DNA of 64,000 nt. Origin: Candidatus Uhrbacteria bacterium (lineage in GTDB: Bacteria > Patescibacteriota > Patescibacteriia > UBA9934 > GWF2-40-263). The notes beneath the pieces were generated by a model. That model saw only the letters and a program-made list of their open reading frames with translations. It was not told the DNA's origin and searched no databases. The translations under genes and the position numbers were made by a program. Every line of letters begins with the position of its first letter. Position 1 is the first letter of the stretch. This document shows, piece after piece, positions 1 through 64,000 of this stretch. The DNA lies in NCBI GenBank assembly GCA_016844925.1, contig JAERTI010000036.1, positions 79,863 to 143,862 on the forward strand. The letters run 5' to 3'.

Positions 1-2141
1 CGGTCTACATAATGCAAGAGACTGTGATACTGCGCGTACAAACGTTCCTCTCGATAACTTTCAGGGGTGAACTCTGTGGCGAGTTTTTCTGAGGCGCGAT
101 CGACGATGACTGATGTCGATGTAATCTCTCCGTCGAGCACGGCTTTTCCGGTTGCCTCAATTGTTGGGCTCGCGAATGATTCGATGGCTGTATCCTCAAG
201 TGCGCGTCTCATAAACGCGTTCCAAATCGGTCCGGCGACGTTTGATCCACCCGCCTTGGCACTCATGGTTTCGTTATCGTTGTTCCCCGCCCAGACTCCA
301 GCAGCGAGCGATGGGGTGTAGCCCATAAGCCAGGCGTCGCGAGAGTCATTGGTGGTACCTGTTTTAGCTGCAACAGGTCGGTCGCCAAGCTGAAGGTAAC
401 TATTTGCACCGAAGAATGGTGTGCGAGCGTCGTTGTCAGAGAGGACATGAGTAATGGTTCGTGCGACGTTTTCATCAATAACTTCTTTTCCATCACGCTC
501 TTTCCACTCCTCAAGCACGACGCCGTCTGAGTCTTCCACGCGCAGGATTGTGGCAATGTCGTTGCGTACACCTTCGTTGGCAAAGACCGCGTAAGCGTTC
601 GTGTGTTCCAGGAGCTGTACTTCTCCACCTCCTAGCACTAGAGAGAGTCCAAAGGCACTGTGATCGCCAAAGGAGCTGTAGCCGAGGCTGGTAGCAAAGT
701 CCAGAGCGTTTTCTACACCGGTCATGTAGACCATCTTTACCGATGGGATATTCAGAGAGCCCTGCAAGGCATTGCGGAGGCGAATAGGTCCGCGCTCTTC
801 CAGGTCGTAGTTGTTTGGTATGTAGTCACCCGTAATGGTTGGGAAGGTTGTCAGCACATCCCAGGTGACGGTGTTGGGGGTGTAGCCCATTTCAAACGCC
901 TTGGTAAAGACAATTGGTTTGAAGCTGGATCCTGGCTGACGTAGTCGAGTGGCGACGTTTACCTGCCCGTCGATTTCATCATCGAAGTAATCTTTTGATC
1001 CCACCATCGCGAGCACTTGCCCCGTCTTTGGGTCAATAGCAACGAGGGCGGCGTTTGAGAAGTTGTACGTCTCGCTTAGTTGTTCTACGCCAAGGGCCAC
1101 CTCTTCTTCAGCAATTGTTTGTTTATCAAAGTCGAGTGTCGTGATGACCCTCATGCCCCCTTCTTCTACCGCACGACGGCCATAGGTCTCTTCTAGCTGT
1201 TCTTTCACATGCAAGACAAAGTGTGGTGCATCGATGTTGGTGATAGACACCTCGATAGACGTATCCTCTAAGAGAGCCGCGTCGTGGTCTTCTTGTGTGA
1301 TGAACTCAAGTTCTAGCATCTCGCCCAAGATGTAGTCGCGGCGGGCTTGCAAGCGATCAGGGTTGTTTAGGTAGGTGGTTGGCGCCTTTGGAAGAGCGGC
1401 AAGTGTGACAGCCTCTGAGAGAGAGAGTTCCCCGGCACTTTTGCGGAAGTAGTTTTGTGCAGAGGCTTCAATACCGTAGTAGGTGGAGCCGTAAGGAATT
1501 TCGTTGAAGTAAATCTGAAGGATTTCATCTTTGGTATAACGCCGTTCCAGCTCCAGGGACAAGATAAGTTCCTTGGCTTTTCGGATGATGGTTTTCTCGT
1601 TTGAGAGAATGGCGTTCTTCACCAACTGCTGCGTGAGTGTTGATCCTCCAACGCGGTTTCCCATGAGGTTCTGGATGACCGCACGAGCAAAACCTTTGAA
1701 GTCAAACCCAGAGTGACTGCAGAAGTTGCGGTCCTCAGCGGCAATAGTGGCCTGCAGGGCGTAGAGAGGAATGCCCTCCGGGTCGAGGTCGAGTTCAGAT
1801 CCGTCACCACAGAAACCGCTCTGTACCTGTTTGAGTGTGCGGTTCTCTTCGCCAAAAATTTCGTACAGAAGGTGTTCTCCTGTGCGATCATAGATCTTTG
1901 TTGTTTGCGAAATGGTTCTCTCGGTGAGGGAGTTTGGGTTCGGGAGATCTCGAGAGATGTACGCCATGAATCCCAGGAGAACTAAGGCGCCCAATAGACC
2001 ACCGGCGATTCCCAGGAGGATGAGATTTTTTAGGATGGATCCACGATCAAATCTTCGTTTGGACCCTGAGCGTCTTCGGCGACGCTTTCGTCCTCCACGT
2101 GATCCTTTCCAAGTTGACTGGTTATAGGTGTGTTTTGACAT
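1..2141 (-). CDS. Class A penicillin-binding protein (bifunctional glycosyltransferase/transpeptidase, PBP1A-like); C-terminus runs off the left window edge
   Basis: The minus-strand ATG at 2139-2141 is preceded by GGAGGTC. My translation gives an N-terminal basic stretch and a TM anchor, then the GT51 motif EDRNFCSHSGFD, then transpeptidase motifs SSFKP, SLN and KTGTT. No stop occurs before position 1. The gene is absent from the ORF track because it is edge-truncated. Confidence 0.85.
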   Translation of the reverse strand, partial: MSKHTYNQSTWKGSRGGRKRRRRRSGSKRRFDRGSILKNLILLGIAGGLLGALVLLGFMAYISRDLPNPNSLTERTISQTTKIYDRTGEHLLYEIFGEENRTLKQVQSGFCGDGSELDLDPEGIPLYALQATIAAEDRNFCSHSGFDFKGFARAVIQNLMGNRVGGSTLTQQLVKNAILSNEKTIIRKAKELILSLELERRYTKDEILQIYFNEIPYGSTYYGIEASAQNYFRKSAGELSLSEAVTLAALPKAPTTYLNNPDRLQARRDYILGEMLELEFITQEDHDAALLEDTSIEVSITNIDAPHFVLHVKEQLEETYGRRAVEEGGMRVITTLDFDKQTIAEEEVALGVEQLSETYNFSNAALVAIDPKTGQVLAMVGSKDYFDDEIDGQVNVATRLRQPGSSFKPIVFTKAFEMGYTPNTVTWDVLTTFPTITGDYIPNNYDLEERGPIRLRNALQGSLNIPSVKMVYMTGVENALDFATSLGYSSFGDHSAFGLSLVLGGGEVQLLEHTNAYAVFANEGVRNDIATILRVEDSDGVVLEEWKERDGKEVIDENVARTITHVLSDNDARTPFFGANSYLQLGDRPVAAKTGTTNDSRDAWLMGYTPSLAAGVWAGNNDNETMSAKAGGSNVAGPIWNAFMRRALEDTAIESFASPTIEATGKAVLDGEITSTSVIVDRASEKLATEFTPESYREERLYAQYHSLLHYVD

Positions 2142-2350
2142 AAGACCTCCCCAGAATACCCAGTTTTTGGCCGTTTTGAAAGGTCGTGGACAAAATGGGG
2201 AAAACTGTCGGTCGGATTCGGACAGAGGTGGGTGCAGATAATGATGTATTGATGGGGCCTTGCGCACTTTTCCACAAAATACAGGGGAAGAACTGGGTGC
2301 ATGAGGGGGCGAGGTCGTAGCATGAGGGCAGTAAGTCTTGTCGATAATCT

Positions 2351-4180
2351 ATGTGTGGAATTGTTGGGTACGTAGGAACAAAACAGGCGGCACCTGTTCT
2401 CATGGAGGGGCTGCGAAAGCTCGAATATCGGGGATATGACTCCGCGGGAGTCTGTATTCAGAACGGTCGTCTGACGACCGTACGGTCAGAAGGAAAGATT
2501 GATGCGCTTGATGAAAAAGTGGGACGACACCATCTTCAGGGGACAGCAGGTATTGCCCACACACGTTGGGCAACACATGGGGTTCCTGAGGAGAGGAATG
2601 CGCACCCACATCGAGACTGCCAAGGAACGGTGGCCGTGGTGCATAACGGCATTATCGAGAACTTTGCCGAGCTTCGGGCTCAGCTCATCGGTGAGGGGCA
2701 TGCGTTTCATTCCGATACGGATAGTGAGGTGTTGGCGCATCTGATTGAGCGTGAGCGGTCTGCTGGGCATGTGGGCGTGCAGTGTGTGAGAGAGGCTCTT
2801 AAGTATGTTCGAGGGACGTATGGTCTTGTAGTGATGTTTAAAGATGTCCCTCAGACCCTCCTTGCTGCGCGCATGGGAAGTCCCTTGGTCATTGGTATTG
2901 GAGAGGGAGAACATTTTATTGCCTCAGACCCTTCGGCGCTTATTGAACACACACGCGACGTGATGTTTCTTGATGATGGAGAAATTGCCGCGATTAATTC
3001 TGAGGGGATCAATTTGTGTACGCTCGAGCAGCAGCAGGTTCCTCATAGAGTCGAGCATTTGGATTGGGATGTGGAGGCCGCGACTCGAGAGGGACATGCG
3101 CATTACATGCTGAAAGAGATTCTGGAGCAGCCGAAGGTCATAGAGAATAGTACTCGTGGAAGGATCGATTTGATTGCCGGACGAGCGGTCCTTGGGGGCC
3201 TTGATGAAGTATCTGACCGACTGAAGGAAATCGATCGGATCGTGATTGTCGGATGTGGGAGCGCGTACTACGCAGGGCTTGTTGGCGAGTATTTGTTCGA
3301 GGAGCTCGCGGGCGTGCCGGTGGAGGTTGAACTTGCCTCAGAGTTTCGGTATCGCAAGCCAATTATCACTGAGCGGACAGCTGTACTGGCCGTGAGTCAA
3401 AGTGGTGAGACGGCAGACACCCTTGAGGCTATTCGTGAGGCGAAACGAAAACACGCGCTCACGCTCGGGTTAGTGAACGTCGTGGGTTCATCGATTGCAC
3501 GCGCAACAGATGCTGGCGTGTACAACCATGCTGGTCCAGAGATTGGCGTCGCGTCGACAAAAGCTTTCGTGAGCCAGATGACAGTCCTTACCTTGATGGC
3601 TGTTCACTTGGGGCAGTTGCGAGGAACGCTCGATGGCGCGCGCGGTCATGAAGTGCTTGCTGGGTTGTATGAAATGCCGGAGTTGGTGCAGCAAGTTTTG
3701 TCATCGCGTGAGCAGATTGCGAGCGTCATGGAGCGATTCAGGGGGATGGAGAATTGTCTCTTTCTTGGACGAAAGTTCCAGGCGCCGATTGCGTATGAAG
3801 GTGCCCTCAAACTTAAAGAGGTGAGTTATGTGCATGCCGAGGGATACAGCTCGGGGGAGATGAAGCATGGACCGATTGCCCTCATTGATCAGAGCTTCCC
3901 ATCGATTGTGCTGTGCCCGCAGGACAGCGTGTATGAGAAAACGTGTTCAAATATTTCTGAGCTCCGTGCGCGCAAGGGACCGATCATTGCCGTGACGACG
4001 TGTGGTCCCATGGGGGCTGTTCCTGCAGATGAAGTCATTACAGTGCCGCACACAATTGAAGCACTTCAGCCAATTCTTACCGTCATTCCGTTGCAGTTAA
4101 TCGCTTACGAGGCAGCTGTGGCACGGGGCTTAGACCCGGATAAACCAAGGAACCTAGCCAAGAGTGTAACGGTTGAATAA
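2351..4180 (+). CDS. glmS: Glutamine--fructose-6-phosphate aminotransferase (isomerising)
   Basis: 609 aa. N-terminal MCGIVGYVG with the Cys2 nucleophile of class II amidotransferases, two SIS domains, C-terminal KSVTVE. Confidence 0.95.
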   Translation: MCGIVGYVGTKQAAPVLMEGLRKLEYRGYDSAGVCIQNGRLTTVRSEGKIDALDEKVGRHHLQGTAGIAHTRWATHGVPEERNAHPHRDCQGTVAVVHNGIIENFAELRAQLIGEGHAFHSDTDSEVLAHLIERERSAGHVGVQCVREALKYVRGTYGLVVMFKDVPQTLLAARMGSPLVIGIGEGEHFIASDPSALIEHTRDVMFLDDGEIAAINSEGINLCTLEQQQVPHRVEHLDWDVEAATREGHAHYMLKEILEQPKVIENSTRGRIDLIAGRAVLGGLDEVSDRLKEIDRIVIVGCGSAYYAGLVGEYLFEELAGVPVEVELASEFRYRKPIITERTAVLAVSQSGETADTLEAIREAKRKHALTLGLVNVVGSSIARATDAGVYNHAGPEIGVASTKAFVSQMTVLTLMAVHLGQLRGTLDGARGHEVLAGLYEMPELVQQVLSSREQIASVMERFRGMENCLFLGRKFQAPIAYEGALKLKEVSYVHAEGYSSGEMKHGPIALIDQSFPSIVLCPQDSVYEKTCSNISELRARKGPIIAVTTCGPMGAVPADEVITVPHTIEALQPILTVIPLQLIAYEAAVARGLDPDKPRNLAKSVTVE

Positions 4181-4284
4181 ACGATGTATTCGTCTTGGTT
4201 TTCGGAAGTGGTGAAGTGAAGTTTTTTCTAGCAAAATTAGGTCTCAAACGTTTTATTCTGTCGCTCACACTGAGGATAAGGTGA

Positions 4285-4313
4285 TTGACAGAGAGGGTTC
4301 AATATGCTATCCT
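4285..4313 (+). promoter_or_regulatory. Sigma70-like promoter: TTGACA, 17 nt spacer, TATCCT
   Basis: Consensus -35 and near-consensus -10 about 100 nt upstream of the 4415 start. Confidence 0.45.
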
Positions 4314-4316
4314 ACA

Positions 4317-4343
4317 AGCGCTCCCAAGAAAGGGGAGCTTTTT
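4317..4343 (+). promoter_or_regulatory. 5' leader hairpin (GCGCTCCC-aagaaa-GGGGAGC then TTTTT); candidate attenuator or cis-regulatory element
   Basis: Perfect 7-8 bp GC-rich stem followed by a U-run, between the predicted promoter and the RBS of the 3D-domain gene. Confidence 0.3.
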
Positions 4344-4414
4344 GTTTGCGGATATTTTTACGTCTAAACTTATTTTGCCTACCCAGTGCCATCTGTAGGA
4401 GGAAGGTGCCGGGT

Positions 4415-5038
4415 ATGTTGAATAAGACATTCACACAATTTAAAAATCTTTGGGAAGAGGATGTTTTGTATTCTCGGACAGTGACGTTTTTTACGTACAC
4501 TCTTTGGGAGCGCGTGAACCGCGCGACAGCACCTCTTCGTCGTCATACAGCAAATCTTTCGGTGATCGCGTTTGTGGCTGTGGCATCGGTGTACGTATTG
4601 TTCCCAACCATTGCGAACGCGGACATGGAGCATGAGCGCGTCGGCCTCGATGGCCAGACGGTGCAGATGATTGTTGCGGCGATGCAGAACGAGACCGTGC
4701 AGTACGGAACGTTTCCTGTGGCTGAAGATGCTGCTCCGCGTCATGAGTACACGATCCCTTTGACGGCTTACACGTCAGAGGTTTGGCAGACTGACGACAC
4801 ACCATGTATTACGGCGTCCGGTTTGGATGTTTGTGAGCGTAACGTTGAGAACGTTGTGGCAGCAAACTTTTTGCCGATTGGGACACGTGTACGCATTCCA
4901 GAACTCTTTGGTGACCGTGTCTTTTACGTAGAAGACCGTATGAACCGACGCTACCACTACAAGATGGATGTCTGGATGAGAGACCTCCAGGATGCGAGGA
5001 ACTTCGGACTTCAGTATGCGACCGTAGAAGTGTTTTAA
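4415..5038 (+). CDS. 3D-domain (MltA/RlpA-like double-psi beta-barrel) cell-wall protein with N-terminal TM anchor
   Basis: The ATG at 4415 is preceded by AGGAGGAAGG. A TM helix (SVIAFVAVASVYVLF) is followed by the C-terminal 3D domain FLPIGTRVRIPE...YVEDRMNRRYHYKMDVWM. The longer track ORF from 4304 overlaps the predicted promoter. Confidence 0.6.
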   Translation: MLNKTFTQFKNLWEEDVLYSRTVTFFTYTLWERVNRATAPLRRHTANLSVIAFVAVASVYVLFPTIANADMEHERVGLDGQTVQMIVAAMQNETVQYGTFPVAEDAAPRHEYTIPLTAYTSEVWQTDDTPCITASGLDVCERNVENVVAANFLPIGTRVRIPELFGDRVFYVEDRMNRRYHYKMDVWMRDLQDARNFGLQYATVEVF

Positions 5039-5050
5039 ACACGGTTGTAA

Positions 5051-5076
5051 AAACCGCCCATAAGGGGCGGTTTTTT
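5051..5076 (+). terminator. Rho-independent terminator
   Basis: AAACCGCCC-ataa-GGGGCGG followed by TTTTTT. Confidence 0.8.
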
Positions 5077-5129
5077 GGTTGAATGGATTGACAACAGAAA
5101 AGAACAGGGTTTTGCCCTGTTCTTTTTCA

Positions 5130-5206
5130 TGGAGGCCACGGTCGGATTCGAACCGACGCATAGAGGTTTTGCAGACCCCCGCGTTAACCAACTTCGCCAC
5201 GTGGCC
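5130..5206 (-). tRNA. tRNA-Cys (GCA), 3' CCA encoded
   Basis: Cloverleaf read from the reverse complement: acceptor GGCCACG/CGTGGCC, anticodon loop CTGCAAA, T-arm GTCGGTTCGAATCCGAC. Confidence 0.85.
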
Positions 5207-5269
5207 ACGTGCCAGGGGAGGATATCAGATCAAGAAGATCCCTTCAATCCCTGGTATACTGGGCTCACT

Positions 5270-5770
5270 ATGGAAAATCACAACGGAGAAATTAACGATC
5301 ATTCAAGCAAGCCACCGTTTGAATATAACTTCATTACGGAGCAAATCCTCTTAGGTACCAATGCTTGTTGCATGGTGCACTTTGATAAGGGACTTATTGA
5401 AATGGGGGTTCGAGGTGACATCTCACTGGAGGAAGAGCGGTTGGATGCTGCTCAGGGGGCAGAGTTCTTTCTCTGGTTGCCGGTGAAGGATCATACGCCT
5501 CCGTCCATGGCGCAGCTCCGTGTTGGGACACATACTCTGCGAGAGCTCGTGGACTCTGGTGAGAAGGTGTACGTTCACTGTCGTAACGGCCACGGCCGTG
5601 GACCATCGCTTGTGGTGGCGTACTTCATTCTCTTGGGGGATGATTTTGAAACGGCTCACGCTAAAGTGAAGGAGAAGCGTTCCGTGATTCATTTGGATGA
5701 CGGACAGATCGAGAGACTTAAAGAATTTGCTACATGGTGCCGAGAGGAGCACTCACAAGATGCTGAGTAA
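5270..5770 (+). CDS. Dual-specificity (Tyr/Ser/Thr) protein phosphatase, CX5R active site
   Basis: The P-loop VHCRNGHGRGPS matches the DUSP/PTP signature HCxxGxxR. Start taken at the first ATG that does not overlap tRNA-Cys. The upstream part of the track ORF (5075 onward) overlaps the tRNA. Confidence 0.6.
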   Translation: MENHNGEINDHSSKPPFEYNFITEQILLGTNACCMVHFDKGLIEMGVRGDISLEEERLDAAQGAEFFLWLPVKDHTPPSMAQLRVGTHTLRELVDSGEKVYVHCRNGHGRGPSLVVAYFILLGDDFETAHAKVKEKRSVIHLDDGQIERLKEFATWCREEHSQDAE

Positions 5771-5777
5771 TATGATC

Positions 5778-6659
5778 ATGACTGTTGCGATTTTAACGGG
5801 GGGAGAAAGTGCTGAGCGCGAGGTGGCGCTTAAGTCAGCTGCGTATGTTCAGGAGAAGTTGTCCGAGCAAGTTACGACAGAGCTATACGTGTTTCCTAGG
5901 GACATCGAGCGTTTTATAAAAGACCGACCGACACTTGTTGCCGCTGTGCCCGTTTTTCATGGGAGAGGAGGTGAAGATGGTGTCGTACAAGGATTTTTGG
6001 AATTGGCTGGGATGGACTATGTGTTCTCTGGTGTGAGAGCTCATTCTATTGCCATGGATAAAGCCCAGGCAAAATGTCTTGTAAAAGAGGTAGGGTTCAA
6101 TGTTCCAGAAGGAGTGGTTCTTCAGCGTCATGGTCATTACGCGTATCAAGAACCTGTTGTGGTAAAGCCAATGGATGCAGGCAGTTCGATTGGTGTTTCG
6201 GTTGTGCGTAGTGCTGGTGAGCTTGATCAGGCATTGAACAAAGCCTTTGAGCAAAGTGATCGCGTTCTCGTAGAGCAGTTCATTGAAGGGAGAGAGTTTA
6301 CCGTAGGTGTCCTTAATGACGGTGAGGCGCTTCCGGTTATTGAGGTTATCAGCAGGCATGACTTTTTCGATTTTGAATGCAAGTACGATCCAGAGATTTG
6401 TGAGGAGATTGTTGCTCCAGACATTCATGAGGAACTTGCCGAACGTCTTCGCTCTGTCGCTATTGCTGCACACAAGCGTATAGGTGCTCGTCACTTGAGC
6501 CGAACAGATATGATTGTTCGTGATGATGGAGAGATCTTTTTTCTTGAGATTAATACGATTCCAGGACTCACGCCCGTCTCTCTTGTTCCCAAGGCGCTTG
6601 ATGCGGCAGGATATGATTTGGGTGAGTTGTTGATGGGGTGGATCCGTGACATGGGCTAG
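5778..6659 (+). CDS. ddl: D-alanine--D-alanine ligase
   Basis: N-terminal MTVAILTGGESAEREVAL resembles the Ddl N-terminus, and an ATP-grasp C-terminal domain follows. Alternative in-frame ATGs at 5760 and 5772 overlap the phosphatase stop. Confidence 0.85.
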   Translation: MTVAILTGGESAEREVALKSAAYVQEKLSEQVTTELYVFPRDIERFIKDRPTLVAAVPVFHGRGGEDGVVQGFLELAGMDYVFSGVRAHSIAMDKAQAKCLVKEVGFNVPEGVVLQRHGHYAYQEPVVVKPMDAGSSIGVSVVRSAGELDQALNKAFEQSDRVLVEQFIEGREFTVGVLNDGEALPVIEVISRHDFFDFECKYDPEICEEIVAPDIHEELAERLRSVAIAAHKRIGARHLSRTDMIVRDDGEIFFLEINTIPGLTPVSLVPKALDAAGYDLGELLMGWIRDMG

Positions 6660-7209
6660 TACTATGAAGAAACGAACACTCAGACATGAAATCGTTGATT
6701 CTCTCCGGGAGATTATTTTTGGACTAGAAGATTCACTCGTCTCCACACTCGGTGCGATCACGGGAATTGCTGTGGGAGCGGGGAGTAAGTACATCGTGAT
6801 CCTCTCAGGGCTGGTGTTGATTGCAGCAGAGGGGATGTCCATGGCGGCTGGGAGTTATCTCTCGAGTAAAAGTGCGGCTCAAGCGGAGGAGGCGTTTCAC
6901 CAGAATGGTCCTGTGCAAGAGGCGACGAAGCCGGTTCGTGCAGCAGCGGTCATGGGGGTGTTTTATTTTCTTGGAGGGTTCGTTCCGCTCTTCCCTTACT
7001 TTATTCTCGATGTGCGTACGGCCATTCTTCCATCAGTAGTTGCCACAGCCCTTGTGTTGTTCTTGGTCGGCGTCTGGGCGGCAACCTACACAAAACGCTC
7101 CAAGATTCGTTCTGGGCTTGAGATGATGTTCGTCTCGCTAGCAGCAGCGGGTGTGGGGTATCTCATCGGGCGAGCAGTTGCGACCTTTTTTGGAGTCGAG
7201 GTATCATAA
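6646..7209 (+). CDS. VIT1/CCC1-family (Fe/Mn transporter-like) membrane protein
   Basis: Contains GLEDSLVSTLGAITGIAVGAG and multiple TM helices typical of the VIT family. The start could instead be the ATG at 6664 (MKKRTL). Confidence 0.6.
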   Translation: MTWASTMKKRTLRHEIVDSLREIIFGLEDSLVSTLGAITGIAVGAGSKYIVILSGLVLIAAEGMSMAAGSYLSSKSAAQAEEAFHQNGPVQEATKPVRAAAVMGVFYFLGGFVPLFPYFILDVRTAILPSVVATALVLFLVGVWAATYTKRSKIRSGLEMMFVSLAAAGVGYLIGRAVATFFGVEVS

Positions 7210-7215
7210 AGACCT

Positions 7216-7416
7216 ATGACAAGTGAGCCATCACAATTAGGAGAACAGATCGATCAGTGTGACGTGTGCGAGGTTCCCATGGAGGAGATCACCGAGCCCA
7301 TGACAACGGAGCTAGGAAAAAAGCTTTTAAGCTTTTGCACCGAGAAGTGTTATAAGCAGTATCTTGAGGATCCAGCGGCGTACGCGGAATTTGAAGATGA
7401 TACCGTTGTTGAGTAA
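7216..7416 (+). CDS. Small TRASH/YHS-like metal-binding domain protein
   Basis: 66 aa with CDVC ...(21 aa)... CTEKC, matching the TRASH pattern C-x2-C-x19-22-C-x3-C. Sits directly upstream of the Fe-S genes. Confidence 0.45.
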   Translation: MTSEPSQLGEQIDQCDVCEVPMEEITEPMTTELGKKLLSFCTEKCYKQYLEDPAAYAEFEDDTVVE

Positions 7417-7425
7417 GAAGGGGAG

Positions 7426-7452
7426 ACACCCTTGATTCGGGGGTGTTTTTTT
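7426..7452 (+). terminator. Rho-independent terminator or attenuator between the TRASH gene and nifS
   Basis: ACACCC-ttgattcgg-GGGTGT followed by TTTTTTT. Confidence 0.65.
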
Positions 7453-7473
7453 GTTAGCCTCTGTTCGATGCGT

Positions 7474-8673
7474 ATGAAAGATGTCTACCTAGACCATGCC
7501 GCCACAAGCCCTCTTGACCCTCGTGTACGCGAGGTGATGTTGCCGTACCTAGATGATCAATTTGGCAATCCTTCGAGTTTTCACACGGCTGGAAAGCGGG
7601 TGAAAGACGATGTTGAGGCCGCGCGAGCACAGATCGCTGAGCAGCTGAGCGTGCGACCCGATGAAATCCTCTTTACCTCAGGCGGAACCGAGAGTGACAA
7701 TCTGGGTATTCTTGGATACGCACGCAAGAATCAGTCAGCCGGAAAACATCTCATTACGACAAAAATTGAGCACCATGCCGTGCTCGAGGCCATACTGCAC
7801 TTGGAAAAGAAAGAAGGCTTTGAGGTGACGTATCTTGAACCAAATCGAGAAGGTCTGATTACCGTCGCACAAGTTGAAGCTGCTTTGCGTGAGGATACAA
7901 TTCTTGTTTCTGTCATGTATGCCAATAATGAGATCGGAACGGTCTTACCGATTGCGGAGATCGGCAACATGATTCAGAAGTGGCGACAGGAGCATAATCG
8001 ACCAGCGCTGAGGTTTCATACCGACGCCTGTCAGGCGGGTGAGTATCTTGATCTCAATATCGAGCGCCTGCATGTCGACATGCTGACACTCAACGGGTCG
8101 AAGCTTTATGGCCCTAAGGGGATCGGCTTGCTCTACCTCAAGCGTGGCATCAAGCTGCAGCCCTTGCAGTTCGGTGGCGCGCAGGAGCGTGCGCTGCGAC
8201 CTGGGACACAGAACGTGCCGGGAATCATTGGACTCGCTAAGGCTCTAGAGATTGCGCAAAAGAATCGTAAGGCAGAGGTTGAGCGGCTTATCCCATTGCG
8301 CGAGGCTCTTATCGAAGGATTGCAAAAAGCTATTACGAAGACTCGACTTAACGGTCATGCGACAGAGCGCCTCCCAAACAATGTGAACATGTCGTTCATG
8401 GATGTTGAGGGAGAGGCCCTGCTACTATATCTGGATTCACAAGGTGTCTACGCTTCCACGGGGAGCGCCTGCACAAGCGCGTCGCTTGATCCAAGTCACG
8501 TCATCCTGGCGCTCGGGCTGCCATATGAAGTTGCACACGGATCCCTTCGATTCTCTTTGGGACGATCAACAACGCAGGAAGATATCGAATATGTTATTGA
8601 GGTGCTGCCAGCACTTGTGCAAAAACTTCGGGCGCTGAGCCCTGTTAATGTCGATGAGAAATATTTTGTATGA
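7474..8673 (+). CDS. nifS: Cysteine desulfurase (NifS/IscS class I, PLP-dependent)
   Basis: Begins MKDVYLDHAATSP. Has the PLP-lysine region and an active-site Cys region (ASTGSACTS). The track ORF begins 42 nt further upstream, inside the terminator. Confidence 0.9.
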   Translation: MKDVYLDHAATSPLDPRVREVMLPYLDDQFGNPSSFHTAGKRVKDDVEAARAQIAEQLSVRPDEILFTSGGTESDNLGILGYARKNQSAGKHLITTKIEHHAVLEAILHLEKKEGFEVTYLEPNREGLITVAQVEAALREDTILVSVMYANNEIGTVLPIAEIGNMIQKWRQEHNRPALRFHTDACQAGEYLDLNIERLHVDMLTLNGSKLYGPKGIGLLYLKRGIKLQPLQFGGAQERALRPGTQNVPGIIGLAKALEIAQKNRKAEVERLIPLREALIEGLQKAITKTRLNGHATERLPNNVNMSFMDVEGEALLLYLDSQGVYASTGSACTSASLDPSHVILALGLPYEVAHGSLRFSLGRSTTQEDIEYVIEVLPALVQKLRALSPVNVDEKYFV

Positions 8674-9341
8674 ACCACAAGCAAGAACCTGTTAAAGGAT
8701 CCAAGGGGGACGTGACGTCTCACGACAAGGCAAAGTCTTGGTTTTATACAGATGTCGTAAAGGACCACTTTTTTAATCCTCGAAACTTCATGCACGAGGA
8801 TGCAAACGAAGAAGATTATAATGCGATTGGAAAGGTGGGGAGTCCCGCCTGTGGGGACGAGCTTCGGGTCTGGATGAAGGTAGATCCTGAGACCGAGAAG
8901 ATCTTAGATTTTCGCTGGAAGACATTTGGGTGTGGGAGCGCGATCGCCTCAACCTCCATGGCGTCTGTGATGGTGACGGAGAACGAAGGGATGACGCTTG
9001 AGCAGGCTCGTCAGATTAAGCCTCAGGACATCATGTCTCGCCTAGGAGGGTTGCCACAGCGAAAGTTTCACTGCTCTGTACTCTGTGACAAGGCTCTGCG
9101 TGATGCGATTAACGACTTCTATCGCCGCACCGAGCAGTTTGATAAGATTGTGACGGAGTCATCTCGGATTATCGATCCTGTGTCAAAGGTGACGGATAAA
9201 GATATTGAAGAAGCCGTTCTTGAGGGGGCTCTGGATATTGAGAAAGTCCAGCAGAAAACAAAGGTAGGCATCGGGAATCCAAGTTGCCTTCCTGCTGTGG
9301 AGGAGCTGATTCGTTTCTATAAGGAAAAGTATTTCGGCTAA
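8670..9341 (+). CDS. nifU: NifU/IscU-like Fe-S cluster scaffold protein
   Basis: The three scaffold cysteines sit in the motifs GSPACGD, FGCGSA and HCSVLC. The C-terminal extension retains only part of a BFD-like domain. 4-nt overlap with nifS. Confidence 0.8.
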   Translation: MNHKQEPVKGSKGDVTSHDKAKSWFYTDVVKDHFFNPRNFMHEDANEEDYNAIGKVGSPACGDELRVWMKVDPETEKILDFRWKTFGCGSAIASTSMASVMVTENEGMTLEQARQIKPQDIMSRLGGLPQRKFHCSVLCDKALRDAINDFYRRTEQFDKIVTESSRIIDPVSKVTDKDIEEAVLEGALDIEKVQQKTKVGIGNPSCLPAVEELIRFYKEKYFG

Positions 9342-9343
9342 AT

Positions 9344-9571
9344 ATGAGTCAGAAAGAACAACTCGAGGCGCGCCTGATACACCTCAAACCCATTCTTGAT
9401 GCCGCTGGTCGTTCGATCGAAGTCGTTTCGATTGATTCACCTGCCGTTACTTTCCGTGTCGCCGGGTTTTGTAATGGTTGCGCTTGCTCGTCATCCTATA
9501 AAGAAGCTCTTGAGGATCTCGTGGCAGACACCTGTCCTGAGCTCACGGAAATTTCATTCATCGAAGAATAG
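9344..9571 (+). CDS. Nfu-type Fe-S cluster carrier domain protein (NifU C-terminal domain)
   Basis: 75 aa with a CNGCACS CxxC motif, typical of Nfu domains. Confidence 0.7.
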   Translation: MSQKEQLEARLIHLKPILDAAGRSIEVVSIDSPAVTFRVAGFCNGCACSSSYKEALEDLVADTCPELTEISFIEE

Positions 9572-9573
9572 TT

Positions 9574-9843
9574 ATGCCTAAGATTCGCGTTGTCGTCGAC
9601 GAAGACCTCTGCATTGGTGCTGCTTCCTGCGTCACTATTGCTCCAGAGACGTTTCAAATGAACGAGGAAAATAAAGCGTGGGTACTTGATCATGGTACAG
9701 AGCCTGATGGTCACACGTATGAACGTTGGATGGAGGTGACCGATGATGAAAAGGAAAACATTATTTTAGCGGCACAGTCTTGCCCCACACTCGCCGTGTT
9801 TATTTTCGACGAGGGTGGCACACAGATTTTTCCAGAGATGTAA
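9574..9843 (+). CDS. fdx: Single-cluster ferredoxin ([4Fe-4S] or [3Fe-4S])
   Basis: CIGAASC ...... SCP pattern (Cx5C...CP) of small ferredoxins. Confidence 0.7.
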   Translation: MPKIRVVVDEDLCIGAASCVTIAPETFQMNEENKAWVLDHGTEPDGHTYERWMEVTDDEKENIILAAQSCPTLAVFIFDEGGTQIFPEM

Positions 9844-9845
9844 GT

Positions 9846-11033
9846 ATGCGTTACGTCATTATCGGAGGAGGTGTTGCTGGCACAACAGCCGCTGGAGAGC
9901 TACGGAAGCTCGACTCCTCTGCAGAGATCACACTTATTTCAGAGGAACAACACCCGCTGTATTCGCGGGTGTTGTTGCCGCATTATCTTCTGGGGAAGGT
10001 TGAGCGCGACCGCGTGTTTTTAAAAAAGGAAACCTGGTACGCAGAGCAGGAGATCGAGTGGCTGAGGGGGGAGATGGTGACGGTGGTGAATCCTCGCAAC
10101 AAATTTGTCGGGCTGCTGAGTGGGCGCGAGATTGAGTACGACAAGCTGCTCATCACCACTGGGGGTCATCCCCGTGTGATCGATGAGGACCTGCGTGGGG
10201 TGAGTTACTTCCGTACGCTCGATGACGCCGACCACATGAATCAATTGTTCCTCGGACGCGGCAGTAATGCTCGTGGAGGAATCTATGGAGGAGGGTTCAT
10301 TGCCTGTGAGTACCTTAATCTTTTTGCCCATTTCAAGATCCCAACAACGCTGGCTCATCGCGGCGCGCACTTTTGGACACGCGTGCTCGAGCCAGTGTCT
10401 GGTGAGCTGATCGCTAAGCATCTTACAGATCAAGGTGTTGAGATTCATGCCAATGCACCTCTTCAAGGGCTGGAAGGCGATAAGGAGCTGACCGGGTTTG
10501 TCACGAGTAAGGGCCGACATGAAGCAAGCATTTTTGGTGTGGGAATTGGAGTGGCACCAGATCTTTCATGGCTTGCCGAGGCTGGAATCGAGACGGGCTT
10601 TGGAATCAAGGTCAACGAATACCTCGAGACAAACATCCCTGACATCTACGCGGCTGGGGATGTGGCGGAGTACTTCGATACGATTCTTGGTCGCCAGCTC
10701 AACATTGGAAACTGGACCAATGCGATGAGTCAGGGGCGTGTGGTTGCTAAAACCATGGTGGGAGAGCGGACGGCATATGAGATGGTGACGTCCTATGCCA
10801 TGAATGTCCTTGGGCTCGATATGATTTTTATTGGCGATACACTTAAGGCTGTTGCCGACCAGGTTTGCCTGATTGGATCCATTGAAACAGGGGGAATCAC
10901 ACAGGTTCATGAGCGCGATGGACGAATCGTTGGAGGCGTGTGCCTTGGTCGAAATACAGACAGGGGAGCCATAACCAAAGGAATTAAAGAGAAAACACCT
11001 GCGTCAGAGATCATCAACACTTTGTCAGGATAG
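9846..11033 (+). CDS. FAD/NAD(P)-binding pyridine nucleotide-disulfide family oxidoreductase (putative ferredoxin or rubredoxin reductase)
   Basis: The ATG at 9846 lies 2 nt after the fdx stop. Has the Rossmann motif VIIGGGVAGTTAA, a second dinucleotide-binding site GGGFIACEY and the AAGDVAEY motif. Confidence 0.75.
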   Translation: MRYVIIGGGVAGTTAAGELRKLDSSAEITLISEEQHPLYSRVLLPHYLLGKVERDRVFLKKETWYAEQEIEWLRGEMVTVVNPRNKFVGLLSGREIEYDKLLITTGGHPRVIDEDLRGVSYFRTLDDADHMNQLFLGRGSNARGGIYGGGFIACEYLNLFAHFKIPTTLAHRGAHFWTRVLEPVSGELIAKHLTDQGVEIHANAPLQGLEGDKELTGFVTSKGRHEASIFGVGIGVAPDLSWLAEAGIETGFGIKVNEYLETNIPDIYAAGDVAEYFDTILGRQLNIGNWTNAMSQGRVVAKTMVGERTAYEMVTSYAMNVLGLDMIFIGDTLKAVADQVCLIGSIETGGITQVHERDGRIVGGVCLGRNTDRGAITKGIKEKTPASEIINTLSG

Positions 11034-11034
11034 A

Positions 11035-11063
11035 TTGACAAAGTACCGTTTTCTTGGTAAGAA
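11035..11063 (+). promoter_or_regulatory. Sigma70-like promoter (ATTGACAAAG family): TTGACA, 17 nt spacer, TAAGAA
   Basis: Sequence match. First of four related elements that precede high-GC genes. Confidence 0.4.
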
Positions 11064-11213
11064 AAGGCCTTCTTTACGTGCGGCGCAAGCCAAACATGAG
11101 AAGGTCTTTCTGTTTCCGAGTAGTGAACACTGGGCCTTGGTCTGGTGTTTTCGACGCGGAACTTCCTAGTACCTGACAACTCAGATGCGGCAAGCCGCAC
11201 GGAGGAGATCGCA

Positions 11214-13382
11214 ATGGCCGTGGACATCAGCATGTTCAAGTCCCTGGTTCGAGAGACATTCGAATCCAAGGGCCGCGAGGGCGCCGAGAGGATGCTTCGC
11301 GAAGGAATCGCCGCCGGCGAGGACACCAGTGGGCTGATCAAGAAGCTCTCGGTGTGGATGCTCGACGAGAATGGCGAGTTCATGACCATGGTGCGAGCCA
11401 TCCCCGGCTCGTCCGAGGTTCCGCACCTGGCCACCATCGCGGTGGCGCACATCCTCGAGGATTCGAATCTGATCGATTCGCTCATCCCCGACAACAAGAC
11501 GCCCGCGGTGCGCGGCCTCAAGTTCGCGCTCAAGACCGGCCTGGCCGGCATGATCGCCGGCATTGGCGAGGGAACCTCTGGGTTCCTGCGCGGCAAGGTC
11601 GCCGGCGTGGTCGACGACCATGTCTCGGCTGAGCGCGTCGCTGTGGCGGACCGCAAGGGACGCCTCGACGAGCTGCTCATCATCTCCGACGAGCGCTTCG
11701 GCCTGCGCCGACCGCTCATCATGGCGCGCGACGCCAGTGGTGATGTGCTCGCCACCGACCGTGGTTACCCGCGGGTGGAAGACGGTGAGGGCATGGCCTT
11801 CATCTCCGCCTGGGAGCGTGCCAACCCCGAGGTCACCACGACCAAGAAGTCCGGTGGCAAGGGTGGGCAGACCACCAGCGAGACCAAGAAGCTGACGCCG
11901 CCCTGGCGTCGCGTCTGGCTCAGCGAATACCTCGCGTTGCTCAAGTCCTCTCCGGGGACGACCGTGGATCAGGCGCTCATCGAGCGTCTGGAGAAGCTGG
12001 TCACCCCCTCCAAGTCTTCGGACTGGGAGGAGGGGTACTCCATGGAGACCCTGAGGGTGCAGCGTGCCACCGCCGCGTCCGCTCCGGACATGCCGTCCAT
12101 CATGCGGGCGGAGATCGAGGAGATGTGGCGGTCCGTGCGCAAGCGCAAGCCGCCCATGAAGCTCCTCAACTTCCATGTCGGTGAGACCTTCCACGAGAAG
12201 ATCACCGCCGAGGGCAAGCTCTCGGTGGACGACATCCAGTCGATGATCGACACCATGGACATGCACCTGCGTGGAGATCAGGGGCTGTTCACTCAGGGCC
12301 GCAAGGCACTGGGTGTGGCCTCGGACTACCTGCGGACACTCGGGACGTCCGAAGACGAGCGCAAGATGATCCGGGCAGGACTGCTCGGCATCCTCTCGCC
12401 CGGACTCCTCTGGGCCATGGGAGCGGTGCTGACGGTGATGCTCCTGGTCACCGCCATCGCGATGAGCGGATCCCCGTTCATGTCGACCAGCTGGGCCATC
12501 GGCATGATCTGTTCGATGGTGGGTGGAGTTATCGGCTTCAACATCACCTGGCCCGTCCCCTTCGTGGAGATGGTGCTCACCCCCTTGTTCGGGGGCAAGA
12601 CCGAAGATGACTGGCTCAAGGACATCGGTCGTCAGGTGGCGGCGTTCGCGCTGGCCCTCGGCTGCGGCATCCTGCCGCTGCTCATCTACTTCGAGGCTCC
12701 GGCCTTCGTGGCAGCCCTGTTCGTCTCTGGTCTGGTGCTGGCGCCCATCGGGTACCTGTTCACCTACGCACGCCTGGGCGAGCACGAGCAGGCCAAGCAG
12801 CTGGTGCTGCGCAACCTGAAGAAGGCGACCTGGGTCCTCATGGGAGCCACGTTGGTGGTGACCGTCGCCGTGATCCTGATCAACGGCCTGCTGTCTCACT
12901 GGGTCAGCGGTCCCGAGCTCATCCAGCTCGCGGTGTTGCTCCTGACGGGAGTTGTCTCGGGCTTTGTCCTGGGGCTCCTCAAGTCCTGGATCTTCCAGCT
13001 GATCGTGCTGGCCCTCGTCATCGGCTTCGCCGCCTGGCGCTTCACCAAGGCCGAGCGCGTCTGGGACGGTGGTGGCTACAAGATCCACGAGATCCCCGTG
13101 TGGCGGCCGGTCCTGATCGGTCTGGCCATCGTCTCGCTGATCGGCATCGGCTACCAGCCGGTGAAGGCAGAGTGGAAGCAGACGATCGCGAGTCGCTCCA
13201 TGGAGAGCTTCCTCGCCTTCGTGCAGAGCTGGGACGATCCTGATCCGGCTCCGGCCACAACTCCCGCGTCCACCGCGGGAGGGCAGAGTACCTCCACACC
13301 CAGTGGTGTGGGGAAGCCGCCGACACAGGCGGAGTGCAACGCCATGCCGCCGATGTTCCGCAAGGACTTCGGCTGCAAGTAG
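11214..13382 (+). CDS. Uncharacterised large protein (about 720 aa) with an N-terminal soluble domain of about 390 aa, a C-terminal domain of 8-10 TM helices, and a Pro/Thr-rich tail ending in a Cys pair. GC-rich coding sequence.
   Basis: The ATG at 11214 is preceded by GGAGGAG. Sampled 60-nt windows have roughly 62-67% GC with strongly GC-ending codons. Multiple hydrophobic helices occur between about aa 395 and 700. The equally long antisense ORF (11181-13388) is Arg/Gly/His-rich and judged spurious. I recognise no family. Confidence 0.6.
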   Translation: MAVDISMFKSLVRETFESKGREGAERMLREGIAAGEDTSGLIKKLSVWMLDENGEFMTMVRAIPGSSEVPHLATIAVAHILEDSNLIDSLIPDNKTPAVRGLKFALKTGLAGMIAGIGEGTSGFLRGKVAGVVDDHVSAERVAVADRKGRLDELLIISDERFGLRRPLIMARDASGDVLATDRGYPRVEDGEGMAFISAWERANPEVTTTKKSGGKGGQTTSETKKLTPPWRRVWLSEYLALLKSSPGTTVDQALIERLEKLVTPSKSSDWEEGYSMETLRVQRATAASAPDMPSIMRAEIEEMWRSVRKRKPPMKLLNFHVGETFHEKITAEGKLSVDDIQSMIDTMDMHLRGDQGLFTQGRKALGVASDYLRTLGTSEDERKMIRAGLLGILSPGLLWAMGAVLTVMLLVTAIAMSGSPFMSTSWAIGMICSMVGGVIGFNITWPVPFVEMVLTPLFGGKTEDDWLKDIGRQVAAFALALGCGILPLLIYFEAPAFVAALFVSGLVLAPIGYLFTYARLGEHEQAKQLVLRNLKKATWVLMGATLVVTVAVILINGLLSHWVSGPELIQLAVLLLTGVVSGFVLGLLKSWIFQLIVLALVIGFAAWRFTKAERVWDGGGYKIHEIPVWRPVLIGLAIVSLIGIGYQPVKAEWKQTIASRSMESFLAFVQSWDDPDPAPATTPASTAGGQSTSTPSGVGKPPTQAECNAMPPMFRKDFGCK

Positions 13383-13473
13383 GTACACCTCTCGGTCGAG
13401 TCAACCTCGGCCAACGCAGGTCTGTTTGACCCCTAATTCATGGGGAAAAACGGACCTTTTTTGTTTAAAATCA

Positions 13474-13502
13474 TTGACAAAACCCCTATTTTCTGCTATT
13501 GT
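13474..13502 (+). promoter_or_regulatory. Sigma70-like promoter (ATTGACAAAA family): TTGACA, 17 nt spacer, TATTGT
   Basis: Sequence match, inside an AT-rich 290-nt spacer within the high-GC block. Confidence 0.45.
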
Positions 13503-13669
13503 GCCCCGTTCACGCAACATCTATTTGAGGGGTCAGATAAGGTATTGATGTGTCCAGAGAACGGTTGTTTTCTGGAATCCCCTCGACATCAATGCCTTTT
13601 CTGTTCCTTCAAGAAGAATCTCTCGATGAGCGAGATGGTTCGATCACAACCTGAGAAAGGAGGAGCCAG

Positions 13670-14263
13670 ATGCGTTGCTTCTGGATTCCGATCATCCTGG
13701 CGCTCGTGGTGTCAGGGTGTGCGACCGTCACCAGAACCGTCGATACCACCCCGGTGGATCTCGACGACGATGGTGAGGCCGAGACGACGCGCGAGAGCGT
13801 GACGGTGCAGTACCGAGGCAGCCTGCCGCCCCGACCCGTGGACATCATGGATGCGACGGACGAGACGGACAGCGAGGCCCTGGAGCTGGCCGGACAGGCG
13901 ATCGATCGCGGGATGGCGACCAGCGTCACCGTGACCGATGGCAGCGTGAGCGTGCAGGCAGGACAGGGCTACTACGGCACCTACTCCAGCGCGCCGGTGA
14001 TCTCCCCCTCGGGAGAGGTCTACGCCGCGCCCGATGTGGTGAGCACCCCCTACGGCTACCAGGCCACGGGAGGAGGCTCGCTGCCCCAGCTGCAGACCAC
14101 CACCGTGGTCCACGTGCCTTCCACCGGTGCGACCTCTCGCCCCGGCGGTGAGGTCACCTGCCCCGGTGAAGGTGAGCCCGCGCCCAAGCCCGGTACGCCC
14201 GAGCACGACGCCTGCATGGAGCAGGCGCTGCGCGCGATGGGCAAGCGCGTCTACGGACAGTAG
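13670..14263 (+). CDS. Uncharacterised lipoprotein (lipobox LVVSGC); GC-rich coding sequence
   Basis: RBS AAGGAGGAG. Signal peptide plus lipobox cysteine. Asp/Thr/Gly-rich mature part. GC-rich third codon positions. Confidence 0.6.
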   Translation: MRCFWIPIILALVVSGCATVTRTVDTTPVDLDDDGEAETTRESVTVQYRGSLPPRPVDIMDATDETDSEALELAGQAIDRGMATSVTVTDGSVSVQAGQGYYGTYSSAPVISPSGEVYAAPDVVSTPYGYQATGGGSLPQLQTTTVVHVPSTGATSRPGGEVTCPGEGEPAPKPGTPEHDACMEQALRAMGKRVYGQ

Positions 14264-14342
14264 GTCAGCGGGGGAATGAGCTCACGTTGACCACACGAAA
14301 TTTCTGTGTGGCCCAGCAGAGCTCGGCCCCCTGGAGGAAGAC

Positions 14343-15296
14343 ATGAAGAAGCAGACCCTGACCGCCCTGGTCCTGATCATGCTGGCGACCCTGCTGGCCG
14401 CGCCCCAGGCGCTGGCCGACAACGAGCTGGCGATCCTGCGCTACTGCACGGAGAAGTACCCCGAGAAGGGAGAGCCCTTCAACCAATGCATCATCAGCAA
14501 GCGTCTGGTGGTAGCTGAGTACGAGCGCGACCAGCTCGCGCAGCAGCTGGCTCAGGCTCAGGAGGAGCTCGCGACCCTCACGGCACAGCTCCAGAGCGGG
14601 CGTGAGATGGACGAGGAAGTGATCGCGGAGCTCAGCAGGCTCTCGGAGCTCGTCGGTGAGCTGCAGAGCCAGGTGGCGAGCTACGAGGAGGAGCGTGAGA
14701 GCGCCCCCGAGCAGCCCGTCCAGGCGGCCCCGCAGCCCCAGCAGACCGCTCCGGTTCACGCCGGCGGTGTGGTCACCGTGACCACGGGCGTGTCGTACCG
14801 ACAGGGACGTCGCCCCGCGCTGGTCTCGGTCTACCCGATCGACGCCGATCCGGAGGTGGTGAACATTTCGGCGCTGACCCACAAGAACACCTACTACAAG
14901 TGTGGAGGTGCTCCGGGTCGGCTGGTGATGGTGACCAACCACGGTCTGCCCATGGCGGTCACGGCCCCGGAAGGAATGCCCAGCGGATTCGTCGAGGTCT
15001 ACGTGGACCTCAACGGTGACGGGGTCTCCGACGGCAGCCGCAAGGTCATCGACCCGAGCGTCCACGGTGACATCAACATCACCTGGCACGAGGGCGACGA
15101 CATCCGCTTCACCTACCTGAAGAACAGTGGTGAGGTCCTGCTGGTTCCCGGCCTGCCCCCGCAGACTCTCTGGGAGATCCCCAGCTCGGGTGTGAAGGGT
15201 TGTGAGCTCGATGACCCGCGACGTGACCGCGAGCTGGTCCGGGCAGCCGACGAACAGAGCCTGAGGCTCTACGACGGCGTCTGGCCCGTCCGCTGA
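14343..15296 (+). CDS. Uncharacterised secreted protein with signal peptide, coiled-coil segment, Pro/Gln linker and C-terminal beta-rich domain; GC-rich coding sequence
   Basis: RBS GGAGGAAG. Signal peptide MKKQTLTALVLIMLATLLAAPQALA. Heptad-like EELATLTAQLQ... region. The antisense ORF 14265-15356 is Arg-rich and judged spurious. Confidence 0.6.
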   Translation: MKKQTLTALVLIMLATLLAAPQALADNELAILRYCTEKYPEKGEPFNQCIISKRLVVAEYERDQLAQQLAQAQEELATLTAQLQSGREMDEEVIAELSRLSELVGELQSQVASYEEERESAPEQPVQAAPQPQQTAPVHAGGVVTVTTGVSYRQGRRPALVSVYPIDADPEVVNISALTHKNTYYKCGGAPGRLVMVTNHGLPMAVTAPEGMPSGFVEVYVDLNGDGVSDGSRKVIDPSVHGDINITWHEGDDIRFTYLKNSGEVLLVPGLPPQTLWEIPSSGVKGCELDDPRRDRELVRAADEQSLRLYDGVWPVR

Positions 15297-15437
15297 GAGA
15301 AAACCGTGCCTTGCGCACATTGACCTGCCTGAGGGTAGGTCCGTCCTCCGGGACACACGACGAAGCGCTCTTGGGCGGCTCGGACGATACGAAATCGTCC
15401 TGAGCCCCTAAGAGCGCTGTTGTATTTCACAAACCAA

Positions 15438-15465
15438 AAACTCCGGCCAGGAGACCGGAGCTTTC
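15438..15465 (-). terminator. Rho-independent terminator downstream of the first pilin-like gene
   Basis: On the minus strand: CTCCGGTCTCCTGGCCGGAG hairpin followed by TTTTTGGTTTG. Confidence 0.7.
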
Positions 15466-15476
15466 CGAATGATTGT

Positions 15477-15860
15477 TTAAGCGGTTGCTGTGACCAAGGC
15501 GTCGATCACGAAGTCGGCGATGGCATAAGCGGCGATGATGATCACCAGACCAATGACAGCCTGTGAAAGAAGCTTCTTGGCTTTCTTGACCTTGTCCTCT
15601 TCTCCCTGGGAGGTGAGGTAAAGGAATCCTGCGTAGACAACCAGCACCACGAAGATGATACCGAGCACGGAGAGCAGGACGGCAATCAAGTTACCAATGA
15701 GTTCCGGGAGCTCGTTTGCTGTTGCCTCTGAACCGATACCCGTTCCAACGTCCTCGAGGCTGCTCTGCGCTTCAGAAAGCTGAGCGAAAGCGGCCGCAGG
15801 GAGAAGGAGGGCTGGCAGGGTTGAGAGCCAGGCGGCGAATTTGATGTAAGCGTTTTTCAT
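15477..15860 (-). CDS. VirB2/TrbC-like pilin-family small secreted membrane protein (paralog 1 of 5)
   Basis: Signal peptide, polar segment, then two hydrophobic helices separated by the charged loop TSQGEEDKVKKAKK. Start taken at the ATG at 15860; the track ORF starts at an upstream TTG. Confidence 0.45.
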   Translation of the reverse strand: MKNAYIKFAAWLSTLPALLLPAAAFAQLSEAQSSLEDVGTGIGSEATANELPELIGNLIAVLLSVLGIIFVVLVVYAGFLYLTSQGEEDKVKKAKKLLSQAVIGLVIIIAAYAIADFVIDALVTATA

Positions 15861-15895
15861 AAAGATAGTGAGACTAAGTTTCAATTGAGTTTAGA

Positions 15896-16297
15896 TTAGC
15901 CAAGGGCGGTCGTAAGAGCTTGGACGAGGTACGTGGTGACCGCATAGGCTGTGACCACGATTAGGATACCGATGACGGACGTAGTGAGCATGCTCTTCGC
16001 CTTCTTCACCTTACCTTCTTCGCCAGCTGCCGTCATGTAGAGCATTCCCGCGTAGACCATGATGACCAGGAAGATGATGCCGGTCAGGGCAAGCATGGCT
16101 GCGATCAGATTTCCGATAATGGTCGAGATGGACGAGGTGGAAAATAATCCTCCCCCAGTAGTTTCGATGCCACTTCGGATGGTTTCAGCAGCGTTATCAT
16201 CAGCTAGGGCTTCTGGCGCGATGAAGATCGCGAGTCCCAGCACTGCCACTACAGCCAAGCCCATAAGGCTCAGGTTGAGCGTTCGTTTCAATGTCAT
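15896..16297 (-). CDS. VirB2/TrbC-like pilin-family protein (paralog 2)
   Basis: Same architecture; conserved AGEEGKVKKAKS loop between two TM helices. Confidence 0.45.
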   Translation of the reverse strand: MTLKRTLNLSLMGLAVVAVLGLAIFIAPEALADDNAAETIRSGIETTGGGLFSTSSISTIIGNLIAAMLALTGIIFLVIMVYAGMLYMTAAGEEGKVKKAKSMLTTSVIGILIVVTAYAVTTYLVQALTTALG

Positions 16298-16395
16298 AGA
16301 GGTTTGTTCAACCGTCTGTTGTTCACACGAGCTCGCGAATACTCACGCGCTCATGCAAACCCCCATCGTTGGCTGGATGGGGATTGATCTAGATC

Positions 16396-16839
16396 TTACG
16401 ATGTTGCGGAGACAATTGAATCAATAACGAAGCTGGCAATGGCGTATGCCGAGAGGATAATCACCAGTCCGATAATACCGGAGAAGATGAGCTGCTTCGC
16501 GTTCTTCACTTTGTCCTCAGCACCAGCGGCTGTCATCCACTTGAATCCTCCAAGCAAGATGATTACCACAGCGATCACACCAAGGAATCCTAGAGCGATA
16601 CGGATAATAGCTGCGATGGTGTCAACCAGATCCGCTGATCCAAGACCAGTGGCTAGTTGAAAGTCTGAGTCTGATCCCGTGCTACCACCAAAGAGTTCAT
16701 CTGCGGTCAGTTGAGTGTCAGTGGATGCTGCTGTTGCGCCAACATCGCTGATACCTACAAGTGCAATGGCCCCAATTGAGAGGGCGAGGATAGCACCAAG
16801 GAAGAATCCGATGCGTTTTTTAGATAATGTGTTTGTCAT
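16396..16839 (-). CDS. VirB2/TrbC-like pilin-family protein (paralog 3)
   Basis: Same architecture (GGFKWMTAAGAEDKVKNAKQ). The ATG at 16839 is preceded by AAGGGGGTGA; the track ORF starts at an upstream GTG. Confidence 0.45.
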   Translation of the reverse strand: MTNTLSKKRIGFFLGAILALSIGAIALVGISDVGATAASTDTQLTADELFGGSTGSDSDFQLATGLGSADLVDTIAAIIRIALGFLGVIAVVIILLGGFKWMTAAGAEDKVKNAKQLIFSGIIGLVIILSAYAIASFVIDSIVSATS

Positions 16840-16971
16840 AGACGTCACCCCCTTTCCTAATGAAAAAGAATTAAGGCGTTTATTGAGTTAAAAATGTATT
16901 CGAAGTTATTCTACCGTTTTTAAGCCTCTCCAGGTAACTAAGATATCCACACGGCCTATTTTCAACTGCTC

Positions 16972-17331
16972 CTAGACGACGGTGCCCTCTGTAAGAATGG
17001 AGAGAACGGCACTGACCAGCACATACGCGAGCAGCATGACAGTGAGGCCAAGAACAGCCCATTTAATAGTCTCTTTCCCCTTCTTGATGCGATCTTGTTC
17101 ACCCGCAGAGAACAGCCACTGGAATCCACCCCAGACAAACATGAGCAGGGCAACGGATCCTGTGATACCGAAGATGCCCTGAATGAGTCTTCGGACAATC
17201 TCGTTGACTCCTACATGTCCCAATGGGTCGGTCAGTGTTGTGGCTGCTGCTGAAGCGAGCGATGGGGCACTCAAGAGGGCTAGACTAACGAGCCCATACC
17301 AGGAGCGTCGAATTGTTTGTGTGGTCATCAT
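16972..17331 (-). CDS. VirB2/TrbC-like pilin-family protein (paralog 4)
   Basis: Same architecture (GGFQWLFSAGEQDRIKKGKE). The start ATG overlaps the upstream stop in an ATGA arrangement. Confidence 0.45.
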   Translation of the reverse strand: MMTTQTIRRSWYGLVSLALLSAPSLASAAATTLTDPLGHVGVNEIVRRLIQGIFGITGSVALLMFVWGGFQWLFSAGEQDRIKKGKETIKWAVLGLTVMLLAYVLVSAVLSILTEGTVV

Positions 17332-18062
17332 AGAGATGTTCTGAAGTGAGTATAGCAGCATTGAATTCGTGGGGATCCTTCACAAGTTTCCGTACAGGGG
17401 CCTGAATAGTAGAAATAGGATTCTGATGAATAGGAACTTGGAACGCTTTCTGTATCGATACAGGTGTAGTAGTCGTAGGTACCAAGGACCTCATCGTATG
17501 TTCCTGATCCATCTGGATAGGTTTGTTCACACTCACTCAGGCAGAGGCCGTCTTCTGTACAGGTGCTGTGATCTCCGCAGGCCCATCCAACGGTTGCATC
17601 AGTACAAAATGACGTGAACTCTTCGGTCTCATCGCTGGTTCCGTAGATGGTGCCTGATGTAAGTACTTGTTTGAGTGTATAGATACCAGTCCAGGCAAAC
17701 AGGACGATGAGGAGGCCGACGGTGCTGATTTTGATGTACTTCTTTCCTTTTTTCACACGCTCTGGATCACCGGCAGAAACCAACATCCAGAATCCCCCGA
17801 TGACATACATAAGGAGAACGATTCCCCCGATGATGCTCAGAATGTAGTTCCCCACGTTGCTGAACACCTGCATGATGTCGGTCAATGTGCAGTCACCCGT
17901 ATTTCCGCAGGCGTTGGAGATGCCTTGCATGAATGGCCCTACCTCACCCTCGGTACATTTTCCTGTTGGGCCAGGCTTACAGATATTGGATGAGTAGGCC
18001 TGGGTGCTAGCCGGGGCGAGTGTGAGCGAGACAAGAATGAGTGCTAAGAGAATCCTCCTCAT
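17328..18062 (-). CDS. Cys-rich VirB2/TrbC-like protein (paralog 5) with extra N- and C-terminal cysteine-rich extracellular segments
   Basis: Signal peptide; N-terminal Cys-rich stretch (CKPGPTGKCTEGE...CGNTGDC); pilin-like core (GGFWMLVSAGDPERVKKGKK); C-terminal roughly 110 aa with about 14 Cys. Confidence 0.45.
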   Translation of the reverse strand: MRRILLALILVSLTLAPASTQAYSSNICKPGPTGKCTEGEVGPFMQGISNACGNTGDCTLTDIMQVFSNVGNYILSIIGGIVLLMYVIGGFWMLVSAGDPERVKKGKKYIKISTVGLLIVLFAWTGIYTLKQVLTSGTIYGTSDETEEFTSFCTDATVGWACGDHSTCTEDGLCLSECEQTYPDGSGTYDEVLGTYDYYTCIDTESVPSSYSSESYFYYSGPCTETCEGSPRIQCCYTHFRTSL

Positions 18063-19450
18063 AAGGTTTGGTTTACCTTGTTTTGAGCCGTTGTGAGAGA
18101 TGCTTCCTCTTCTGCTCCAGAAAGGAAGGCGTCAATAAGTTCTATGAAGGCCTCTTCAGCAACCTGTGCATCGTCACCTTGGTACCAACTGTCTGCCGTG
18201 AGGGTTTGGCCGACAAAGACGGAGAGTGTTTCGTCCTCAATCTGATCATTGATAAGTCCACGGAGTGCCGTCGGTTTTTGCGCAGCGTTCAAGTAGCTCA
18301 TGACACGTTCTGCGTCAGTGGAAAAGAGGATGAAGTCCCAGGCCCAGTCACTGTTGTCCGTGCTCTTGGCAACGGTCTCGACCCAGTAGTTAGCGTAGTT
18401 CACCGTCTTGCCTCCGTCGATTTGTGGGACTGGGGCGATGGAGAAGTCGAGTTTTTCATTGGCCGCGCGGATGAATGGGGCGTGGTAGGCGTAGCCAAAG
18501 AAGAATCCCAGGTTTCCGGCCGTGAAGGCGTCAAAGGAGTCTAGCTGATCCTCATTCCAGGTGTAGACCTCTTTGAGTGGATTGGCGAAGTCCGTGTAAA
18601 AACGCATGGCTTGACCGGCGAGGAATGTCTTATCGACCTCTCTAGCAAAGAGGGCGCGTCCACGACTGTCTGTCATTTCTGTGCCGTTCTGCATCATCAG
18701 GAGGGAGGCGATATCGAAGGCACGTTCAACGTTTTCTCCGGTTCCGATGGCAGCAGCTGCTTGAATGATTTCATCGTCGGATCCGATCCTCACCATGTCA
18801 GCAACCTGGTCCTGGAACTCACTCCAAGTACTTGGCGGCTGTGGGAATCCAGCAGCATCGAGGAGGTCTTCGTTGTAATACAGGGCGAGCGTGTCGACGG
18901 CGAGCGGAAGGCCAAAGATGCGGCTTTCTGTAGGTGAGTCTGCGTTCGGTTGATAGTCGCGTAGGACATCTTGAGTCACCACATCGATGTAATCGCTCTT
19001 AAGAGCTCGTTCTGAGAGCGTTGGTTCTTCTTGGATGGTGTAGACCACCTCCTTTTTTACGGTTCCGCGTGTTTCAGAATATGGAATAGTGACGGAGTCT
19101 GGCATCGGCAGAATGAGACTCTCATATTCACCGATCCAAGTGTTGTGAATGGAGAAGATGTCTGGTCCGGTTCCTTCGGCGAAGGCACGGATGAGCTCAT
19201 CTTCATATTCATCCAGACGCAATTCTCGATAGTTGAACGAGACGTTTGGGTGAATCGCGCGGTAGGCATTCATGAGGTCTCGGAACGTGTCATCGCTGTC
19301 GAACACACGCCAAATGGTGAGAGTGACAGGTGTGGTGGCCAGGCGTTCAGCCGTTGCGTTGCCACCGCAGCCTGCTCCTGTAAGCACAAGCGCGACCAAC
19401 AACAACGGGGCCACGAGGCGGAAGAAAGATGTTGATCGTGTCTGCGTCAT
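18059..19450 (-). CDS. ABC transporter extracellular solute-binding lipoprotein (family 1, sugar-type)
   Basis: 463 aa; signal peptide with lipobox LTGAGC; size and composition typical of SBP_bac_1. Confidence 0.7.
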   Translation of the reverse strand: MTQTRSTSFFRLVAPLLLVALVLTGAGCGGNATAERLATTPVTLTIWRVFDSDDTFRDLMNAYRAIHPNVSFNYRELRLDEYEDELIRAFAEGTGPDIFSIHNTWIGEYESLILPMPDSVTIPYSETRGTVKKEVVYTIQEEPTLSERALKSDYIDVVTQDVLRDYQPNADSPTESRIFGLPLAVDTLALYYNEDLLDAAGFPQPPSTWSEFQDQVADMVRIGSDDEIIQAAAAIGTGENVERAFDIASLLMMQNGTEMTDSRGRALFAREVDKTFLAGQAMRFYTDFANPLKEVYTWNEDQLDSFDAFTAGNLGFFFGYAYHAPFIRAANEKLDFSIAPVPQIDGGKTVNYANYWVETVAKSTDNSDWAWDFILFSTDAERVMSYLNAAQKPTALRGLINDQIEDETLSVFVGQTLTADSWYQGDDAQVAEEAFIELIDAFLSGAEEEASLTTAQNKVNQTL

Positions 19451-20325
19451 AGAGATTTGATGGTCTTTTTAAGGTAGCGTTTGAGATTTGAGCCCGTGTC
19501 AGGGTGTTTGAGTCCAAGCTCCACCTGCGCCTTGAGGAAGCCGAGCTTGTTTCCACAGTCGTAGCGTGTGCCTTCAAACTTACATCCGTACAAAGCCTTG
19601 TTTTGCTCCAGGAGCGTGTTGAATGCATCAGCGAGTCGGATTTCTCCGTCACCACCAGCAGCTTGAGAGGGAAGGATGTCGAAGACCTCCGGGGTGAGAA
19701 TGTAGCGGCCGATGACAATAAGGTTGGATGGGGCCTTGCTGACAGGGGGTTTTTCTACGAAACGATCAATCTGGTAAGCACCTGCACCTACGCTCTTTCC
19801 CCCAATCACGCCGTACTTACTTACGTCTTTCTTTGGGACTTTCTGTAGAGCGATAACTGGATCGCCGTACTTTTCATACACGTCCATGAGTTGACGTAGA
19901 GCTGGTTTCTCATCGCTGTCGATGATGTCGTCTCCAAAGAGGACGGCAACAGGCTCATGTGCATCAACGAACGGGAGAGCCGTTAGGACGGCATGACCAT
20001 CACCCAGAGGTTTTGCCTGACGTACAAAGGCGAACTTCGCGAGCTTTCCGATTTTTGAGACGGCCTTGAGGGCTGCTTTCTTTCTCTTTTGCTCAAGTCG
20101 GTACTCAAGTTCGAAGTTGCGATCAAAGTGATCTTCGATGGCGCGCTTGCCGTTTGAGGTGACAAAGATGATCTCCTCGATACCGCTGGCGACCGCCTCT
20201 TCAACAATGTATTGAATGACGGGCTTATCAACGACAGCGAGCATCTCTTTTGGTTGGGCCTTGGAGGCCGGTAGGAAACGAGTTCCCATTCCCGCAACGG
20301 GAATAATAGCTTTGCGAATTTTCAT
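19447..20325 (-). CDS. galU: UTP--glucose-1-phosphate uridylyltransferase
   Basis: Starts at the internal ATG (MKIRKAIIPVAGMGTRFLPASK), the nucleotidyltransferase GxGTRxLPxTK motif. Confidence 0.85.
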   Translation of the reverse strand: MKIRKAIIPVAGMGTRFLPASKAQPKEMLAVVDKPVIQYIVEEAVASGIEEIIFVTSNGKRAIEDHFDRNFELEYRLEQKRKKAALKAVSKIGKLAKFAFVRQAKPLGDGHAVLTALPFVDAHEPVAVLFGDDIIDSDEKPALRQLMDVYEKYGDPVIALQKVPKKDVSKYGVIGGKSVGAGAYQIDRFVEKPPVSKAPSNLIVIGRYILTPEVFDILPSQAAGGDGEIRLADAFNTLLEQNKALYGCKFEGTRYDCGNKLGFLKAQVELGLKHPDTGSNLKRYLKKTIKSL

Positions 20326-20524
20326 AGATTTGCCCTTATTGTAGCGCACTGAAGAGTAAAGAAAAAACACTCCTGTGGAGTGTTTCGGTCGATTAGTCGC
20401 GGCTGAGATGGTAGAGCGTAACAAGAAGAAAGACGATCAGAATGACGACAGCGATGATTATGCGTGGATCAGTCAGCATATGAGATAGCGTAACACAAAA
20501 CACAGCAGGTCTTGCTGTGTTTTG

Positions 20525-20614
<90 letters not shown>

Positions 20615-20670
20615 CTGTGAGTGCGCGCGGAGAATATCATGGGCATTCTGAGTGTTCAAGGAATATTCTA

Positions 20671-21306
20671 TCAGTCTTGTTGAGGTATTTGGTCGTGATA
20701 GGTGCTGTTTTTAAGGATATCCTGTGCGAGTAAGAGGAGTTCTCCGTCCGTGGCATGGTTACCATCTGCGGAGATGATGACGAGGTATTCGTCCTCGTGA
20801 AAAAGAAGTTGTTTTGAAATTTCGCACTTATTCGGGATACCGTCTTCGTAGTCGATGCAGCGTGGTCGACTGTCGAGTTCTACGAAGGTGGCGGTGTGAC
20901 CGTCGATTAAGACCTCTTCCTGGTAGAAAAGTCGGTAAATCGCCTGTTGCTCCTCGATGGACCTACTGGGAAGGTAGTCGATCTCTACAAACCGCCAGCC
21001 GTTTCTTACATAGACAAGGGAGGTGGTTCCGATGGGGAATGTGTCGCTTGTTTGTGTGTAGACGCCGATTTCGTAAAGCACACTCTCAAGACTGTCGTTG
21101 GGTGGAGTGATTTCAAGTGTATCGACTGATTCGTGAGTCACCAATCCTGGGGCTTGGGTGAGAAGTGTGCGGTCGCTCACAGAGAGCCAGGTCACCAATC
21201 GAATGATCAGTGCCACGATTAAAATCGCCAGAACGAATCCACCTATAACACGGAGGCTTGGTTCTCGGTCGGGTCTATTTCTTCGAACGATGCGTCTGAG
21301 GAGCAT
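20671..21306 (-). CDS. Hypothetical membrane-anchored protein
   Basis: 211 aa ORF, N-terminal TM helix, no recognisable motif. Confidence 0.4.
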   Translation of the reverse strand: MLLRRIVRRNRPDREPSLRVIGGFVLAILIVALIIRLVTWLSVSDRTLLTQAPGLVTHESVDTLEITPPNDSLESVLYEIGVYTQTSDTFPIGTTSLVYVRNGWRFVEIDYLPSRSIEEQQAIYRLFYQEEVLIDGHTATFVELDSRPRCIDYEDGIPNKCEISKQLLFHEDEYLVIISADGNHATDGELLLLAQDILKNSTYHDQIPQQD

Positions 21307-22504
21307 AGAGCAGTGTGGCGATCAGGAGCCATGTAAGGATGGCGAGGTCGTTTTTCAAGTAGGGTACGTCGACAAGGCCGTGGATGGCGATCTCGATGAG
21401 AGCGAAGAACGCCGCGTACCCAGCGAGTGACGCTGGCTTGATCGATCGTCCTCGTACGAGTAATTGCCAACCAAGGAGCGCGACGGCAATGAGGCCTAAG
21501 AGCCCCAATTCCACCCAAATGTTTAAGACGATGTTGTGTGGGTATTGAAAAATTTCGTAGTGGGTGGCTCGGTGGTAGGGCTCAAGGGCCGTCGGGTAGC
21601 CAGAGAGGCCGGTGCCGAGCAGCCAGTGATCCTGGAGGAGATCGACCGTCTCACTCCATTGCGAGAGGCGAACCTGGCCGGAGTAGTCTTGGAGGGTGAG
21701 CTTGCCTACAACATCGGCTCTCCAAGGGGAGAGCAGTACCAGCGCTCCTACAACAAGTGTTCCAGCGACTGTGAGACGTCGCGTTTTTTTATTCACGAGT
21801 CCTGCGAGCAGGAGTGTTGCAATGATCGCGACAATGGCCGCCTCGGATTGGGCGAGAGTGGTGGCGATGAGTGAGAGGATCGTTACCGTGGGCCAGAACC
21901 AGGTGGAGACATCTTTGGTGAGACGTCGCGTGTGCATCGCGCCAATGATGACGATTGGTCCCAAGAAGAGTCCCAGGGCGTTCGGGTAATCAAAAACGGA
22001 GGTCACGCGGCGTTCAATGTCCCACGGAATGGGGAGGCCGGCACCAGTAATCCACTGAACGATGGCGACGAGAGAAAGAATGAGGGCTGTGAGACCGAGG
22101 GATTTGAAAAGGTCTTCGGCGGTGATGCTTGAGCGGATGAGTTCATACCTCACGATGAAAAAGAGGATGATCGGTTCAATGAAATACGCTTTCCAGATAC
22201 CTGCAGCCCCCATGAGATCCGGGGCGACGAAGAGGGAGACTGTGGAGGAGAGAAGGAGCAATCCAAGCGGGATCAGAATCGTTCGTGTTGGCAGCAGGCT
22301 TGAGAGTGTTGGGCGATGTTTGATGAGCCAAACCACAACGAATGTGAGAAGGAGCAGCTCGAGGAGGGTTGTGGGGACTCCAAAGAGTTCCGTGCGCAGG
22401 AGGTAACTTGGGAGTAGGGCAACGAGAAGTAGGAGTCCTCCGCGGGGGTTCAGCCAGGTTGTCAGACCGAATGCGGCCGTGAGGATTATCAGGACGGGGG
22501 TCAT
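21275..22504 (-). CDS. O-antigen ligase/polymerase family (Wzy_C domain) membrane protein
   Basis: 409 aa, about 10-12 TM helices, central periplasmic loop typical of WaaL/Wzy. Confidence 0.6.
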   Translation of the reverse strand: MTPVLIILTAAFGLTTWLNPRGGLLLLVALLPSYLLRTELFGVPTTLLELLLLTFVVVWLIKHRPTLSSLLPTRTILIPLGLLLLSSTVSLFVAPDLMGAAGIWKAYFIEPIILFFIVRYELIRSSITAEDLFKSLGLTALILSLVAIVQWITGAGLPIPWDIERRVTSVFDYPNALGLFLGPIVIIGAMHTRRLTKDVSTWFWPTVTILSLIATTLAQSEAAIVAIIATLLLAGLVNKKTRRLTVAGTLVVGALVLLSPWRADVVGKLTLQDYSGQVRLSQWSETVDLLQDHWLLGTGLSGYPTALEPYHRATHYEIFQYPHNIVLNIWVELGLLGLIAVALLGWQLLVRGRSIKPASLAGYAAFFALIEIAIHGLVDVPYLKNDLAILTWLLIATLLYAPQTHRSKK

Positions 22505-23928
22505 ACCACTGGACGGGTCAGGGCCTTAAGCTCTTTGATGGTAATAGCGCGTAGGGCGAGTAGTGCGGCTCCATAGACTGTGGCGCCGATCAGGATATCG
22601 AGAATGACGTGTACATCAATTTGTCGCAATACGAGATACATGGCCGTTGCTGCAAGGAGGGCCTTGAGGGTGGCAAGGAGATTTGGCAGAGCACCACTAA
22701 CGCGCCAGACAACAATAAAGGTAATGGCGGCGATGAGCGCTTCGCTGGCGAGCGTGACCCAGATGGCGCCCCACATACCGTGCTCTGGAATCAGCCAGAG
22801 GTAGCCGACGATGGAGACAATGGCTACGAAGACATAACCGAGAGTCATGATGCGCTGTTTGTTGAGTGCAACGATGAGGTGGCCGTAGAGTGCACCCAAG
22901 AACACACCAATAAGGGCAATGATGAGCAGTGCCAACGCAGGGCCAGCATCAGCAAACCCGTCTCCAGCGATTAAGACCGTGAGTTCTGTCGCGACGAGTT
23001 GTGCGCCAACAACAAGGGGAATGACGGCCATGGCGAATAGATCAAACGTGCGCGCTACGTATCTGCGGAAGTCTTTGGCTTTGCCAGCACTCCAGGCGGC
23101 TACGAGCGATGGGAGCACGAGCCCCATGAACATGACAGGAAGTACGGTGAGAACGTCGATAATGCGATAGGCCATGCCGTAGAGACCCACTTCTGTTTCG
23201 GGGCGGAAGTAGGCAAGGAAGAGAATGTCGCCCTTGAGGTAGAGCAGGTTGAAGACAATTGAGACAGCGATGGGCCAAGAGCGGGAGAGGATGTCGCGCC
23301 AGACGGACATCTCGAACAGTGGGCGGACGCGGACGAGTGGCTTGGCAAAGTGGATCATCGTCCAGAGCCAGATGGCGTTGGCGATCACGGAGGCAAAGAC
23401 CATGGCTCCTACGGTTGGAGCGGTCATGGCAAAGATGGCGATGAGTCCCAGGAGCACGGCGCGGTTAATAAGCTCTGCCAGGGCCGCACGCCACATGCGT
23501 TCATGCTTTTGAAAGATACCTACGAGCATGCTGGCACCTCCCATAAAGAAGTACGCTGTCGCACCAATGAGTACGGCTTGCTTTACGACAGGGGTGAAGG
23601 GAAATGCCAAGATCGAAATCGGCGCAAGGGAAAACAAAAGGGCTCCTGAGACAAGTCGTAGCCCAAAAAAGTTCCCAGCAACACGCTCTTCATCGATCCC
23701 TTTTTCCGAGATCATGACGATAAGGGTGAGCGTGAGTCCAAAGTCCACCACCACACCAAACATTTGAAGATAGGTAACAGCCGTGGTGTATTCACCAAAG
23801 GCAGCCGTTCCTAAGGTGCGTGTAATAAAGGCAATCGTAATCAGGCCGATGAGTACCGAGAGGCCTTTACCAATGAGCTGGACAGTGAAATTTGAGGCTA
23901 AAGATCGCGATGAAATCATATCGGTCAT
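22501..23928 (-). CDS. Polysaccharide flippase (Wzx/MOP superfamily)
   Basis: 475 aa, 12-14 TM helices, N-terminal GKGLSVLIGLITIAFITRTLG typical of Wzx. Confidence 0.65.
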   Translation of the reverse strand: MTDMISSRSLASNFTVQLIGKGLSVLIGLITIAFITRTLGTAAFGEYTTAVTYLQMFGVVVDFGLTLTLIVMISEKGIDEERVAGNFFGLRLVSGALLFSLAPISILAFPFTPVVKQAVLIGATAYFFMGGASMLVGIFQKHERMWRAALAELINRAVLLGLIAIFAMTAPTVGAMVFASVIANAIWLWTMIHFAKPLVRVRPLFEMSVWRDILSRSWPIAVSIVFNLLYLKGDILFLAYFRPETEVGLYGMAYRIIDVLTVLPVMFMGLVLPSLVAAWSAGKAKDFRRYVARTFDLFAMAVIPLVVGAQLVATELTVLIAGDGFADAGPALALLIIALIGVFLGALYGHLIVALNKQRIMTLGYVFVAIVSIVGYLWLIPEHGMWGAIWVTLASEALIAAITFIVVWRVSGALPNLLATLKALLAATAMYLVLRQIDVHVILDILIGATVYGAALLALRAITIKELKALTRPVV

Positions 23929-23988
23929 AAGTGTATCACGTTTTTCTTTTGACCCTGCTCCTAAAAAATGCTATTATTCCTTTGAAAT

Positions 23989-25944
23989 ATGATAGTTTTT
24001 CGCTCGCGCGATTTCCATGCTTTGTCCGCGGCGACCACGAAGATTTCCGTGGTTTTGGTTTCGCTGTTGCTCGTTTTAGCAGCAGTTTTTTTGTCGACGA
24101 ATGTCGCTGAAGCCGCGCCTCGCAAAGGATACGAAGCGCTGCAGGTAACACTGCCAAAACAAGGGTTCACCATGCAACCCGGTGCCACTCAGCAGGTCAT
24201 GATTGGTTTTCAGAATATTGGAGAAAAAACCTGGACGAATAATGGAGGGCCATACGTCTCTATTTATACGTATGGACCAAAATACCGTACGAGTGTCTTT
24301 GAATCAGGAAATTGGGAAGATTTCACACAGGCAGCTTTGTTGAATGAAGCCGCTGTGGCTCCTGGATCGATTGGATACATTTATCTCACACTGACAGCTC
24401 CAGATTCTGAAGGTACGTATAAAGAGACATTCAATCTTGCAGCAGAGGACACAACATGGATTCCGGGAGGGGAGTTTACACTGACGATTAATGTTGAAGG
24501 TGATACCGCTGTGGCGACTTCTCGTGAGAGCGCGTCGACAACAACAACACCTGTCGCAGTAGCTCCTTCCGCAGAAGAGGAGGTTGAAGACGTACAAGAG
24601 GATGCAATTGAGGATGGTGTTGCCTCGCCTGACACAGACGGACTCTCAGCTATGATCTTGTTGCGTAGTGTCAAGAGTGTGACAGCTAAAGCAGGTGAAG
24701 AGATCTCTTATAAGATTGGCGTGAAAAATACAGGCTCCGTTGCTTGGGGCACGCGTGAGATTCGAACAGGAGACATTGCGATTGCAAGTGCGGGCACAGA
24801 GCACTCTTCATGGGTCTCTTCCACAAAGTTGGTTTTGAATGATTCTGGCACGGTGAAACCTGGGGGTCTCGATTTCCTGGAATTCACATTCGCTGCACCA
24901 TCAACAAAGGGAGATCATACGGTGCGTTACACCATGGCGGTGAACGACACGATTATCCCAGATTTCTATATCGATATTCCGGTTGAGGTGACCTCTGGAG
25001 CTGCTGCCGTGATTAATGAGCCTGTTACCGTTGATGAGGATGCGATTCAGGCGGCAAATACCATCGAAGAGCCAATCGTCCGAATTGGACTACTCACCAT
25101 TGATGAAGAGACTGACTGGGTGACTGAGATTAGTTGTAACAGCACGTGGAGACTTGAAGATAGTGAAGGGGGGCTCCTGGGAGTGATGGGTCAAAACGAA
25201 ATGGTGCGTGCGTTCTACAAGAACCATCGTTACTACTACAACCGTGGTAAGGGCATCGAACAGACGCATAAGTACCTGCGATTCGTGCCAGATAGTGATG
25301 ACGCGATCTGTACCATTGAGAACTTTGACCGACGTGCAACACGTAATGCGGCCTATGCGGATAACATGTTCCGCGATGCTCTCGAGTTGCAGTACATTCC
25401 ATACAAGGATGAGGTTTGGGTGATCAATGAGCTTCCAATCGAGGAGTATCTTTACGGACTGGCTGAAACATCAAACCTTTCGGCACATGAGTTTAAGAAG
25501 ACGCTCATTACGATTGCGCGCACCTACGCCACCTATCACTGGGAGCGAAACACGAAGCATCATGGGTATTTCCACATGAATGCGTACGCAGATGATCAGG
25601 TGTACAAGGGGTATGAGTATGAGCTGCGACATTTCAACATCAAAAAGGCAGCAGACGACACAACGGGTATTACGGTGAACTACGAGGGGAAGACCGCTAT
25701 CACGCCGTACTTCTCTCGCTCCGACGGACGCACTCGCGACTGGTCAGAGGTCTGGGGAGGTTACGTGCCATGGGTGCGTGGTGTGCCAGCGCCGTGTGAC
25801 TTGAAACATGGCCGCACGCTCTGGGGTCACGGAGTTGGACTCAGTGCTTCTGAGGCTCTGTGTATGGCTCGTGAAGGAGAGCTTTGGGACGACATTTTGA
25901 AGTATTTCTACACAGGAGTTGAATTGAACAAACGATGGGACTAA
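23989..25944 (+). CDS. SpoIID/LytB-domain protein with N-terminal Ig-like (CARDB/NBR1-like) repeats
   Basis: C-terminal region TPYFSRSDGRTRDWSEVWGG...LWGHGVGLSASEA matches the SpoIID/LytB amidase-enhancer domain. Has an N-terminal signal/TM segment. Confidence 0.65.
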   Translation: MIVFRSRDFHALSAATTKISVVLVSLLLVLAAVFLSTNVAEAAPRKGYEALQVTLPKQGFTMQPGATQQVMIGFQNIGEKTWTNNGGPYVSIYTYGPKYRTSVFESGNWEDFTQAALLNEAAVAPGSIGYIYLTLTAPDSEGTYKETFNLAAEDTTWIPGGEFTLTINVEGDTAVATSRESASTTTTPVAVAPSAEEEVEDVQEDAIEDGVASPDTDGLSAMILLRSVKSVTAKAGEEISYKIGVKNTGSVAWGTREIRTGDIAIASAGTEHSSWVSSTKLVLNDSGTVKPGGLDFLEFTFAAPSTKGDHTVRYTMAVNDTIIPDFYIDIPVEVTSGAAAVINEPVTVDEDAIQAANTIEEPIVRIGLLTIDEETDWVTEISCNSTWRLEDSEGGLLGVMGQNEMVRAFYKNHRYYYNRGKGIEQTHKYLRFVPDSDDAICTIENFDRRATRNAAYADNMFRDALELQYIPYKDEVWVINELPIEEYLYGLAETSNLSAHEFKKTLITIARTYATYHWERNTKHHGYFHMNAYADDQVYKGYEYELRHFNIKKAADDTTGITVNYEGKTAITPYFSRSDGRTRDWSEVWGGYVPWVRGVPAPCDLKHGRTLWGHGVGLSASEALCMAREGELWDDILKYFYTGVELNKRWD

Positions 25945-26993
25945 GAGTTCTCACAATCCTACTGATGATCGCCGCAGTTAATCCTGCGGCGGTTTTGGCT
26001 CTGGATCCGCTTCAGGAGATTTATGAGAAGCGGGGAGATTTGCAAGTGGCATTTGAGGCAGACACTGGATTAGCTGTGCCGGGGACGGCAGCGGGATTCC
26101 TACTCGACCTTGAAGATTGGGCGCGACAGTACGGTTGGGCTGAGCACGATGAGTTGCGCAGCTATGGCCCTGAGGAGGGTGACGGAGTACCGGCTCGTGT
26201 TGATACGCAAGAGATCGAGTCAGAGATTGGAGCGCATGCGTACGTGGTGATGGATCGGTCGACGGGGAAGATTCTGACGGTAAAAAATGAAAATCGGCAG
26301 TGGCCCGTTGCCTCACTCACCAAGCTGGTTACCGCTGATGTAGTGCTGGACCACGAGGTTTCAATGAGCGCCTACGGTGATGTGCGCAACAGCGACAATG
26401 TCGGCGGAGCGCGGCTGTGGGTGTATGACGGTGATGAGTTTACTGTCGAGGATCTTTTTTACGCAGCTTTGGTTGGGAGTGCGAACAACGGAGCGAATGC
26501 CTTGTCTCGTACCGCGGGCCTTACACGTTCGACATTCCTGGAAGAGATGAATAATCGAGCTAAGGCGTTGAACTTGATCAAGACGGAGTTTGTCGATCCG
26601 ACAGGCATCGAGCTTGGAAACGTGTCGACCGCGCGTGAGATGACACGTCTGGCGCGAGATATTTTAGGGCGTGATGAAGTGCGTCGGTTCACAACAACGG
26701 CCACAAAGCATATCTACAATCTGACCCAGTCCACTTCTAAGAAAATGACGAACACGAACTGGATGCTTTATAAGTCGGACTATGATGATGTGTACGTCAC
26801 GGGTGGGAAGACCGGGTACTTAATCGAAAGCGGTTGGAACCTTGTGGTGGCGCTACGTCCTAATGGTTACGATACGGATAGGGAGTTGCTTATCACGATT
26901 TTCGGTGCTGATTCTCGAGCGGATTCGTTCATCGATGCAGAGAAGCTGGCGGACTGGGCGTGGGACGTGCATCAGTGGGAAAAACAGTATTAG
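25935..26993 (+). CDS. D-alanyl-D-alanine carboxypeptidase (S11 serine peptidase, PBP5-like)
   Basis: SxxK (SLTKLVTA), SxN (SANN) and KTG motifs; signal peptide. Confidence 0.8.
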   Translation: MGLRVLTILLMIAAVNPAAVLALDPLQEIYEKRGDLQVAFEADTGLAVPGTAAGFLLDLEDWARQYGWAEHDELRSYGPEEGDGVPARVDTQEIESEIGAHAYVVMDRSTGKILTVKNENRQWPVASLTKLVTADVVLDHEVSMSAYGDVRNSDNVGGARLWVYDGDEFTVEDLFYAALVGSANNGANALSRTAGLTRSTFLEEMNNRAKALNLIKTEFVDPTGIELGNVSTAREMTRLARDILGRDEVRRFTTTATKHIYNLTQSTSKKMTNTNWMLYKSDYDDVYVTGGKTGYLIESGWNLVVALRPNGYDTDRELLITIFGADSRADSFIDAEKLADWAWDVHQWEKQY

Positions 26994-27012
26994 AGAAAGA
27001 ATTAGAGAAATA

Positions 27013-27045
27013 AAAAGAGAGGCCATGTGGCCTCTCTTTTTATTT
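27013..27045. terminator. Bidirectional rho-independent terminator
   Basis: AAAAAGAGAGGCC-atgt-GGCCTCTCTTTTT. Confidence 0.85.
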
Positions 27046-27621
27046 GATTGTACTTTTTATCTTTCCGTGTCCTGTTGCCCCTAGGGCACTCACGCGCTTT
27101 TTATCTTCCTCAACCAGTTTCGTCACGATTTCTTTTACGTGCTCAGGGTCGTCGATATTTTTAAAGTGGAATCGTCCTCGCTCTCCTGCTGTCTGGACAA
27201 AGACCTGGCCGTAGGTGAAGACAGTTTGGAGCACGCCTCGGATTTCTGCGGTGGTGTCTTGCACGGCCGCGAGGTCGAGTTCGGACGCTGTGCGGTGAAA
27301 GAGGCCCTCTTGTTCGATGTTGATGATGCGTTCGTTGGTCACGATCCAAGTGTCGAGGTAGAAGTCTGTGAACTCAATGAAGGCAAAGAGCCAGACGGAG
27401 AGAACATAGAGGCTCCCGAACACGACGATGATCGGGCCTGAGACGGGGCCGTTCACCCAGGGCTCGACGTCGAGCCAGAAATACCAGCCGAGGCCAAGGG
27501 GGAGGCCGGTGAGGAGAATAAACGCCGCGACGATGGTGAGGATGGCAAACCAGTGTCGTCGCATGAACAGGACAACATGTTCGTCTGGGCGCTGGTTTGG
27601 AAGATGGTCTAGACGCATCAT
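27040..27621 (-). CDS. Bacterial PH-domain (bPH_2/YdbT-like) membrane protein
   Basis: Two N-terminal TM helices followed by a PH-like domain, the DUF304 architecture. Confidence 0.55.
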   Translation of the reverse strand: MMRLDHLPNQRPDEHVVLFMRRHWFAILTIVAAFILLTGLPLGLGWYFWLDVEPWVNGPVSGPIIVVFGSLYVLSVWLFAFIEFTDFYLDTWIVTNERIINIEQEGLFHRTASELDLAAVQDTTAEIRGVLQTVFTYGQVFVQTAGERGRFHFKNIDDPEHVKEIVTKLVEEDKKRVSALGATGHGKIKSTIK

Positions 27622-27902
27622 AGGGCTGGGAACAGATCTTCGTTGTAATACTCTGCAGCGCTGTCAACGGAAACGGAGTGTGTCCAGTCGTACTCCATCA
27701 GCAGGAAGACCGAACCGGAAATCAGAATAATCGTTCCACCCGTGAAGACCGTCACGATCAGGTACAAGCCAAAACCGTAGATACCGTAGCGGATGAGGTG
27801 GTAGATGTTGAACAGGCTATAGAAAACATAAAAGAGCATGTACGCGCCGTAGATCGCTAGGAAGATCGATACGGGGATGCCGAGGTCGGGAAGATCGAAC
27901 AT
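27618..27902 (-). CDS. Small hydrophobic membrane protein (hypothetical)
   Basis: 94 aa, three predicted TM helices, 4-nt overlap with the downstream gene. Confidence 0.4.
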   Translation of the reverse strand: MFDLPDLGIPVSIFLAIYGAYMLFYVFYSLFNIYHLIRYGIYGFGLYLIVTVFTGGTIILISGSVFLLMEYDWTHSVSVDSAAEYYNEDLFPAL

Positions 27903-27941
27903 AGTAAGAAAAGTTTATCATAAAAGACCCCATGAGGGTCT

Positions 27942-28949
27942 TTACTGCAGGTGCTCAGAGCCACGTTCGGTTACGATACGGCCGCGCGGGGTGCGCTGGA
28001 GAAAACCGATTTGGATCAGGAACGGTTCGTGCACGTCTTCAATCGTCTGAATTTCTTCTTGTGTGGCTGCGGCAATGGTTGAGAGTCCTACGGGGCCACC
28101 CTTAAATTTTTCGACGATGGTAGAGAGGATGCGTCGGTCTGTCTGATCAAGACCAACGTGATCTACCTTGAGTTTTTCCAGGGCTGTGCCACAGACGTCA
28201 TGATTGATGTGACCATCGGCCTTTACTTGTGCGTAATCACGGACACGTTTAAGTAGACGGTTAGCGATGCGGGGTGTACGACGTGAGCGTGCAGCCAGGA
28301 GTCCGGCAGCATCGTCATCCATAGTGACGTCCAGAAGGTTTGCACTGCGTTTCACAATGTCGCCTATGTGGTTCTCTTCGTAGAAGTTGAGGTGATGAAC
28401 GGCACCGAATCGATCGCGCAGTGGGGCTGAGAGCAGGGAGAGTCGAGTGGTGGCGCCGATGATGGTGAACTTTTCTAGGTTGAGTCGGAGCGTTCTCGCC
28501 GTAGGACCTTTTCCAACGATGATATCCAGAGCATAGTCCTCCATGGCCGGGTACAGCACCTCTTCGATGGTTTTGTTCATGCGGTGAATTTCATCGATAA
28601 ACAGAACATCTCCAGGGCCAAGGTTTGAGAGGATGGCAGCGAGATCACCTACGCGCTCTAGAGCCGGTCCAGAGGTGACACGAATCTGTGCGCCCATCTC
28701 GTTGGCAATAATGTGGGCGAGGGTTGTTTTGCCGAGTCCTGGATTCCCATAGAGCAAAACGTGGTCGATGGCTTCTTCGCGTTTTTTTGCCGCTTCAATA
28801 AAAATGGAGAGATTCTCTTTGAGATCATCTTGGCCAACAAAATCATCAAGACTCTGTGGGCGCAGGCCTACCTCAAAGACACGCTCTTCCTCTGGAGCAT
28901 CTGTGGCAACAACTCGCTCAGGAATGTTCATCTCTTCGCGCTCGATCAT
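27942..28949 (-). CDS. ruvB: Holliday junction branch-migration helicase RuvB
   Basis: Walker [12 protein letters not shown], Walker B DEIHR, sensor and arginine finger, and a C-terminal winged helix. Confidence 0.95.
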
Positions 28950-29018
28950 ACGTCTGCATTATGCCCGGCGGGGCGTCTATGGGCAAACAAAAATCCACCC
29001 CGTCAAGGGATGGATTTT

Positions 29019-29105
29019 TGGTAGGCGAGGTGGGACTCGAACCCACACGGGTTTTACCCCAAAGGTGTTTAAGACCTCAGCGTCTACCAGTTCCGCCACT
29101 CGCCC
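29019..29105 (-). tRNA. tRNA-Leu (TAA), long variable arm, 3' CCA encoded
   Basis: Anticodon loop CTTAAAC; T-arm GTGGGTTCGAGTCCCAC; acceptor begins with a G1-U72 wobble pair. Confidence 0.8.
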
Positions 29106-29152
29106 ATGGGCCTGAGGGTAGCAGAGAATTGCTTAAGAGCCAAGGGATTGGA

Positions 29153-29181
29153 TTGACAAAAGTCTTATTTTTTGCATTCTT
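29153..29181 (+). promoter_or_regulatory. Sigma70-like promoter (ATTGACAAAAG family): TTGACA, 17 nt spacer, ATTCTT
   Basis: Sequence match, 25 nt upstream of the BI-1 start. Confidence 0.4.
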
Positions 29182-29205
29182 TTCGTCCGCAGAAGCGGTG
29201 CTGTC

Positions 29206-29898
29206 ATGGAGACGGCAATCTGGGAGGAATTCGATATGGGCATGTCCAAGAGTGTGTGGGGTCGCGATGGCGGAACTCACGCCATGAGTCAGAGGTTCTT
29301 CAACGTCATGCTGTGCTTCTGGACGGCTGTCGGCATCGCTTCGAGCGCCGTCGCCGCGAGTGTCAGTCTGACCTGGACCCTGGGATGGGGTCTGCTGCTG
29401 GGCACCTTCGCGATCGCCGTGATCGGCATCTTGATCGCGCTGCGCAGCGACGAGCCGATCATCAGCCTGCTCGGCTACGCCATGGTCACCATCCCCTTCG
29501 GGCTGATGCTCGGACCGCTGGTGGGAGCAACGGCAACCGCCGTGGTCATCAAGGCGTTCTTCATCACCACCGCGATGGTGGTGGTGCTCGGCGTGATGGG
29601 GGCCCTGATCCCCAAGAGCCTCGAGAGCTGGGCCCCGTACCTGTTCGGTGGGCTCTGCCTGCTCATCCTCGGCCTGCTGTTTGTTCCTCTCGCGGCCGCC
29701 TTCGGTCTGCCGGTGGAGGGAGCGCTGACCTGGATGGACTGGGCCGGCATCGTGCTGTTCGGCTTCTACGTCATCTTCGATCTCAACCGCGCCCAGCGCG
29801 TACAGCGGACGCACGACAACGCCATCGACTGCGCTCTGGCGGTCTACCTGGACTTCGTGAACATCTTCATCCGAGTCCTGGCACTGAGCGACGACTAG
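29206..29898 (+). CDS. Bax inhibitor-1/YccA-family (TMBIM) membrane protein; GC-rich coding sequence
   Basis: 230 aa, seven TM helices, C-terminal charged motif typical of BI-1/UPF0005. GC-rich third codon positions. The antisense ORFs 29077-29814 and 29172-30182 are judged spurious. Confidence 0.7.
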   Translation: METAIWEEFDMGMSKSVWGRDGGTHAMSQRFFNVMLCFWTAVGIASSAVAASVSLTWTLGWGLLLGTFAIAVIGILIALRSDEPIISLLGYAMVTIPFGLMLGPLVGATATAVVIKAFFITTAMVVVLGVMGALIPKSLESWAPYLFGGLCLLILGLLFVPLAAAFGLPVEGALTWMDWAGIVLFGFYVIFDLNRAQRVQRTHDNAIDCALAVYLDFVNIFIRVLALSDD

Positions 29899-30638
29899 TC
29901 CCGCGCAAGACGCGCGCGGCGACGCACAGCCTTGAGCTGTGCTTTTTTCTTTGCGGGGATTTTTTCTGTGGCGTAGGAGAAGGTGATGGCACTGAGGTCT
30001 GTGAGGTGTTGTTCAATGAATGCGAGTGTTTCTTCTGGCCAGAGTTTGTACGCTTCGCGCAATTGCCAACCCACACCCTTGCGGATGTAGTCGTCCGTAT
30101 CCAGGATGAGAGGTTCGATGAGTTTGAGGACGGACTTGAGCGGTGGTGGTGTTCGGTTCTTGCTTGCGTAGTAGATCGTTGAGACAACAGATGCACGGCG
30201 CTTCCACGGAGCTTTCGATTTGTTCCATGTAAACAAGGTGGGCTCGACGAGCTTGGGGTACTTTTCGTACATAATCGAGTAGAGCAGACACAGAGCATCT
30301 GCATGCTCCCAGTTTTCAATGCGATCAACCCAGCCTTTCATGACCTTCCAGATCTTTGGATCAAGATTTGCTTTGTGTCGACGGTAATAAAAGAGAGGGA
30401 GGTACATGGCCTCATGGATATCGGTTGTCCGCCAGATGGTGTCCCAGGCAGCAAGGATGTCTTCCGTCGACTCATTATAAAAAGAGAATCCCTTGCTTTC
30501 GATCTCTTTCATGAGGGGGAGGCGGTGTCCGAGCACGATAAGCCCCGTCGTTTTTTCTCGGAAGGCCTTGTAGTCAGGGTCGTCTATCACGGTAGCTTTC
30601 AGAGCGCGCTCGACTTCGTTCAAATAATTGGTGTTCAT
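29895..30638 (-). CDS. DNA alkylation repair enzyme (AlkD/AlkC-like HEAT-repeat glycosylase)
   Basis: Starts at the internal ATG (MNTNYLNEVERALK) so as not to overlap tRNA-Gly. HEAT-like repeats with W/Y-rich helices typical of the AlkD family. Confidence 0.6.
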   Translation of the reverse strand: MNTNYLNEVERALKATVIDDPDYKAFREKTTGLIVLGHRLPLMKEIESKGFSFYNESTEDILAAWDTIWRTTDIHEAMYLPLFYYRRHKANLDPKIWKVMKGWVDRIENWEHADALCLLYSIMYEKYPKLVEPTLFTWNKSKAPWKRRASVVSTIYYASKNRTPPPLKSVLKLIEPLILDTDDYIRKGVGWQLREAYKLWPEETLAFIEQHLTDLSAITFSYATEKIPAKKKAQLKAVRRRARLARD

Positions 30639-30695
30639 ACGCCCTTGAGTATAGCAACAAAATAAAAGAACCCAGCTTGCGCTGAGTTCTTTTAC

Positions 30696-30771
30696 TGGAG
30701 CGGTAGACCAGATTCGAACTGGCGACCTCTTCCTTGGCAAGGAAGCGCTCTACCAACTGAGCTACTACCGC
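30696..30771 (-). tRNA. tRNA-Gly (GCC), 3' CCA encoded
   Basis: GCGGTAGTAGCTCAGTTGGTAGAGC... anticodon loop TTGCCAA; T-arm GCCAGTTCGAATCTGGT. Confidence 0.9.
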
Positions 30772-30858
30772 ATTCCATTGCGGTCAGGAGTGTATCAATT
30801 GCGCTTTTCTTTGACAAGAGATGCTACACTGAAGGCATTATTCCTAACAAAGAGTTGT

Positions 30859-31260
30859 ATGGAAATTGAGATTAATTACATTGCCGTGTTGGTGGCTGGT
30901 GTTGCCAATATGGTCCTAGGGGCTATTTGGTACGGTCCATTGTTTGGTAAGCAGTGGATGAGTCTTTCAGGGATGACAAAGGAGAAGATTGAGAAGGCAA
31001 AACCCAACATGAACAAGTTGTACGCCGCAGGGTTTCTCGTCTCACTAGTGATGGCCTATGTGCTTGCGTGGTTCGTGGGAGTGGCAGAATCTATGGATGC
31101 GGCACTCATGACGGGGTTCTGGATCTGGCTTGGGTTCATTGCGACGGTGACGGCAGGGAACGTCTTATGGAAAGGAGAGCCACGTCAGCTTTGGTTGTTG
31201 GATAACGGATATCGACTTTTGGCATTACTTGTCATGTCGGCCATCATATTTAGCATGTAG
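30859..31260 (+). CDS. DUF1761-family small membrane protein
   Basis: Starts MEIEINYIAVLVAGV; four TM helices; conserved AIWYGPLFGKQW motif. Confidence 0.5.
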   Translation: MEIEINYIAVLVAGVANMVLGAIWYGPLFGKQWMSLSGMTKEKIEKAKPNMNKLYAAGFLVSLVMAYVLAWFVGVAESMDAALMTGFWIWLGFIATVTAGNVLWKGEPRQLWLLDNGYRLLALLVMSAIIFSM

Positions 31261-31273
31261 TCGCTTCATGCAA

Positions 31274-31299
31274 ACACCCGGCTTGGCCGGGTGTTTTTG
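31274..31299 (+). terminator. Rho-independent terminator
   Basis: ACACCCGGC-ttgg-CCGGGTGT followed by TTTTTG. Confidence 0.8.
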
Positions 31300-31300
31300 T

Positions 31301-31642
31301 TTAACAAGATTCAAGAGTGCAGAGTCGGTCTTCGTGATTATCGACGCGTTCCAGGATACGGCGCCGTTGCCTGGTGGCCGCAGCAAACTCTTGGTTCATG
31401 GTGATTTCGACGCGAGGAACTCGGTCGGCATTTTCTGTGGCTCGATGATTGAGTTCTGAGATGGCTTGAGCGTTTCGGTCGATGCGTTTATTCGTATCGC
31501 CAAAGCCCAGTTTTGTGATCAAGATAAGGTCTTGGATTTGTTGTTCGGTAGATTCGAATTTTTGATCAATTGATTCAAACCGAGAATCCAGAATAGTTGC
31601 CATCTCTTCTATGAATTCTTTTTTGAATGTTTCATTCGTCAT
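31301..31642 (-). CDS. Hypothetical small coiled-coil protein (start uncertain)
   Basis: Track ORF 31301-31774; the internal ATG at 31642 gives a 113-aa product. Region is AT-richer than its neighbours. Confidence 0.3.
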   Translation of the reverse strand: MTNETFKKEFIEEMATILDSRFESIDQKFESTEQQIQDLILITKLGFGDTNKRIDRNAQAISELNHRATENADRVPRVEITMNQEFAAATRQRRRILERVDNHEDRLCTLESC

Positions 31643-31716
31643 AACTATGTCAATTATATTAGGGGAGATGGGGCTCGGTAGCCTGTTACCGAGCCCAATG
31701 ACATCAACCGTGCATA

Positions 31717-31938
31717 TTATAAGTGGCTTACAACACGCTCTGATTGATTCTTGCGTGCTTGAGCAAATGCCCATCCAGCTCCTGCGCGATTCCCCGTTTT
31801 GTATTGCTCTCGCGCGATGGTGACCACAAAGTTTCTGAAGGCGTTTCGTTGTGTTTCATCGAGTCCAAACTGCTCGGCAAGCATGTTGATTTTATCTTGA
31901 AGAGCTTGGAACCAATTGTTCTTTTTTTCTTCTGACAT
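31717..31938 (-). CDS. Hypothetical 73-aa protein
   Basis: Track ORF only; no RBS; overlaps both neighbouring small ORFs. Confidence 0.25.
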   Translation of the reverse strand: MSEEKKNNWFQALQDKINMLAEQFGLDETQRNAFRNFVVTIAREQYKTGNRAGAGWAFAQARKNQSERVVSHL

Positions 31939-32068
31939 ATTGTTGTGTGATTAATTCTGTGACGTATTCTCCCAAGAGCGTACTGACGGCCTCGGATACC
32001 CCATAGGCATAGGCTTGTCGCTCTACGCAGCGTCTCACGTCCGCCACGGTTAGGCGTGCTCGGGACAT
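31892..32068 (-). CDS. Hypothetical 58-aa protein with a possible histone-fold-like helix-loop-helix
   Basis: The ATG lies 1 nt after the stop of the large upstream gene. The sequence LTVADVRRCVERQAYAYGVSEAVSTLLGEYVTELI loosely matches the alpha1-L1-alpha2 pattern of archaeal or bacterial histone folds but lacks the RKT/D motif. Confidence 0.2.
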   Translation of the reverse strand: MSRARLTVADVRRCVERQAYAYGVSEAVSTLLGEYVTELITQQYVRRKKEQLVPSSSR

Positions 32069-32069
32069 A

Positions 32070-34943
32070 CTAAGCCGCCGCACGCTCCCGTCGTCTTGGG
32101 AGTTTGCGCATGAGTGCTAGCGCAGCGAGCAGGGTGGCAACAACAAGAACAATGGTCATTCCCATGCGGGACTGCTGCTGATTAAGAAGGGCCTTGCCAT
32201 CTTGTGAAGTGCTAGCAAAGGCGACCGCCGCAGATTCTTCGATATGGATATCGGTCTCTGCTCGAGGGCGCAGACGTAGCTCTCCGTTGTAGCTCGTGAG
32301 AATGCCGGTAACCGTGAGTAGGTCTCCTCGTTCGAATTGGTTTGCATCGATAAGCGGATCGGATTTGAGGTAGATGGTCACGCGGTCCGGACCATCTTCA
32401 AGAACAAGCTTTGTTGAACTACGAGAGAGAATCTGTCCGCTTGTCTTGATGAGGAGACCTACAAGGGCCTCGTCGAACGCTTTGGCATCGTGCTGTGCTG
32501 GCATGGCTTGTGTGAGGTCACCTGTTGGGACGATATCTGTCGCATTGGTCACCTTCACACGCCGCTCTCCATAGGCGGTGCTCATGACACCTTCGATGCG
32601 TACTCGTGTATTCGTGTCGAGTTCTGGAAAGGTGGCGGCGTAGAAATATACTTGAACGCCGGCGCTCTCATCCTGGAGGTACATCACCTGGCGCCCGAAT
32701 GTTCCAGGGCTTGCGGTGACATAGCCTTCGACGCGTACACGTGTGTCATCAGGTTGAACTTTGGCCTGTTCAATGGAGAAGAAACTAACGTAGCTGGCTG
32801 CGGAAATGGATTGCGTGTTTGAGCTGGTGTTGGTCGTGGAAGAAGTTGTGCTGGAGCTCGTTGTCGTGCCTTGGGTCGATGCTACTTCTTTTGTTGTAAC
32901 AGCCTCATTTGTTTCGACGGCACTCTTCTTTGTTGAAGTATCTGTCGTCGACCAGCTCCAGTACGCGCCATCTCTATCGTATGTTCCCCCTCGAGGGGCA
33001 CTGCCATAGGTCACCATGTCGATCACATCGCCCTCTGGTGTAATCAGCTCCAGTGTGTCGCCGCTGTTGTTTAGAGAAAGATCGCTCTGCGGGCGATCCA
33101 CGCGGAGGGTGCTTCCTCCAGCAATCTTGAGAGAGCTGGAGAAGGTGTATCGGTCTGTAGAACCATCTTCGATGCTCCAGCCCTTGAGATCGATGCTCTC
33201 AAGGCCAGTGTTTGCAATTTCAATATATTCCTCCTGTGCGTCTGCTCCTGATGTGTTTGGGTAAAGCGAAGTGAATTCAAGGGTGACGGCGCCGGAGTAG
33301 GTAGTTTCATCTATTTCTGAGCCCTCTTGTTCTGGCGTAGATTCCTCATCTGAGGAATCTGGCGCCGTGTCTGTGTACTCTGTTGAGCTCGTGTAAGTCT
33401 CCTCTTCCTCGACAACCTCTTCTTGAGAAGTTTCCGCTTCATTTGCATCGATGGGCTCCTCGGGTTCGTCCTCCACGACTTCCGATTCTGTCTCAGCGCT
33501 CGTCTCACTTGCATCTGAGATGACATTTGGTCCGCCGGGCGTAGTGGTGTTGGTGAGAGTGAAGGAACCGCCGCTGTCACGCGCGAGACTGTCACCATCT
33601 TTTGGTGCGGGAAGATCTTCGCCCCCGTAGGTGATTGAGTCGATGACGGTTCTGGCTGCGTCGAGAAGTAAAATGGTGTCGGTATCGTTGTTGAGCTTTC
33701 CCCTCGGCCCCTCAACGACGATGTAGCTTCCGCTGGCAACAACGACAGGCTCAAGCTCGGTGGCTCGACCTGTGGCATCTTCAACCGTCCAGCCGGTGGT
33801 ATCGATGCTTTCGGTGGCGCGGTTCACAATCTCGATCCACTCTTCTCCCTCGTTTGGATCAACAACGAACTCGTTGATTTGCATAACACCAGGAGCGTAA
33901 GCGATGGTCGTGGTGGGTACATCTTCCTCGGGTTCGGAAGATGTCTCAGATGGTGTGTTCTCCTTTGAAGATTCATCTTGCAGATGCTCGTTTGATCCCT
34001 CGAGGGATTCAGTTTCATTTGCTTCTGCCTCCTCGGAAACCTCTTGAGGGTCGTTATTTTTCTCTGATGTTGTTTCTGGGTCAGTAACAGATTCCTCTTC
34101 GATAATTTCTTGTGTCTCCTCTATTTCGGCAGGCACAGAAGATGTTTCGCCAGAATTTTCAGTGTCCTCAGGAAGTGATTCTTCTGTATCTTGCGGAGTC
34201 TCTTCCGTTGCCTCTTGAGTTTCGTTGCCTGAAATTTCTTCTTCGAGCGCTTCTTCTGTTTCCCCCTCAAGGACCTCTTCCTCGTTTATTTCTTCAGATT
34301 CCTTTTCTGTCTCTGGAATAAACCATTCCTCGACGGCACCTGGTGTGCCCATGTCCTCAATATTCTGTTTAAAACCTGAGGCTGTCTGGGCATCGCTCCA
34401 AGCGGCTTCATCTGATCCGCTCAGCGTTTCATCGACTCGAGCCATGGATCGGTATCGTCCGTCATCAGTATCCGCAGCGCTGCCAGATCTTCCGGCGAAA
34501 GCTGATCCATCTCCTCCTGCCACATCGATGAGGGAACCGTCATGGTCATAGAGAGTTGCACGGAATCCGTCATTTGGCAGTGACAGGGTGGCGGTGATGA
34601 AGTTGGGTTCGACGCTGAGGGCCGAGTTGTCGTGGGAAGAATCATAGTTGGCGATAAGAAAGGTTGAGTAAGGTTCGATGACGGTGTCATCAGGCACGAC
34701 AAGGTCTTTCCCCGAACTGCCGGCTCCCGTGATAGTCCAGTTGGATAGATCGATGGGTGTGTCGGTCAGGTTTGTAAGCTCGATCCATTCATCAGAACTT
34801 GATTGACTCGAACCAGCCCAGGCAATCTCAGAAAAGATGACGGTGGGTGTTTGTGCGAAGGTCTTAATCGGTACAGCGACAAGCGATGCAAGAACGATCA
34901 TGGCAATCCACACTTTGTTGAATAGCAACATACGTTGGGTCAT
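32070..34943 (-). CDS. Large acidic surface-anchored protein (957 aa) with three lamin-tail-domain (LTD) repeats, an OB-fold-like domain and a C-terminal TM anchor
   Basis: Signal peptide. The LTD signature xEIAWAGS...DEWIELTN occurs three times. Long Glu/Ser/Thr-rich linkers. C-terminal hydrophobic helix plus RRRER. Confidence 0.6.
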   Translation of the reverse strand: MTQRMLLFNKVWIAMIVLASLVAVPIKTFAQTPTVIFSEIAWAGSSQSSSDEWIELTNLTDTPIDLSNWTITGAGSSGKDLVVPDDTVIEPYSTFLIANYDSSHDNSALSVEPNFITATLSLPNDGFRATLYDHDGSLIDVAGGDGSAFAGRSGSAADTDDGRYRSMARVDETLSGSDEAAWSDAQTASGFKQNIEDMGTPGAVEEWFIPETEKESEEINEEEVLEGETEEALEEEISGNETQEATEETPQDTEESLPEDTENSGETSSVPAEIEETQEIIEEESVTDPETTSEKNNDPQEVSEEAEANETESLEGSNEHLQDESSKENTPSETSSEPEEDVPTTTIAYAPGVMQINEFVVDPNEGEEWIEIVNRATESIDTTGWTVEDATGRATELEPVVVASGSYIVVEGPRGKLNNDTDTILLLDAARTVIDSITYGGEDLPAPKDGDSLARDSGGSFTLTNTTTPGGPNVISDASETSAETESEVVEDEPEEPIDANEAETSQEEVVEEEETYTSSTEYTDTAPDSSDEESTPEQEGSEIDETTYSGAVTLEFTSLYPNTSGADAQEEYIEIANTGLESIDLKGWSIEDGSTDRYTFSSSLKIAGGSTLRVDRPQSDLSLNNSGDTLELITPEGDVIDMVTYGSAPRGGTYDRDGAYWSWSTTDTSTKKSAVETNEAVTTKEVASTQGTTTSSSTTSSTTNTSSNTQSISAASYVSFFSIEQAKVQPDDTRVRVEGYVTASPGTFGRQVMYLQDESAGVQVYFYAATFPELDTNTRVRIEGVMSTAYGERRVKVTNATDIVPTGDLTQAMPAQHDAKAFDEALVGLLIKTSGQILSRSSTKLVLEDGPDRVTIYLKSDPLIDANQFERGDLLTVTGILTSYNGELRLRPRAETDIHIEESAAVAFASTSQDGKALLNQQQSRMGMTIVLVVATLLAALALMRKLPRRRERAAA

Positions 34944-35091
34944 AAATTGTAAGGAGCCGTTGCAACGACGGAAGAAAAAAAGATCCCCCTTAGAGCGATA
35001 CCTGGAGTGGCATCGTACGTAAGGGGGATCTTAATTCTTGTACATTCATGACATCACGATTTTGGGCCCGTGTCAATGGATTGTATGTGGA

Positions 35092-35670
35092 TTACTCGTC
35101 GTTCATTACCTGTTCTACTGGGCTTGTCGTTGCATCTGCATCTATTTCAGACATGTCTTGACCTTGCATGTTCATCGACAATTCTGTGACAGTGATTTTT
35201 TGACTTGCTCCAATAGGCTTTCCATTTTGAACGAGCTCAAAATGATTGTTTGTCGAAAGTGTTACCTCAACGTCATGTTCACCAGGTTGGAGTTTTCCTA
35301 GGTGATACCAATTGCCATACACCCGGTTGATTTTTTTACCGTCGAGGTAGATGTGGGCGTGGCCTTGTCCTTCAACGTGTTCCGCGCCGGCCTGATCTGG
35401 GGCAAGGACAAAGTTTTCGAAGGTCATATGCGCGTTCCACGCTTTATCAGGTCCTTGAATAACTTCAAGGGTGACGGTGGGCAACGGTTGCTCATTGGAA
35501 ACTTCAATCGTCTCGTGAATATGTGAAGTGGATTTCGTTCCTTTTTCATCGAGCGTTGGTTTAGTTGGTGCCCCAGACGGGATAGCGATTCCGGTCCCAA
35601 GACCAATAACCAGCGTTAGAAGGCTTGTGAGCAGGACATGTGAGAGAGTAAGTGGAGCGCGTTTCTTCAT
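35092..35670 (-). CDS. Hypothetical secreted protein (His-rich motif GQGHAHIYLDGKK)
   Basis: 192 aa with signal peptide; no confident family. Confidence 0.4.
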   Translation of the reverse strand: MKKRAPLTLSHVLLTSLLTLVIGLGTGIAIPSGAPTKPTLDEKGTKSTSHIHETIEVSNEQPLPTVTLEVIQGPDKAWNAHMTFENFVLAPDQAGAEHVEGQGHAHIYLDGKKINRVYGNWYHLGKLQPGEHDVEVTLSTNNHFELVQNGKPIGASQKITVTELSMNMQGQDMSEIDADATTSPVEQVMNDE

Positions 35671-35694
35671 ACGGCAACTTGTTCAAAAAAGTTT

Positions 35695-35778
35695 GGTGGG
35701 CGAGGAGGGACTCGAACCCTCACGCCTTGCGGCACTAGCTCCTAAGGCTAGCGTGTCTACCAATTCCACCACCCGCCC
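35695..35778 (-). tRNA. tRNA-Leu (TAG), long variable arm, 3' CCA encoded
   Basis: GGGCGGGTGGTGGAATTGGTAGACAC... anticodon loop CTTAGGA; T-arm GAGGGTTCGAGTCCCTC. Confidence 0.85.
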
Positions 35779-35857
35779 ATCAATCTTTTTCGAAGTAACT
35801 AAGCGCCACGATCATACTCGACAAAAGCCGTCTCATCAAGTATCGTCGCGTTAACTT

Positions 35858-36466
35858 ATGAGAGTCATACTCGTACACGGTTTCAACGCCAATCCACAAC
35901 AGAACTTTCACCCCTGGCTCGCGCAACAGCTTCGCGATAAGGGATTTGAGGTGGTGACACCAGAGCTTCCACTTTCAACCAAGGACGAGCTGGACCTTCC
36001 GCAGATTGTTGAGCGAATGAAGGACCAGGTCGGCTTTTTGAAATCGGATGACATCATTCTTGGGCATTCACTCGGGGCGTTTATCATCCTACAGTATCTG
36101 GAAGCGGTTGAAATGACCGAGACACCGCGTGCTGTTATTTTGGTCGGAGCACCGTGGAAAGTTTCAAAGCCGGAATTACGTCGTTTGTTTATCGCTGATT
36201 TGGACGCTGAAGTTCTCATGTGGAAGGCGCGTGAATACGTTGTCATTCATTCCCGTGATGATAAGCTTGTGCCATTCTCCCATGGAGAACTCATGGCAAA
36301 ACAGCTGAAGGCTCGCCTTGTGGCATCAGAAAATGATGGTCACTTTATGAATGAGGAGTACCCCGTGCTGCTCGAGACGATTCAGAAGATCGCCGATACA
36401 CCGTTTGAATATGAGCCAGGCATGAGCCTTGAGGATGATTATAAGGATATTGAAACACTTCTATGA
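35858..36466 (+). CDS. Alpha/beta-fold serine hydrolase (YdeN/RBBP9-like)
   Basis: VILVHGF...GHSLGAF nucleophile elbow; about 200 aa. Confidence 0.6.
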   Translation: MRVILVHGFNANPQQNFHPWLAQQLRDKGFEVVTPELPLSTKDELDLPQIVERMKDQVGFLKSDDIILGHSLGAFIILQYLEAVEMTETPRAVILVGAPWKVSKPELRRLFIADLDAEVLMWKAREYVVIHSRDDKLVPFSHGELMAKQLKARLVASENDGHFMNEEYPVLLETIQKIADTPFEYEPGMSLEDDYKDIETLL

Positions 36467-37074
36467 AGAAGCATTACGTCTTTGATTTTGATGGGACACT
36501 GTTTGATGTGCAGTCACTTTGGGAGTGTTGGCTTGATGAGCTTGAGGCTTGTCAGATCGATAGGGAGGATGCTCGTGATCGTGGGAGTCAGTTATTTGAA
36601 ACAGGATTTACTCCACGTGAACATGCGGAGCAGATGGGTATAGAAGGAGCGGAGCTTGATGAGCTTATTGGTCGTTTTGAGGAGTATACCCAAGCCGAGG
36701 CCCTTACCATGCTCTATGATGACGTTGTGCCTTTTCTTCAAGAACAAAAAGCAGATTTTACCGTTTTAACGTTTGGGGATCATGAGTATCAGCATTTTAA
36801 ATTGGAGGCCGCTGGACTTGATGAGCACATTCAAGATATTCGTATCGCTCGACCAGAGCGTCGCAAACATGTTCAGTTAAAGGAGTTGTGTGCCGCAACA
36901 GACGCAGAAGTGATATTTATCGATGACAATCCCAGGGAACTTTCTGCCGCTCTGGGTGAAGACCTTCCTATTACACTTGTGCGGATGATGCGTGCTGGCT
37001 CCAAGCATGGGGACACACATCCAAATGATGGCGAGCATTGGCAGACCATTACCTCTCTTACTGAGATTGAATAA
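36463..37074 (+). CDS. HAD-superfamily hydrolase
   Basis: Motif I FDFDGTLFD at the N-terminus; motif IV IFIDDN. Confidence 0.65.
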   Translation: MKKHYVFDFDGTLFDVQSLWECWLDELEACQIDREDARDRGSQLFETGFTPREHAEQMGIEGAELDELIGRFEEYTQAEALTMLYDDVVPFLQEQKADFTVLTFGDHEYQHFKLEAAGLDEHIQDIRIARPERRKHVQLKELCAATDAEVIFIDDNPRELSAALGEDLPITLVRMMRAGSKHGDTHPNDGEHWQTITSLTEIE

Positions 37075-37091
37075 ACGCCCGAAAGGGCGTT

Positions 37092-37565
37092 TTAGTAATG
37101 GTACGTTTTTCCTGCAAGGATGGTGCTTGCTCGGTAGAGTTGTTCCAGAAGCATGACGGAGACATATTCATGGGGGAAGGTCATGGGTGAGAGGGAGAGG
37201 GTGTGATCCGCTTCGTTCATGAGGGTGCGATCGATACCTAGGGCGCTTCCGATAACAAAAGTTAGGTGTCGTTGACCGTGCTCGCTCCATTTGGTGAGTG
37301 ACTCAGAGAATTCGACTGAGGAAGTCGTTTTGCCATGTTCAGATAGAATGATCTTTAGAGAGGCTTTATTCCACGCAGATCTGATTTGCTTAGCCTCTTC
37401 TAGAAAAACCCGCTCTCGATCGGCGGTGTTTTTGAATCGAACAGGTTTCAATTCTTTTATTTCAAACTTTGCAAACAGTCCGATGCGCTTCAAAAGTTCC
37501 TTTTCTATCGATTGAAGCCCAGGCTCCTTAATGGACCCCATTCGGATGATGGTAATTGATAGCAT
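37092..37565 (-). CDS. rlmH: 23S rRNA (pseudouridine1915-N3)-methyltransferase RlmH (SPOUT)
   Basis: 157 aa; C-terminal HEYVSVMLLEQLYRASTIL matches the RlmH signature. Confidence 0.8.
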   Translation of the reverse strand: MLSITIIRMGSIKEPGLQSIEKELLKRIGLFAKFEIKELKPVRFKNTADRERVFLEEAKQIRSAWNKASLKIILSEHGKTTSSVEFSESLTKWSEHGQRHLTFVIGSALGIDRTLMNEADHTLSLSPMTFPHEYVSVMLLEQLYRASTILAGKTYHY

Positions 37566-37634
37566 ATTTTTTTAGCCTAACAGAGGCATTTTTTTTTGCC
37601 CACAGGATCTGTGGACTCCTTGTGGGAACATCTC

Positions 37635-37663
37635 TTGACAGGTATTCAGGTCTCGACTACACT
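37635..37663 (+). promoter_or_regulatory. Candidate rRNA promoter: TTGACA, 17 nt spacer, TACACT
   Basis: Consensus -35 about 290 nt upstream of the mature 23S 5' end. Confidence 0.4.
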
Positions 37664-37929
37664 TCCCCTGTCATTTGTGGATATTCACTTCCTTTTTTGT
37701 CCCGAGGATCGCTGAGATTGATTTCTTGAGGGATGGAGGAAAGGAACCGGATAGAACACAGGTTGAACAGATGACCACAATCGAACCAGAGCGATCCCTG
37801 AAGTATTTTGGATCGTTGCTGCTGTAGCGATTTTTAAAATGATCATTACAACTGAATAGGGTAGAAGAGAAACAAACACTTCTGATGGCGTTCATCACTG
37901 TACGCCGTTAGATATCATCTAACACAGAA

Positions 37930-41055
<3,126 letters not shown>

Positions 41056-41133
41056 ACCACTTCTGCGTTTGATTGAGTCTGATCAAACCAGTTTCTCTTC
41101 TACAATAAAACAACGAAAGAAAGAATCTTTTGT

Positions 41134-41243
41134 CTTGGTGCTCCTTCCAGAGAGGTCACACCCGTTCCCATCCCGAACACGGTAGTTAAGCTCTCTAGGG
41201 CCGATGGTAGTGCGTTCGCGCGAGAGTAGGTAGGCGCCAGGAC
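41134..41243 (+). rRNA. rrf: 5S ribosomal RNA
   Basis: CTTGGTGCTCCTTCCAGAGAGGTCACACCCGTTCCCATCCCGAACACGGTAGTTAAGCTCTCTAGGGCCGATGGTAGTGCG...GGCGCCAGGAC. Confidence 0.9.
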
Positions 41244-41453
41244 AAAGGATTTTTTTGTTACAATTGTTTTTGTATGATCAATAAAAAACAAGATTGTTTT
41301 CTTTGTAAGATTTTCCTCTGGGCATTTATTTTTGCCCTCGGAGCTGTTGTGGGGGCTGTTGGAACGGTTTTGATAATAGGTGGATTTTGATCACGGCCAG
41401 ATCCACATGTCAACGTTGCTTTTTTCAGCACCGTTGATACGATACTTCACGCT

Positions 41454-42203
41454 ATGAAATTTCGATTTATTATCATGGCGGCCGGAAAGGGAACACGCAT
41501 GGGTGCGGATGTCCCTAAGGCGCTTGTGCCTGTTGCCGGCAAGCCAATCATCCAAAGGATTTACGAGTCAGTGGTGGGTTCTGGGGTAGATGGAAAACCA
41601 ATCATTGTTATTGGCCATGAAAGAACCCGAATTTGTGAGGGGTTTAAGGGAGAGTGTGATTACGTCATTCAGGAGGAGCAGCTTGGAACAGCTCATGCTG
41701 TAATGGTCTGCAAAGATGAGGTGAAAGATGCTGATGCGGTCATTGTTCTTAACGGAGATCATCCGTTGGTTTCACCAGGGACATTGCGTAAGCTTGCTGA
41801 GTTGCATGAACGTGTCGGCGGAGTCTTGTCGATGATGACGACGACTGTGCCATCTTTCGATGAATGGCCTATCTACTCACACTGGGGTCGTGTCATCCGC
41901 GATGCACATGGTCATATCATCGCCATCCGTGAGTTTAAGGATGCGATGGAATCGGAGCGTGAGGTTCAAGAAGTAAATCCTTCTTTTTTCTGCTTCGATG
42001 GAAAGTGGCTTTGGGAGAATATTGGTCAGGTGAAGAATTTTAACGCGAACAAAGAATACTACCTCACTGACCTCATCGAGCTGGCTGTGGCTCAAGGACA
42101 TGAAATTAATTCTATGAGCATTGCCCCTGAGGAAGCCGTTGGAATTAACACTCGTGCAGAGCTAGAGATTGCTGAGAAGATTTTAGAAAAGCAGAATGCC
42201 TAA
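41454..42203 (+). CDS. Sugar-phosphate nucleotidyltransferase (GlmU N-terminal-like, GT-A fold)
   Basis: N-terminal IIMAAGKGTRMG (GxGTR motif); 249 aa; no acetyltransferase LbH domain. Confidence 0.65.
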   Translation: MKFRFIIMAAGKGTRMGADVPKALVPVAGKPIIQRIYESVVGSGVDGKPIIVIGHERTRICEGFKGECDYVIQEEQLGTAHAVMVCKDEVKDADAVIVLNGDHPLVSPGTLRKLAELHERVGGVLSMMTTTVPSFDEWPIYSHWGRVIRDAHGHIIAIREFKDAMESEREVQEVNPSFFCFDGKWLWENIGQVKNFNANKEYYLTDLIELAVAQGHEINSMSIAPEEAVGINTRAELEIAEKILEKQNA

Positions 42204-42744
42204 GTTGATCATCATTGGTGGCTCGCTAGCTACAGGCAAGACTTCCCTTGCTCGTTTTCTCGAAGAACAAACAGGAATAAAACGTCTCTCAATGGATGAT
42301 TTGAAAGAGACGTTTTTTGATTTGGGTGGATACCGTGATAGGAGCTGGTCAAAACGGATCGGAGGTCTGGCTTGGCCGACATTCAAAGAGCTTGTTGATA
42401 TGCATTTAGAACGAGGAGATGATGTGATTGCTGAGGCAACGTTTCTTTGGCCAGATGATCATGAGTGGATTCAAGCCTTGAAAGATAGACATGATGCTGA
42501 CGTAAGGCAAATTTGGATGACGGCGGATCCTAAGGTAACAAGAGATCGATTTATTGCCCGAGCAAATTCTCAGGAACGACATCCTGGACATTGTGATGCG
42601 TTAGAGCATGTCCTTGAAGAATTTGAAAAGAGATTTTTTCATCGAAGGTTTGATCCAATGAAGATTGTGGGTAAAACAAAAGTCGTGGACACGACACGTT
42701 TCGGTGACGTTGACCACGACGATGTATTGCGGTTTATAGACTAG
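42196..42744 (+). CDS. P-loop NTPase / AAA_33-type kinase
   Basis: Walker A GGSLATGKTS; about 180 aa; 8-nt overlap with the upstream gene. Confidence 0.5.
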   Translation: MPKLIIIGGSLATGKTSLARFLEEQTGIKRLSMDDLKETFFDLGGYRDRSWSKRIGGLAWPTFKELVDMHLERGDDVIAEATFLWPDDHEWIQALKDRHDADVRQIWMTADPKVTRDRFIARANSQERHPGHCDALEHVLEEFEKRFFHRRFDPMKIVGKTKVVDTTRFGDVDHDDVLRFID

Positions 42745-43088
42745 CGATCATTCCCCGAGCCGTGTAACACACCGCGTTCTTTACGTGAAGCTAGTTTTTC
42801 GATGTTTGCCTGAGCAATGTCATTAAGATTTAACTTCATTTCACTCGCTACACAGGCAACATACCAGAGGACATCACCAAGTTCTTTTTGAACTTCCTTC
42901 TGGAATGTCTCATCAACAACTCCATCGTTATCTCGCATTATTTTTTTGACCGTATTGGCGACTTCACCAGCTTCTCCAGCCAAGCCCAGAGCAGCGTAAT
43001 AGGGGTTGTTTCCTACGTTGGGGTACAATGCAGTGGTTGCTGCTTTTTCTTGATAGTCAGATAGATTCATAGGTCCAAAGTTTAGCAT
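42741..43088 (-). CDS. MazG-family nucleoside triphosphate pyrophosphohydrolase
   Basis: EAGEVANTVKK and ELGDVLWYV motifs of MazG/NTP-PPase. Confidence 0.7.
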   Translation of the reverse strand: MLNFGPMNLSDYQEKAATTALYPNVGNNPYYAALGLAGEAGEVANTVKKIMRDNDGVVDETFQKEVQKELGDVLWYVACVASEMKLNLNDIAQANIEKLASRKERGVLHGSGNDR

Positions 43089-43090
43089 AT

Positions 43091-44347
43091 ATGCGTTACA
43101 TCGTTGATTGGCACATTCACTCTAAATATTCACGCGCGTGCAGTAAGCAACTTGAACTTCCTGTTATTGATGAGTGGTGCGCGCGTAAGGGGATCGATAT
43201 CGTTGCCACAGGTGACTGGACACATCCAGAATGGTTCGCTCACATCAAAGAACATCTTGAAGAAAAGAGGCAGGGGATTTATCAGCTCAAGGGCGGTGGG
43301 AAGCGTGAGTTCATGCTCGTGCAGGAGTTCAGTCAGATTTATAAGAAGGGAGATAAGACACGTCGCGTACACAATCTTGTCTTTTCTCCATCGATTGAAA
43401 CGTGTGAGAAAGTTATCGCTGAACTGACTCGTAGGAATTTCAATCTCAAGGCGGATGGTCGTCCAATTCTTGGAATCGATTCTGAAGATTTGTATAAGCT
43501 CCTGAAAGAAATTGATGAAAAGATTATTATCATCCCTGCTCATGCTTGGACACCCTGGTACGCGATCTTCGGAAGCAAATCTGGATTCGATTCGATTGAA
43601 GAATGCTTCGGAGAGATGAGCCAGTATATTTACGCTATCGAGACAGGGCTTTCGTCTGATCCTTTGATGAACTGGCAACTATCTGGACTCGATGATGTGG
43701 TGTTGATTTCAAATTCCGATGCGCACTCCCCTCGAAACCTTGGGCGTGAGGCAAACGTGTTTGAGTTTGATGAGCCGCCAACATACGATGAGTTTGTGCG
43801 TGTACTGCGTGAAAAAGATCGGGAACGTTTTAAGTACACCATCGAGTTTTACCCTCAAGAGGGCAAGTATCATTTTGACGGTTGTTCTGGTTGTAAATTT
43901 TCCTGTGATCCCAAAGAGTCGAAACGTCATGGCGAGCGCTGTCCAACGTGTCACAAACCGCTCACCCTTGGAGTACATCATCGGGTAGAGGAGCTCTCTG
44001 ATCGTGATGCGCATACAGTTGCAAACAGAAAAATTCCATTCAAATCAATTGTGCCATTGGCGGAGATCATTGCAGAGGTTGTAGGTGTGAAGTCGACTCA
44101 GTCAAAAAAGGTGCTTGCCGAATATTTCAGGCTAACCGACGAACTTGCTGACGAGTTCACGCTCCTGCTCGATACTCCACTACAAGCTATTCAAGCTGCC
44201 TCCGCCTATCCAAACCTTGCCGAAGCTATTTCACGTATGCGAAAAGGTGAGATGAATATCCAGCCGGGTTATGATGGGATCTACGGCACGGTAAAGATTT
44301 TCGGCGAGAAAGGTCCACCAGCACCAAAGCAATCTAGCCTACTCTAA
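43091..44347 (+). CDS. PHP-domain nuclease of the endonuclease Q (EndoQ/TIGR00375) family with a C-terminal zinc ribbon
   Basis: N-terminal DWHIHSKYSRACS (PHP His cluster), IPAHAWTPWYAIFGS, SNSDAHSP, Zn ribbon CSGC...CPTCH, and IVPLAEIIAEV. Length 418 aa matches archaeal EndoQ. Confidence 0.55.
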   Translation: MRYIVDWHIHSKYSRACSKQLELPVIDEWCARKGIDIVATGDWTHPEWFAHIKEHLEEKRQGIYQLKGGGKREFMLVQEFSQIYKKGDKTRRVHNLVFSPSIETCEKVIAELTRRNFNLKADGRPILGIDSEDLYKLLKEIDEKIIIIPAHAWTPWYAIFGSKSGFDSIEECFGEMSQYIYAIETGLSSDPLMNWQLSGLDDVVLISNSDAHSPRNLGREANVFEFDEPPTYDEFVRVLREKDRERFKYTIEFYPQEGKYHFDGCSGCKFSCDPKESKRHGERCPTCHKPLTLGVHHRVEELSDRDAHTVANRKIPFKSIVPLAEIIAEVVGVKSTQSKKVLAEYFRLTDELADEFTLLLDTPLQAIQAASAYPNLAEAISRMRKGEMNIQPGYDGIYGTVKIFGEKGPPAPKQSSLL

Positions 44348-44351
44348 TCAA

Positions 44352-44385
44352 AAACACTCTCAGCGCGTCACTGAGAGTGTTTTTA
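44352..44385. terminator. Bidirectional rho-independent terminator
   Basis: ACACTCTCAG-cgcgtca-CTGAGAGTGT flanked by A- and T-runs. Confidence 0.8.
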
Positions 44386-44394
44386 TATTTGCAC

Positions 44395-44838
44395 TTAGCG
44401 CTTGCGGCGCTTTGGAGCTGCCTTGCGTTTTGCAGGCTTTCGCTTCTTAGCGACGGTTTTCTTGCGCTTTGGAGCTGCCTTTTTCTTGGCAGGCTTCCTC
44501 TTAGCTGGCTTACGCTTTGCAGCTTTCTTTTTCGCTGGTTTACGCTTAGCCGGTTTCTTCTTGGCCGGCTTGCGCTTAGCAGCTGCTTTACGCTTTGCAG
44601 GCTTCTTTTTCGCTGGCTTACGCTTTGCAGCAGCCTTCTTCTTAGGTGCTGCTTTACGCTTCGCTGGCTTCTTCTTAGCAACCTTTTTCTTGGCTGCTGG
44701 TTTGCGCTTTGGAGCTGCCTTCTTTTTTGCTGGCTTACGCTTTGCTGCTGCTTTCTTCTTAGGAGCTGCCTTGCGCTTTGCAGGCTTCTTCTTTGCAGCA
44801 GGTTTACGCTTTGCCGGCTTCTTCTTTTTTGCTGGCAT
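44395..44838 (-). CDS. Lys/Ala/Pro-rich histone H1-like (Hc1/AlgP-type) basic protein
   Basis: The ATG is preceded by AGGAGGTGAT. 147 aa, almost entirely KKPAKRKAAPKKKAAA-type repeats. All other-frame ORFs here are repeat artefacts. Confidence 0.7.
   Translation of the reverse strand: MPAKKKKPAKRKPAAKKKPAKRKAAPKKKAAAKRKPAKKKAAPKRKPAAKKKVAKKKPAKRKAAPKKKAAAKRKPAKKKPAKRKAAAKRKPAKKKPAKRKPAKKKAAKRKPAKRKPAKKKAAPKRKKTVAKKRKPAKRKAAPKRRKR
44400..44835. repeat. Imperfect tandem DNA repeats encoding the KAP-repeat protein
   Basis: Reiterated gcttacgctttgcaggcttcttctt-like units across about 430 nt. Confidence 0.7.
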
Positions 44839-45059
44839 AGTTCCGAATCACCTCCTCTGTGCCACCGACATGTCGATGACCAAGTCAGAACCATTGGTTC
44901 CTCCGAGGATAGATTAATTAAATAACTTGCTCGATCGAGCTCTGCACGTAAACGTGCAGAAGAGTTTCGTGTGTTACATGACGCGCTGCAACAAACGATG
45001 ATTACATTGTAAAAAAATATTCTCGTTGCAACAAGAATATTTTCACAAATTTTTTTCTC

Positions 45060-46370
45060 TTACGATTGTTTTTCGTGCACCTGAACTTCTATTCCTTCCT
45101 CTGACCATTCGTAAACCCACATCATGTCTTCAAGAGAAACGTTCACACAGCCATGCGACATCTTGTGTCCGAAGTTGTTGTGCCACGGTGCGTAGTGAAT
45201 ATAGATGTGCGGATAGAAGCGGATGTTGTATGGAATCCAGCCAAGGTCATAATTTCTTGCATCACCTTCTCCGTAATTCCAGGCGTAATGCACAACTGGA
45301 ACTTTGGCTAAAATTACATGATTTCCAAGGGGTGTTGCATTGTTTAGCCCACTTGAAATAAGGAAGCTGTTGTCGAGGATGCCACCGTCGGATGCATAGA
45401 GACGTTGTTCTAACGTGTCTACTTCGATGCGTTTGTTTTCTTCTGGAACAAAGATGAGTCGTCCTGATGTAATAAGAAGTTGTTCTTCGTCCGAGGCAAC
45501 AGTGACACTCCCATGAACAGAAAAAAAAGTTTCTGACGTTTCGTCATTGGTGTAAACCAAACTGTTCGTTGCTGTGGATAAAATTATTTCTTCCGCGTGT
45601 GCAACAAGGGAAGTTATACCAAGTGCATCAACAAAACGTGTTTGTTCGTTTGTTGTCGTGACACTGTTTGAAAAAGAAAATGTTTTTATTGTAGGTTCGT
45701 TGGTGTGTTGTTGCGCAACGATAAGCTCTCCGTTGTGCACGTCTCCAACAAGACCAGAGCGGTCGCTCGCGTGAAAGGCAAAAAAGTTTTCTGCGAGTCG
45801 TGCTTGGCCATCCCATGACCACACGCGCACATGCGGACCGCCACTGGCAGCGGGAAGAGTGACAAGTTCATCGCGGGTATCATCGATGAGATCGCCACAG
45901 GCAAGATTGATTCCTCCACGGAACGATTCGTCGTAAGCAAAGAAACCTCCATCGTCGATTGATTCACCGTAGCGGTCAAAGATACGTACATGGGGACCAC
46001 CGCCTCTTGCTGGTGCTACAACAATTTCATTATAGCCATCACCAGTTAGGTCACACGCAGCGACGTTCACACCCACGCCCAGTGAAGGGGCGTAAGCGAG
46101 AAAGCTCCCAACCTCGCTACCATCTTGTCGCAGAACGCGTACTCGAGGCTCAGAACCTAATCCACTTCCAATGATGATTTCAGAAACACCATCATCTCCG
46201 AGGTCAGCAAAAGCGATGGAAGCGCCACCCACTGTATCGCCTACAGAGAGTTCGAAATCAATCGAATGGTCCGTGGATTGCACGCGGATGGATTCCTGGT
46301 GAGAGGCTTGTGCCGGAGCCTGTGACAAGAGTAGCCCTAGTGGAACAATCAAGAGAAGCAAGTGTTTCAT
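45060..46370 (-). CDS. Secreted protein with FG-GAP/VCBS-type repeats fused to a C-terminal L,D-transpeptidase (YkuD) catalytic domain
   Basis: Signal peptide; repeated GDLxxDGxxEIVV/GGGPHVR units; C-terminal HGCVNVS active-site motif. Confidence 0.65.
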   Translation of the reverse strand: MKHLLLLIVPLGLLLSQAPAQASHQESIRVQSTDHSIDFELSVGDTVGGASIAFADLGDDGVSEIIIGSGLGSEPRVRVLRQDGSEVGSFLAYAPSLGVGVNVAACDLTGDGYNEIVVAPARGGGPHVRIFDRYGESIDDGGFFAYDESFRGGINLACGDLIDDTRDELVTLPAASGGPHVRVWSWDGQARLAENFFAFHASDRSGLVGDVHNGELIVAQQHTNEPTIKTFSFSNSVTTTNEQTRFVDALGITSLVAHAEEIILSTATNSLVYTNDETSETFFSVHGSVTVASDEEQLLITSGRLIFVPEENKRIEVDTLEQRLYASDGGILDNSFLISSGLNNATPLGNHVILAKVPVVHYAWNYGEGDARNYDLGWIPYNIRFYPHIYIHYAPWHNNFGHKMSHGCVNVSLEDMMWVYEWSEEGIEVQVHEKQS

Positions 46371-46401
46371 ACGGACTTATGATAACAAAAAACCACCCCT
46401 A

Positions 46402-46477
46402 ATGGTGGACCTGGAGGGACTCGAACCCTCGACCCCCTGCTTGCAAAGCAGGTGCTCTAGCCAACTGAGCTACAGGC
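46402..46477 (-). tRNA. tRNA-Ala (TGC), G3-U70 identity pair, 3' CCA encoded
   Basis: GGGCCTGTAGCTCAGTTGGCTAGAGCACCTGCTTTGCAAGCAGG...; T-arm GAGGGTTCGAGTCCCTC. Confidence 0.85.
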
Positions 46478-46581
46478 CCCTCATTGGGGGTGGTTTTGTT
46501 TTGCGGCAGAATAATAACAATCCTTGGAAAATGTGTCAATGAATTTATCCCCCATATCAGGGTCCTTTTGGGGCTTAATCA

Positions 46582-46610
46582 TTGACAAAAGCCGTTTTTT
46601 AGCGTATCTT
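46582..46610 (+). promoter_or_regulatory. Sigma70-like promoter (ATTGACAAAAG family): TTGACA, 17 nt spacer, TATCTT
   Basis: Sequence match, 47 nt upstream of the start. Confidence 0.45.
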
Positions 46611-46656
46611 CCATTGGTTCTGCGTGCACTGATGCACCAGACAAGGAGACCTTCTC

Positions 46657-48105
46657 ATGCGCGTTTTCTCTCGCTGGATGATGCTGATGCTGTGCGCGCT
46701 GCCTCTCCTGGTGGCTGCCTGTGATCAAAACTCGATCGAGGTCGAGGGCGGTGACTCCGATGCCACGGGTGAGTCCCCAGAGCCGGCCCCTCCGCCGCTC
46801 GTGCCCCTGGAGCCTCCCGTCGTCACGACGGTCATGATCGGTGATCACGAGGCCTGGGTACCACCAGGGCCTCCGCGACTCTCCGACGTGCCCGAGAACC
46901 TGCTCGACTACATCGAGCGGGGCAAGCGGCTCATGGAGGGGGCGCGGTTCAAGAAGATGAGCTGCGTTCCCGAGCGCAAGCCGGACCTCACCTGGAAGCG
47001 TTGCCTCGGCGACGACTACCTGCTGGCGGCTGTCAGTCCTGATGGCAAGCTGGAGAAGATCGAGGTCTATGGGGGTGTCGCGAACTCTCCCGACAACTTC
47101 CGTGTTCGCTGTGAGCGCGAAGGAGCCTGCGAGGGTGGGGTGAACCCGCCGTTCATCGTGAGCTCCCCGCCGGGCTGGACCGTGGTCGCGGTGCGCAAGG
47201 CTGTCCCGGACAAGGAGGGCACTGAGGGCATCTCAGGCAAGGTGTACGTCCCGTACTCCACCCGGCTCAACACGCCGGAGTTGCGTCAGGCGGGGCTCGA
47301 GTACCTGCACCTAGTCACCGAGTCGGTCCGCTACGACCTGCTCGCCAAGGATGTGCGCTCCGGCCGCATTCACGGCAAGCACGTGCTCGAGACCGTGACG
47401 ATGCGCCATGCGGTCGTTCTCAGTCTCACTGAGCAGGTGTACTCCCCGGAGCTTTTCACCACCGGTGAGGAGATCGATCGGCTCGAGATGCTCAACCGCA
47501 TTCTCGTGCTCTACGCGATCAACCGCGAGGAGGCGTTCCGTTACGTCATGTCCAACATGGACGCGCGCGGAGCGTGGCAGATCATCCCCAAGAGCTGGGA
47601 TACGCTGCACGAGACCTACCCGGACGCGCAGCTTCCCGAGGACTTCGTCTACGGATCAACCAACCACCCTGTGTCCCTCAAGGCCGCCATCCTTCACACG
47701 GATGACCAGTGGTGGGGGCTCAAGCGTAAGGGCTGTGAAGATGGCCACATCGCTGAGTTCTCGGATCTCTCCGGCGATTGGGGTCCGTTGTTCGCAGCGG
47801 GCTACAACGGGTCGATGGCACGTGCCGACGCCGTCTACCACGCCTGTGGTGAGAACTGGCGCGATGGCGACTGCTGCAAGCAGATCGAGGATCCCGCCAA
47901 GCGGCTCGCTTGTCGGCCGCTGCGTGGCGAGACGCAGATGTACCTTCCCAAGTACGAGTGGATCGACCACCTGCTGTTCGACCAAGAGCAGCGCATTCGG
48001 GTCGAGGGGGTCACCTGGCCCCTCCTGCGAGAGCAGGCCCTTGCCTACGAGACGGCGCGCCAGCAGCGCCTTCAGGAAGAACGGTCAGTGGCTACCACGC
48101 AGTAG
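46657..48105 (+). CDS. Uncharacterised Cys-rich lipoprotein (lipobox LVAAC), 482 aa; GC-rich coding sequence
   Basis: Signal peptide plus lipobox; Pro-rich linker; 14 cysteines in the mature part (for example GDCCKQ). The internal antisense ORFs are Arg-rich and judged spurious. Confidence 0.6.
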   Translation: MRVFSRWMMLMLCALPLLVAACDQNSIEVEGGDSDATGESPEPAPPPLVPLEPPVVTTVMIGDHEAWVPPGPPRLSDVPENLLDYIERGKRLMEGARFKKMSCVPERKPDLTWKRCLGDDYLLAAVSPDGKLEKIEVYGGVANSPDNFRVRCEREGACEGGVNPPFIVSSPPGWTVVAVRKAVPDKEGTEGISGKVYVPYSTRLNTPELRQAGLEYLHLVTESVRYDLLAKDVRSGRIHGKHVLETVTMRHAVVLSLTEQVYSPELFTTGEEIDRLEMLNRILVLYAINREEAFRYVMSNMDARGAWQIIPKSWDTLHETYPDAQLPEDFVYGSTNHPVSLKAAILHTDDQWWGLKRKGCEDGHIAEFSDLSGDWGPLFAAGYNGSMARADAVYHACGENWRDGDCCKQIEDPAKRLACRPLRGETQMYLPKYEWIDHLLFDQEQRIRVEGVTWPLLREQALAYETARQQRLQEERSVATTQ

Positions 48106-48163
48106 CTATCTGGCACGGAGCGACGGACACACCATCCGCTCGCTCCTTTTCATTTTCAAACAA

Positions 48164-48188
48164 AAACACTCGCCCAGTGCGAGTGTTT
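48164..48188. terminator. Bidirectional rho-independent terminator
   Basis: AAACACTCGC-ccagt-GCGAGTGTTT. Confidence 0.8.
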
Positions 48189-48194
48189 ACTTGT

Positions 48195-48983
48195 TTAGAA
48201 GTTCGCTTCGCATTCAGTGACTTCCTCCATTGCCTGCTGCCGAAGTGTCTCAGGGAGCGGGAATGGTGCAAGGCTTCCGTATGGATCGTTTAGGTCCATG
48301 ACGAGAAGTTCGGTTGGTCCATCTTCCGCCGCAAGCCAGATGTTGCTGCAGGGGCCAGGGGAGTTATCAAGAAAGTCTTTGAGTAGGATGAGTGATTCTC
48401 CCGCGCGTCCGACAACGCGTAGCATGCTCACAGGAGAGTCTTCCTCAGCCTCGAATGTTTGCTTGTAGACACGCTGCCAGCGGTTGGTGATGGTGTTGTA
48501 GTGGTAGACCCCAGAGAAGAGCTCACCTGTGTCTTGATTGTAATCTGACGTGGCGAAGTACACCATGTTTTCTTCTTCAGCATCCACGACACCAAAGACC
48601 AATGTCTCCGCACCTTCACCTGAAACAGGCTTGCCTTGCGTAGAGTTGATGACAGTGGTTGCCTCACTTAGATCGTCGAACTCGCTTAGATCAACGAACG
48701 TAACAAAATCTGTCAGGTCAATCTTCTGCTCCTCCCCCGTCTCCTCATCGATCGTCACAATCACGTCCTCGACGGGGTCTGCGACCGTCACGTTACTGTC
48801 AGTCTCTGGTGCTGGTGCGGTGTCTCGCACTACGTTGGCAATCAGGACGGCGCCAACAATTAAAACAACCGCAATCACATAGGTGCCCACTGGACGTTTG
48901 GGGGCAGGGCTTTGTGATGACGGCTGCGGTGATGATGTCTCAGCGGCTCCTCCTTGCGGCTGTGTATTCTCAGTATCATTCAT
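48195..48983 (-). CDS. Hypothetical membrane-anchored extracellular protein
   Basis: 262 aa; N-terminal Pro/Ser-rich region, one TM helix, acidic beta-rich ectodomain. Confidence 0.45.
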   Translation of the reverse strand: MNDTENTQPQGGAAETSSPQPSSQSPAPKRPVGTYVIAVVLIVGAVLIANVVRDTAPAPETDSNVTVADPVEDVIVTIDEETGEEQKIDLTDFVTFVDLSEFDDLSEATTVINSTQGKPVSGEGAETLVFGVVDAEEENMVYFATSDYNQDTGELFSGVYHYNTITNRWQRVYKQTFEAEEDSPVSMLRVVGRAGESLILLKDFLDNSPGPCSNIWLAAEDGPTELLVMDLNDPYGSLAPFPLPETLRQQAMEEVTECEANF

Positions 48984-48987
48984 ACGC

Positions 48988-49977
48988 TTAGGTTACTTTA
49001 TTCGGCGGTATTTTCCCTCGGATAAACGCGAGGATATTTTGCGCCGCGACACGGCTCATGACCTGTCTGGTCTCTAGCGTGGCAGAGGCTGTATGAGGTG
49101 TCAAGACGACATTTGGAAGGGTGCGTAGTTCAAGGTTATCGCTTGGATCACAGTCAATCAGTGGCTCGCACTCATACACATCCAGTCCTGCTCCAGCTAT
49201 TTCACCCTTCATGAGAGCTCGGGTCAACGCCTTCTCATCAATCACAGGTCCACGCGCAGTATTTACAAGATACGCGGTCTTTTTCATGAGCTTGAGTTCC
49301 TTGGTGGAGATAAGATGTCGCGTCGATGGCAGCAAGGGGACGTGGAGTGAGACAAAGTCCGACTGCTTGAGGAGCTGCGTCATAGATCGGTACTTCGCTC
49401 CGGTTTCTTTTTCCAGTTGCGGGTTGCGTTTGATGTCGTGGTACAGAACATTCATGTTGAACCCGTCATGGAGGCGATGTACGACGCCCGATCCGATTCG
49501 ACCTGTTCCCACGATGCCGACCGTCTTTCCCCAAAGATCCGTTCCCAACAAGAGTTGCGGTCCCCATGCCTTGTATTTACCGGCGCGCGTGAACTTGTCT
49601 GTTTCGACGATGCGTTTAGCGAGTGTAAACATGAGAGCGATCGTATGCTCTGCGACCGATTCGCTGATCTGCTCGTTAGGCGCGTTGGTGACCGTAATGC
49701 CACGAAGCTTCGCGGCTTCGAGATCGACGTTATTAAACCCCACGGCGTAGTTGGCGATCATCTTGAGCTGAGGACCGGCGGCGTCCATGATCTCTGCGTC
49801 CATTTGCTCTGTCAGAATCGAAAGGATGATGTCTGCGCCTTTTACGCGACGCTTAAGAACACCCCGAGGGATTTTTTTGTCCTGCTCGTACACTTCAAGC
49901 TTCACGTTCGATGCTTTCTTAAGCAGTTTGATCCCCTCATCAGGAATCTCTCTTGTGACGAATACTTTGTACTTCAT
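48988..49977 (-). CDS. D-isomer-specific 2-hydroxyacid dehydrogenase (glyoxylate/hydroxypyruvate reductase-like)
   Basis: NAD motif GIVGTGRIG and the Arg/Glu/His catalytic triad region (NTARG...E...H). Confidence 0.8.
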   Translation of the reverse strand: MKYKVFVTREIPDEGIKLLKKASNVKLEVYEQDKKIPRGVLKRRVKGADIILSILTEQMDAEIMDAAGPQLKMIANYAVGFNNVDLEAAKLRGITVTNAPNEQISESVAEHTIALMFTLAKRIVETDKFTRAGKYKAWGPQLLLGTDLWGKTVGIVGTGRIGSGVVHRLHDGFNMNVLYHDIKRNPQLEKETGAKYRSMTQLLKQSDFVSLHVPLLPSTRHLISTKELKLMKKTAYLVNTARGPVIDEKALTRALMKGEIAGAGLDVYECEPLIDCDPSDNLELRTLPNVVLTPHTASATLETRQVMSRVAAQNILAFIRGKIPPNKVT

Positions 49978-50945
49978 ACCTCCTTAAGACTAATTTCTTT
50001 CTTTTTTGCCGCGCTAGGCCAGCGTGTAAGCAATCCGTTCTTTGCTCCGTGTTTTTGAATCACATTCTCAGCGTTCAGTGTCGCAATCTGCAGCGCCTGA
50101 CCAAGATCACCTGTTTTCATAATCCCCGCTAGGAATCCTGATCCGAACGCATCTCCAGCACCTGTGCGTGAGATGGCTTCGGCTTCTGTGGTGCCAGCAA
50201 ATACGGTTCTACCGTCTTGATGTGCGTACGAACCCGCGACACCGTCTGTAATGAGTCGAATTGTTCCGTCTGCATGAAGCGCTTTGCACGCCTGGGCCAC
50301 GTCTTGCTTACCTGTCAGCATCTCAGCCTCTTCTCGGTTCATGTTGAGCACGTCGATCATCGGCAGGAGCGCCTTCATTTTTTTCATACCCTGCTTAAGT
50401 TCACGGCTTCCCGGGTTCCACATCACCTTCGCTCCAGCTTTGTGCGCCGCGCGGATAATTCGCGATGACAGCGCCATGTTGCCACCAAGACTGGTGAGAT
50501 ACACCCACTTAGTGCGTCCAAGGGCCTTTAAGTCGATATCTGACGGTGTGAACTTCGCACTCACTCCTCGATACACGAGAACAGTTCGCTCACCATCCTT
50601 CATCGTCAGTAGCGTCGAGTACCCCGTCTCACCTCCCTTCACTTTTTTTACCAGCCGTGTGGAGACCCCAAACCGTTTCAGGTCATCGATCACATCTCGG
50701 CCAGGGGAATCGTCACCAACCTTTGTAATTGTGGACGTTTTGAATCCAAGCGATCCGAATGTTGCGGCGGCATTGGTTGCCCCTCCGCCGGTGGTGAGAA
50801 CAACTTGGTCGAGCTCAATCTTTGATCCCAGCGCGACACATTCAGCAACACCCGTTGGAAATTGGTCAGACTTTAGGGCCACGAAGGCGTCTGAGACGAG
50901 GAAGACATCTCGTACCCCTGCACCGATAGTAATTACATCGTACAT
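49974..50945 (-). CDS. PfkB-family carbohydrate kinase
   Basis: N-terminal GAGVRD/GG motif and C-terminal TGAGDAF anion-hole motif. Confidence 0.75.
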   Translation of the reverse strand: MYDVITIGAGVRDVFLVSDAFVALKSDQFPTGVAECVALGSKIELDQVVLTTGGGATNAAATFGSLGFKTSTITKVGDDSPGRDVIDDLKRFGVSTRLVKKVKGGETGYSTLLTMKDGERTVLVYRGVSAKFTPSDIDLKALGRTKWVYLTSLGGNMALSSRIIRAAHKAGAKVMWNPGSRELKQGMKKMKALLPMIDVLNMNREEAEMLTGKQDVAQACKALHADGTIRLITDGVAGSYAHQDGRTVFAGTTEAEAISRTGAGDAFGSGFLAGIMKTGDLGQALQIATLNAENVIQKHGAKNGLLTRWPSAAKKKEISLKEV

Positions 50946-51130
50946 ATGAAGGTATTGTACGGGACCGTTGACTTTTTGACCAAAATAGACTAGTTTGTGG
51001 TGTCGTTTGTAAGGCGGGAGTTAACCTGTCTTTTGAGCACAACCGTGCACGCGGAATCGTGCATTCTGTCTGAGGTGTATCGAAGCGGTGGTGCAAGCTG
51101 CTGTGAGACTACCGAAGGATGGAGGAAAGG

Positions 51131-51859
51131 ATGTCTACTCTGTTTGGTCTGGGTCACGTGGCCCAGCTTCATGAAATTCAGAGGGCTCGCCTCAAGTGTG
51201 ATCAGCCCGGCATTGGTGTGGAGGTGGAAGAGCTCATCGCCCGTCTTACCTCCGGCGGTGTCGCCGGCAAGAGCAATGACCCTCGCGAGATCCAGGCCAA
51301 GCGGTTGTGGGACCTGGGTGTCGGCAGGGAGCTGGGGTTCGAGAATTTCGCCGCCTGGCTCGAGAGCCTTCCGCCAGTTCCCGAGTACCCTGATGATAGG
51401 CAGCTCAGCATCTTGGTGCTCGTGCCAGATCAGAGCAAGATCAGGATCGTGAAGTCCTGCCAGCTTCTGGGGATCAACTTCTCGGGCACGGACAACACCT
51501 TCGTGGACGCACGGCCTGACAAGGCTCTCTCGGGCACCTACTGGATGTGGTGCCAGGATGGTAGTGAGTACCGTGGTAAGAAGCCCGAGGTCTGTCGCGA
51601 CGATCTCTTTCCCAAGGAGAACCAGATCGCCATGACTGCGTACGAAGGTCTGTGGCTCTATGCCGTGGACCGCAGTGTCCTCAGTCGTCACTACATCGAC
51701 CTCCCTGGGTCGGTGCTCGATGTTCCCGGCCGAGATCCACGTCCTGGCCACGTCGCGTACTTGGAGCTCTGGGGCGGTGGGCCGAAGCTGCACTGGGACT
51801 GGGCTGGCCGTGCCTATGGTGGCTTCGGCTCCGCCTCTCGTGGGAGTGAATCCACTTAG
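51131..51859 (+). CDS. Uncharacterised cytoplasmic protein (about 242 aa); GC-rich coding sequence
   Basis: The ATG at 51131 is preceded by GGAGGAAAGG (the track ORF starts at 51119). GC-rich third codon positions. The antisense ORF 50990-51793 is judged spurious. No recognisable family. Confidence 0.5.
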   Translation: MSTLFGLGHVAQLHEIQRARLKCDQPGIGVEVEELIARLTSGGVAGKSNDPREIQAKRLWDLGVGRELGFENFAAWLESLPPVPEYPDDRQLSILVLVPDQSKIRIVKSCQLLGINFSGTDNTFVDARPDKALSGTYWMWCQDGSEYRGKKPEVCRDDLFPKENQIAMTAYEGLWLYAVDRSVLSRHYIDLPGSVLDVPGRDPRPGHVAYLELWGGGPKLHWDWAGRAYGGFGSASRGSEST

Positions 51860-51901
51860 CCCTCGGTCCTTAGCTCTTTTCTGAAGCTCAACCCTTTACG
51901 T

Positions 51902-51931
51902 GCACCAGGTCTGGAGATCCTGGTGCTTTTT
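51902..51931 (+). terminator. Rho-independent terminator
   Basis: GCACCAGG-tctggagat-CCTGGTGC followed by TTTTTG. A second hairpin at 51950-51980 terminates the minus-strand fba. Confidence 0.75.
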
Positions 51932-52001
51932 GATTTCAGTCGCTACTATAAATAAAAACACCGCTAACTTGCGGTGTTTACCATGTTCAATACTGAAAGG
52001 A

Positions 52002-52925
52002 CTATCCCTTACCCGTGCTGCCAAACATCCGCATCTTTTGTCGCACAACCTTCGTCATCAACTCTTTGGCTGGCCCCAGGATCTTGCGTGGATCAAACAC
52101 TTCTGGTTGCTCGTGGAGGAACTTGCGGACACCGGCATCAAAGGCGATGCGGAGGTCTGAATCGATGTTTACTTTGTTGATGCCGAGTTTCACAGCACGT
52201 CGAATATGCGCATCGGAGACCCCCTTAGCCTTCTCGATCTTACAACCGTACTTAATACACTGGTTTTTAATCGTTGATGGGATGCCTGAGGCGCCGTGCA
52301 GCACAAGAGGTACCTTTACGAGATCCTTGATGGTCGTGAGTCGCTTGAAGTCCAGCTGACTGTCGCCACCAAACTTGTACGCTCCATGGCTTGTCCCGAT
52401 TGCCACAGCCAACGCGTCACAACCAGTACGCTGCACGAATTCAAGAGCCTGCTCTGGGTCGGTGAGGTGTGCGTCTTTTTCTTCAACGGAGACAAAGTCC
52501 TCGATGCCCGCGATCGCTCCCAGCTCAGCTTCGACAGAGATGCCTCGGCGGTGCGCCATGGTGACAAGTCTTTTTGTTAACTTGATGTTCTCTTTGTAGG
52601 GGAGCGATGAGCCGTCAAACATGACGGATGTGTAAAAGCCGCTCTTAATAGCACGAACAACGAGGTCGTAGTTTTTTCCGTGATCAAGGTGAAAGACAAC
52701 CGGACGTTTGGATCGCTTTGCGGCCAGATGCACGAGCGTTCCTAGCTCTTCCATGCCGGCGTACTTGAGCGCTCCTTCACTGGTGGAGATAACGACCGGT
52801 GCGCGCTCCGCCTCTGCCGCATCCATGACCGCCTGGAGGATTTCTAAGTTATTGATGTTAAACGCTCCGACAGCATAATTTTGTCGGTGGGCCTTTTTTA
52901 AAACGTTCGTCAGGGTCGTGAGCAT
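52002..52925 (-). CDS. fba: Class II fructose-bisphosphate aldolase
   Basis: 307 aa; FHLDHG and GTSHG zinc-binding motifs. Confidence 0.85.
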   Translation of the reverse strand: MLTTLTNVLKKAHRQNYAVGAFNINNLEILQAVMDAAEAERAPVVISTSEGALKYAGMEELGTLVHLAAKRSKRPVVFHLDHGKNYDLVVRAIKSGFYTSVMFDGSSLPYKENIKLTKRLVTMAHRRGISVEAELGAIAGIEDFVSVEEKDAHLTDPEQALEFVQRTGCDALAVAIGTSHGAYKFGGDSQLDFKRLTTIKDLVKVPLVLHGASGIPSTIKNQCIKYGCKIEKAKGVSDAHIRRAVKLGINKVNIDSDLRIAFDAGVRKFLHEQPEVFDPRKILGPAKELMTKVVRQKMRMFGSTGKG

Positions 52926-52926
52926 A

Positions 52927-53892
52927 TTAGTCTAAGCATTCGGGACAAAATTTAGGATGCTTCCTCAGCCGAGCTTTGATTTGTGTATGGCGTAGGAGTC
53001 CTGGTGTGGGTCCCACATGCTGCACAACCTCCGCAGCGTTTACCGATCCCCATCGGAGCCCTTCCTGCAAAGCGAGGCCGTACATGCGTGCCCCTAGATA
53101 TCCTGCAGCAAAACTGTCGCCTGCTCCGGTTGCTTCGATCCGTTCACCTGGGAAGATCGGGCAGAAGTAGAGGTTCGTTCCATCATAGCCATACGACCCT
53201 TTACGTCCATCCGTAATGACGACTTCCTTTGGTCCAAGCTTGAACAGGCGTTGCGCCAATGTTTTGATACCTACGCGAGATGACCCCACAATTCGTTGCC
53301 CCTCCTGCACATTGACGAACAGCACACTTGTTTCTTTGATGAGGCGGAACAGTGCAGGTTTACGCTCCATGATTTGTTGGTTTCCTGGATTGAAGCCGAG
53401 AAGCGTTCGTTCTTTACGAATGTGGGTGACGACTTCATCGTAGAGTCGCTCGTAATCATTTCCCATTTCCGAGATATAGAGCCACTTTGTCTTCAGTCCT
53501 TTGGGGAGGTGATAGAGCCTATCGATGTAAGAAACAAGAATGGTCTTTTCTCCACGAAGGCTCAGGACGGTGGAGTAAGCGCTACTCATGCCTTTGTGTG
53601 TATTGATATAACGCGTAGCCACTTGCTCCTTGTGTAAAAAATCCAGGGCGAGGGTGTGGGTGAGGTCGGCTCCCATGTGTGAGATGACCGCGGTTTTTTT
53701 CTTCATGCGAGCAAGGGCCGTCGCCACGTTGGGGGCTGAGCCGGCAACTTGCTGATCCAGAAGCTTCACCGTGATCTTCTCTCCGAAATCAAATTGAATC
53801 TCTCCCTTCTCAAGGTCGCACTTTTCCGAGCACGCATCCAGAGAAATGAACACGTCGAGTTTGATATCACCAATGGAGACAAGGTCGTACAT
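52927..53892 (-). CDS. PfkB-family carbohydrate kinase (second copy)
   Basis: TGAGDSF motif; 2-nt spacing to fba. Confidence 0.7.
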   Translation of the reverse strand: MYDLVSIGDIKLDVFISLDACSEKCDLEKGEIQFDFGEKITVKLLDQQVAGSAPNVATALARMKKKTAVISHMGADLTHTLALDFLHKEQVATRYINTHKGMSSAYSTVLSLRGEKTILVSYIDRLYHLPKGLKTKWLYISEMGNDYERLYDEVVTHIRKERTLLGFNPGNQQIMERKPALFRLIKETSVLFVNVQEGQRIVGSSRVGIKTLAQRLFKLGPKEVVITDGRKGSYGYDGTNLYFCPIFPGERIEATGAGDSFAAGYLGARMYGLALQEGLRWGSVNAAEVVQHVGPTPGLLRHTQIKARLRKHPKFCPECLD

Positions 53893-53936
53893 ATGAACCT
53901 AGTATAGCAAAAAACAGCCCCGAAGGGCTGTTTGTA

Positions 53937-55007
53937 TTACTGACTTTCTGCCGTGACGATAGTCCACTTATATCCTGTTTCTGATGTTTCCTCTGCGTTC
54001 ATGGCAGCCACGTACAGTCGCAGGGTGCCATCATTGAATGCGACAATCTTTGGATCGTTCAGAGAAAAGGTTTCCATGAGATGGACATCTTCGTACGAAA
54101 GTAGTTGCCCGTAGTACTCAAACGTTTCGCCGTAGTTGTCGCTTGTGTACCCATGAATAATCCCTTGTTTCCCAAGTGGGGGTTTAGGGGCCTCTGATTG
54201 GTTCATGATGATGAGGAAGATTGTTCCGTCGTTCATCACAATGGCATTTGGATCAGCGTAGATGGCGTGCTCAAGTGTGCCGGCCAAGATGTCTTCTTCC
54301 ATGAGGGTGAACGCAAGGCCTTCTGATTCTGGCTCTGCGTAGGCCCTGTCTACGACAATGTCGCCTGCTTCGTCTGTCTTGTTAAAAAGCATCACGACGC
54401 CACCCTGGTCGTCCATAAAGTAAGTATAGACGCCAAATTCTCTTGCATCCGAGGCGTCCTCTGCATGAGCCTCAAAGACGATCACTCCATCATCTACATA
54501 TGTCTCACCATCTATCGATGATGAACTCATAACACCTCCGCTCCCTGGCTGAAATGTGTAGCGACGCCAGAGATCCTCGCGGATCTGGACCCCGGGCGGT
54601 CTTGGGGGTTCTGTACTCTCGTTTTCTATCTCTTCAAACGTCACCCCATCCTCAGAGTAGATAAGTTTCACCTTGTCCTGCGGGGCAAATTTCAATTGCG
54701 TCGATCGTGACTCATACGCGAGGGTGAGAGACTCTCCATCGGTGTCAATGACCATAGGGTTTGAACCCCAGTCCACCACAATCTCATCATGAACCTTGAA
54801 CAGTGATTCTCCATCAACTTCCTGTGCCGTTTCTTCAGAGCTACCCGGCTCTACCTCCGGTGCCGGGGGTATTTTTGTCTCAATGGCAGCAGGTTCGTCT
54901 GCCTGTGAGTTTGCATACCAGGTACCAAGGCCAATGCCGATGATTCCTGCAAGGATGAGAGCGGGGATGCCCCAGAGGAGATATTTCATATAATGTGAGT
55001 ATAACAA
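53937..55007 (-). CDS. Hypothetical membrane-anchored extracellular protein
   Basis: 356 aa; N-terminal TM helix; acidic beta-rich ectodomain. Confidence 0.45.
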   Translation of the reverse strand: MLYSHYMKYLLWGIPALILAGIIGIGLGTWYANSQADEPAAIETKIPPAPEVEPGSSEETAQEVDGESLFKVHDEIVVDWGSNPMVIDTDGESLTLAYESRSTQLKFAPQDKVKLIYSEDGVTFEEIENESTEPPRPPGVQIREDLWRRYTFQPGSGGVMSSSSIDGETYVDDGVIVFEAHAEDASDAREFGVYTYFMDDQGGVVMLFNKTDEAGDIVVDRAYAEPESEGLAFTLMEEDILAGTLEHAIYADPNAIVMNDGTIFLIIMNQSEAPKPPLGKQGIIHGYTSDNYGETFEYYGQLLSYEDVHLMETFSLNDPKIVAFNDGTLRLYVAAMNAEETSETGYKWTIVTAESQ

Positions 55008-55041
55008 AAAAGAGGCGAGCGTGATGCTGCCTCTGTCGAGC

Positions 55042-55923
55042 TCAGGCCGCGCGGATCTCTCGGATCATTGCGAGGATGTTCTCGACCGTGTGGTTGGTTC
55101 TTCCCTTGACGTTGCTTACGCCCCAGCACCTGCCAGCGCCGAAGGTGAACGTGCTGCCGTGGACGTGAGCCATGAGCGCTTCGCTCAGGGTGGGATCCAC
55201 GTTCTGAACGAAGATCTCCGCACCGTTCATGTCCGAGACGATCAGCGGGTGCTCATCCAGGTCGTGGGCGATGCTGAGGATGCCCACGGCGCCGCGGACC
55301 GCCTGCGTCTGTGCACGTGAGCGCACGACGATGAAGCCGTCTTCGACCAGCCGTCCTCCCCAGGCGATCTGTGCCTGGGTCTGTTCGGCATCGAAGTGCT
55401 CGTAGTTCTCACGAGCGAGCTGGTTCCGGAAGGCAACCACGGTTGCCCGTTCCTCTGCGCTGTAGCCTTCCTCACGGAGTCCACGCGCATAGCGGTCGTC
55501 CATGATGCCGATGCCTCGCACCAGGTGAGGGTCCAGGTCCCAGTCCTCCAGGATCTCGTCGGAGAGTCCGGCCAGGGCCAGGAACTGCTCCAGCGATGAG
55601 CGGAGGCGGGTGCCGTCCTCACCCTTGGTGCGGTCCAGGCTCATCTCACCACCGTAGCGGTGGTGGTCGATGACCGTCACGGTCATCCCAGCTTCACTCA
55701 GAGCCGTTTCCGTGAACGGCCCCGGCATCTCCACGATCCAGACTTCGCGCTTGCCCGTGGCGAGCACACGCTCGATCACGTCGGGCTCCGCGTCCAGCCG
55801 AGCTCCCACCGGTTGCTCGGAGACGAGCATGGCCATGCCCGCCCGCTCGGCGAGCTTGCAGATCAGGGTGCTCTCCGGGTCGTTGCGCACCGTCAGCAGG
55901 AGTACGTCTCTCAAATCGTTCAT
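55042..55923 (-). CDS. Uncharacterised cytoplasmic protein (293 aa); GC-rich coding sequence
   Basis: GC-rich third codon positions. Own promoter-like element upstream (TTGACA-17-TAGGTT on the minus strand at about 55960-55990). Hairpin plus T-run terminator at about 55012-55038. Antisense ORFs are judged spurious. Confidence 0.5.
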   Translation of the reverse strand: MNDLRDVLLLTVRNDPESTLICKLAERAGMAMLVSEQPVGARLDAEPDVIERVLATGKREVWIVEMPGPFTETALSEAGMTVTVIDHHRYGGEMSLDRTKGEDGTRLRSSLEQFLALAGLSDEILEDWDLDPHLVRGIGIMDDRYARGLREEGYSAEERATVVAFRNQLARENYEHFDAEQTQAQIAWGGRLVEDGFIVVRSRAQTQAVRGAVGILSIAHDLDEHPLIVSDMNGAEIFVQNVDPTLSEALMAHVHGSTFTFGAGRCWGVSNVKGRTNHTVENILAMIREIRAA

Positions 55924-56025
55924 GTCCCTTCCTTGGTTGGACAGCTAAACCTAGCAAAAAACCACCCGTCTGTCAACGGATGGTTTCTTAACTCCACCTC
56001 CTTCCTAAGGAGGCTGGGCGGTATT

Positions 56026-58230
56026 CTAGAGCGTCCCTTCTGGTGATTCAAAGAGGTTCTCTAGAGCCTCTGCTCGATCTGAGTCCACTTCACGTAGGAG
56101 CTCGAGTGCCTGCGCAGCAGGTTCTTCCAGGCTTGTGTTGCGGAAGAGAACCGCCGCTGTTTCAAAGACGAAGGCTCGTTGGTTACGGCGCACGAATTCA
56201 AAGGCGTAGTTGGCTGGAGCATTCGGGATATCGGGGTGTGTTTCAGAGATGTGAGCTAAGGCTTCTAGTACGACGGTATCACTAAAGATGACGTAGCCGT
56301 GATCGAGGGCATAGGAGAGAGCTTCTGTGCCCGCGTCATAATCCCCCAATCCATAGTGGACCGCCGCTGTGTTGAATTGGTGTTGGGCCCTGTCGTAGTC
56401 GCTTGTCAGGTAGGGCTCAACGATGGGAAGGAGACTCTCGGCAAGTTTGTAATCACCATGGTGTAGAGCGACGGCTAGGCGAGCGCGATGGCTCGCTGCC
56501 AGGTGTGGAGCAAGTTCTAGTGCGTGATCTGAGGCCGCATACGACTCCTCGGGAATAATTTCTTTGAATGCCGCATCCGCCCCCGCGAGGTAGATGCTTG
56601 AAACAATGAGCTTGTAATCCAGTGGGCGTTGTACGGCGAAGGTGGCCAGGTCACGCGCGTACTCATCGGTGAATGTTTGGACTTCGGATTCGTCTAGGCG
56701 GTAGTTATACAGACTAGTGATGATACCTGTGGAGAGGAATACGAGCTCGTCTTTCGTATAAGGCGAGTCGAGACTCTTTGCCTCGGTGTAGATTTCATGG
56801 AGTCCAGCGTAATCAGGTTTGGTGATTTCTTCCATGGCACTGACCAGCATGACGTCTTGTTTCATTGGGAGATACTGGTAGGTGTAGATGCTGAATGCAA
56901 CAGCAAGAGCTGTTAAGCCTACGATGGAGCCTCTAATCATCGGGTCCTTCACAAAAGGTGTTGCGTGGTCCTTTGGTTTCTTTTCCACGGTGAGAATGGT
57001 AATGCCAGCCAAGAGGAACGTCAGCATGACCGACTGGTACATGGAGTGAAACATGAAGAGGTCTTGCAGGACTTGTGCCACCAAAGCCCCTAGCAAGGCT
57101 GCGTAAAACAAGGTGGTTTTCTTTTTCTTTGTGATGATGTGTAGCAAGTTCTTCGAGGAGATCGCAAGAACCACGAACCAGGCAAAGAGGGTTATGATCC
57201 CAGCGCCAACAGCTAGGTCGAGATAATAGTTGTGAGCATCCTCATACCATCCTTGCAGCAGTCCTGTGTGAATGGATGGGTCATAGAGACTTCGCAATGG
57301 AATGGAGAAGTTATTTAGCCCCCAGCCCGTAAGGGGTTTTTGGGAAATGGCTTGTTCGGCAATGTGCCAGAGATCAAAACGATCCTGAGCAGAGAGGCTC
57401 GAGAGATGGGAGATAGAAGGCACTGAGCCAAGAATGAATACCGAGGCCACGACAGCTAACACAACACCAGCCATGCCAGCAATGATTTTTTTCCTGACTT
57501 TTTTCTGTCGTGTTGCCACAATGGCGAGGCAGACGAGGGTCCCAATCACCGCTGCTCCAAGCGAGCTCCTCGAGCCTGCCGCTAGGAGCGAGAGCGTGTT
57601 GAGTGTCAGGCCCAGAATAACCAAGATGCGGATGGGAAGCTTCTTTGCACTGAGGAGAGCCATGGCAAAGAAGACGTGCATGAGGGCGTAAGGGGATAGA
57701 TGCAGAGAGTTACCAAAGAGCCCATCTGCACGCTGAAAACCTGTGGTCACCCATTCGGTCAGTGTGAATCCCGCGACGATGATCGAGATGCCAATAGAAA
57801 TAAGGAGTAACTTGATCCAATCGAATCGTGTCTTAAACGTGGAACTTAAGACACAGAACAAGGCCCAGTAATGTAGGTGTTGCCAGAGACCGTTCATGCT
57901 ATCCATGGTGGACCAGAATGAACGGGGGAGGTCTTGGCTAAAGAGTTGTGAGAGTGTGAGGAGGCCAAAGAAAAAATGGACAGCCATGACCAGCGGTGTT
58001 CGTAGGTGGGGGCGATAGGATCGGTCCAGCGTGAACAAAAACACCCAGACCACGAACATGATCTGGATGAGGGTTTGCATGGCAAGGGCTTTGGCAAACA
58101 GGAATGGAAAAAACGTCGTCAGGCCTGGGGTACTTGTCACAATCAAAGGGACGGCGAGAACACCTGCTGTTAAAACAGTGATAATCAAGACGAGCCATTC
58201 CTTCAAGGTGAGAGATTGCAGCTTTTTCAT
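56026..58230 (-). CDS. O-antigen ligase/Wzy_C-family polytopic membrane protein fused to a C-terminal TPR-like helical-repeat domain
   Basis: 734 aa; about 12 TM helices with a GSRSSLGA-type loop; C-terminal 250 aa of alpha-helical repeats. Confidence 0.55.
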   Translation of the reverse strand: MKKLQSLTLKEWLVLIITVLTAGVLAVPLIVTSTPGLTTFFPFLFAKALAMQTLIQIMFVVWVFLFTLDRSYRPHLRTPLVMAVHFFFGLLTLSQLFSQDLPRSFWSTMDSMNGLWQHLHYWALFCVLSSTFKTRFDWIKLLLISIGISIIVAGFTLTEWVTTGFQRADGLFGNSLHLSPYALMHVFFAMALLSAKKLPIRILVILGLTLNTLSLLAAGSRSSLGAAVIGTLVCLAIVATRQKKVRKKIIAGMAGVVLAVVASVFILGSVPSISHLSSLSAQDRFDLWHIAEQAISQKPLTGWGLNNFSIPLRSLYDPSIHTGLLQGWYEDAHNYYLDLAVGAGIITLFAWFVVLAISSKNLLHIITKKKKTTLFYAALLGALVAQVLQDLFMFHSMYQSVMLTFLLAGITILTVEKKPKDHATPFVKDPMIRGSIVGLTALAVAFSIYTYQYLPMKQDVMLVSAMEEITKPDYAGLHEIYTEAKSLDSPYTKDELVFLSTGIITSLYNYRLDESEVQTFTDEYARDLATFAVQRPLDYKLIVSSIYLAGADAAFKEIIPEESYAASDHALELAPHLAASHRARLAVALHHGDYKLAESLLPIVEPYLTSDYDRAQHQFNTAAVHYGLGDYDAGTEALSYALDHGYVIFSDTVVLEALAHISETHPDIPNAPANYAFEFVRRNQRAFVFETAAVLFRNTSLEEPAAQALELLREVDSDRAEALENLFESPEGTL

Positions 58231-58236
58231 GTGGTT

Positions 58237-59406
58237 CTAGTTACGGGAGGCAAGTGAGTTGTTTGGTTTCTTTCCTCCCCATTTTTTCGGTGCACGTGCA
58301 AGGGCTTCTTGCATGACATCCTCATGGACGGCAGCCAATCGCTCTTGTGCAACCGTAATGTGTGCCGGCATTTTCGGAACGCGCTTTCCTAGTTTGCGTT
58401 GAAGGACGCGGTCTGCTGCCAGGGCAATGAATGACGCTGTCACACCAAGACCTTCTTGTACCTGTCGAGGTTCACCCGATTCACCAAAGCGATCCTGGGC
58501 TCCAATGCGTTCTACCGGAACGGGAGTGGTCAGAGCAAGTGTCTCACAGACGGCACCCGCGAGACCTCCGGCCACCTGTGCTTCTTCAATCGTTACGATG
58601 GCACCTGTTTCCTTTGCCGCTTTTATAATCGTGCGTTCATCGAGGGGTTTGATGGTGTGGCAGTTAATGACACGACATTCAATACCGTGGTCAGCGCTCA
58701 ACATCTGTGCAGCCAGCAGCGCCTCGTAGACAAGTGGGCCGGTGGCGATAAGAGTGAGGTCGTTTCCGTGACGGAAGGTTTCAGCACGACCGACTTTAAA
58801 TGGTGTGTTCTTGGTGGTGAATGCTGGAGATGCTGCGCGTGCAAAGCGGAAGTAGTACGGACCTTTTCGACGAGCCCCCTCAACAGTAGCCTTCTTCGTC
58901 TCGAGATAATCGCAGGGGGCAACGACGGTCATATTCGGCACGGCACGCATGATGGCGATATCTTCGAGCATTTGATGGGTGGCACCGTCGGGACCTACGG
59001 AGAGCCCCGCATGAGCGCCAGCAATTTTTACATTCGTGTTTTGTAGGGCAATAGTCGTTTTAATCTGTTCCCAGTTGCGACCAGGGGAGAAGGCGGCGTA
59101 GCTGGAGATAAACGGCACCTTTCCTGCTAGCGCTAGTCCTGCGCCAATGGACGCGAGAGCTTGTTCGGCAATGCCCATTTGAATAAATCGCTCTGGAAAT
59201 GCTTCTTTGAATGCGAGAGAGCGTGTGGATTCCGTGAGGTCGCAGCAGAGTACGACGACATTTTTATTCTTTTCACCAGCTTCAACAACACCCTCCCCAT
59301 AGCCATTACGCGTAGGAATTTGCTTGAGCTTCTCTGGGTTAAAGAGGTGGCGCACGAGCCGTGCCTCTTTGTTAATACCAGGTTTTGGTTGTTTTGTTTT
59401 TGCCAT
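58237..59406 (-). CDS. tktC: Transketolase C-terminal section (split transketolase subunit B) with a basic C-terminal extension of about 50 aa
   Basis: Pyrimidine-binding and C-terminal domains (GIAEQALASIGAGLA, HTIKPLDE). Also has an N-terminal extension of about 25 aa. Confidence 0.8.
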   Translation of the reverse strand: MAKTKQPKPGINKEARLVRHLFNPEKLKQIPTRNGYGEGVVEAGEKNKNVVVLCCDLTESTRSLAFKEAFPERFIQMGIAEQALASIGAGLALAGKVPFISSYAAFSPGRNWEQIKTTIALQNTNVKIAGAHAGLSVGPDGATHQMLEDIAIMRAVPNMTVVAPCDYLETKKATVEGARRKGPYYFRFARAASPAFTTKNTPFKVGRAETFRHGNDLTLIATGPLVYEALLAAQMLSADHGIECRVINCHTIKPLDERTIIKAAKETGAIVTIEEAQVAGGLAGAVCETLALTTPVPVERIGAQDRFGESGEPRQVQEGLGVTASFIALAADRVLQRKLGKRVPKMPAHITVAQERLAAVHEDVMQEALARAPKKWGGKKPNNSLASRN

Positions 59407-59407
59407 A

Positions 59408-60340
59408 TTACTTTCGTGAACGTCGCCACTTCATTCCTCCCCAGACAATCAACGCGACGGGGATACCGACGCCGCCACCAAAGATGACGAGCCAGATAAT
59501 GGCGTTAACGAGCCACTGACCGAATGCCACGAGGGTTGCGGCCGCAAGCTTAACGGTGGTGCCAGGACGGAATTCTTTTCCAGCGATTTCCACGACAGGC
59601 TCTTCTTCAAGAACGACAGTGATGGTCGAGAGGGAGGTCTGTGAGTCTAGGTAATTGATTTGTCCCTGGTAGCGCTCGATGAGTTCACGGGTGTAGGTGA
59701 GTTCACGCTCCACGTTCAGAATATCTTCCACGGTCTCTGCTTGTTCTAAGATATCCAGGTAGCGCACTTCCTGTGCTTTGGCGTTGTTGAGCCGCGCAAG
59801 GATGTCGACGTAATCTTCCGTCACATCGTCGGCACTTACTTGTTCTCGCTCTACCACAAGGGCGTATCCTTTAATGCCCTCCAAGGCTGAAGAAAAGTTC
59901 TCTACAGGAATACGCAGAGTGATGGAGGCATAACGTGTTCCGTCCGTCCGCTCATAGACCTCAGTGCGTTCAACGTACCCCTCGTTGGTGCTTGCGACGT
60001 TTTGAACTTGCTCGGCCGCCACATCCACGTCATCGACAACAAGTTCAAGTGTGCCAGTTTTGATAATTTTTGGATCGACAACGGTGCCATCACCCATGGT
60101 CACTGAAGAGCTTGTTCGAGAGACAAGCTCGCCACCGTAATCACCAGCTTCTTCAAACGCGATCATGGACTCAGCAACGGCAAAGTCCGAAAGGGCGGTG
60201 ACAGGCGCTGAGTAGTAGGAGTCTGTGGTGTAGCCAAGATTGTAAACAGCATTGCGGCCAACGATCAGAATAAGTACGACGATGGCAAGGGTGCCTATGC
60301 CGGCTAAGGCCCAGAGAGCGTATCGTTTCAAGTTGTCCAT
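59408..60340 (-). CDS. DUF4349-like secreted/membrane protein inserted between the transketolase halves
   Basis: 310 aa; N-terminal and C-terminal TM helices; coiled-coil middle; 1-2 nt spacing to both tkt genes. Confidence 0.5.
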   Translation of the reverse strand: MDNLKRYALWALAGIGTLAIVVLILIVGRNAVYNLGYTTDSYYSAPVTALSDFAVAESMIAFEEAGDYGGELVSRTSSSVTMGDGTVVDPKIIKTGTLELVVDDVDVAAEQVQNVASTNEGYVERTEVYERTDGTRYASITLRIPVENFSSALEGIKGYALVVEREQVSADDVTEDYVDILARLNNAKAQEVRYLDILEQAETVEDILNVERELTYTRELIERYQGQINYLDSQTSLSTITVVLEEEPVVEIAGKEFRPGTTVKLAAATLVAFGQWLVNAIIWLVIFGGGVGIPVALIVWGGMKWRRSRK

Positions 60341-60341
60341 A

Positions 60342-61241
60342 TTATTCGTGTTCGCTGGTTATCTTTCCACCAAGTGTGCGTAATCCACTCAGGGCATCTC
60401 GCGCTTCGTTTCCTGGTTTTGGCGGCTTTCCATGCCAAGTGAAGTCGTACTCCATGTAATCTACGCCGTAGCCAGGAATGGTGTCAGCGAGGATTACACT
60501 GCATTTTTCGCTCACGCCATGAGCTCGCTCTACGGCCGTGACGAAATCTCGAATGGAGTTTCCGGCACAGCGGATTACATTGAGTCCAAACGCTTCGAGT
60601 TTTTCTTGAAGGGGCTCAAGGGGCATCACCTGCTCTGTTGGTCCATCGATTTGAATATTGTTTCGATCAACAATGAACGTCAGGTTGTACAGCTTGTTGG
60701 TTCCAGCAAATTGGAATGCCTCCCAGACGATTCCTTCATTAAGTTCTCCGTCTCCAGTCATGCAGTACACACGCCAAGGGGAGCGGTCCATGAGTCCGGC
60801 ATAGGCCATCCCAACAGCCTGAGGGATTCCTTCTCCCAGTGGACCAGAGGTTGTTTCCAGTGATTCCATCCATTCAAGTTCAGGATGTCCCTGCAGTGGC
60901 GAGCCAATCTTACGCAGGGTCATGAGGAGCTTCTTTGGGAAGTATCCAGCATGGGCCATGGCCACGTAGCGAGCTGGTGTGACGTGTCCGTTTGAGAGAA
61001 TGAATCGATCACGATCTTTCCAGAGAGGCTTTTTTGGATCATGCACCATCACGTGAAAGTAGAGGGCGGTGAACACATCCGCGAGACCCAGGGGGCCGGC
61101 GCTGTGGCCAGAGCCTGCTTCAACAAGCATGTCGATGAGATCCTCGCGAATCTCAGCTGCTTTTTTCTCGAGTGTTTTGAGTTTTCGGTCATGTAAGTGC
61201 AGGGGTTTTCGCACTTTCGGACCTAAGGTGAGGTTTGCCAT
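60342..61241 (-). CDS. tktN: Transketolase N-terminal section (split transketolase subunit A, TPP-binding)
   Basis: GSGHSAGPLGLADVF and GDGELNEG TPP-binding motifs. Confidence 0.85.
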   Translation of the reverse strand: MANLTLGPKVRKPLHLHDRKLKTLEKKAAEIREDLIDMLVEAGSGHSAGPLGLADVFTALYFHVMVHDPKKPLWKDRDRFILSNGHVTPARYVAMAHAGYFPKKLLMTLRKIGSPLQGHPELEWMESLETTSGPLGEGIPQAVGMAYAGLMDRSPWRVYCMTGDGELNEGIVWEAFQFAGTNKLYNLTFIVDRNNIQIDGPTEQVMPLEPLQEKLEAFGLNVIRCAGNSIRDFVTAVERAHGVSEKCSVILADTIPGYGVDYMEYDFTWHGKPPKPGNEARDALSGLRTLGGKITSEHE

Positions 61242-61360
61242 AGTGGGAACAGTTTATCATGGTGAGGCCAACTTGTTTTGTTTTATCTGTGCTTAACTTG
61301 GCGGCGTGGCGGGAAATAAAAACAGACCCGTAAGGGCCTGTTTTTATTTCTATGTACTCG

Positions 61361-62176
61361 TTATTCAACAGTAATCGTCGCGGTATGAGCATCTTCGTAC
61401 TTGTCGTGATATTCGTGGTCACCAGCTTCATCGAAGTAGCGGGAGAAGTGGTCGCCCTCATTGAGCGTACCGGTACCCCATGAGCTGTCATCTGCACTTG
61501 CTCCATGCTTCTCAGTGCTTTCGTTCACGAAGCGGATGGCCGTACCAGCATCGACAGTAAGTTCTGCTGGATCGAAGCCGTTGTCATCGATGGAAACAAC
61601 GACGTACTCCATGAGTCCTCTGTCTGTTCCAATGTCGTACGCATCTGCCTCTTCCGCATCTGGATCAAACTGTGAAGCGAATTCGAGCTCGGATCCCATA
61701 GTGTAGTTTGGGAAGAACCCGTCTGGAACGTCGTCGATCATGGTGTTCCAGCTTGAGCCGTAGAGGTCGGTGGCAACTTCCTCAGAAGGGATGGCCATGA
61801 TCTCTCCGCCTGCTCCGACAACGTAGACGGTTGGGTCAGAGTTGATCTTGATCATTTTTACTCCGGGCTTGTACGTCACGTTTCCACCGATCTGAATGGA
61901 AGACATGTCGGAGTCGGTAAGCCACTGGACGTCGTCAAAGTTGTCGTACCAAGTGAAGTAGGCTTTGTCGTTTGGAAAGACGTAACGGAATCCGTCTGCT
62001 CCATAGTAATAAACAGCTGAGAATCCCTCTCCGCGGATGAGATCACCAGCTTCTAGGTCTTCTGGGGCAACCGTTGCAGTCGCACTGGCCTGCGGGACAG
62101 CCTGAGCAAAAAGGAGGGCAATCGCGAGAGCCATTGTTGTGGCGAGCACAGAGAAAAACGTAAGGCGTTTTGTCAT
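61361..62176 (-). CDS. Secreted protein, paralog A (N-terminal conserved domain plus a C-terminal cupredoxin-like beta domain)
   Basis: Signal peptide. Shares about 60% identity with the next gene, including AGDLIRGE.FSAVYYYG.DG.RYVFPNDK.YFTWYD.FDDV.WL.D.DM. Has its own terminator at 61318-61346. Confidence 0.5.
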   Translation of the reverse strand: MTKRLTFFSVLATTMALAIALLFAQAVPQASATATVAPEDLEAGDLIRGEGFSAVYYYGADGFRYVFPNDKAYFTWYDNFDDVQWLTDSDMSSIQIGGNVTYKPGVKMIKINSDPTVYVVGAGGEIMAIPSEEVATDLYGSSWNTMIDDVPDGFFPNYTMGSELEFASQFDPDAEEADAYDIGTDRGLMEYVVVSIDDNGFDPAELTVDAGTAIRFVNESTEKHGASADDSSWGTGTLNEGDHFSRYFDEAGDHEYHDKYEDAHTATITVE

Positions 62177-62223
62177 AGGGTGCTTTGTTTATATAAAGAT
62201 AACGAGAAAATTATAGCATAATC

Positions 62224-62250
62224 AAAAAACGGCCGCGAGGGCCGTTTTTT
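62224..62250. terminator. Bidirectional rho-independent terminator
   Basis: AAAAAACGGCCGCGAGGGCCGTTTTTT. Confidence 0.85.
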
Positions 62251-62254
62251 CTTG

Positions 62255-63079
62255 CTATTCCACAATGATCGCGCCTTCAAACACGTTCCGGTCGTCGAGT
62301 TTTGAGTAGTAGATCCAGGTTCCGGCTTCATCGAAGTAGCGTGTGTAATGATCGCCCGGTTCCATGGTTCCTGATCCCCATAGACCATCAAATTCTGTCA
62401 CAGCATGGTTTTCACTACCGGTATTTGTGAAGCGTACGGCTGTGTCAGTTGAAATGGTGATGGTCGACTCGTCGTAGCCACTATCTGTCACAGAAACTTG
62501 GCGCGCGGGTCGAAGGTTTTTGTCGTCATCGATGCTCATGGCGTCGAGCTGCTCGGTTTCAACGGAGAACTGGCTGGCAAACTCGAGGCGGCTCCCGAGA
62601 GAGTAGTTTGGGAAGAAGCCGTCTGGAACGTCGTCGATCATGGTGTTCCAGCTTGAGCCATAGAGCTCGACGGCAACATCTTCTGAATCAATTGCCCGCA
62701 GCACACCACCAGCACCCACCGTGTAGACCGTTGGGTCAGAGGTGATCTTGATCATCTTAACTCCTGGTTTGTACGTAACATTCCCGCCGATCTGGACCGT
62801 GGCCATGTCGGCATCTGAGAGCCAGCGGACGTCGTCAAAGTCGTCGTACCAAGTGAAGTAAGTTTTATCGTTGGGGAACACGTAACGCAGGCCGTCCTCG
62901 CCGTAGTAGTAGACCGCGGAGAAACTCTCGCCGCGAATCAGGTCGCCGGCAGACAGATCCTCTGGTGAAACGGTGGACGCGTTGGCGGGGAGGGCGAAGA
63001 GCAGCAGTGCTGCCATGAGGGCGAGACCCAAGATGTTTGTTGGGGCTGAAAGAGTATGTTGCATACGATTAGTTTGCAC
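62255..63079 (-). CDS. Secreted protein, paralog B of 61361-62176
   Basis: Signal peptide; same domain organisation; 11-nt overlap with rpe. Confidence 0.5.
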   Translation of the reverse strand: MQTNRMQHTLSAPTNILGLALMAALLLFALPANASTVSPEDLSAGDLIRGESFSAVYYYGEDGLRYVFPNDKTYFTWYDDFDDVRWLSDADMATVQIGGNVTYKPGVKMIKITSDPTVYTVGAGGVLRAIDSEDVAVELYGSSWNTMIDDVPDGFFPNYSLGSRLEFASQFSVETEQLDAMSIDDDKNLRPARQVSVTDSGYDESTITISTDTAVRFTNTGSENHAVTEFDGLWGSGTMEPGDHYTRYFDEAGTWIYYSKLDDRNVFEGAIIVE

Positions 63080-63731
63080 CGAGGCCCATGAGCCTCTCGT
63101 TTAATGCTTGTAGTTTACCAGTGGGGTCTGGATCTTTGAAGATGAGACTCGCGGCACACAGGCGGTTTGCGCCCATGTTAGTAAGCGGCTCGATGAGTTC
63201 ATCTGTCAGTCCACCGTCCATTTCGATGACGAGGTCTTCTCGGTGTTGGCGCGCCTCGGCGATCTTGTCGAGCACTGATTGTCCCAAGAAGGCTTGTCCT
63301 GACTTACCAGGATGCACCCCCATGATTGTTAGTTGATCGATAGTGTGAAGGACGTTTTCGATGGCAGACAGAGGTGTTTCAGGATTCACAGCCACTCCAA
63401 CCTCCAATCCAAGTTTATCCTTTACCTGGTCTACGATGGCCCCCACGGGACGGTCGATCTCTGCATGAATGATCGCGCGTTTGAATGTTGGAACGTGTTT
63501 ATTCCATGTCTCGATAACGGGGAGGGGATTTTTCACCATCAGGTGAAGTTCCATGTCCACATCGGTCTTAAGGGTGCCAATCTGCTCGGCATCGAACCAG
63601 TTGGTTTGACCAAAGAGACTTCCGTCGAGCACGTCGACCTGGATGAGTTTTGTGTGTGGTTCAACAAGACGGAGTTTGGTTTCAAACTCTTCGAACGATT
63701 CGACTAAGAATGCGGGGACGATTTGGCTCAT
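63069..63731 (-). CDS. rpe: Ribulose-phosphate 3-epimerase
   Basis: 220 aa; the VDVLDG and MELHLMV regions and the IEMDGGL motif match the Rpe (TIM-barrel) family. Confidence 0.85.
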   Translation of the reverse strand: MSQIVPAFLVESFEEFETKLRLVEPHTKLIQVDVLDGSLFGQTNWFDAEQIGTLKTDVDMELHLMVKNPLPVIETWNKHVPTFKRAIIHAEIDRPVGAIVDQVKDKLGLEVGVAVNPETPLSAIENVLHTIDQLTIMGVHPGKSGQAFLGQSVLDKIAEARQHREDLVIEMDGGLTDELIEPLTNMGANRLCAASLIFKDPDPTGKLQALNERLMGLGAN

Positions 63732-64000
63732 ACGCCGTACTCTTGGTTCTCAATCTCTTCCACTTTCTTTAGTCGGCGCACGTGGCGCTCCGCCCCAGAG
63801 AATTCTGTGCCGAGCCAGGTGTCGACGATCTGGACGGCCTCTTTTTCTTTGATGTGACGGCCTGGGAGACAGAGGATGTTTGAGTTGTCGTCCTCGCGAG
63901 CGCTCTTGGCAACGTCTTCGTTAAAGCCTGTTGCTGCTCGGACACCACGGACTTTGTTAGCAACAATGCAGATCCCTTGTGCGCTACCGCAGATCACGAT
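63728..64000 (-). CDS. rpiB: Ribose-5-phosphate isomerase B; N-terminus beyond the right window edge
   Basis: ICGSAQGICIVANKVRGVRAA...NSNILCLPGRHI matches the RpiB/LacAB core (ICGTGIGMSIAANK). Reading frame stays open to position 64000. Confidence 0.75.
   Translation of the reverse strand: MVICGSAQGICIVANKVRGVRAATGFNEDVAKSAREDDNSNILCLPGRHIKEKEAVQIVDTWLGTEFSGAERHVRRLKKVEEIENQEYGV

Follow-up and report, generated by a model that had tools for sequence, protein, structure and literature searches.

A GC-rich gene trio beside a VirB2-like pilin array is an old, vertically inherited locus of one Parcubacteria clade

Compositional anomalies in bacterial genomes are routinely read as traces of gene transfer. 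The window studied here, by which the whole stretch of 64,000 nucleotides is meant, carries a trio of genes (g1, g2 and g3) with a strong GC3 anomaly, and the question is whether these genes were acquired or inherited and what keeps their codon usage apart from that of their neighbours. The gene order is Fe-S operon, g1, g2, g3, VirB2-like pilin array and SBP_bac_1. The genes next to the trio code for Pyr_redox_2 on one side and a pilin on the other, as identified with Pfam. The features of the locus are the following (positions in the window, strand in brackets):

11035 to 11063 (+): promoter-like site of g1; -35 TTGACA at 11035-11040, 17-nt spacer containing TG, -10 TAAGAA at 11058-11063
11063 to 11118 (+): hairpin followed by a U-rich tract in the g1 leader, terminator- or attenuator-like; MFE -21.5 kcal/mol, z = -3.4
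11214 to 13382 (+): g1, open reading frame of 722 aa
13418 to 13463 (+): intrinsic-terminator-like hairpin and T-run 3' of g1; MFE -23.1 kcal/mol, z = -4.7
13474 to 13502 (+): g2-g3 promoter; TTGACA, 17 nt, TG-extended TATTGT, matching at 10 of 12 positions
13520 to 13617 (+): long hairpin of ~100 nt in the g2 leader; MFE -48.1 kcal/mol, z = -6.9
13670 to 14263 (+): g2, open reading frame of 197 aa
14343 to 15296 (+): g3, open reading frame of 317 aa
15360 to 15427 (+): strong terminator-like hairpin 3' of g3, conserved in the alignment; MFE -45.7 kcal/mol, z = -9.8
15436 to 15465 (-): terminator hairpin and U-run ending the convergent pilin array, conserved; MFE -24.4 kcal/mol, z = -6.1
15477 to 18062 (-): five VirB2-like pilin genes (PF18895), assigned from Pfam and orthologous arrays

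The g1 ATG is found 8 nt past GGAGGAG within an open frame that begins with GTG at 11145. Shine-Dalgarno sites of GGAGG type precede all three genes, each of which the earlier note on this DNA had credited with a strong site, while its figure of about 4.3 kb of coding sequence is corrected to 3.7 kb within a 4.1-kb span. The ATTGACA of the g1 promoter is invariant in five lineages; the site was missed by a simple scan because its -10 hexamer is weaker. The arms of the g1 leader hairpin (GGCCTTCTT / AGAAGGTC) are kept in five lineages, and the hairpin that follows g1 is kept in the window, L002, L008 and L001. The g2-g3 promoter is conserved in the alignment of relatives and the TTGACAAA box is found also in L007 and L020. 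The g2 leader hairpin belongs to a subclade only, being absent from L007, L019 and L020. Its RNAalifold consensus from four sequences has 41 pairs, 9 of them with compensatory changes, and it has no match in Rfam. Judged from these signals, the trio appears to form two regulated transcription units, one made up of g1 by itself and the other of g2 and g3.

The GC content of the trio genes is 0.65-0.69 and that of the neighbours ~0.52. Over 1-kb intervals it reaches 0.61-0.67 across 11-15 kb versus 0.49-0.53 on either side. Bins of 300 nt place the climb at ~11.2 kb and the return to the backbone past ~15.4 kb, with values of 0.48-0.51 within the g1-g2 spacer. The GC3 is 0.874 (g1), 0.848 (g2) and 0.862 (g3), and the 13 neighbouring genes have a pooled GC3 of 0.54 with a highest value of 0.65. 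The GC and GC3 break proposed earlier from the letters alone is thus real when computed (sliding GC; GC3 of 0.85-0.87 versus ~0.54). The bias is restricted to coding third positions: the 287-nt spacer between g1 and g2 stays at GC 0.46 and carries the TTGACA-17-TATTGT promoter, in agreement with the AT-rich spacer of ~290 nt with a consensus promoter described before. Codon fractions in the block are 0 for Lys AAA, 0.03 for Phe TTT and 0 for Tyr TAT, while Gly GGT (0.27) and Arg CGT (0.20) persist despite the bias. GGG and ACG show no increase, and TA-containing junction motifs are rarer than codon usage predicts.

The abrupt change in GC and GC3 at the edges of the block, which falls together with gene borders, is shared with classical genomic islands and fits a recent horizontal transfer of a GC-rich three-gene island from a high-GC donor into the window strain. 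Family libraries hold no homologues of the trio, which is in line with such an event, as is the finding that other GC-rich genes of the window adjoin tRNA genes and that one of them is present in L002 and absent from the window. The distribution of the trio speaks against it. The trio occupies the same slot, with the Fe-S operon on one side and the pilin array on the other, in all eight lineages examined, which include five distant g1 family members (P0007, P0008, P0013, P0034 and P0044). The slot is kept while g1 identity drops from 87% to about 20% (19-27% in distant lineages). The g1 family comprises 49 representatives in 1.84e9 proteins (HMMER profile search), nearly all of ~700 aa. All members whose genomic context was examined sit in the Fe-S/pilin slot, and no g1 homologue was found outside it among them. 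No tRNA gene is present at the borders, the nearest being at 5130 and 20525, and the adjacent genes scanned with Pfam include no integrase-family gene. Both borders consist of conserved promoter or terminator sequence. Differently from classical islands, the trio is not strain-variable, lacks mobility genes, shows no amelioration and is GC-richer than the backbone; many genomic islands are AT-richer than the backbone of their host. A recent transfer, against which the GC3 offset that follows each lineage's own backbone also counts, is already contradicted by this evidence and is extremely improbable.

The trio is an old, vertically inherited locus of one Parcubacteria (Patescibacteria/CPR) clade and not an acquired island. 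The co-transferred module suggested in the earlier note does not hold, given the constant slot in 8/8 lineages, borders free of tRNA and integrase genes and a lineage-wide GC3 excess. The note had also named conserved syntenic position of ordinary housekeeping families in relatives as evidence that would count against it: the syntenic conservation is found, the housekeeping families are not.

The GC3 of each block gene is above that of every neighbour in the eight lineages. The offset between block and neighbours ranges from +0.15 to +0.38 (mean 0.25), and block GC3 varies with backbone GC3 across lineages (r = 0.75). The backbone spans 0.38 to 0.65 and the block excess persists throughout. 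The block excess in GC1 and GC2 is only ~+0.05 in most lineages, so the excess lies mainly in GC3. Since the offset is present in every lineage and tracks backbone GC3, the bias is maintained rather than a residue of transfer. RcGTA-like head-tail clusters offer a comparison, being likewise vertically inherited multi-gene loci with GC above that of the genome (PMC7360931). In gene transfer agents, however, the excess is in GC1 and GC2, reflecting amino-acid choice, with GC3 equal to that of the genome (PMC7360931), whereas in the trio it is mainly in GC3.

The block proteins evolve several-fold faster than those of the flanks. Protein identity between lineages is 25-55% in the block and 61-93% in the flanks, and dN/dS is 0.11-0.52 versus 0.01-0.14 in those flanks whose dS estimate is finite. 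When the window is compared with L002, g1 is a mosaic in which an identity of mainly 95-99% falls to 75-84% in patches, and the greater part of the block exceeds the ~90% similarity of the backbone. The dS is lower in the block than in the flanks. In the comparison of the window with L001, four-fold sites of block and flanks alike approach saturation, with identity of 0.454 versus 0.318 expected in the block and 0.358 versus 0.248 expected in the flanks. Their GC is 0.82 (window) and 0.70 (L001) in the block, and 0.52 and 0.37 in the flanks. The mosaicism, the similarity above backbone level, the low dS and the ~20% residual identity that leaves four-fold sites not fully saturated are compatible with an imported GC excess, brought either by an ancient transfer followed by slow amelioration or by repeated allelic replacement from GC-richer relatives. 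So is the GC-rich Bax1-I gene at 29206, whose closest non-syntenic homologues are on uniformly GC-rich contigs. Such an import is nevertheless unlikely: the offset is present at 19-27% g1 identity over backbones with GC3 from 0.38 to 0.65, none of the g1 family members examined came from a GC-rich genome, and g1 distances rank broadly like flank distances across lineages. Ordinary gene-transfer models fail to explain the lineage-wide GC-rich codon usage of the trio.

A GC3 anomaly that is vertically inherited and kept across such different backbones implies a gene-specific force on synonymous sites of a small CPR genome. Selection on these sites, at the translation or mRNA level, is the favoured candidate. 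Simple translational selection is disfavoured because fast-evolving proteins are usually not highly expressed. The main rival to synonymous-site selection is GC-biased repair at a recombination hot spot, where exchange of surface alleles and biased mismatch repair would raise third-position G/C. The g1 mosaicism and the high similarity of the remaining block between the window and L002 denote frequent recombination, the offset is stable across lineages, and bacterial recombination hot spots with raised GC have been described (cited in PMC7360931). This process is rather unlikely because the enrichment ends at coding borders, with the spacer, though functionally constrained, remaining at backbone-like GC, and because the rise is codon-specific, leaving GGG and ACG flat and GGT and CGT retained. 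Moreover, the shifts generally ascribed to GC-biased gene conversion in bacteria are much smaller than the GC3 offset of the trio. Identifying the force would bear on the interplay of codon usage, recombination and expression in streamlined symbionts.

The product of g1 starts with a soluble domain of ~380 aa without signal peptide. Eight predicted membrane helices come next, and a Pro/Thr/Ala linker then leads to a Cys-X12-Cys at the C-terminus. This agrees with the protein of about 720 aa with soluble amino terminus, membrane bundle and Pro/Thr tail recognised earlier. Its AlphaFold model (pLDDT 79) gave no specific fold match, and neither g1 nor any of 39 family members matches Pfam. The K+R counts of its loops put the N-terminus inside the cell. 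Two predictions of the topology conflict: the 8 AlphaFold helices would, with the N-terminus inside, place the Cys-bearing tail in the cytoplasm, while the K/R-rich loop 7-8, together with the Cys pair, points to seven crossings and a tail outside. The lipobox of g2, LVVSG|C as read from the sequence, fits [LVI][ASTVI][GAS]C, and its Cys is invariant in six lineages, as is the carboxyl terminus Cys pair V-x-C-P...E-x-x-A-C. A match of g2 to FKBP was weak (E = 0.004) and was not accepted. The g3 product displays a hydrophobic N-terminus that ends in AQALA|DN, a reading kept in 5/6 orthologues. This putative signal peptide is followed by a Cys pair, a coiled coil, a Pro/Gln linker and a conserved beta domain that contains the loop D-x-N/S/D-G-D/N-G-x-x-D. 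The L007 orthologue keeps the beta domain but misses the coiled coil. Lipobox, N-terminus and domain layout support the lipoprotein and the secreted coiled-coil/beta protein first proposed.

None of the three proteins has a significant match in Pfam, NCBIfam, PHROGs or PADLOC, which extends to these libraries the lack of Pfam-like signatures remarked on before, or a sequence match in the PDB. In family libraries g3 gave only coiled-coil noise. The PADLOC models likewise gave only coiled-coil noise (E 0.0025 or higher) with the trio and lend no support to the defence role initially considered. By sequence, none of the three appears to belong to a described family and the trio would add three new ones.

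These features suggest that g1 serves as a platform embedded in the membrane, its large N-terminal domain lying in the cytoplasm. The lipoprotein g2 would be anchored on the membrane's outer face, and g3 would be secreted, with a beta-domain head on a coiled-coil stalk. All three have a conserved pair of Cys in a part of the protein that is likely outside the cytoplasm, and they may form a complex. High dN/dS and mosaic recombination are the pattern expected of surface components in contact with a variable partner such as a host cell or a phage, and a surface or host-contact apparatus is the most likely role. Loci for capsule and O-antigen also combine a fixed position with rapid divergence and mosaic alleles, but their gene content changes and they are usually AT-richer. 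The trio, which has envelope products too, keeps its gene content constant while sequences diverge and GC3 is raised. On balance, the trio is probably a clade-specific, diversifying envelope module, inherited vertically, with a surface or host-contact role and a maintained GC3.

The constant neighbour of the trio is the pilin array, adjoining it in 8/8 lineages. Two of its five ORFs were scanned and matched PF18895 (E = 1e-10 and 5e-10), and the other three were assigned via precomputed PF18895 hits on the orthologous arrays of relatives. CPR VirB2-like arrays (PF18895/PF04956) hold 2-11 divergent paralogues and were found in 383 CPR assemblies; they are essential in Ca. Southlakia epibionticum, and most CPR pilin genes are near virB4, with VirB3, VirB6 and TrsD (bioRxiv 10.1101/2025.01.22.634366). 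The trio proteins are absent from the components listed in that work. The tandem PF18895 paralogues are here in the neighbouring array, not in g1-g3, and differently from the published arrays this one has no VirB4 in the window, whose open frames of at least 600 aa are all otherwise assigned. In its architecture, a polytopic protein encoded with a small lipoprotein and a secreted product beside VirB2-like genes, the trio is analogous to the VirB6/TrbL membrane proteins of T4SS with their VirB7-type lipoproteins. An assignment of g1 to VirB6/TrbL (PF04610) was rejected: it has no Pfam match and no fold similarity to solved VirB6 chains, and no virB4-sized ATPase is encoded in the window.

The trio may work with the adjacent array in anchoring, assembly or adhesion. 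Adjacency is weak evidence of shared function because the clade shares its gene order over the whole region between GlmS and Wzy and the Fe-S operon is just as constant a neighbour. It is quite conceivable, if somewhat less than an even prospect, that adjacency reflects inherited gene order and that g1-g3 are an independent membrane system (sensor, transporter or envelope-stress) with no tie to the VirB2-like proteins. Trio and array run convergently and end at separate terminators, and g1 resembles sensors and transporters in joining a large cytoplasmic domain to a membrane bundle. However, searches by sequence and by fold turned up no domain of a transporter, kinase or sensor, and the divergence rate of the trio proteins is unusual for housekeeping transport or sensing. 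A further proposal for joint action, a speculative one and on the unlikely side, is that platform, lipoprotein and secreted adaptor assemble or anchor the VirB2-like filaments of the clade without a nearby VirB4, the GC3 offset being the mark of a distinct codon-usage class shared with at least four genes of the window and kept by selection or by an unusually strong GC-biased conversion where surface loci recombine. If true, such a class, be it a selection-kept codon- or mRNA-level regulon or conversion-driven, would be an unreported mode of compositional heterogeneity within the genome of a streamlined symbiont. Situated next to the array, the trio offers a concrete candidate for CPR host-contact machinery, a matter of interest since VirB2-like arrays are reported essential for epibiotic growth and are poorly understood.

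Note that the GC3 bias is shared by at least four other single genes in the window, some of the GC-rich ones being those next to tRNA genes. The Bax1-I gene has 51-57% identity to its closest non-syntenic homologues, and one of the GC-rich contigs that code for them also carries SufBDS.

The compositional break between the Fe-S operon and the VirB2-like pilin array coincides with three genes of the forward strand, g1, g2 and g3 (the block):

11214-13382, + strand: g1, 722 aa, with its ATG 8 nt 3' of GGAGGAG (the mechanical ORF opens at a GTG at 11145)
13670-14263, + strand: g2, 197 aa, with the lipobox VVSG/C
14343-15296, + strand: g3, 317 aa

In 1-kb bins the GC content is 0.61-0.67 across 11-15 kb versus 0.49-0.53 on either side. 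Bins of 300 nt show it rising from ~11.2 kb and dropping to 0.48-0.51 in the g1-g2 spacer, with the high stretch over by ~15.4 kb. The GC content at third codon positions (GC3) is 0.874 in g1, 0.848 in g2 and 0.862 in g3, versus 0.54 for the 13 neighbouring genes pooled, none of which exceeds 0.65. The enrichment ends at the coding borders of the block. The break described in the earlier note is thus borne out, as are the strong Shine-Dalgarno sites (GGAGG-type in all three genes) and the AT-rich, promoter-carrying spacer between g1 and g2 (287 nt, GC 0.46, TTGACA-17-TATTGT with a TG extension). The sole correction to the observation concerns the coding sequence, which amounts to 3.7 kb and not ~4.3 kb.

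The earlier description of the products as a polytopic membrane protein, a lipoprotein and a secreted coiled-coil/beta protein also holds. In the g1 product a ~380-aa soluble amino-terminal region devoid of signal peptide precedes eight predicted membrane helices; then come a Pro/Thr/Ala linker and, at the terminus, Cys-X12-Cys. The g3 product starts with a signal peptide, followed by a Cys pair and a coiled coil, which a Pro/Gln linker separates from a beta-rich carboxyl-terminal domain. No Pfam-like signature had been recognized in the three proteins, in agreement with searches of Pfam, NCBIfam, PHROGs and PADLOC, in which neither they nor two other GC-rich ORFs gave a significant match. Pfam likewise gave no match for 39 g1 relatives or for the g2 and g3 orthologue sets, and PDB profile searches yielded no accepted match. 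The similarity of g2 to FKBP (E = 0.004) was judged unconvincing. For g1, a word-indexed homologue search gave no more than five relatives (100, 87, 54, 50 and 48% identity), and for g3 it gave g3 itself alone; an additional profile query retrieved no further relatives. A HMMER profile of the five g1 relatives, run against 1.84 billion representatives, returned 49 proteins, nearly all of ~700 aa and aligned over their full length.

Each of these families has a conserved core. The close group of g1 proteins shares the amino-terminal domain motifs PPWRR.WLSEY, SDWEEGYS, KITAEGKLS and LRGDQ, while family-wide conservation is seen for P64-G65, D152, D349, the terminal Cys pair and a GR..AF motif located in a membrane helix. 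The g2 core comprises the lipobox, a V.V.Y.G segment and a carboxyl-terminal V.CP...E..AC. In g3 the core is the beta domain, marked by CGG..G...TNHG.PM and by a D-x-N-G-D-G-x-x-D-G loop, which we take to resemble a calcium-binding loop. For AlphaFold prediction of g1 the five-sequence alignment was unusable (pLDDT 41); an alignment of 51 sequences gave a mixed alpha/beta amino-terminal domain followed by eight long helices (mean pLDDT 78.7, pTM 0.44). Loop K+R counts over the g1 family assign an intracellular position to the amino terminus and are ambiguous for the side of the carboxyl-terminal tail.

The block is preceded by genes coding for cysteine desulfurase, NifU, ferredoxin and a Pyr_redox_2 protein. 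It is followed, on the opposite strand, by five small pilin-like paralogues, two of which match PF18895 (T4SS_pilin) in the window; the orthologous arrays of relatives carry precomputed PF18895 matches. Genes for an SBP_bac_1 protein, a nucleotidyl transferase and Wzy/polysaccharide functions lie beyond the array. VirB2-like pilin arrays of 2-11 paralogues are found in 383 assemblies of CPR bacteria, usually near virB4, and are essential in Ca. Southlakia epibionticum (bioRxiv 10.1101/2025.01.22.634366). The array of the window is of the same kind, but no VirB4-sized gene is found within the 64 kb. The closest named g1 relative belongs to a MAG labelled "Parcubacteria group bacterium", and a related-locus search seeded with the close alignment led to one GTDB species. 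The g1-g3 products represent three so far undescribed protein families associated with pilin-array loci of CPR bacteria, which is one of the two novel points of this analysis.

Eight lineages were placed, represented by the window and the related contigs L002-L004, L001/L006, the contig of g1 family member P0004, L008, L007, L019, L010 and L020. Although g1 identity to the window falls from 87% to ~20% over them, all eight display a g1-like gene, a small lipoprotein gene and a secreted beta-domain gene followed by the convergent pilin array and the SBP gene. The Fe-S operon is found in every lineage whose contig reaches upstream of the block. No tRNA or mobility gene is present at the block borders, which are conserved regulatory DNA. 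The same slot in eight of eight lineages and borders of this nature therefore leave the proposed co-transferred module unsupported: the trio encodes vertically inherited, clade-restricted, family-less envelope proteins.

The trio is transcribed from two conserved predicted promoters. An invariant ATTGACA -35 box and a TG-extended -10 box are found in both units (g1; g2-g3), and each unit has a structured leader:

11063-11118, + strand: conserved hairpin plus U-rich tract in the g1 leader, just 3' of the promoter (-21.5 kcal/mol, z = -3.4)
13520-13617, + strand: very stable ~100-nt hairpin, 5' leader of g2 (-48.1 kcal/mol, z = -6.9)

The g1 leader hairpin looks like a transcription attenuator. 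The g2 leader hairpin is backed by nine compensatory pairs across four sequences; no Rfam family matches the leader. Its presence throughout the clade was rejected, as the hairpin is found only in the subclade of the window, L002, L001 and L008. The 3' end of g1 carries a terminator hairpin with a T-run (z = -4.7), and strong terminal hairpins close g3 (z = -9.8) and the pilin array (z = -6.1). Among close lineages the intergenic DNA is more conserved than the coding sequence on either side of it.

The trio evolves very rapidly, with mosaic recombination. Where the flanking proteins of the compared genomes show 61-93% identity (cysteine desulfurase 77-81%, NifU 82-93%, Pyr_redox 61-72%, SBP 69-77%, NTP-transferase 78-90%), identity is 25-48% for g1, 29-55% for g2 and 35-47% for g3. 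The dN/dS of the block is 0.11-0.30 versus L002, a close relative, and 0.36-0.52 versus L001, compared with 0.01-0.14 for the flanking genes with a finite dS estimate. Between window and L002 most of the block is 95-99% identical versus ~90% for the backbone, and g1 is interrupted by patches of 75-84% identity at 11932-12381, 12682-12981 and 13132-13281. Further sharp patches are seen at 16582-16731 in the third pilin gene and at 10432-10581 in the Pyr_redox gene; all five, those of g1 included, drop to 63-84% nucleotide identity amid surroundings at 90-99%. Such patches represent mosaic recombination or localised diversification.

In all eight lineages the GC3 of each block gene exceeds that of each neighbouring gene.

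GC3 of the block and of its neighbouring genes in the window and in related contigs
Window: block 0.87, neighbours 0.54
L002: block 0.86, neighbours 0.54
L001: block 0.78, neighbours 0.40
L008: block 0.76, neighbours 0.54
L007: block 0.75, neighbours 0.60
L019: block 0.88, neighbours 0.65
L010: block 0.59, neighbours 0.40
L020: block 0.57, neighbours 0.38

On average the offset amounts to 0.25, and block GC3 correlates with backbone GC3 (r = 0.75, eight lineages), while GC1 and GC2 of the block are raised by only ~0.05 in most lineages. Saturation was assessed between the window and L001 at four-fold sites in conserved codon families. Identity at these sites is 0.454 in the block versus 0.318 expected for independent draws, and 0.358 versus 0.248 in the flanks; they are near saturation in block and flanks alike. 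Their GC content in the window and L001 is 0.52 and 0.37, respectively, in the flanks and 0.82 and 0.70 in the block. The offset is still seen where g1 identity is 19-27%. Leftover donor composition does not account for its persistence near saturation and in such distant lineages, and some force maintains synonymous G and C in the block genes: their gene-specific GC3 excess is actively maintained. This persistent offset, unexplained by standard transfer and amelioration reasoning, is the other novel point. A precedent for a conserved GC-elevated locus is that of GTA, whose excess lies in GC1 and GC2 whereas that of the trio lies in GC3 (PMC7360931). The compositional finding is real and its interpretation as transfer needs revising.

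The bias of the block is no uniform shift to G and C. Some codons are nearly or fully absent (Lys AAA 0.00, Phe TTT 0.03, Tyr TAT 0.00, Ile ATA 0.00, Gln CAA 0.02, Pro CCA 0.00) and others are kept (Gly GGT 0.27 and GGA 0.20, Arg CGT 0.20). GGG drops, and among Thr codons ACC goes from 0.29 to 0.67 with no rise in ACG. A synonymous-codon shuffle of the pooled GC-rich coding sequences of the window revealed that TA-containing codon-junction motifs are rarer than codon usage predicts (observed versus expected: GTAT 0 versus 9.8, TATC 1 versus 10.9, TAA 3 versus 17). Avoidance of one specific short motif was rejected, the depletion being general for TA motifs. The block dS versus L002 (0.11-0.27) is below that of most flanking genes (0.18-0.80). 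GC-biased conversion at a recombination hot spot is a rival explanation for the block GC3 and is backed by the mosaic structure of g1. The codon specificity, the TA depletion, the stop at coding borders and the low dS make us lean towards selection on synonymous sites, acting at the level of translation or mRNA. Note that antisense ORFs run in phase with the three genes because the codons TTA, CTA and TCA are avoided:

11181-13388, - strand: full-length ORF over g1
13712-14206, - strand: ORF over g2
14265-15356, - strand: full-length ORF over g3

Overlapping antisense genes were rejected, as the frames opposite g1 and g3 stay open along their full length in the window and L002 alone and are interrupted in the other lineages.

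The codon class of the block is common to four single genes elsewhere in the window, whose borders match GC above 0.6:

29206-29898, + strand: Bax1-I family membrane protein, GC3 0.87
46657-48105, + strand: lipoprotein orphan, GC3 0.82, starting ~180 nt from tRNA-Ala
51119-51859, + strand: orphan with no family match, GC3 0.73
55042-55923, - strand: orphan with no family match, GC3 0.82

The Bax1-I gene is syntenic in the related contig L012 (3005-3679), where RuvB is 82% and Bax1-I 65% identical and Bax1-I has a GC3 of 0.91 versus 0.60-0.63 in the neighbouring genes. The remaining nearest homologues of Bax1-I (L011, L013-L018; 51-57% identity) are found in uniformly GC-rich contigs of unrelated bacteria, with SufBDS encoded on one of these contigs. 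This is a hint that the gene was acquired long ago from a high-GC lineage. An insertion of 765 bp in L002 (~3113-3878) with a GC-rich orphan gene of 194 aa (GC3 0.81) is missing from the window at ~5093, beside tRNA-Cys (5130-5206), a single-gene presence/absence difference. The syntenic Bax1-I gene, its GC-rich homologues and this insertion therefore suggest that the GC-rich class may comprise both long-resident genes and some mobile cassettes of a single gene.

Regarding function, we infer a surface or trans-membrane assembly in which g1 would be the platform, joined by the g2 lipoprotein and by g3 as a stalk-and-head protein, with exposed loops possibly stabilised by disulfides. Such an assembly would meet a variable partner, for example a host cell or a phage, and might act together with the VirB2-like proteins encoded next to it. 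A link to the pilins has adjacency as its basis and is therefore weak, the whole region being collinear in the clade.

Other features of the window concern its rRNA genes and a large protein:

32070-34943, - strand: 957-aa protein with three lamin-tail domains and OB-fold/DUF5689 matches
37935-41057, + strand: 23S rRNA match
41134-41242, + strand: 5S rRNA, 3' of the 23S

The 23S match spans 3123 nt versus the 2925 positions of the model, which suggests ~200 nt of insertions. No 16S gene was detected within the 64-kb window. The 23S is preceded by an opposite-strand gene coding for a SPOUT methyltransferase, and the rRNA genes therefore appear to be unlinked. A role at the surface or in nucleic-acid binding is possible for the large 957-aa protein.

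Follow-up and report, generated by a model that had tools for sequence, protein, structure and literature searches.

A conserved sigma-70-type promoter class upstream of GC3-rich genes in an uncultured Candidatus Uhrbacteria genome

According to Kuo et al. (2025, NAR, PMC12641261), the promoter spacer is divided into four regions, an AT-tract, a GC region, a second AT-tract and a G-rich end that includes TG, with an effect of up to 600-fold, and a YRY start element lies 7–8 nt past the -10. It has been reported that the spacer near -18 is sensed by sigma-70 (PMC3130263), and that the selectivity of ECF sigma factors in Bacillus subtilis is adjusted by a T-tract in the spacer (Gaballa et al. 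2018, PMC5758882). Here, a stretch of 64,000 nt (the window) from an uncultured Candidatus Uhrbacteria (CPR) genome was analysed, in which the original prediction had placed four promoter-like elements before GC-rich genes. The ATTGACAAA...T-run...TAnnnT element proves to be a genuine promoter class of the sigma-70 type that has been conserved in evolution. It resembles the extended -10 (TGn) sigma-70/sigma-A promoters of Gram-positive bacteria in its TTGACA, 17-bp spacer, T-12/A-11/T-7 and TG, but its -10 (TAnnTT, T at -8) departs strongly from TATAAT, and its spacer has conserved A- and T-tracts that are not seen in the promoters of rRNA, tRNA and backbone genes of the organism. With the spacer of Kuo et al., the class shares the order of the regions and a slight GC enrichment, and a Y-G-T start motif lies 6–7 nt downstream of the -10 here; however, the -35-proximal tract is mainly T there and A3-4 here, their work is not known to cover a CPR genome, and the pattern here is more than a weak statistical tendency, being nearly invariant inside a single gene class and missing elsewhere. 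Similarly, in B. subtilis a homopolymeric spacer T-tract marks a promoter subclass, probably via DNA bending, but those ECF promoters are of the AAC / CGT type with a -35-proximal tract, whereas TTGACA / TAnnnT and a -10-proximal tract are found here.

Anatomy and conservation of the promoter class

Exact matches to ATTGACAAA occur four times in the window, always on the + strand, at 11034, 13473, 29152 and 46581 (the coordinates first given, 11035, 13474, 29153 and 46582, are those of the first T of TTGACA); the chance expectation is 0.77, and four matches were reached in 0/100 shuffles. All four sites are intergenic and correctly oriented, with a gene start 53–196 nt downstream. Two further members were found, one in the window at 55976(-) and one to its left. 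The promoters and associated elements are as follows:

11019..11044, + strand: inverted repeat of 9–10 bp from the terminator scan, ACTTTGTCA-N8-TGACAAAGT, then ACCGTTTTCT
11034..11063, + strand: W1, A-TTGACA-AAGTACCGTTTTCTTGG-TAAGAA with a TGg extended -10, 5' of the 722-aa membrane protein gene
13473..13502, + strand: W2, A-TTGACA-AAACCCCTATTTTCTGC-TATTGT with TGc, 5' of the genes for the 197-aa lipoprotein and the 317-aa secreted protein
29152..29181, + strand: W3, A-TTGACA-AAAGTCTTATTTTTTG-CATTCT(T), 5' of the Bax-inhibitor-1 family gene, divergent from tRNA-Leu
46581..46610, + strand: W4, A-TTGACA-AAAGCCGTTTTTTAGCG-TATCTT, 5' of the 482-aa lipoprotein gene, divergent from tRNA-Ala
46617..46643, + strand: putative 5' end of the W4 transcript, with a conserved GUUCUG, then a 5'-proximal hairpin (-10.6 kcal/mol)
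50968..50996, + strand: variant promoter of the 242-aa gene, TTGACT-TTTTGACCAAAATAGAC-TAGTTT
55948..55976, - strand: fifth member, TTGACA-GACGGGTGGTTTTTTGC-TAGGTT, reading TTGACAGACGGGTGGTTTTTTGCTAGGTT, 5' of the 293-aa gene
1316 nt left of the window: sixth member, ATTGACAAACGGGTGGTTTTTTGTTATCTT, before a gene of GC3 0.80

The -35 of the class is a perfect TTGACA, and the spacer, 17 bp long (16 bp at one site), consists of an A-tract (-29 to -27), a G/C-rich core (-25 to -23), a T-tract (-20 to -17) and a G-rich end that often makes an extended -10 TGn, while the -10 keeps only T-12, A-11 and T-7 (TAnnTT type). In a logo of 27 sites, many of which are orthologs and thus not independent events, TTGACA is invariant, A-29/A-28 are present in 24/27, T-19 to T-17 in 25/27, T-20 in 22/27, T-12/A-11 in 26/27 and T-7 in 25/27, and GTTC is conserved at about +1; T occupies -8 in 16/27 class sites, and stable-RNA promoters mostly have A there.

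Orthologous promoters are kept although the proteins share only 37–48% identity. The ortholog of W1 in L025 retains TTGACA-N17-TGaTAAAAA, and that of W2 reads TTGACAAAAACGCCATTTTCTGCTATTAT; orthologs of W3 in other genomes carry TTGAC[AT]-N16/17-(TGc)TATCTT or TATAAT; W4 is kept before orthologs in at least 14 Uhrbacteria genomes, and the hairpin lies at the same place in 11/11 orthologous W4 leaders, with differing stem sequences. The L007 ortholog of 55976(-) has TTGACAAATGGCCGGTTTTTTGATACGGT, and the variant at 50968..50996, which overlaps a divergent - strand promoter (TGGTCA...TACAAT), is conserved as TTGACTTTTnnnCCAAA in L009, L010 and L014. The likeness among sites is limited to ~30 bp; comparison of the site flanks found no flank homology or flanking repeats connecting them, and no consistent palindrome was found across sites.

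The four elements exist as originally described, and their promoter-like character (TTGACA, spacer, -10) is borne out at orthologous positions across Uhrbacteria, while some details change. A spacer end of GC/GG holds at W1–W3, where it is the TGn of the extended -10, but W4 ends in CG; TG at -15/-14, present in 3/4 ATTGACAAA sites, is frequent in the backbone promoters here as well. The proposed 17-nt spacer does not suit W3, which is better read as 16 nt + CATTCT (A-11 and T-7 kept) than as 17 nt + ATTCTT. The sequence at W1 is ATTGACAAAG, i.e., with three A, and its TAAGAA lacks T-7, as does its ortholog (TGnTAAAAA). The TC prefix is present at two sites but gives no signal across relatives.

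Specificity for GC3-rich genes

The genes behind the four ATTGACAAA sites have a GC3 of 0.82–0.87 versus ~0.52 for the backbone. The GC3-rich genes and the comparator promoters are as follows:

11214..13382, + strand: 722-aa polytopic membrane protein gene, GC3 0.87, matching no known family
13670..15296, + strand: GC3-rich pair, 197-aa lipoprotein (13670-14263, GC3 0.85) and 317-aa secreted protein (14343-15296, GC3 0.86)
29206..29898, + strand: Bax1-I / US12 family membrane protein gene (PF01027, 3e-24), GC3 0.87
46657..48105, + strand: 482-aa lipoprotein gene, GC3 0.82, restricted to Uhrbacteria/Parcubacteria
51131..51859, + strand: 242-aa gene with elevated GC3, 0.72
55042..55923, - strand: 293-aa GC3-rich gene, 0.82
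4285..4313, + strand: backbone promoter, TTGACA-GAGAGGGTTCAATATGC-TATCCT, 8.5 bits
37635..37663, + strand: candidate 23S rRNA promoter, TTGACA-GGTATTCAGGTCTCGAC-TACACT, 9.1 bits
46511..46539, - strand: tRNA-Ala promoter, TTGACA-CATTTTCCAAGGATTGT-TATTAT, without the A-tract/T-tract signature, 10.3 bits

The Bax1-I gene probably starts at the ATG at 29236, after GGGAGG; its orthologs align from residue 11–14. The predicted fold of the 482-aa lipoprotein is weakly like that of lytic transglycosylases.

A matrix trained on 21 sites, all from other genomes, was run over 81.6 kb of this genome (~8% of roughly 1 Mb), and its top six sites all lie upstream of GC3-rich genes. Four of the six score 24–35 bits (W2, 34.7; W4, 32.0; W3, 24.4) versus a shuffle maximum of 18.2, and two, at 16–18 bits, fall within the shuffled-sequence range (W1, 16.0; 55976(-), 17.7). 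The tRNA-Ala, 23S and backbone promoters, at 8–10 bits, are inside shuffle noise, and the A/T-tract signature is absent from rRNA and tRNA promoters, although these are expected to be the strongest. The median GC3 excess is +0.17 at signature-positive sites versus +0.01 at other TTGACA-N17-TAnnnT sites (p=0.004). Within the ~80 kb scanned, the element is thus specific to GC-rich genes, as had been proposed, and does not precede many ordinary genes.

The codon skew of the GC-rich genes is selective: AAA is used in 0/85 cases and TTT in 6%, GGT (25%) and CGT (21%) are retained, C-ending NNY codons are strongly preferred, and the amino-acid composition stays near that of the backbone. This C-ending preference and the retention of GGT/CGT are also seen in translationally selected, highly expressed genes, and the gene for ribosomal protein L34 shows a similar tendency, with AAG 8 : AAA 1 and a codon score at the upper end of the backbone range. 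Unlike in such genes, the class shift is unusually large (GC3 +0.3 to +0.4, AAA absent), lies far above that of L34, the sole ribosomal protein gene compared, and concerns lineage-specific envelope or unknown proteins, not translation machinery.

Residence of the GC3-rich genes

The GC-rich genes are long-resident and vertically inherited, and their earlier description as insertions, with the element possibly marking a common capture context, is not supported: they are syntenic and GC3-elevated in relatives, and their enrichment is confined to codons. The tRNA-Ala adjacency of the 482-aa lipoprotein gene is conserved in 17 genomes, and the order nifSU, trio, pilin recurs in three further assemblies. 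In the other genomes examined, GC3 is raised in 17/17 lipoprotein orthologs and ~20 Bax-inhibitor orthologs, and the offset stays similar although backbone GC3 varies between 0.23 and 0.77 from genome to genome. The enrichment ends at ORF boundaries, with an intergenic flank GC of 0.44–0.51 at 8/10 flanks and of 0.57 and 0.61 around the 317-aa gene. No integrase, repeats or shared flanks were found at the GC-rich genes, and no phage-family matches save a marginal one of the 317-aa protein (phrog_777, E=0.0047).

Weighing of explanations and biological meaning

The four elements and the two further members are best explained as functional sigma-70/sigma-A core promoters of a distinct, conserved 'optimised' class, with a probability of about 0.58. 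RNA polymerase with the housekeeping sigma would use the class sites, the spacer tracts would raise promoter strength via DNA shape, and high expression would account for the codon bias; transcription start sites and expression levels of the class genes are here predictions from the sequence. The class promoters would drive vertically inherited Uhrbacteria/CPR genes, mostly for envelope proteins, with other likely hallmarks of strong expression, namely an extreme bias towards codons ending in G/C, good Shine-Dalgarno sites and, for the 482-aa gene at least, a conserved 5'-terminal hairpin that may be stabilising. Several observations run counter to this reading. The rRNA/tRNA promoters lack the signature and prefer A at -8, so a different sigma factor or regulator would fit too; the published rule for spacers puts mostly T rather than A beside the -35; L34 is much less biased, so a bias due to expression only would need the class to be 'more expressed than ribosomal proteins'; and at four more GC3-rich small genes right of the window, no recognisable TTGACA promoter was found.

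Chance resemblance among AT-rich intergenic regions would agree with generic sigma-70-like matches being no commoner in the window than in shuffled sequence, but it is close to negligible in view of the excess of exact 9-mers, the matrix scores above the shuffle maximum and the retention of sites at orthologous positions. The T-run and flanking complementarity could also represent intrinsic terminators of upstream genes, with an incidental TTGACA likeness; the -35 does lie in or beside a hairpin followed by a T-run at W1, at 55976(-) and at the sixth member left of the window (in W1, in the 3' arm of the 11019..11044 repeat, terminator-like for the upstream nifSU/Pyr_redox operon; at 55976(-), inside the hairpin loop of the terminator that belongs to the upstream Wzy_C gene). 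This is very unlikely, since a stable hairpin around the -35 is absent at W2, W3 and W4, W3 and W4 are each divergent from a tRNA gene with no co-directional upstream gene, and the T-tract keeps a fixed distance to the -10 and not to any stem; more probably, a terminator and a promoter overlap on common DNA in this compact genome. Horizontally acquired cassettes behind, or bringing, a common promoter would recall tRNA-adjacent genomic islands or integron-like cassettes, as the GC contrast to neighbouring genes is sharp, tRNA genes adjoin two of the sites and few of the proteins match a known family; unlike in such elements, synteny and the GC3 offset are lineage-wide, the change is confined to codons within ORF bounds, and neither integrase, repeats, shared flanks, empty sites nor any phage-family match beyond phrog_777 was found for the class genes, which makes acquisition highly improbable.

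A dedicated regulon, in which an alternative factor of the sigma-70 family or a spacer-bound, DNA-shape-reading regulator recognises the signature, is a tentative, less likely alternative. It would suit the lack of the signature at rRNA, tRNA and backbone promoters despite their TTGACA-N17, the T at -8, spacer positions kept across such diverged orthologs, the setting of sigma selectivity by a spacer T-tract in Bacillus ECF promoters (PMC5758882), and the envelope nature of several products, three of the GC3-rich genes lying beside five T4SS-pilin genes. However, the conserved positions are homopolymer tracts with no base-specific dyad or consistent palindrome, the -35 has the consensus of housekeeping promoters, no candidate for such a factor was found, and in other CPR lineages the same families have TTGACTTTT or TGcTATAAT without the A-tract and are still GC3-rich. 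The best reading remains an optimised grammar of strong promoters that serves a conserved class of genes, probably expressed at high levels; if a dedicated regulon were at work, the GC3-rich genes would form one co-regulated programme, e.g., a cell-envelope or host-attachment apparatus.

Promoter sites and the genes behind them

As listed below, the TTGACA-type element that the original prediction placed before four GC-rich genes is real, non-random and conserved. On both strands of the 64 kb window, ATTGACAAA has four exact matches against 0.77 expected, a count reached in 0 of 100 dinucleotide-preserving shuffles, and chance resemblance is thereby contradicted. All four sites (W1–W4) are intergenic and on the + strand, 53–196 nt 5' of ORFs with a GC3 of 0.82–0.87, against about 0.52 for the remaining (backbone) genes. 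Two further members were added, and the six sites were scored with a 33-column position matrix trained solely on 21 sites of other genomes. The scan covered both strands of 81.65 kb of this genome, made up of the window and its flanks in Logan sub-contigs (7.65 kb left, 9.7 kb right).

Sites of the promoter class, with matrix scores
11035, + strand (W1): TTGACA-AAGTACCGTTTTCTTGG-TAAGAA, before the 722-aa gene; 16.0 bits
13474, + strand (W2): TTGACA-AAACCCCTATTTTCTGC-TATTGT, before the 197-aa lipoprotein and 317-aa secreted protein genes; 34.7 bits
29153, + strand (W3): TTGACA-AAAGTCTTATTTTTTGC-ATTCTT, before the Bax-inhibitor-1 family gene; 24.4 bits
46582, + strand (W4): TTGACA-AAAGCCGTTTTTTAGCG-TATCTT, before the 482-aa lipoprotein gene; 32.0 bits
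55976..55948, - strand: TTGACAGACGGGTGGTTTTTTGCTAGGTT, ahead of the 293-aa gene (GC3 0.82); 17.7 bits
1316 nt left of the window: ATTGACAAACGGGTGGTTTTTTGTTATCTT, ahead of an 81-aa gene (GC3 0.80); 28.3 bits
Best match after these six: 11.9 bits

A GC3-rich gene follows each of these six top-scoring sites, which bears out the proposed link when motif matches are tabulated against GC3 over the 81.65 kb. The best score in 20 shuffles averaged 12.6 and reached 18.2 bits, so the scores of 55976(-) and 11035 lie inside the shuffle range. The other good promoters of the window lack the A-tract/T-tract signature, in agreement with the predicted specificity of the element for GC-rich genes, and those scored are at noise level.

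Comparator promoters, all without the A-tract/T-tract signature
4285, + strand: TTGACA-gagagggttcaatatgc-TATCCT; 8.5 bits
23949: TTGACC-ctgctcctaaaaaatgc-TATTAT
37635, + strand, before 23S: TTGACA-ggtattcaggtctcgac-TACACT; 9.1 bits
46539, - strand, before tRNA-Ala: TTGACA-cattttccaaggattgt-TATTAT; 10.3 bits

Similarly, for TTGACA-N17-TAnnnT sites in 40 loci, the median downstream GC3 excess is +0.17 with the signature versus +0.01 without it (Mann–Whitney p=0.004; several low signature-positive values are ORF-picking errors). The converse fails, since GC3-rich or GC3-elevated genes also occur without the class promoter. For instance, the 242-aa family has a conserved TTGACTTTTnnnCCAAA promoter instead, overlapping a divergent promoter; Bax-inhibitor orthologs of other lineages have TTGACTTTT... 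or TGcTATAAT promoters; and a TTGACA promoter is absent at four small GC3-rich genes right of the window.

The W1, W2, W4 and 55976(-) sites are conserved at orthologous positions in other genomes, and the W3 family keeps TTGAC[AT]-N16/17 plus a -10. The elements at orthologous positions are thus under purifying selection. The element also precedes families without a member in the window, namely a 245-aa 'MEAMIEL' protein (GC3 0.84) and a 136-aa protein.

Orthologous promoters in other genomes
482-aa family: TTGACAAAACCGCCGGTTTCCTGTATCTT, TTGACAAAATCCCTATTTTCGCGTATCTT, TTGACAAAAAGGCAATTTTTAGCTAAGAT
482-aa family, 40% GC genome: TTGACAAAATTGTCATTTTCCTTTATGAT
197-aa family: TTGACAAAAACGCCATTTTCTGCTATTAT
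293-aa family: TTGACAAATGGCCGGTTTTTTGATACGGT

A mobile or duplicated element was considered and rejected: when the six sites are aligned with 60-bp flanks, identity is confined to the ~30-bp core, and therefore they are not copies of a mobile sequence. Elsewhere in the window, 35811-35846 holds overlapping divergent promoters, TCGACAAAAGCCGTCTCATCAAGTATCGT (+, hydrolase gene) and TTGATGAGACGGCTTTTGTCGAGTATGAT (-, tRNA-Leu), whose + strand 12-mer GACAAAAGCCGT is identical in W4. The tRNA genes are scattered, and the 23S–5S pair stands alone, with no 16S linked upstream in the window; the 23S rRNA (37935-41057) is 3123 nt long against a 2925-position model, that is, it contains about 200 nt of extra sequence.

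Core-promoter anatomy

The -35 is TTGACA at W1–W4 and both extra sites (6/6 match). W2 (TATTGT) and W4 (TATCTT) have a spacer of 17 ± 1 bp and keep A-11 and T-7, and W3 does so only when read as a 16-bp spacer followed by CATTCT, a better reading than the ATTCTT first assigned as its -10. At W1 the -10, TAAGAA, is without T-7, and a TGn precedes it both here and in the ortholog. TG at -15/-14 is found at W1 (TGg), W2 (TGc) and, if the -10 is ATTCTT, W3 (TGc), and W4 is without it (GCG). The GC or GG spacer end ascribed to all four sites is accordingly present at the first three, where it corresponds to an extended -10 (TGn), a feature frequent at ordinary promoters here too, and absent at the fourth, which ends in CG.

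In a logo built from 27 sites, TTGACA is invariant, A-29 and A-28 occur in 24/27 and A-27 in 19/27; C or G is favoured from -25 to -23 (at -24 in 23/27, at -25 in 21/27); T-19 to T-17 occur in 25/27 and T-20 in 22/27; G is enriched at -14/-13 (G-14 in 14/27); T-12 and A-11 occur in 26/27 and T-7 in 25/27; position -8 is T instead of A in 16/27; and a conserved (Y)GTTC, or Y-G-T, lies 6–7 nt 3' of the -10. The class is probably a sharply defined new variant of the sigma-70-type promoter. Neither the logo nor the aligned sites contain a shared dyad or base-specific box apart from the -35 and -10; the homopolymer tracts alone are conserved. An operator palindrome was rejected as well, as a perfect inverted repeat, ACTTTGTCA-N8-TGACAAAGT, is present at W1 alone, where it overlaps the upstream ORF end; it is weaker in the relative L025.

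It has been reported by Kuo et al. in 2025 that spacer regions consist of a -35-side AT-tract, a stretch slightly enriched in GC, another AT-tract and an end rich in G that includes TG, that spacer composition alters promoter strength up to 600-fold, most with non-consensus hexamers, and that a YRY start element lies 7–8 nt past the -10 (PMC12641261); for sigma-70, sensing of the spacer has been located near -18 (PMC3130263). The class has the same order of AT-tract, GC-enriched stretch, AT-tract and G-rich end, and by its base composition its anatomy would equal the fully 'optimised' core promoter of that study. Since the -10 hexamers of the class are weak (TAnnTT), it is plausible that the spacer would offset them. 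Taken with strong Shine–Dalgarno sites, 5' hairpins and codon bias, this promoter anatomy points to genes that would be built for high or robust expression.

Codon-recoded genes and their neighbourhood

About 12 of roughly 85 genes have a GC3 of 0.72–0.87 versus about 0.52 elsewhere, and they constitute an ancient, conserved codon-recoded gene class in the CPR lineage.

GC3-rich genes
Window: 11214-15296, 29206-29898, 46657-48105, 51131-51859, 55042-55923
Same genome outside the window: L002 6023-6268; L026 915-1196, 1310-1486, 2234-2590

The shift affects synonymous codons selectively: the rich group has AAA 0 times out of 85 and A-ending codons at 5%, with shares of 6% for TTT, 7% for ATT, 5% for CAA and 4% for CCA, but 25% for GGT and 21% for CGT. 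A per-codon log-likelihood score separates two gene groups with a small gap between them, with 0.14 for the weakest rich-class gene, 0.00 for a small gene beyond the right end of the window and -0.08 where the backbone starts. The one ribosomal protein gene scored, rpmH (AAG 8, AAA 1), is at the backbone top, well below the rich group. Among other loci, L070 carries EF-Tu and the S10 operon, but belongs to a distant organism with little codon contrast, and L076 has IF3, L35 and L20, but is GC-rich throughout.

The description of these genes as insertions has to be dropped, and insertion or capture is contradicted as the origin of the association, as synteny and GC3 elevation are both found in relatives and the shift is confined to codons. 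In 17 species-level genomes, the 482-aa gene and tRNA-Ala lie divergently, and the orthologs of this gene exceed the locus median GC3 in 17/17 (for example, 0.84 vs 0.46 and 0.41 vs 0.30). The trio of 722-aa, 197-aa and 317-aa genes is flanked by the nifS-nifU-ferredoxin-reductase operon and five T4SS-pilin genes here and in relatives, a placement kept in an 87%-identical and a 48%-identical relative, and in L025 its GC3 is 0.73–0.80 versus 0.34–0.43 for the backbone. Bax-inhibitor orthologs on ~20 further CPR contigs likewise have raised GC3 (for example, 0.97 vs 0.57 and 0.68 vs 0.31), and in all other CPR genomes examined the rich gene families show this elevation, irrespective of background GC. 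A horizontally acquired island or cassette is contradicted by the flanking GC (0.44–0.51 at 8/10 intergenic flanks, 0.57 and 0.61 around the 317-aa gene), by an amino-acid composition close to that of the backbone, and by a GC3 offset that tracks each host genome. No island hallmarks were found: there is no integrase and there are no direct repeats, and every relative examined has the genes in synteny. The 482-aa protein has homologs solely in metagenome-assembled Candidatus Uhrbacteria/Parcubacteria genomes. The window begins 7.65 kb from dnaA-dnaN. Independent assemblies from Logan, ENA and JGI data reproduce the arrangement, which rules out a chimeric contig as its cause.

The rich-class products are mostly envelope proteins, including the 722-aa polytopic membrane protein, two lipoproteins/secreted proteins and a Bax-inhibitor-1 family protein (PF01027), while two are apparently cytoplasmic and without assigned function. 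Searches of the GC3-rich proteins against Pfam, NCBIfam and PHROGs returned only Bax1-I and a marginal phrog_777 (E=0.0047, 317-aa protein). The 482-aa family has no sequence-family match, and a profile search of PDB sequences gave nothing significant. The AlphaFold model of the 482-aa lipoprotein (46657-48105; pLDDT 85.5) has lytic transglycosylases (MltD, MltE, MltC, Slt70) as all of its top 23 PDB matches, with a probability of 0.72–1.00 (>=0.96 for 19/23), weak E-values near 0.01 and TM-scores of ~0.2–0.45, and this predicted fold is suggestive of a lytic-transglycosylase-like protein.

Adjoining the trio downstream, window 15477-18062 (-) holds five tandem T4SS_pilin/TrbC-VirB2 genes and then a solute-binding protein gene; this order is kept in three relatives, and two pilin genes have codon scores near the backbone top, with the others mid-range. 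In addition, window 32070-34943 (-) encodes a 957-aa protein with three lamin-tail domains and an OB-fold/DUF5689 region, which is probably a secreted nuclease-like or DNA-binding surface protein.

Leaders, terminators and regulatory readings

Leaders of the 482-aa family all start with GUUCUG, and a hairpin folds 2 nt later, its stem differing among family members (GUGCA/UGCAC, GAGGA/UCCUC, GGGC/GCCC, AGGCA/UGCCU) and its energy ranging from -3 to -11 kcal/mol in single-sequence folds. The common GUUCUG and hairpin locate the likely 5' end of the transcript. These hairpins resemble 5'-terminal stabilisers of other bacteria. RNAalifold gave almost no structure for the W4 leaders because MAFFT mis-aligned the variable stems; single-sequence folds were used, so covariation in these leaders was judged by eye. 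The leader of the 722-aa gene (window 11071-11213, ~140 nt) is conserved between this genome and L025 far above the protein (48% identity) and folds at -53.7 kcal/mol; no Rfam-type RNA family was found in it at E<=1, and possibly it is structured for regulation. For the Bax-inhibitor gene, no Shine–Dalgarno sequence precedes the annotated start at 29206, and orthologs align only from residue 11–14; the more likely start would be the ATG at 29236, after GGGAGG, which would give a leader of ~47 nt opening with a CCGC-AGAA-GCGG hairpin. A small upstream ORF at 13548 was rejected, because its frame runs without a stop up to the 197-aa gene and its peptide is unconserved in L025.

Three class promoters overlap the terminator hairpin, with T-run, of the upstream gene: W1, whose hairpin is weak with 3 GC pairs, 55976(-) and the promoter left of the window; there the -35 lies in the hairpin loop or 3' arm and the T-tract doubles as a U-tract. 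The terminator-only reading fits these three sites, as overlap, but fails at W2–W4, which have no stable GC-rich hairpin with T-run, and it is contradicted. Where a site is divergent from a tRNA gene, the T-tract is present and there is no hairpin. The overlap is a compaction feature and not the cause of the motif. Near-identical composite sites occur at window 55948-55990 (-) and L002 6305-6350 (-), each with a terminator hairpin CCAYCYG...ACGGGTGG plus T6 and the next gene's -35 in the loop, so that the U-tract also serves as the promoter spacer T-tract. A separate terminator hairpin family is found at 20364-20386, 31272-31296, 48164-48188, 51956-51979 and 53912-53933; its members begin with AAACA(C/G), finish with (G/C)TGTTT, and have T-run flanks, alike stem ends and different centres, and most are flanked on both sides and hence probably bidirectional.

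That a dedicated sigma factor or regulator reads the class promoters is unlikely. In its favour, the signature is missing from the rRNA and tRNA promoters, which also differ at -8, and spacer T-tracts tune sigma selectivity at Bacillus ECF promoters (PMC5758882). Those promoters have a GAAC-type -35 and a CGTC-type -10 rather than the TTGACA and TAnnnT of the class. Against it, the conserved positions are homopolymer tracts with no dyad, and in other genomes these gene families remain GC3-rich with different promoter variants. Slightly less likely still is a two-tier expression system in Uhrbacteria, and more broadly in CPR/Patescibacteria, in which a conserved lineage-specific set would be marked simultaneously by a dedicated promoter class with its own sigma factor or regulator, conserved 5' leaders and near-complete G/C-ending recoding. 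The recoding is AAA-free, with a GC3 of up to 0.97 on a 0.5 background, and the set comprises envelope proteins, the lytic-transglycosylase-like lipoprotein, the Bax-inhibitor-family protein and genes beside the T4SS pilins.

In full-text searches of a paper library, no study turned up on promoters or on within-genome codon-use or GC3 heterogeneity in CPR/Patescibacteria, and as far as found the association of a promoter class with codon-recoded genes is undescribed. CPR/Patescibacteria are uncultured or barely cultured, and here a sequence-defined, lineage-conserved promoter class coincides with sharply bimodal codon usage. The locus lends itself to testing the spacer grammar lately proposed for bacterial promoters, and offers a practical handle to predict highly expressed or co-regulated genes in CPR genomes, as well as a shortlist of unknown envelope proteins likely relevant to the CPR lifestyle. 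It is also a warning that GC-rich 'islands' in CPR genomes are not necessarily horizontal transfers or binning errors. Under the two-tier system, the three marks together would amount to a hard-wired programme that might serve, for instance, host attachment, or survival in the form of stable mRNAs.

Follow-up and report, generated by a model that had tools for sequence, protein, structure and literature searches.

Does a tandem array of small pilin-like genes belong to a T4SS when it stands apart from the secretion genes, and are its members interchangeable variants or parts of one structure? These questions are raised by a locus of Candidatus Uhrbacteria (Patescibacteria, placed in class ABY1 by a published listing), an ultra-small member of the Candidate Phyla Radiation (CPR). 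In the 64-kb stretch of DNA that was analysed, hereafter the window, five consecutive tandem ORFs occupy positions 15477-18062 of the minus strand and are called pil5 to pil1 in transcription order. They form part of a co-directional unit of seven genes, in which galU, an orphan SBP gene, pil5 and pil4 are divided from pil3, pil2 and pil1 by an internal promoter-like region. The features of the locus, in the order of transcription, are as follows.

19447-20325, minus strand: galU, UTP-glucose-1-phosphate uridylyltransferase, which opens the co-directional unit; TIGR01099 350.8 bits (cutoff 326.8), PF00483
18059-19450, minus strand: orphan sugar-type SBP (SBP_bac_1); PF01547 E = 8e-23, lipoprotein-like signal peptide (...LTGAGC)
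17328-18062, minus strand: pil5, 244-aa VirB2-like pilin; PF18895 39.8 bits
16972-17331, minus strand: pil4, 119-aa pilin, the most TrbC/VirB2-like paralog; PF18895 49.0 bits
16941-16952, minus strand: G-TGTGGATAT-C element (GTGTGGATATC), DnaA-box-like, complement of TTATCCACA with one mismatch, 21 nt past the pil4 stop
16908-16913, minus strand: -10-like hexamer TAGAAT, ~70 nt ahead of the pil3 ATG, with a conserved A5-N-CGG tract before it
16396-16839, minus strand: pil3, 147-aa pilin with a strong Shine-Dalgarno sequence (AGGGGGTGA) and a highly conserved hairpin; PF18895 33.2 bits
15896-16297, minus strand: pil2, 133-aa pilin (122 aa from an alternative start at 16264); PF18895 38.6 bits
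15477-15860, minus strand: pil1, 127-aa pilin, the most conserved paralog; PF18895 41.5 bits
15430-15465, minus strand: intrinsic terminator, ~12 nt past the pil1 stop, closing the array

The five minus-strand genes reported in the first-pass annotation match these ORFs exactly and are reproduced in a second assembly of the same locus, where an independent gene caller predicted products of 244, 119, 147, 122 and 127 aa, also marked PF18895. A custom pilin HMM run over the 64 kb matched no ORF beyond pil1-pil5. The galU stop and the SBP start overlap by 4 nt, the SBP stop overlaps the pil5 start (ATGA, a 4-nt overlap in most related loci), and the single ATGA overlap described earlier within the array is that of pil5 and pil4. 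The terminator, likewise proposed before, was found by folding and had been overlooked by a simple consensus scan. Its GC-rich stem CUCCGGUC/GGCCGGAG is lengthened by A-U pairs and followed by a U run (UUUUUGGUUUG), with a folding energy of -24.8 kcal/mol (z = -5.36) that none of 200 shuffles equalled.

All five proteins share one build, judged from hydropathy and the sequences and, for pil5, also from an AF2 model. An N-terminal Sec-type signal peptide is followed by a polar stretch and two hydrophobic helices separated by a charged loop, as had first been described; the loops read GEEDKVKKAK, GEEGKVKKAK, GAEDKVKNAK, GEQDRIKKGK and GDPERVKKGK in the core alignment. Exposed segments of the pilins are rich in Ser, Thr and Gly. 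Every protein scored above the gathering threshold of PF18895 T4SS_pilin (33-49 bits against 26.6). For PF04956 TrbC/VirB2 (threshold 27.9 bits), pil4 and pil1 remained sub-threshold at 25.2 and 21.1 bits; the pil4 orthologue of L039, another Uhrbacteria genome, passed with 31.7 bits, and precomputed TrbC matches exist for orthologues in related loci. NF045849 was the best NCBIfam match of all five, with 39.9 bits for pil1 and 35.4, 34.5, 26.6 and 31.5 bits for the others, all below its cutoff of 40. A PDB sequence search with profiles of the pil4 orthologues and the pil5 family found no solved conjugative pilin, and the best-probability Foldseek match of the pil5 hairpin, the Aeropyrum pernix conjugation pilus 8dfu (rank 2, probability 0.77, E = 1.3), was not significant. 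The original VirB2/TrbC label is borne out through PF18895; for PF04956 the best window scores come close to the threshold and that of an orthologue exceeds it. On the strength of these sequence matches, the assignment to the VirB2-like (T4SS-type) pilin family is right.

The pil5 product comprises a signal peptide (residues 1-22), a 4-Cys segment (~23-60), helices at 60-95 and 100-136, a linker and a beta-rich 10-Cys domain (~150-244). Cys-rich extensions with about 18 Cys had been claimed; both the N- and the C-terminal extension are present, but the count is 14, with 4 Cys in the former, 10 in the latter and none in the hairpin. All of them fall in predicted extracytoplasmic segments, and 12 are invariant. 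The pil5 homologues number 78 and come without exception from Uhrbacteria or Patescibacteria. The AF2 model consists of a helical hairpin and a confident beta-rich C-terminal domain (pLDDT 76.5 for whole pil5, 81.4 for the C-domain alone). This domain is restricted to the pil5 pilin family and had no fold match in the PDB, and its surface varies around the invariant Cys scaffold.

The array was found again in 41 species-representative genomes and is therefore not a product of chance. Paralog order is constant across ~30 Uhrbacteria species, and orthology is position-specific, holding at four positions in 30 of 30 loci and at the remaining one in 24 of 30. Orthologues share 46-68% identity, compared with 24-48% between paralogs. 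The median between-species identity is 68% for pil1 and 65% for pil3, and the hairpins of these two are 80-90% conserved per column. Position 4, occupied by pil2, is the least conserved and is duplicated in arrays of 6-7 genes. As far as sequence comparison can tell, the five paralogs are an ancient, fixed set whose members are not interchangeable. The array had been likened to the expanded pilin families typical of episymbiotic bacteria with reduced genomes; the literature agrees that such families are typical (PMC12102498, PMC10633639, PMC12857230), but the set described here is fixed and not loosely expanded.

The region between pil4 and pil3 carries a conserved element. TGTGGATAW, which occurs about once per related locus of 10-21 kb, lies 3-76 nt past the stop of the pil4 orthologue, on the same strand, in 25 distinct loci. 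The residues flanking the 9-mer are kept (G in 21 and C in 24 of the 25), and a pattern search found TA(A/G)AAT at constant spacing in all of them, the hexamer lying 27-30 nt downstream of the 9-mer. The A-tract was not selected for in the search and is conserved in 24 of 25 loci. Three copies of the 9-mer were observed in the window against 0.55 expected. A second TGTGGATAT, ~250 nt upstream of the 23S rRNA, is probably due to chance, since it is without the A-tract and the -10 architecture. The array appears to be expressed as two transcription units, pil5 and pil4 coupled to the SBP gene, and pil3-pil1 from the conserved internal promoter. The DnaA-box-like sequence would be a putative operator, to which DnaA may bind.

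The surroundings of the array are conserved as well. In every related locus with upstream DNA, galU lies directly upstream of the SBP gene and the latter beside pil5. The SBP shows weak matches to GanS, MalE and UgpB; its orthologues are 60-77% identical, and only close orthologues occur among the matches listed. Pfam scans found no ABC permease or ATPase for it in the window. Genes for a Polysacc_synt protein (Wzx-like flippase) and Wzy_C are co-directional and just upstream, in the window and in relatives. Three convergent neighbours (745/722, 197 and 317 aa) were checked as possible hidden T4SS parts, for example VirB6-like proteins, and had no Pfam or NCBIfam match even at E = 5; the 722-aa protein has at least 5 homologues. 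A chimera or recent horizontal transfer as the origin of a high-GC block beside the array was rejected, as orthologues show the same GC3 excess in 23 of 23 other genomes.

Pfam scans covering nearly every window ORF of at least 150 aa found housekeeping and envelope genes only and neither T4SS nor type IV pilus machinery, in agreement with the earlier observation that VirB4, VirB6 and VirD4 are absent from the window. In four related loci, no T4SS genes were found within ~10 kb of the array. The missing ATPase is not odd, given that a pilin lies near virB4 in only 1135 of 1948 Patescibacteria assemblies (PMC12102498). Among six related array-carrying MAGs, a published table scores VirB4 as present in GWC2_41_11, GWE2_46_68 and CG_4_9_14_3_um_filter_50_9, and as negative in the other three, which are incomplete. 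Related Uhrbacteria genomes with this array thus encode VirB4 and TrsD at another site, in GWC2_41_11 as genes 669-670. With T4SS genes absent from the 64 kb and from ~10 kb around the arrays of relatives, family membership is the one functional tie between the array and a T4SS.

By analogy with characterized T4SSs, we propose, at a probability of roughly 0.6, that the locus is an Uhrbacteria VirB2-like pilin array whose products are subunits of a T4SS-assembled surface filament. Other explanations are less convincing. The proteins are small, secreted and hydrophobic and the organism group relies on type IV pili, so that subunits of a type IV pilus or competence pseudopilus might be considered. 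All five N-termini, however, lack the class III prepilin leader (G/F-T-L-x-E), as had been remarked at the outset, and carry a Sec signal peptide followed by two further hydrophobic helices; no pilin, PilB, PilC or PilD Pfam match was found. These sequence features refute the type IV reading, whose probability is negligible. The paralogs could also be major pilins that substitute for one another and provide antigenic or host-range variation, in line with the published view that the low paralog identity of Patescibacteria arrays possibly reflects adaptation to different host strains (PMC12102498). Their divergence here, the variable and duplicated position 4 and the variable surface of the pil5 C-domain would all suit that explanation. 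It is nevertheless unlikely, because each position has its own orthologue, in the same order in ~30 species and closer to it than any paralog, a pattern that distinct subunit roles fit better than antigenic variation. The strong conservation of the pil1 and pil3 hairpins also speaks against it, and the two expression regimes (translational coupling and a separate promoter) argue for fixed, distinct paralog roles.

A somewhat more serious alternative, though still an improbable one, dispenses with a pilus. The pilins would then be two-helix proteins retained in the membrane, where they would form, with the SBP lipoprotein, GalU, the flippase and Wzy_C, a T4SS-independent module for envelope, glycan or uptake functions, either as the membrane partner or channel of the orphan SBP or as O-glycosylated surface anchors. 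The clade-wide tight operon link to galU and to an SBP without ABC partners is consistent with such a module, as are the flippase and Wzy_C genes upstream, the Ser/Thr/Gly-rich exposed segments and the lack of T4SS genes in the window and related loci. Against this stand the specific PF18895 and TrbC matches, which exceed the threshold (for TrbC in an orthologue), and the fact that Saccharibacteria encode the same family inside a T4SS cluster, where it is essential (PMC10633639, PMC12857230). Adjacency to galU and SBP is in itself weak evidence, since the synteny of the whole region is so conserved in related genomes.

In the filament model, Sec would insert each pilin and the signal peptide would be cleaved. 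The two-helix hairpin left in the membrane would have its K-rich loop on the cytoplasmic side and its two ends outside. A T4SS of the monoderm type, with its genes at another site (VirB4, TrsD and a VirB6-like protein), would pull the subunits out, probably together with lipid, as VirB2 leaves the membrane with a phospholipid (PMC12624023), and would assemble them into a polymer that crosses the wall as a short filament or conduit. Its lumen would be lined by the basic loop, and both termini would be exposed on its outside, which is the arrangement of the F pilus, where the inter-helix 'KNVK' loop faces the lumen and the termini are outside (PMC5018250). The most conserved paralogs, pil1 and pil3, are candidate bulk subunits, and pil5 may serve as a contact or adhesion module with its two disulfide-bonded ectodomains displayed outside or at the tip. 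Translation of pil5 and pil4 would be coupled to that of the SBP, and pil3 to pil1 would be driven by the internal promoter with its DnaA-box-like operator. Host attachment and DNA uptake, as first suggested, are conceivable functions, and no evidence favours DNA uptake specifically. Two points weigh against a filament: tight packing of the subunits may leave no room for a pilin domain of 100 aa, and the partners conserved with the array (GalU and SBP, with the flippase and Wzy_C upstream) point to sugar or envelope biology and not to secretion. To our knowledge, a pilus on the T4SS of a Patescibacterium has never been seen.

Several divergent VirB2 genes in tandem are also found in the T4SSs of Bartonella and Anaplasma phagocytophilum, likewise host-dependent bacteria, and these paralogs are interpreted as antigenic or host-range variants; in Uhrbacteria, strict positional orthology over an order-level clade argues instead for distinct, fixed roles. 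The Mbov_0395 family of Mycoplasma ICEs (NF045849) offers another small protein with two helices that belongs to the T4SS of a wall-less or monoderm cell, but the scores of 26.6-39.9 bits stay below the curated cutoff of 40 and there is no ICE context. With VirB2, TrbC and TraA of Gram-negative T4SSs, the pilins share the signal peptide, the hydrophobic hairpin, a short basic loop (KVKKAK here, KNVK in F; PMC5018250) and predicted extracytoplasmic termini, and the four small paralogs are of matching size. Unlike these proteins, they are similar to PF04956 near its threshold only, matched no solved pilin by profile, come from a monoderm cell with genes unlinked from VirB4 and VirB6, and include one paralog three times larger, with globular extensions.

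The closest parallels lie within the Patescibacteria. Pilin arrays are widespread in this group (PMC12102498, Quinonero-Coronel et al. 2025; reviewed in PMC12857230), tandem arrays of 2-11 VirB2-like pilins have been published and pilins away from virB4 are common (PMC12102498), and Ca. Southlakia epibionticum has an essential six-pilin array (Wang et al. 2023, PMC10633639). The Uhrbacteria locus therefore adds a new, well-conserved case to a type of system that is already known. Like these arrays, it consists of PF18895/PF04956-type pilin genes in tandem, belongs to a monoderm CPR bacterium, has a chromosomal location with no relaxase nearby, and encodes paralogs that are structurally alike and divergent in sequence (24-48% identity here; published mean 25%, maximum 54%). 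It differs in lying outside a T4SS cluster and being joined to galU and an orphan SBP, in the clade-wide fixed number and order of its paralogs, in a lead pilin with two Cys-rich ectodomains, and in an internal DnaA-box-like promoter that splits the array. What the locus adds to the published picture is the ancient paralogs in fixed order, the orphan Cys-rich domain, the galU-SBP linkage and the internal promoter with its DnaA-box-like 9-mer. Table S3 of PMC12102498 has, in its accessible part, one array-carrying Uhrbacteria genome without a VirB2 row; going by that part of the table, Uhrbacteria arrays may have gone uncounted.

A far-reaching and doubtful combination of these observations would be a five-subunit heteromeric VirB2-type surface organelle, in which pil5 would make contact with the host through an orphan domain that is clade-specific and disulfide-knotted. 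The organelle would work with the co-translated SBP and GalU-dependent glycosylation to take up host material, and DnaA would switch on pil3-pil1 through the box at about -48. If true, organelle production would be tied to replication initiation, and the structure, derived from a T4SS, would serve nutrient acquisition or attachment under cell-cycle control and would not be a conjugation pilus.

In the one monoderm CPR species tested, T4SS-type pilins are essential, although a pilus has not been observed. The locus described here leaves that overall picture unchanged and offers a comparative handle on it, since its set of five paralogs is fixed and has clear orthologues in dozens of species. 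The exposed domain of pil5 would be useful for tagging, antibodies and binding assays, and further handles are the constant partners SBP and GalU and a conserved promoter element with testable DnaA binding. The strictness with which orthologues keep their positions is an argument for regarding some CPR pilin arrays, at least, as machines with several components and not as cassettes for variation, a view that refines the published interpretation.

All five proteins encoded at 15477-18062, where ORF calls bear out the five consecutive minus-strand genes described in the first-pass annotation, belong to the T4SS pilin (VirB2/TrbC) family to which that annotation had assigned them. In the order of transcription the genes are:

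17328-18062, minus strand, pil5, 244 aa
16972-17331, minus strand, pil4, 119 aa
16396-16839, minus strand, pil3, 147 aa
15896-16297, minus strand, pil2, 122 aa in the gene calls of a second assembly
15477-15860, minus strand, pil1, 127 aa

Gene calls at the same locus in an independent assembly (Logan SRR13374099, locus L001) are 244, 119, 147, 122, and 127 aa, and each of these calls comes with a precomputed PF18895 mark. The window proteins score 33.2-49.0 bits against PF18895 (T4SS_pilin; gathering score 26.6). The PF04956 (TrbC/VirB2) comparison proposed earlier gave a divided answer: pil4 (25.2 bits) and pil1 (21.1 bits) remain under the threshold of 27.9 in the window, and a pil4 orthologue from another genome exceeds it with 31.7 bits. 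Among NCBIfam models the top-scoring one describes the ‘Mbov_0395 pilin-like conjugal transfer protein’ of Mycoplasma ICEs (NF045849), with every score under its cutoff. Profiles of the pil4 orthologues and the pil5 family matched no solved pilins in PDB, and the top-probability Foldseek match of the pil5 model in PDB, the Aeropyrum pernix conjugation pilus 8dfu (probability 0.77, TM to target 0.59), is only suggestive at E = 1.3. Membership among the T4SS pilins therefore rests on curated HMMs and architecture, not on similarity to solved pili.

The shared build had been read correctly. Each protein displays a Sec-type signal peptide (e.g. MRRILLALILVSLTLAPASTQA/YSS and ...PAAAFA/QLS), a polar Ser/Thr/Gly-rich stretch, and two hydrophobic helices connected by a charged loop, G-x-E/D-x-K/R-V/I-K-K/N-A/G-K; the type IV prepilin leader is absent from all five, in line with the claim that these are not type IV pilins. 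The reported ATGA overlap is found at the pil5/pil4 junction, and a second one leads from the upstream solute-binding protein (SBP) gene into pil5. The array also has the terminator of its own that had been noted, a strong hairpin (-24.8 kcal/mol, z = -5.4, equally stable shuffles 0/200) followed by a U run. The pil3-pil2 gap contains a 7-bp hairpin, CCCCATC...GATGGGG, followed by GUUUG (16361-16382, minus strand), a candidate weak terminator or attenuator that could reduce expression of pil2 and pil1 relative to pil3.

The large paralog, pil5, contains 14 cysteines (4 N-terminal and 10 C-terminal) rather than the approximately 18 first counted. Aligning 28 family members shows twelve of them to be invariant and another two almost so. 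All the cysteines fall in segments predicted to be extra-membrane, which independently supports a topology in which the two termini are outside and the loop is inside. In the AlphaFold2 model of pil5 (pLDDT 76.5), residues 60-95 and 100-136 form the long helical hairpin that was expected, and the C-terminal domain is beta-rich. This domain was also modelled confidently by itself (pLDDT 81.4) and has no fold match in PDB (best E = 1.1, TM < 0.33). A profile of this domain retrieved only 31 of 1.84 billion representative proteins, nearly all of them 220-265 aa long and carrying it C-terminally, i.e. the same pilin fusion, and it is thus an orphan domain restricted to this pilin family. Across relatives the N-terminal motif EVGPFMxGIS..CGN.GDC.L.DI and the cysteines are fixed, and the remaining C-terminal domain is variable.

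The pil5 homologues, like 41 array loci from species-representative genomes, are annotated as Candidatus Uhrbacteria, Patescibacteria or Parcubacteria; a published genome table assigns Uhrbacteria to GTDB class ABY1 (PMC12102498). Several GTDB representative records carrying the Uhrbacteria-specific locus (L014, L027, L029, L031, L032, L034, L036-L038, L042, and L043) are titled ‘uncultured Gammaproteobacteria bacterium’ (TPA_asm MAGs), and these titles look mislabelled. Exactly five pilin genes are present in 30 non-duplicate related loci and six or seven in a few, the additional genes resembling pil2 or pil1; arrays with fewer than five are truncated by contig ends. Within the five-gene loci, the best window match is pil5 for position 1, pil4 for position 2, pil3 for position 3, and pil1 for position 5, each in 30/30, and pil2 for position 4 in 24/30. 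Median identity between orthologues is 46-68%, compared to 24-48% among the window paralogs, and together with the positional orthology this indicates that the five genes are old, specialised paralogs in fixed order. Such an order fits better with separate roles within one assembly than with interchangeable variants. Per-column conservation reaches 80-90% in the pil1 and pil3 hairpins and is lowest in pil2.

The pil4-pil3 gap contains a conserved promoter-like arrangement, G-TGTGGATAT-C, 27-30 nt, and A5-N-CGG-TA(A/G)AAT, located in the window as follows:

16943-16951, 9-mer motif
16908-16913, -10 hexamer of this promoter-like arrangement

The 9-mer TGTGGATAW occurs approximately once per 10-21 kb locus, and in 25 distinct loci it lies on the coding strand 3-76 nt past the stop of the pil4 orthologue, in several after an intervening terminator-like hairpin. 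Apart from one mismatch it is complementary to the DnaA-box consensus TTATCCACA, and in five loci the match is perfect; we infer that this DnaA-box-like element binds DnaA. Our literature search turned up nothing on DnaA boxes for this phylum. Given the conserved internal element and the gene overlaps, the array is probably split into two expression units, galU-SBP-pil5-pil4 and pil3-pil2-pil1. The leader from the -10 hexamer to the pil3-orthologue start carries conserved blocks (GAATACATTTTTAACTCAATAAATTTCCTAACTCTTT; L006, L011, L012, L013, L021, L003, and L008), and in some of the loci also a hairpin that stays paired while its sequence changes from species to species, e.g. TTCCTGAG...CTCAGGAA and CTTCTTTG...CAAAGAAG. 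The long hairpin is absent from the window, and an Rfam scan of the window at the gathering threshold gave no family match for this leader, which could be regulatory.

The window is chromosomal, with 23S and 5S rRNA, six tRNAs, and cell-wall, Fe-S cluster, and glycolytic genes. Several genes are GC3-rich:

11214-13382, plus strand, multi-TM protein, 722/745 aa, convergent with the array
13670-14263, plus strand, lipoprotein-like, 197 aa, convergent with the array
14343-15296, plus strand, secreted coiled-coil protein, 317 aa, convergent with the array
46657-48105, plus strand, and 55042-55923, minus strand, further GC3-rich genes

GC3 is 0.82-0.87 in the genes of 11145-15296 (plus), 46657-48105 (plus), and 55042-55923 (minus), compared to ~0.53 in others. 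Their amino-acid composition is unremarkable, which makes the bias a synonymous one, and none of these genes has a Pfam or NCBIfam match. Orthologues of the three array-convergent genes are equally GC3-rich in 23/23 other Uhrbacteria loci (median +0.24), which makes the excess a conserved property and rules out a chimera or recent transfer as its source. It may stem from biased gene conversion, if these are surface genes that recombine, or from expression control. In the rRNA region at 37935-41242 (plus strand), the 23S rRNA, with 5S following, spans 3123 nt against a 2925-position model, implying an insertion of ~200 nt; rRNA insertions in CPR bacteria are reported, according to the reference list of PMC11665869. 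Upstream lies an opposite-strand SPOUT methyltransferase gene instead of a 16S gene, so the rRNA genes are unlinked. A secreted protein of 957 aa (32070-34943, minus strand) combines DUF5689 and an OB-fold (tRNA_anti-codon) with three lamin-tail domains. Surface proteins of the extracellular nuclease-like or DNA-binding type have this architecture, and the protein may have a bearing on nucleotide scavenging.

By analogy with the F pilus, in which the inter-helix ‘KNVK’ loop lines the lumen and both termini are outside (PMC5018250), we propose that the five proteins would be subunits of a T4SS-assembled filament or conduit. They would wait in the membrane and then be extracted with lipid, as conjugative pilin is (PMC12624023); pil1 and pil3 would be the bulk subunits, pil5 would display two disulfide-bonded domains at the surface, and the K-rich inter-helix loop would face the lumen. 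The machinery was said to be missing from the window, and Pfam scans of essentially all window ORFs of at least 150 aa agree, detecting no VirB4, VirD4, VirB6, TrsD, VirB3, or VirB8 and no PilB, PilC, or PilT; an HMM built from the pilin family matches only these five window ORFs. Quinonero-Coronel et al. (2025) used PF04956 and PF18895 to survey 3,035 genomes of Patescibacteria; VirB2-like pilins occurred in 1,948 VirB4-positive assemblies, close to virB4 in just 1,135, and 441 arrays of 2-11 pilin genes (mean identity 25%, maximum 54%) were suggested to serve adaptation to different hosts (PMC12102498). Table S1 of that survey gives VirB4 as ‘Yes’ for three and ‘No’ for three of six Uhrbacteria MAGs with the array. 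For one of the ‘Yes’ genomes, GWC2_41_11 (L039, GCA_000996355.1), the available portion of Table S3 lists neighbouring VirB4 and TrsD genes, two T4CP, and two VirB3 matches, and no VirB2 row; in our own scan, four of five array genes at 9983-12517 pass PF18895 and one passes PF04956. Judged from that portion, Uhrbacteria arrays may be under-counted in the survey.

The strongest rival explanation is that the five proteins function within the membrane alongside SBP, GalU, and glycan genes, independently of a T4SS. galU (TIGR01099, over cutoff) and the gene for SBP, a solute-binding protein of sugar type (PF01547) for which the window has neither an ABC permease nor an ATPase, precede the pilins on the same strand with a 4-nt overlap at each junction. 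The galU-SBP-pil5 adjacency is present in every related locus with upstream DNA, most with the SBP-pil5 overlap, and SBP orthologues are more similar (60-77% identity) than those of pil5 (38-56%). Just upstream of galU, a co-directional Wzx-like flippase (Polysacc_synt) and a Wzy_C protein (21275-23928, minus strand) retain their synteny in L002, L003, and a JGI contig; 56026-58230 encodes another Wzy_C protein, of 734 aa. The Wzy_C family includes pilin O-oligosaccharyltransferases, which, with galU and the exposed Ser/Thr-rich segments, raises the idea that the pilins might be O-glycosylated. A 10-bp hairpin and T run (20364-20386, minus strand) separate tRNA-Ser (20525-20614) from galU (start at 20325), just 39 nt ahead of its ATG; read-through or a very compact promoter may account for transcription of galU, SBP, pil5, and pil4.

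Whether these monoderm T4SSs possess a pilus is considered an open question in a 2025 review (PMC12857230), and the VirB2-like pilin array of Southlakia epibionticum is essential for epibiotic growth (Wang et al., PMC10633639). The Patescibacteria VirB2-like pilin array is thus an already published kind of system; worth recording as clade-specific are the fixed order of five paralogs, the orphan Cys-rich pilin domain, the coupling to galU and SBP, and the internal promoter with its DnaA-box-like element.
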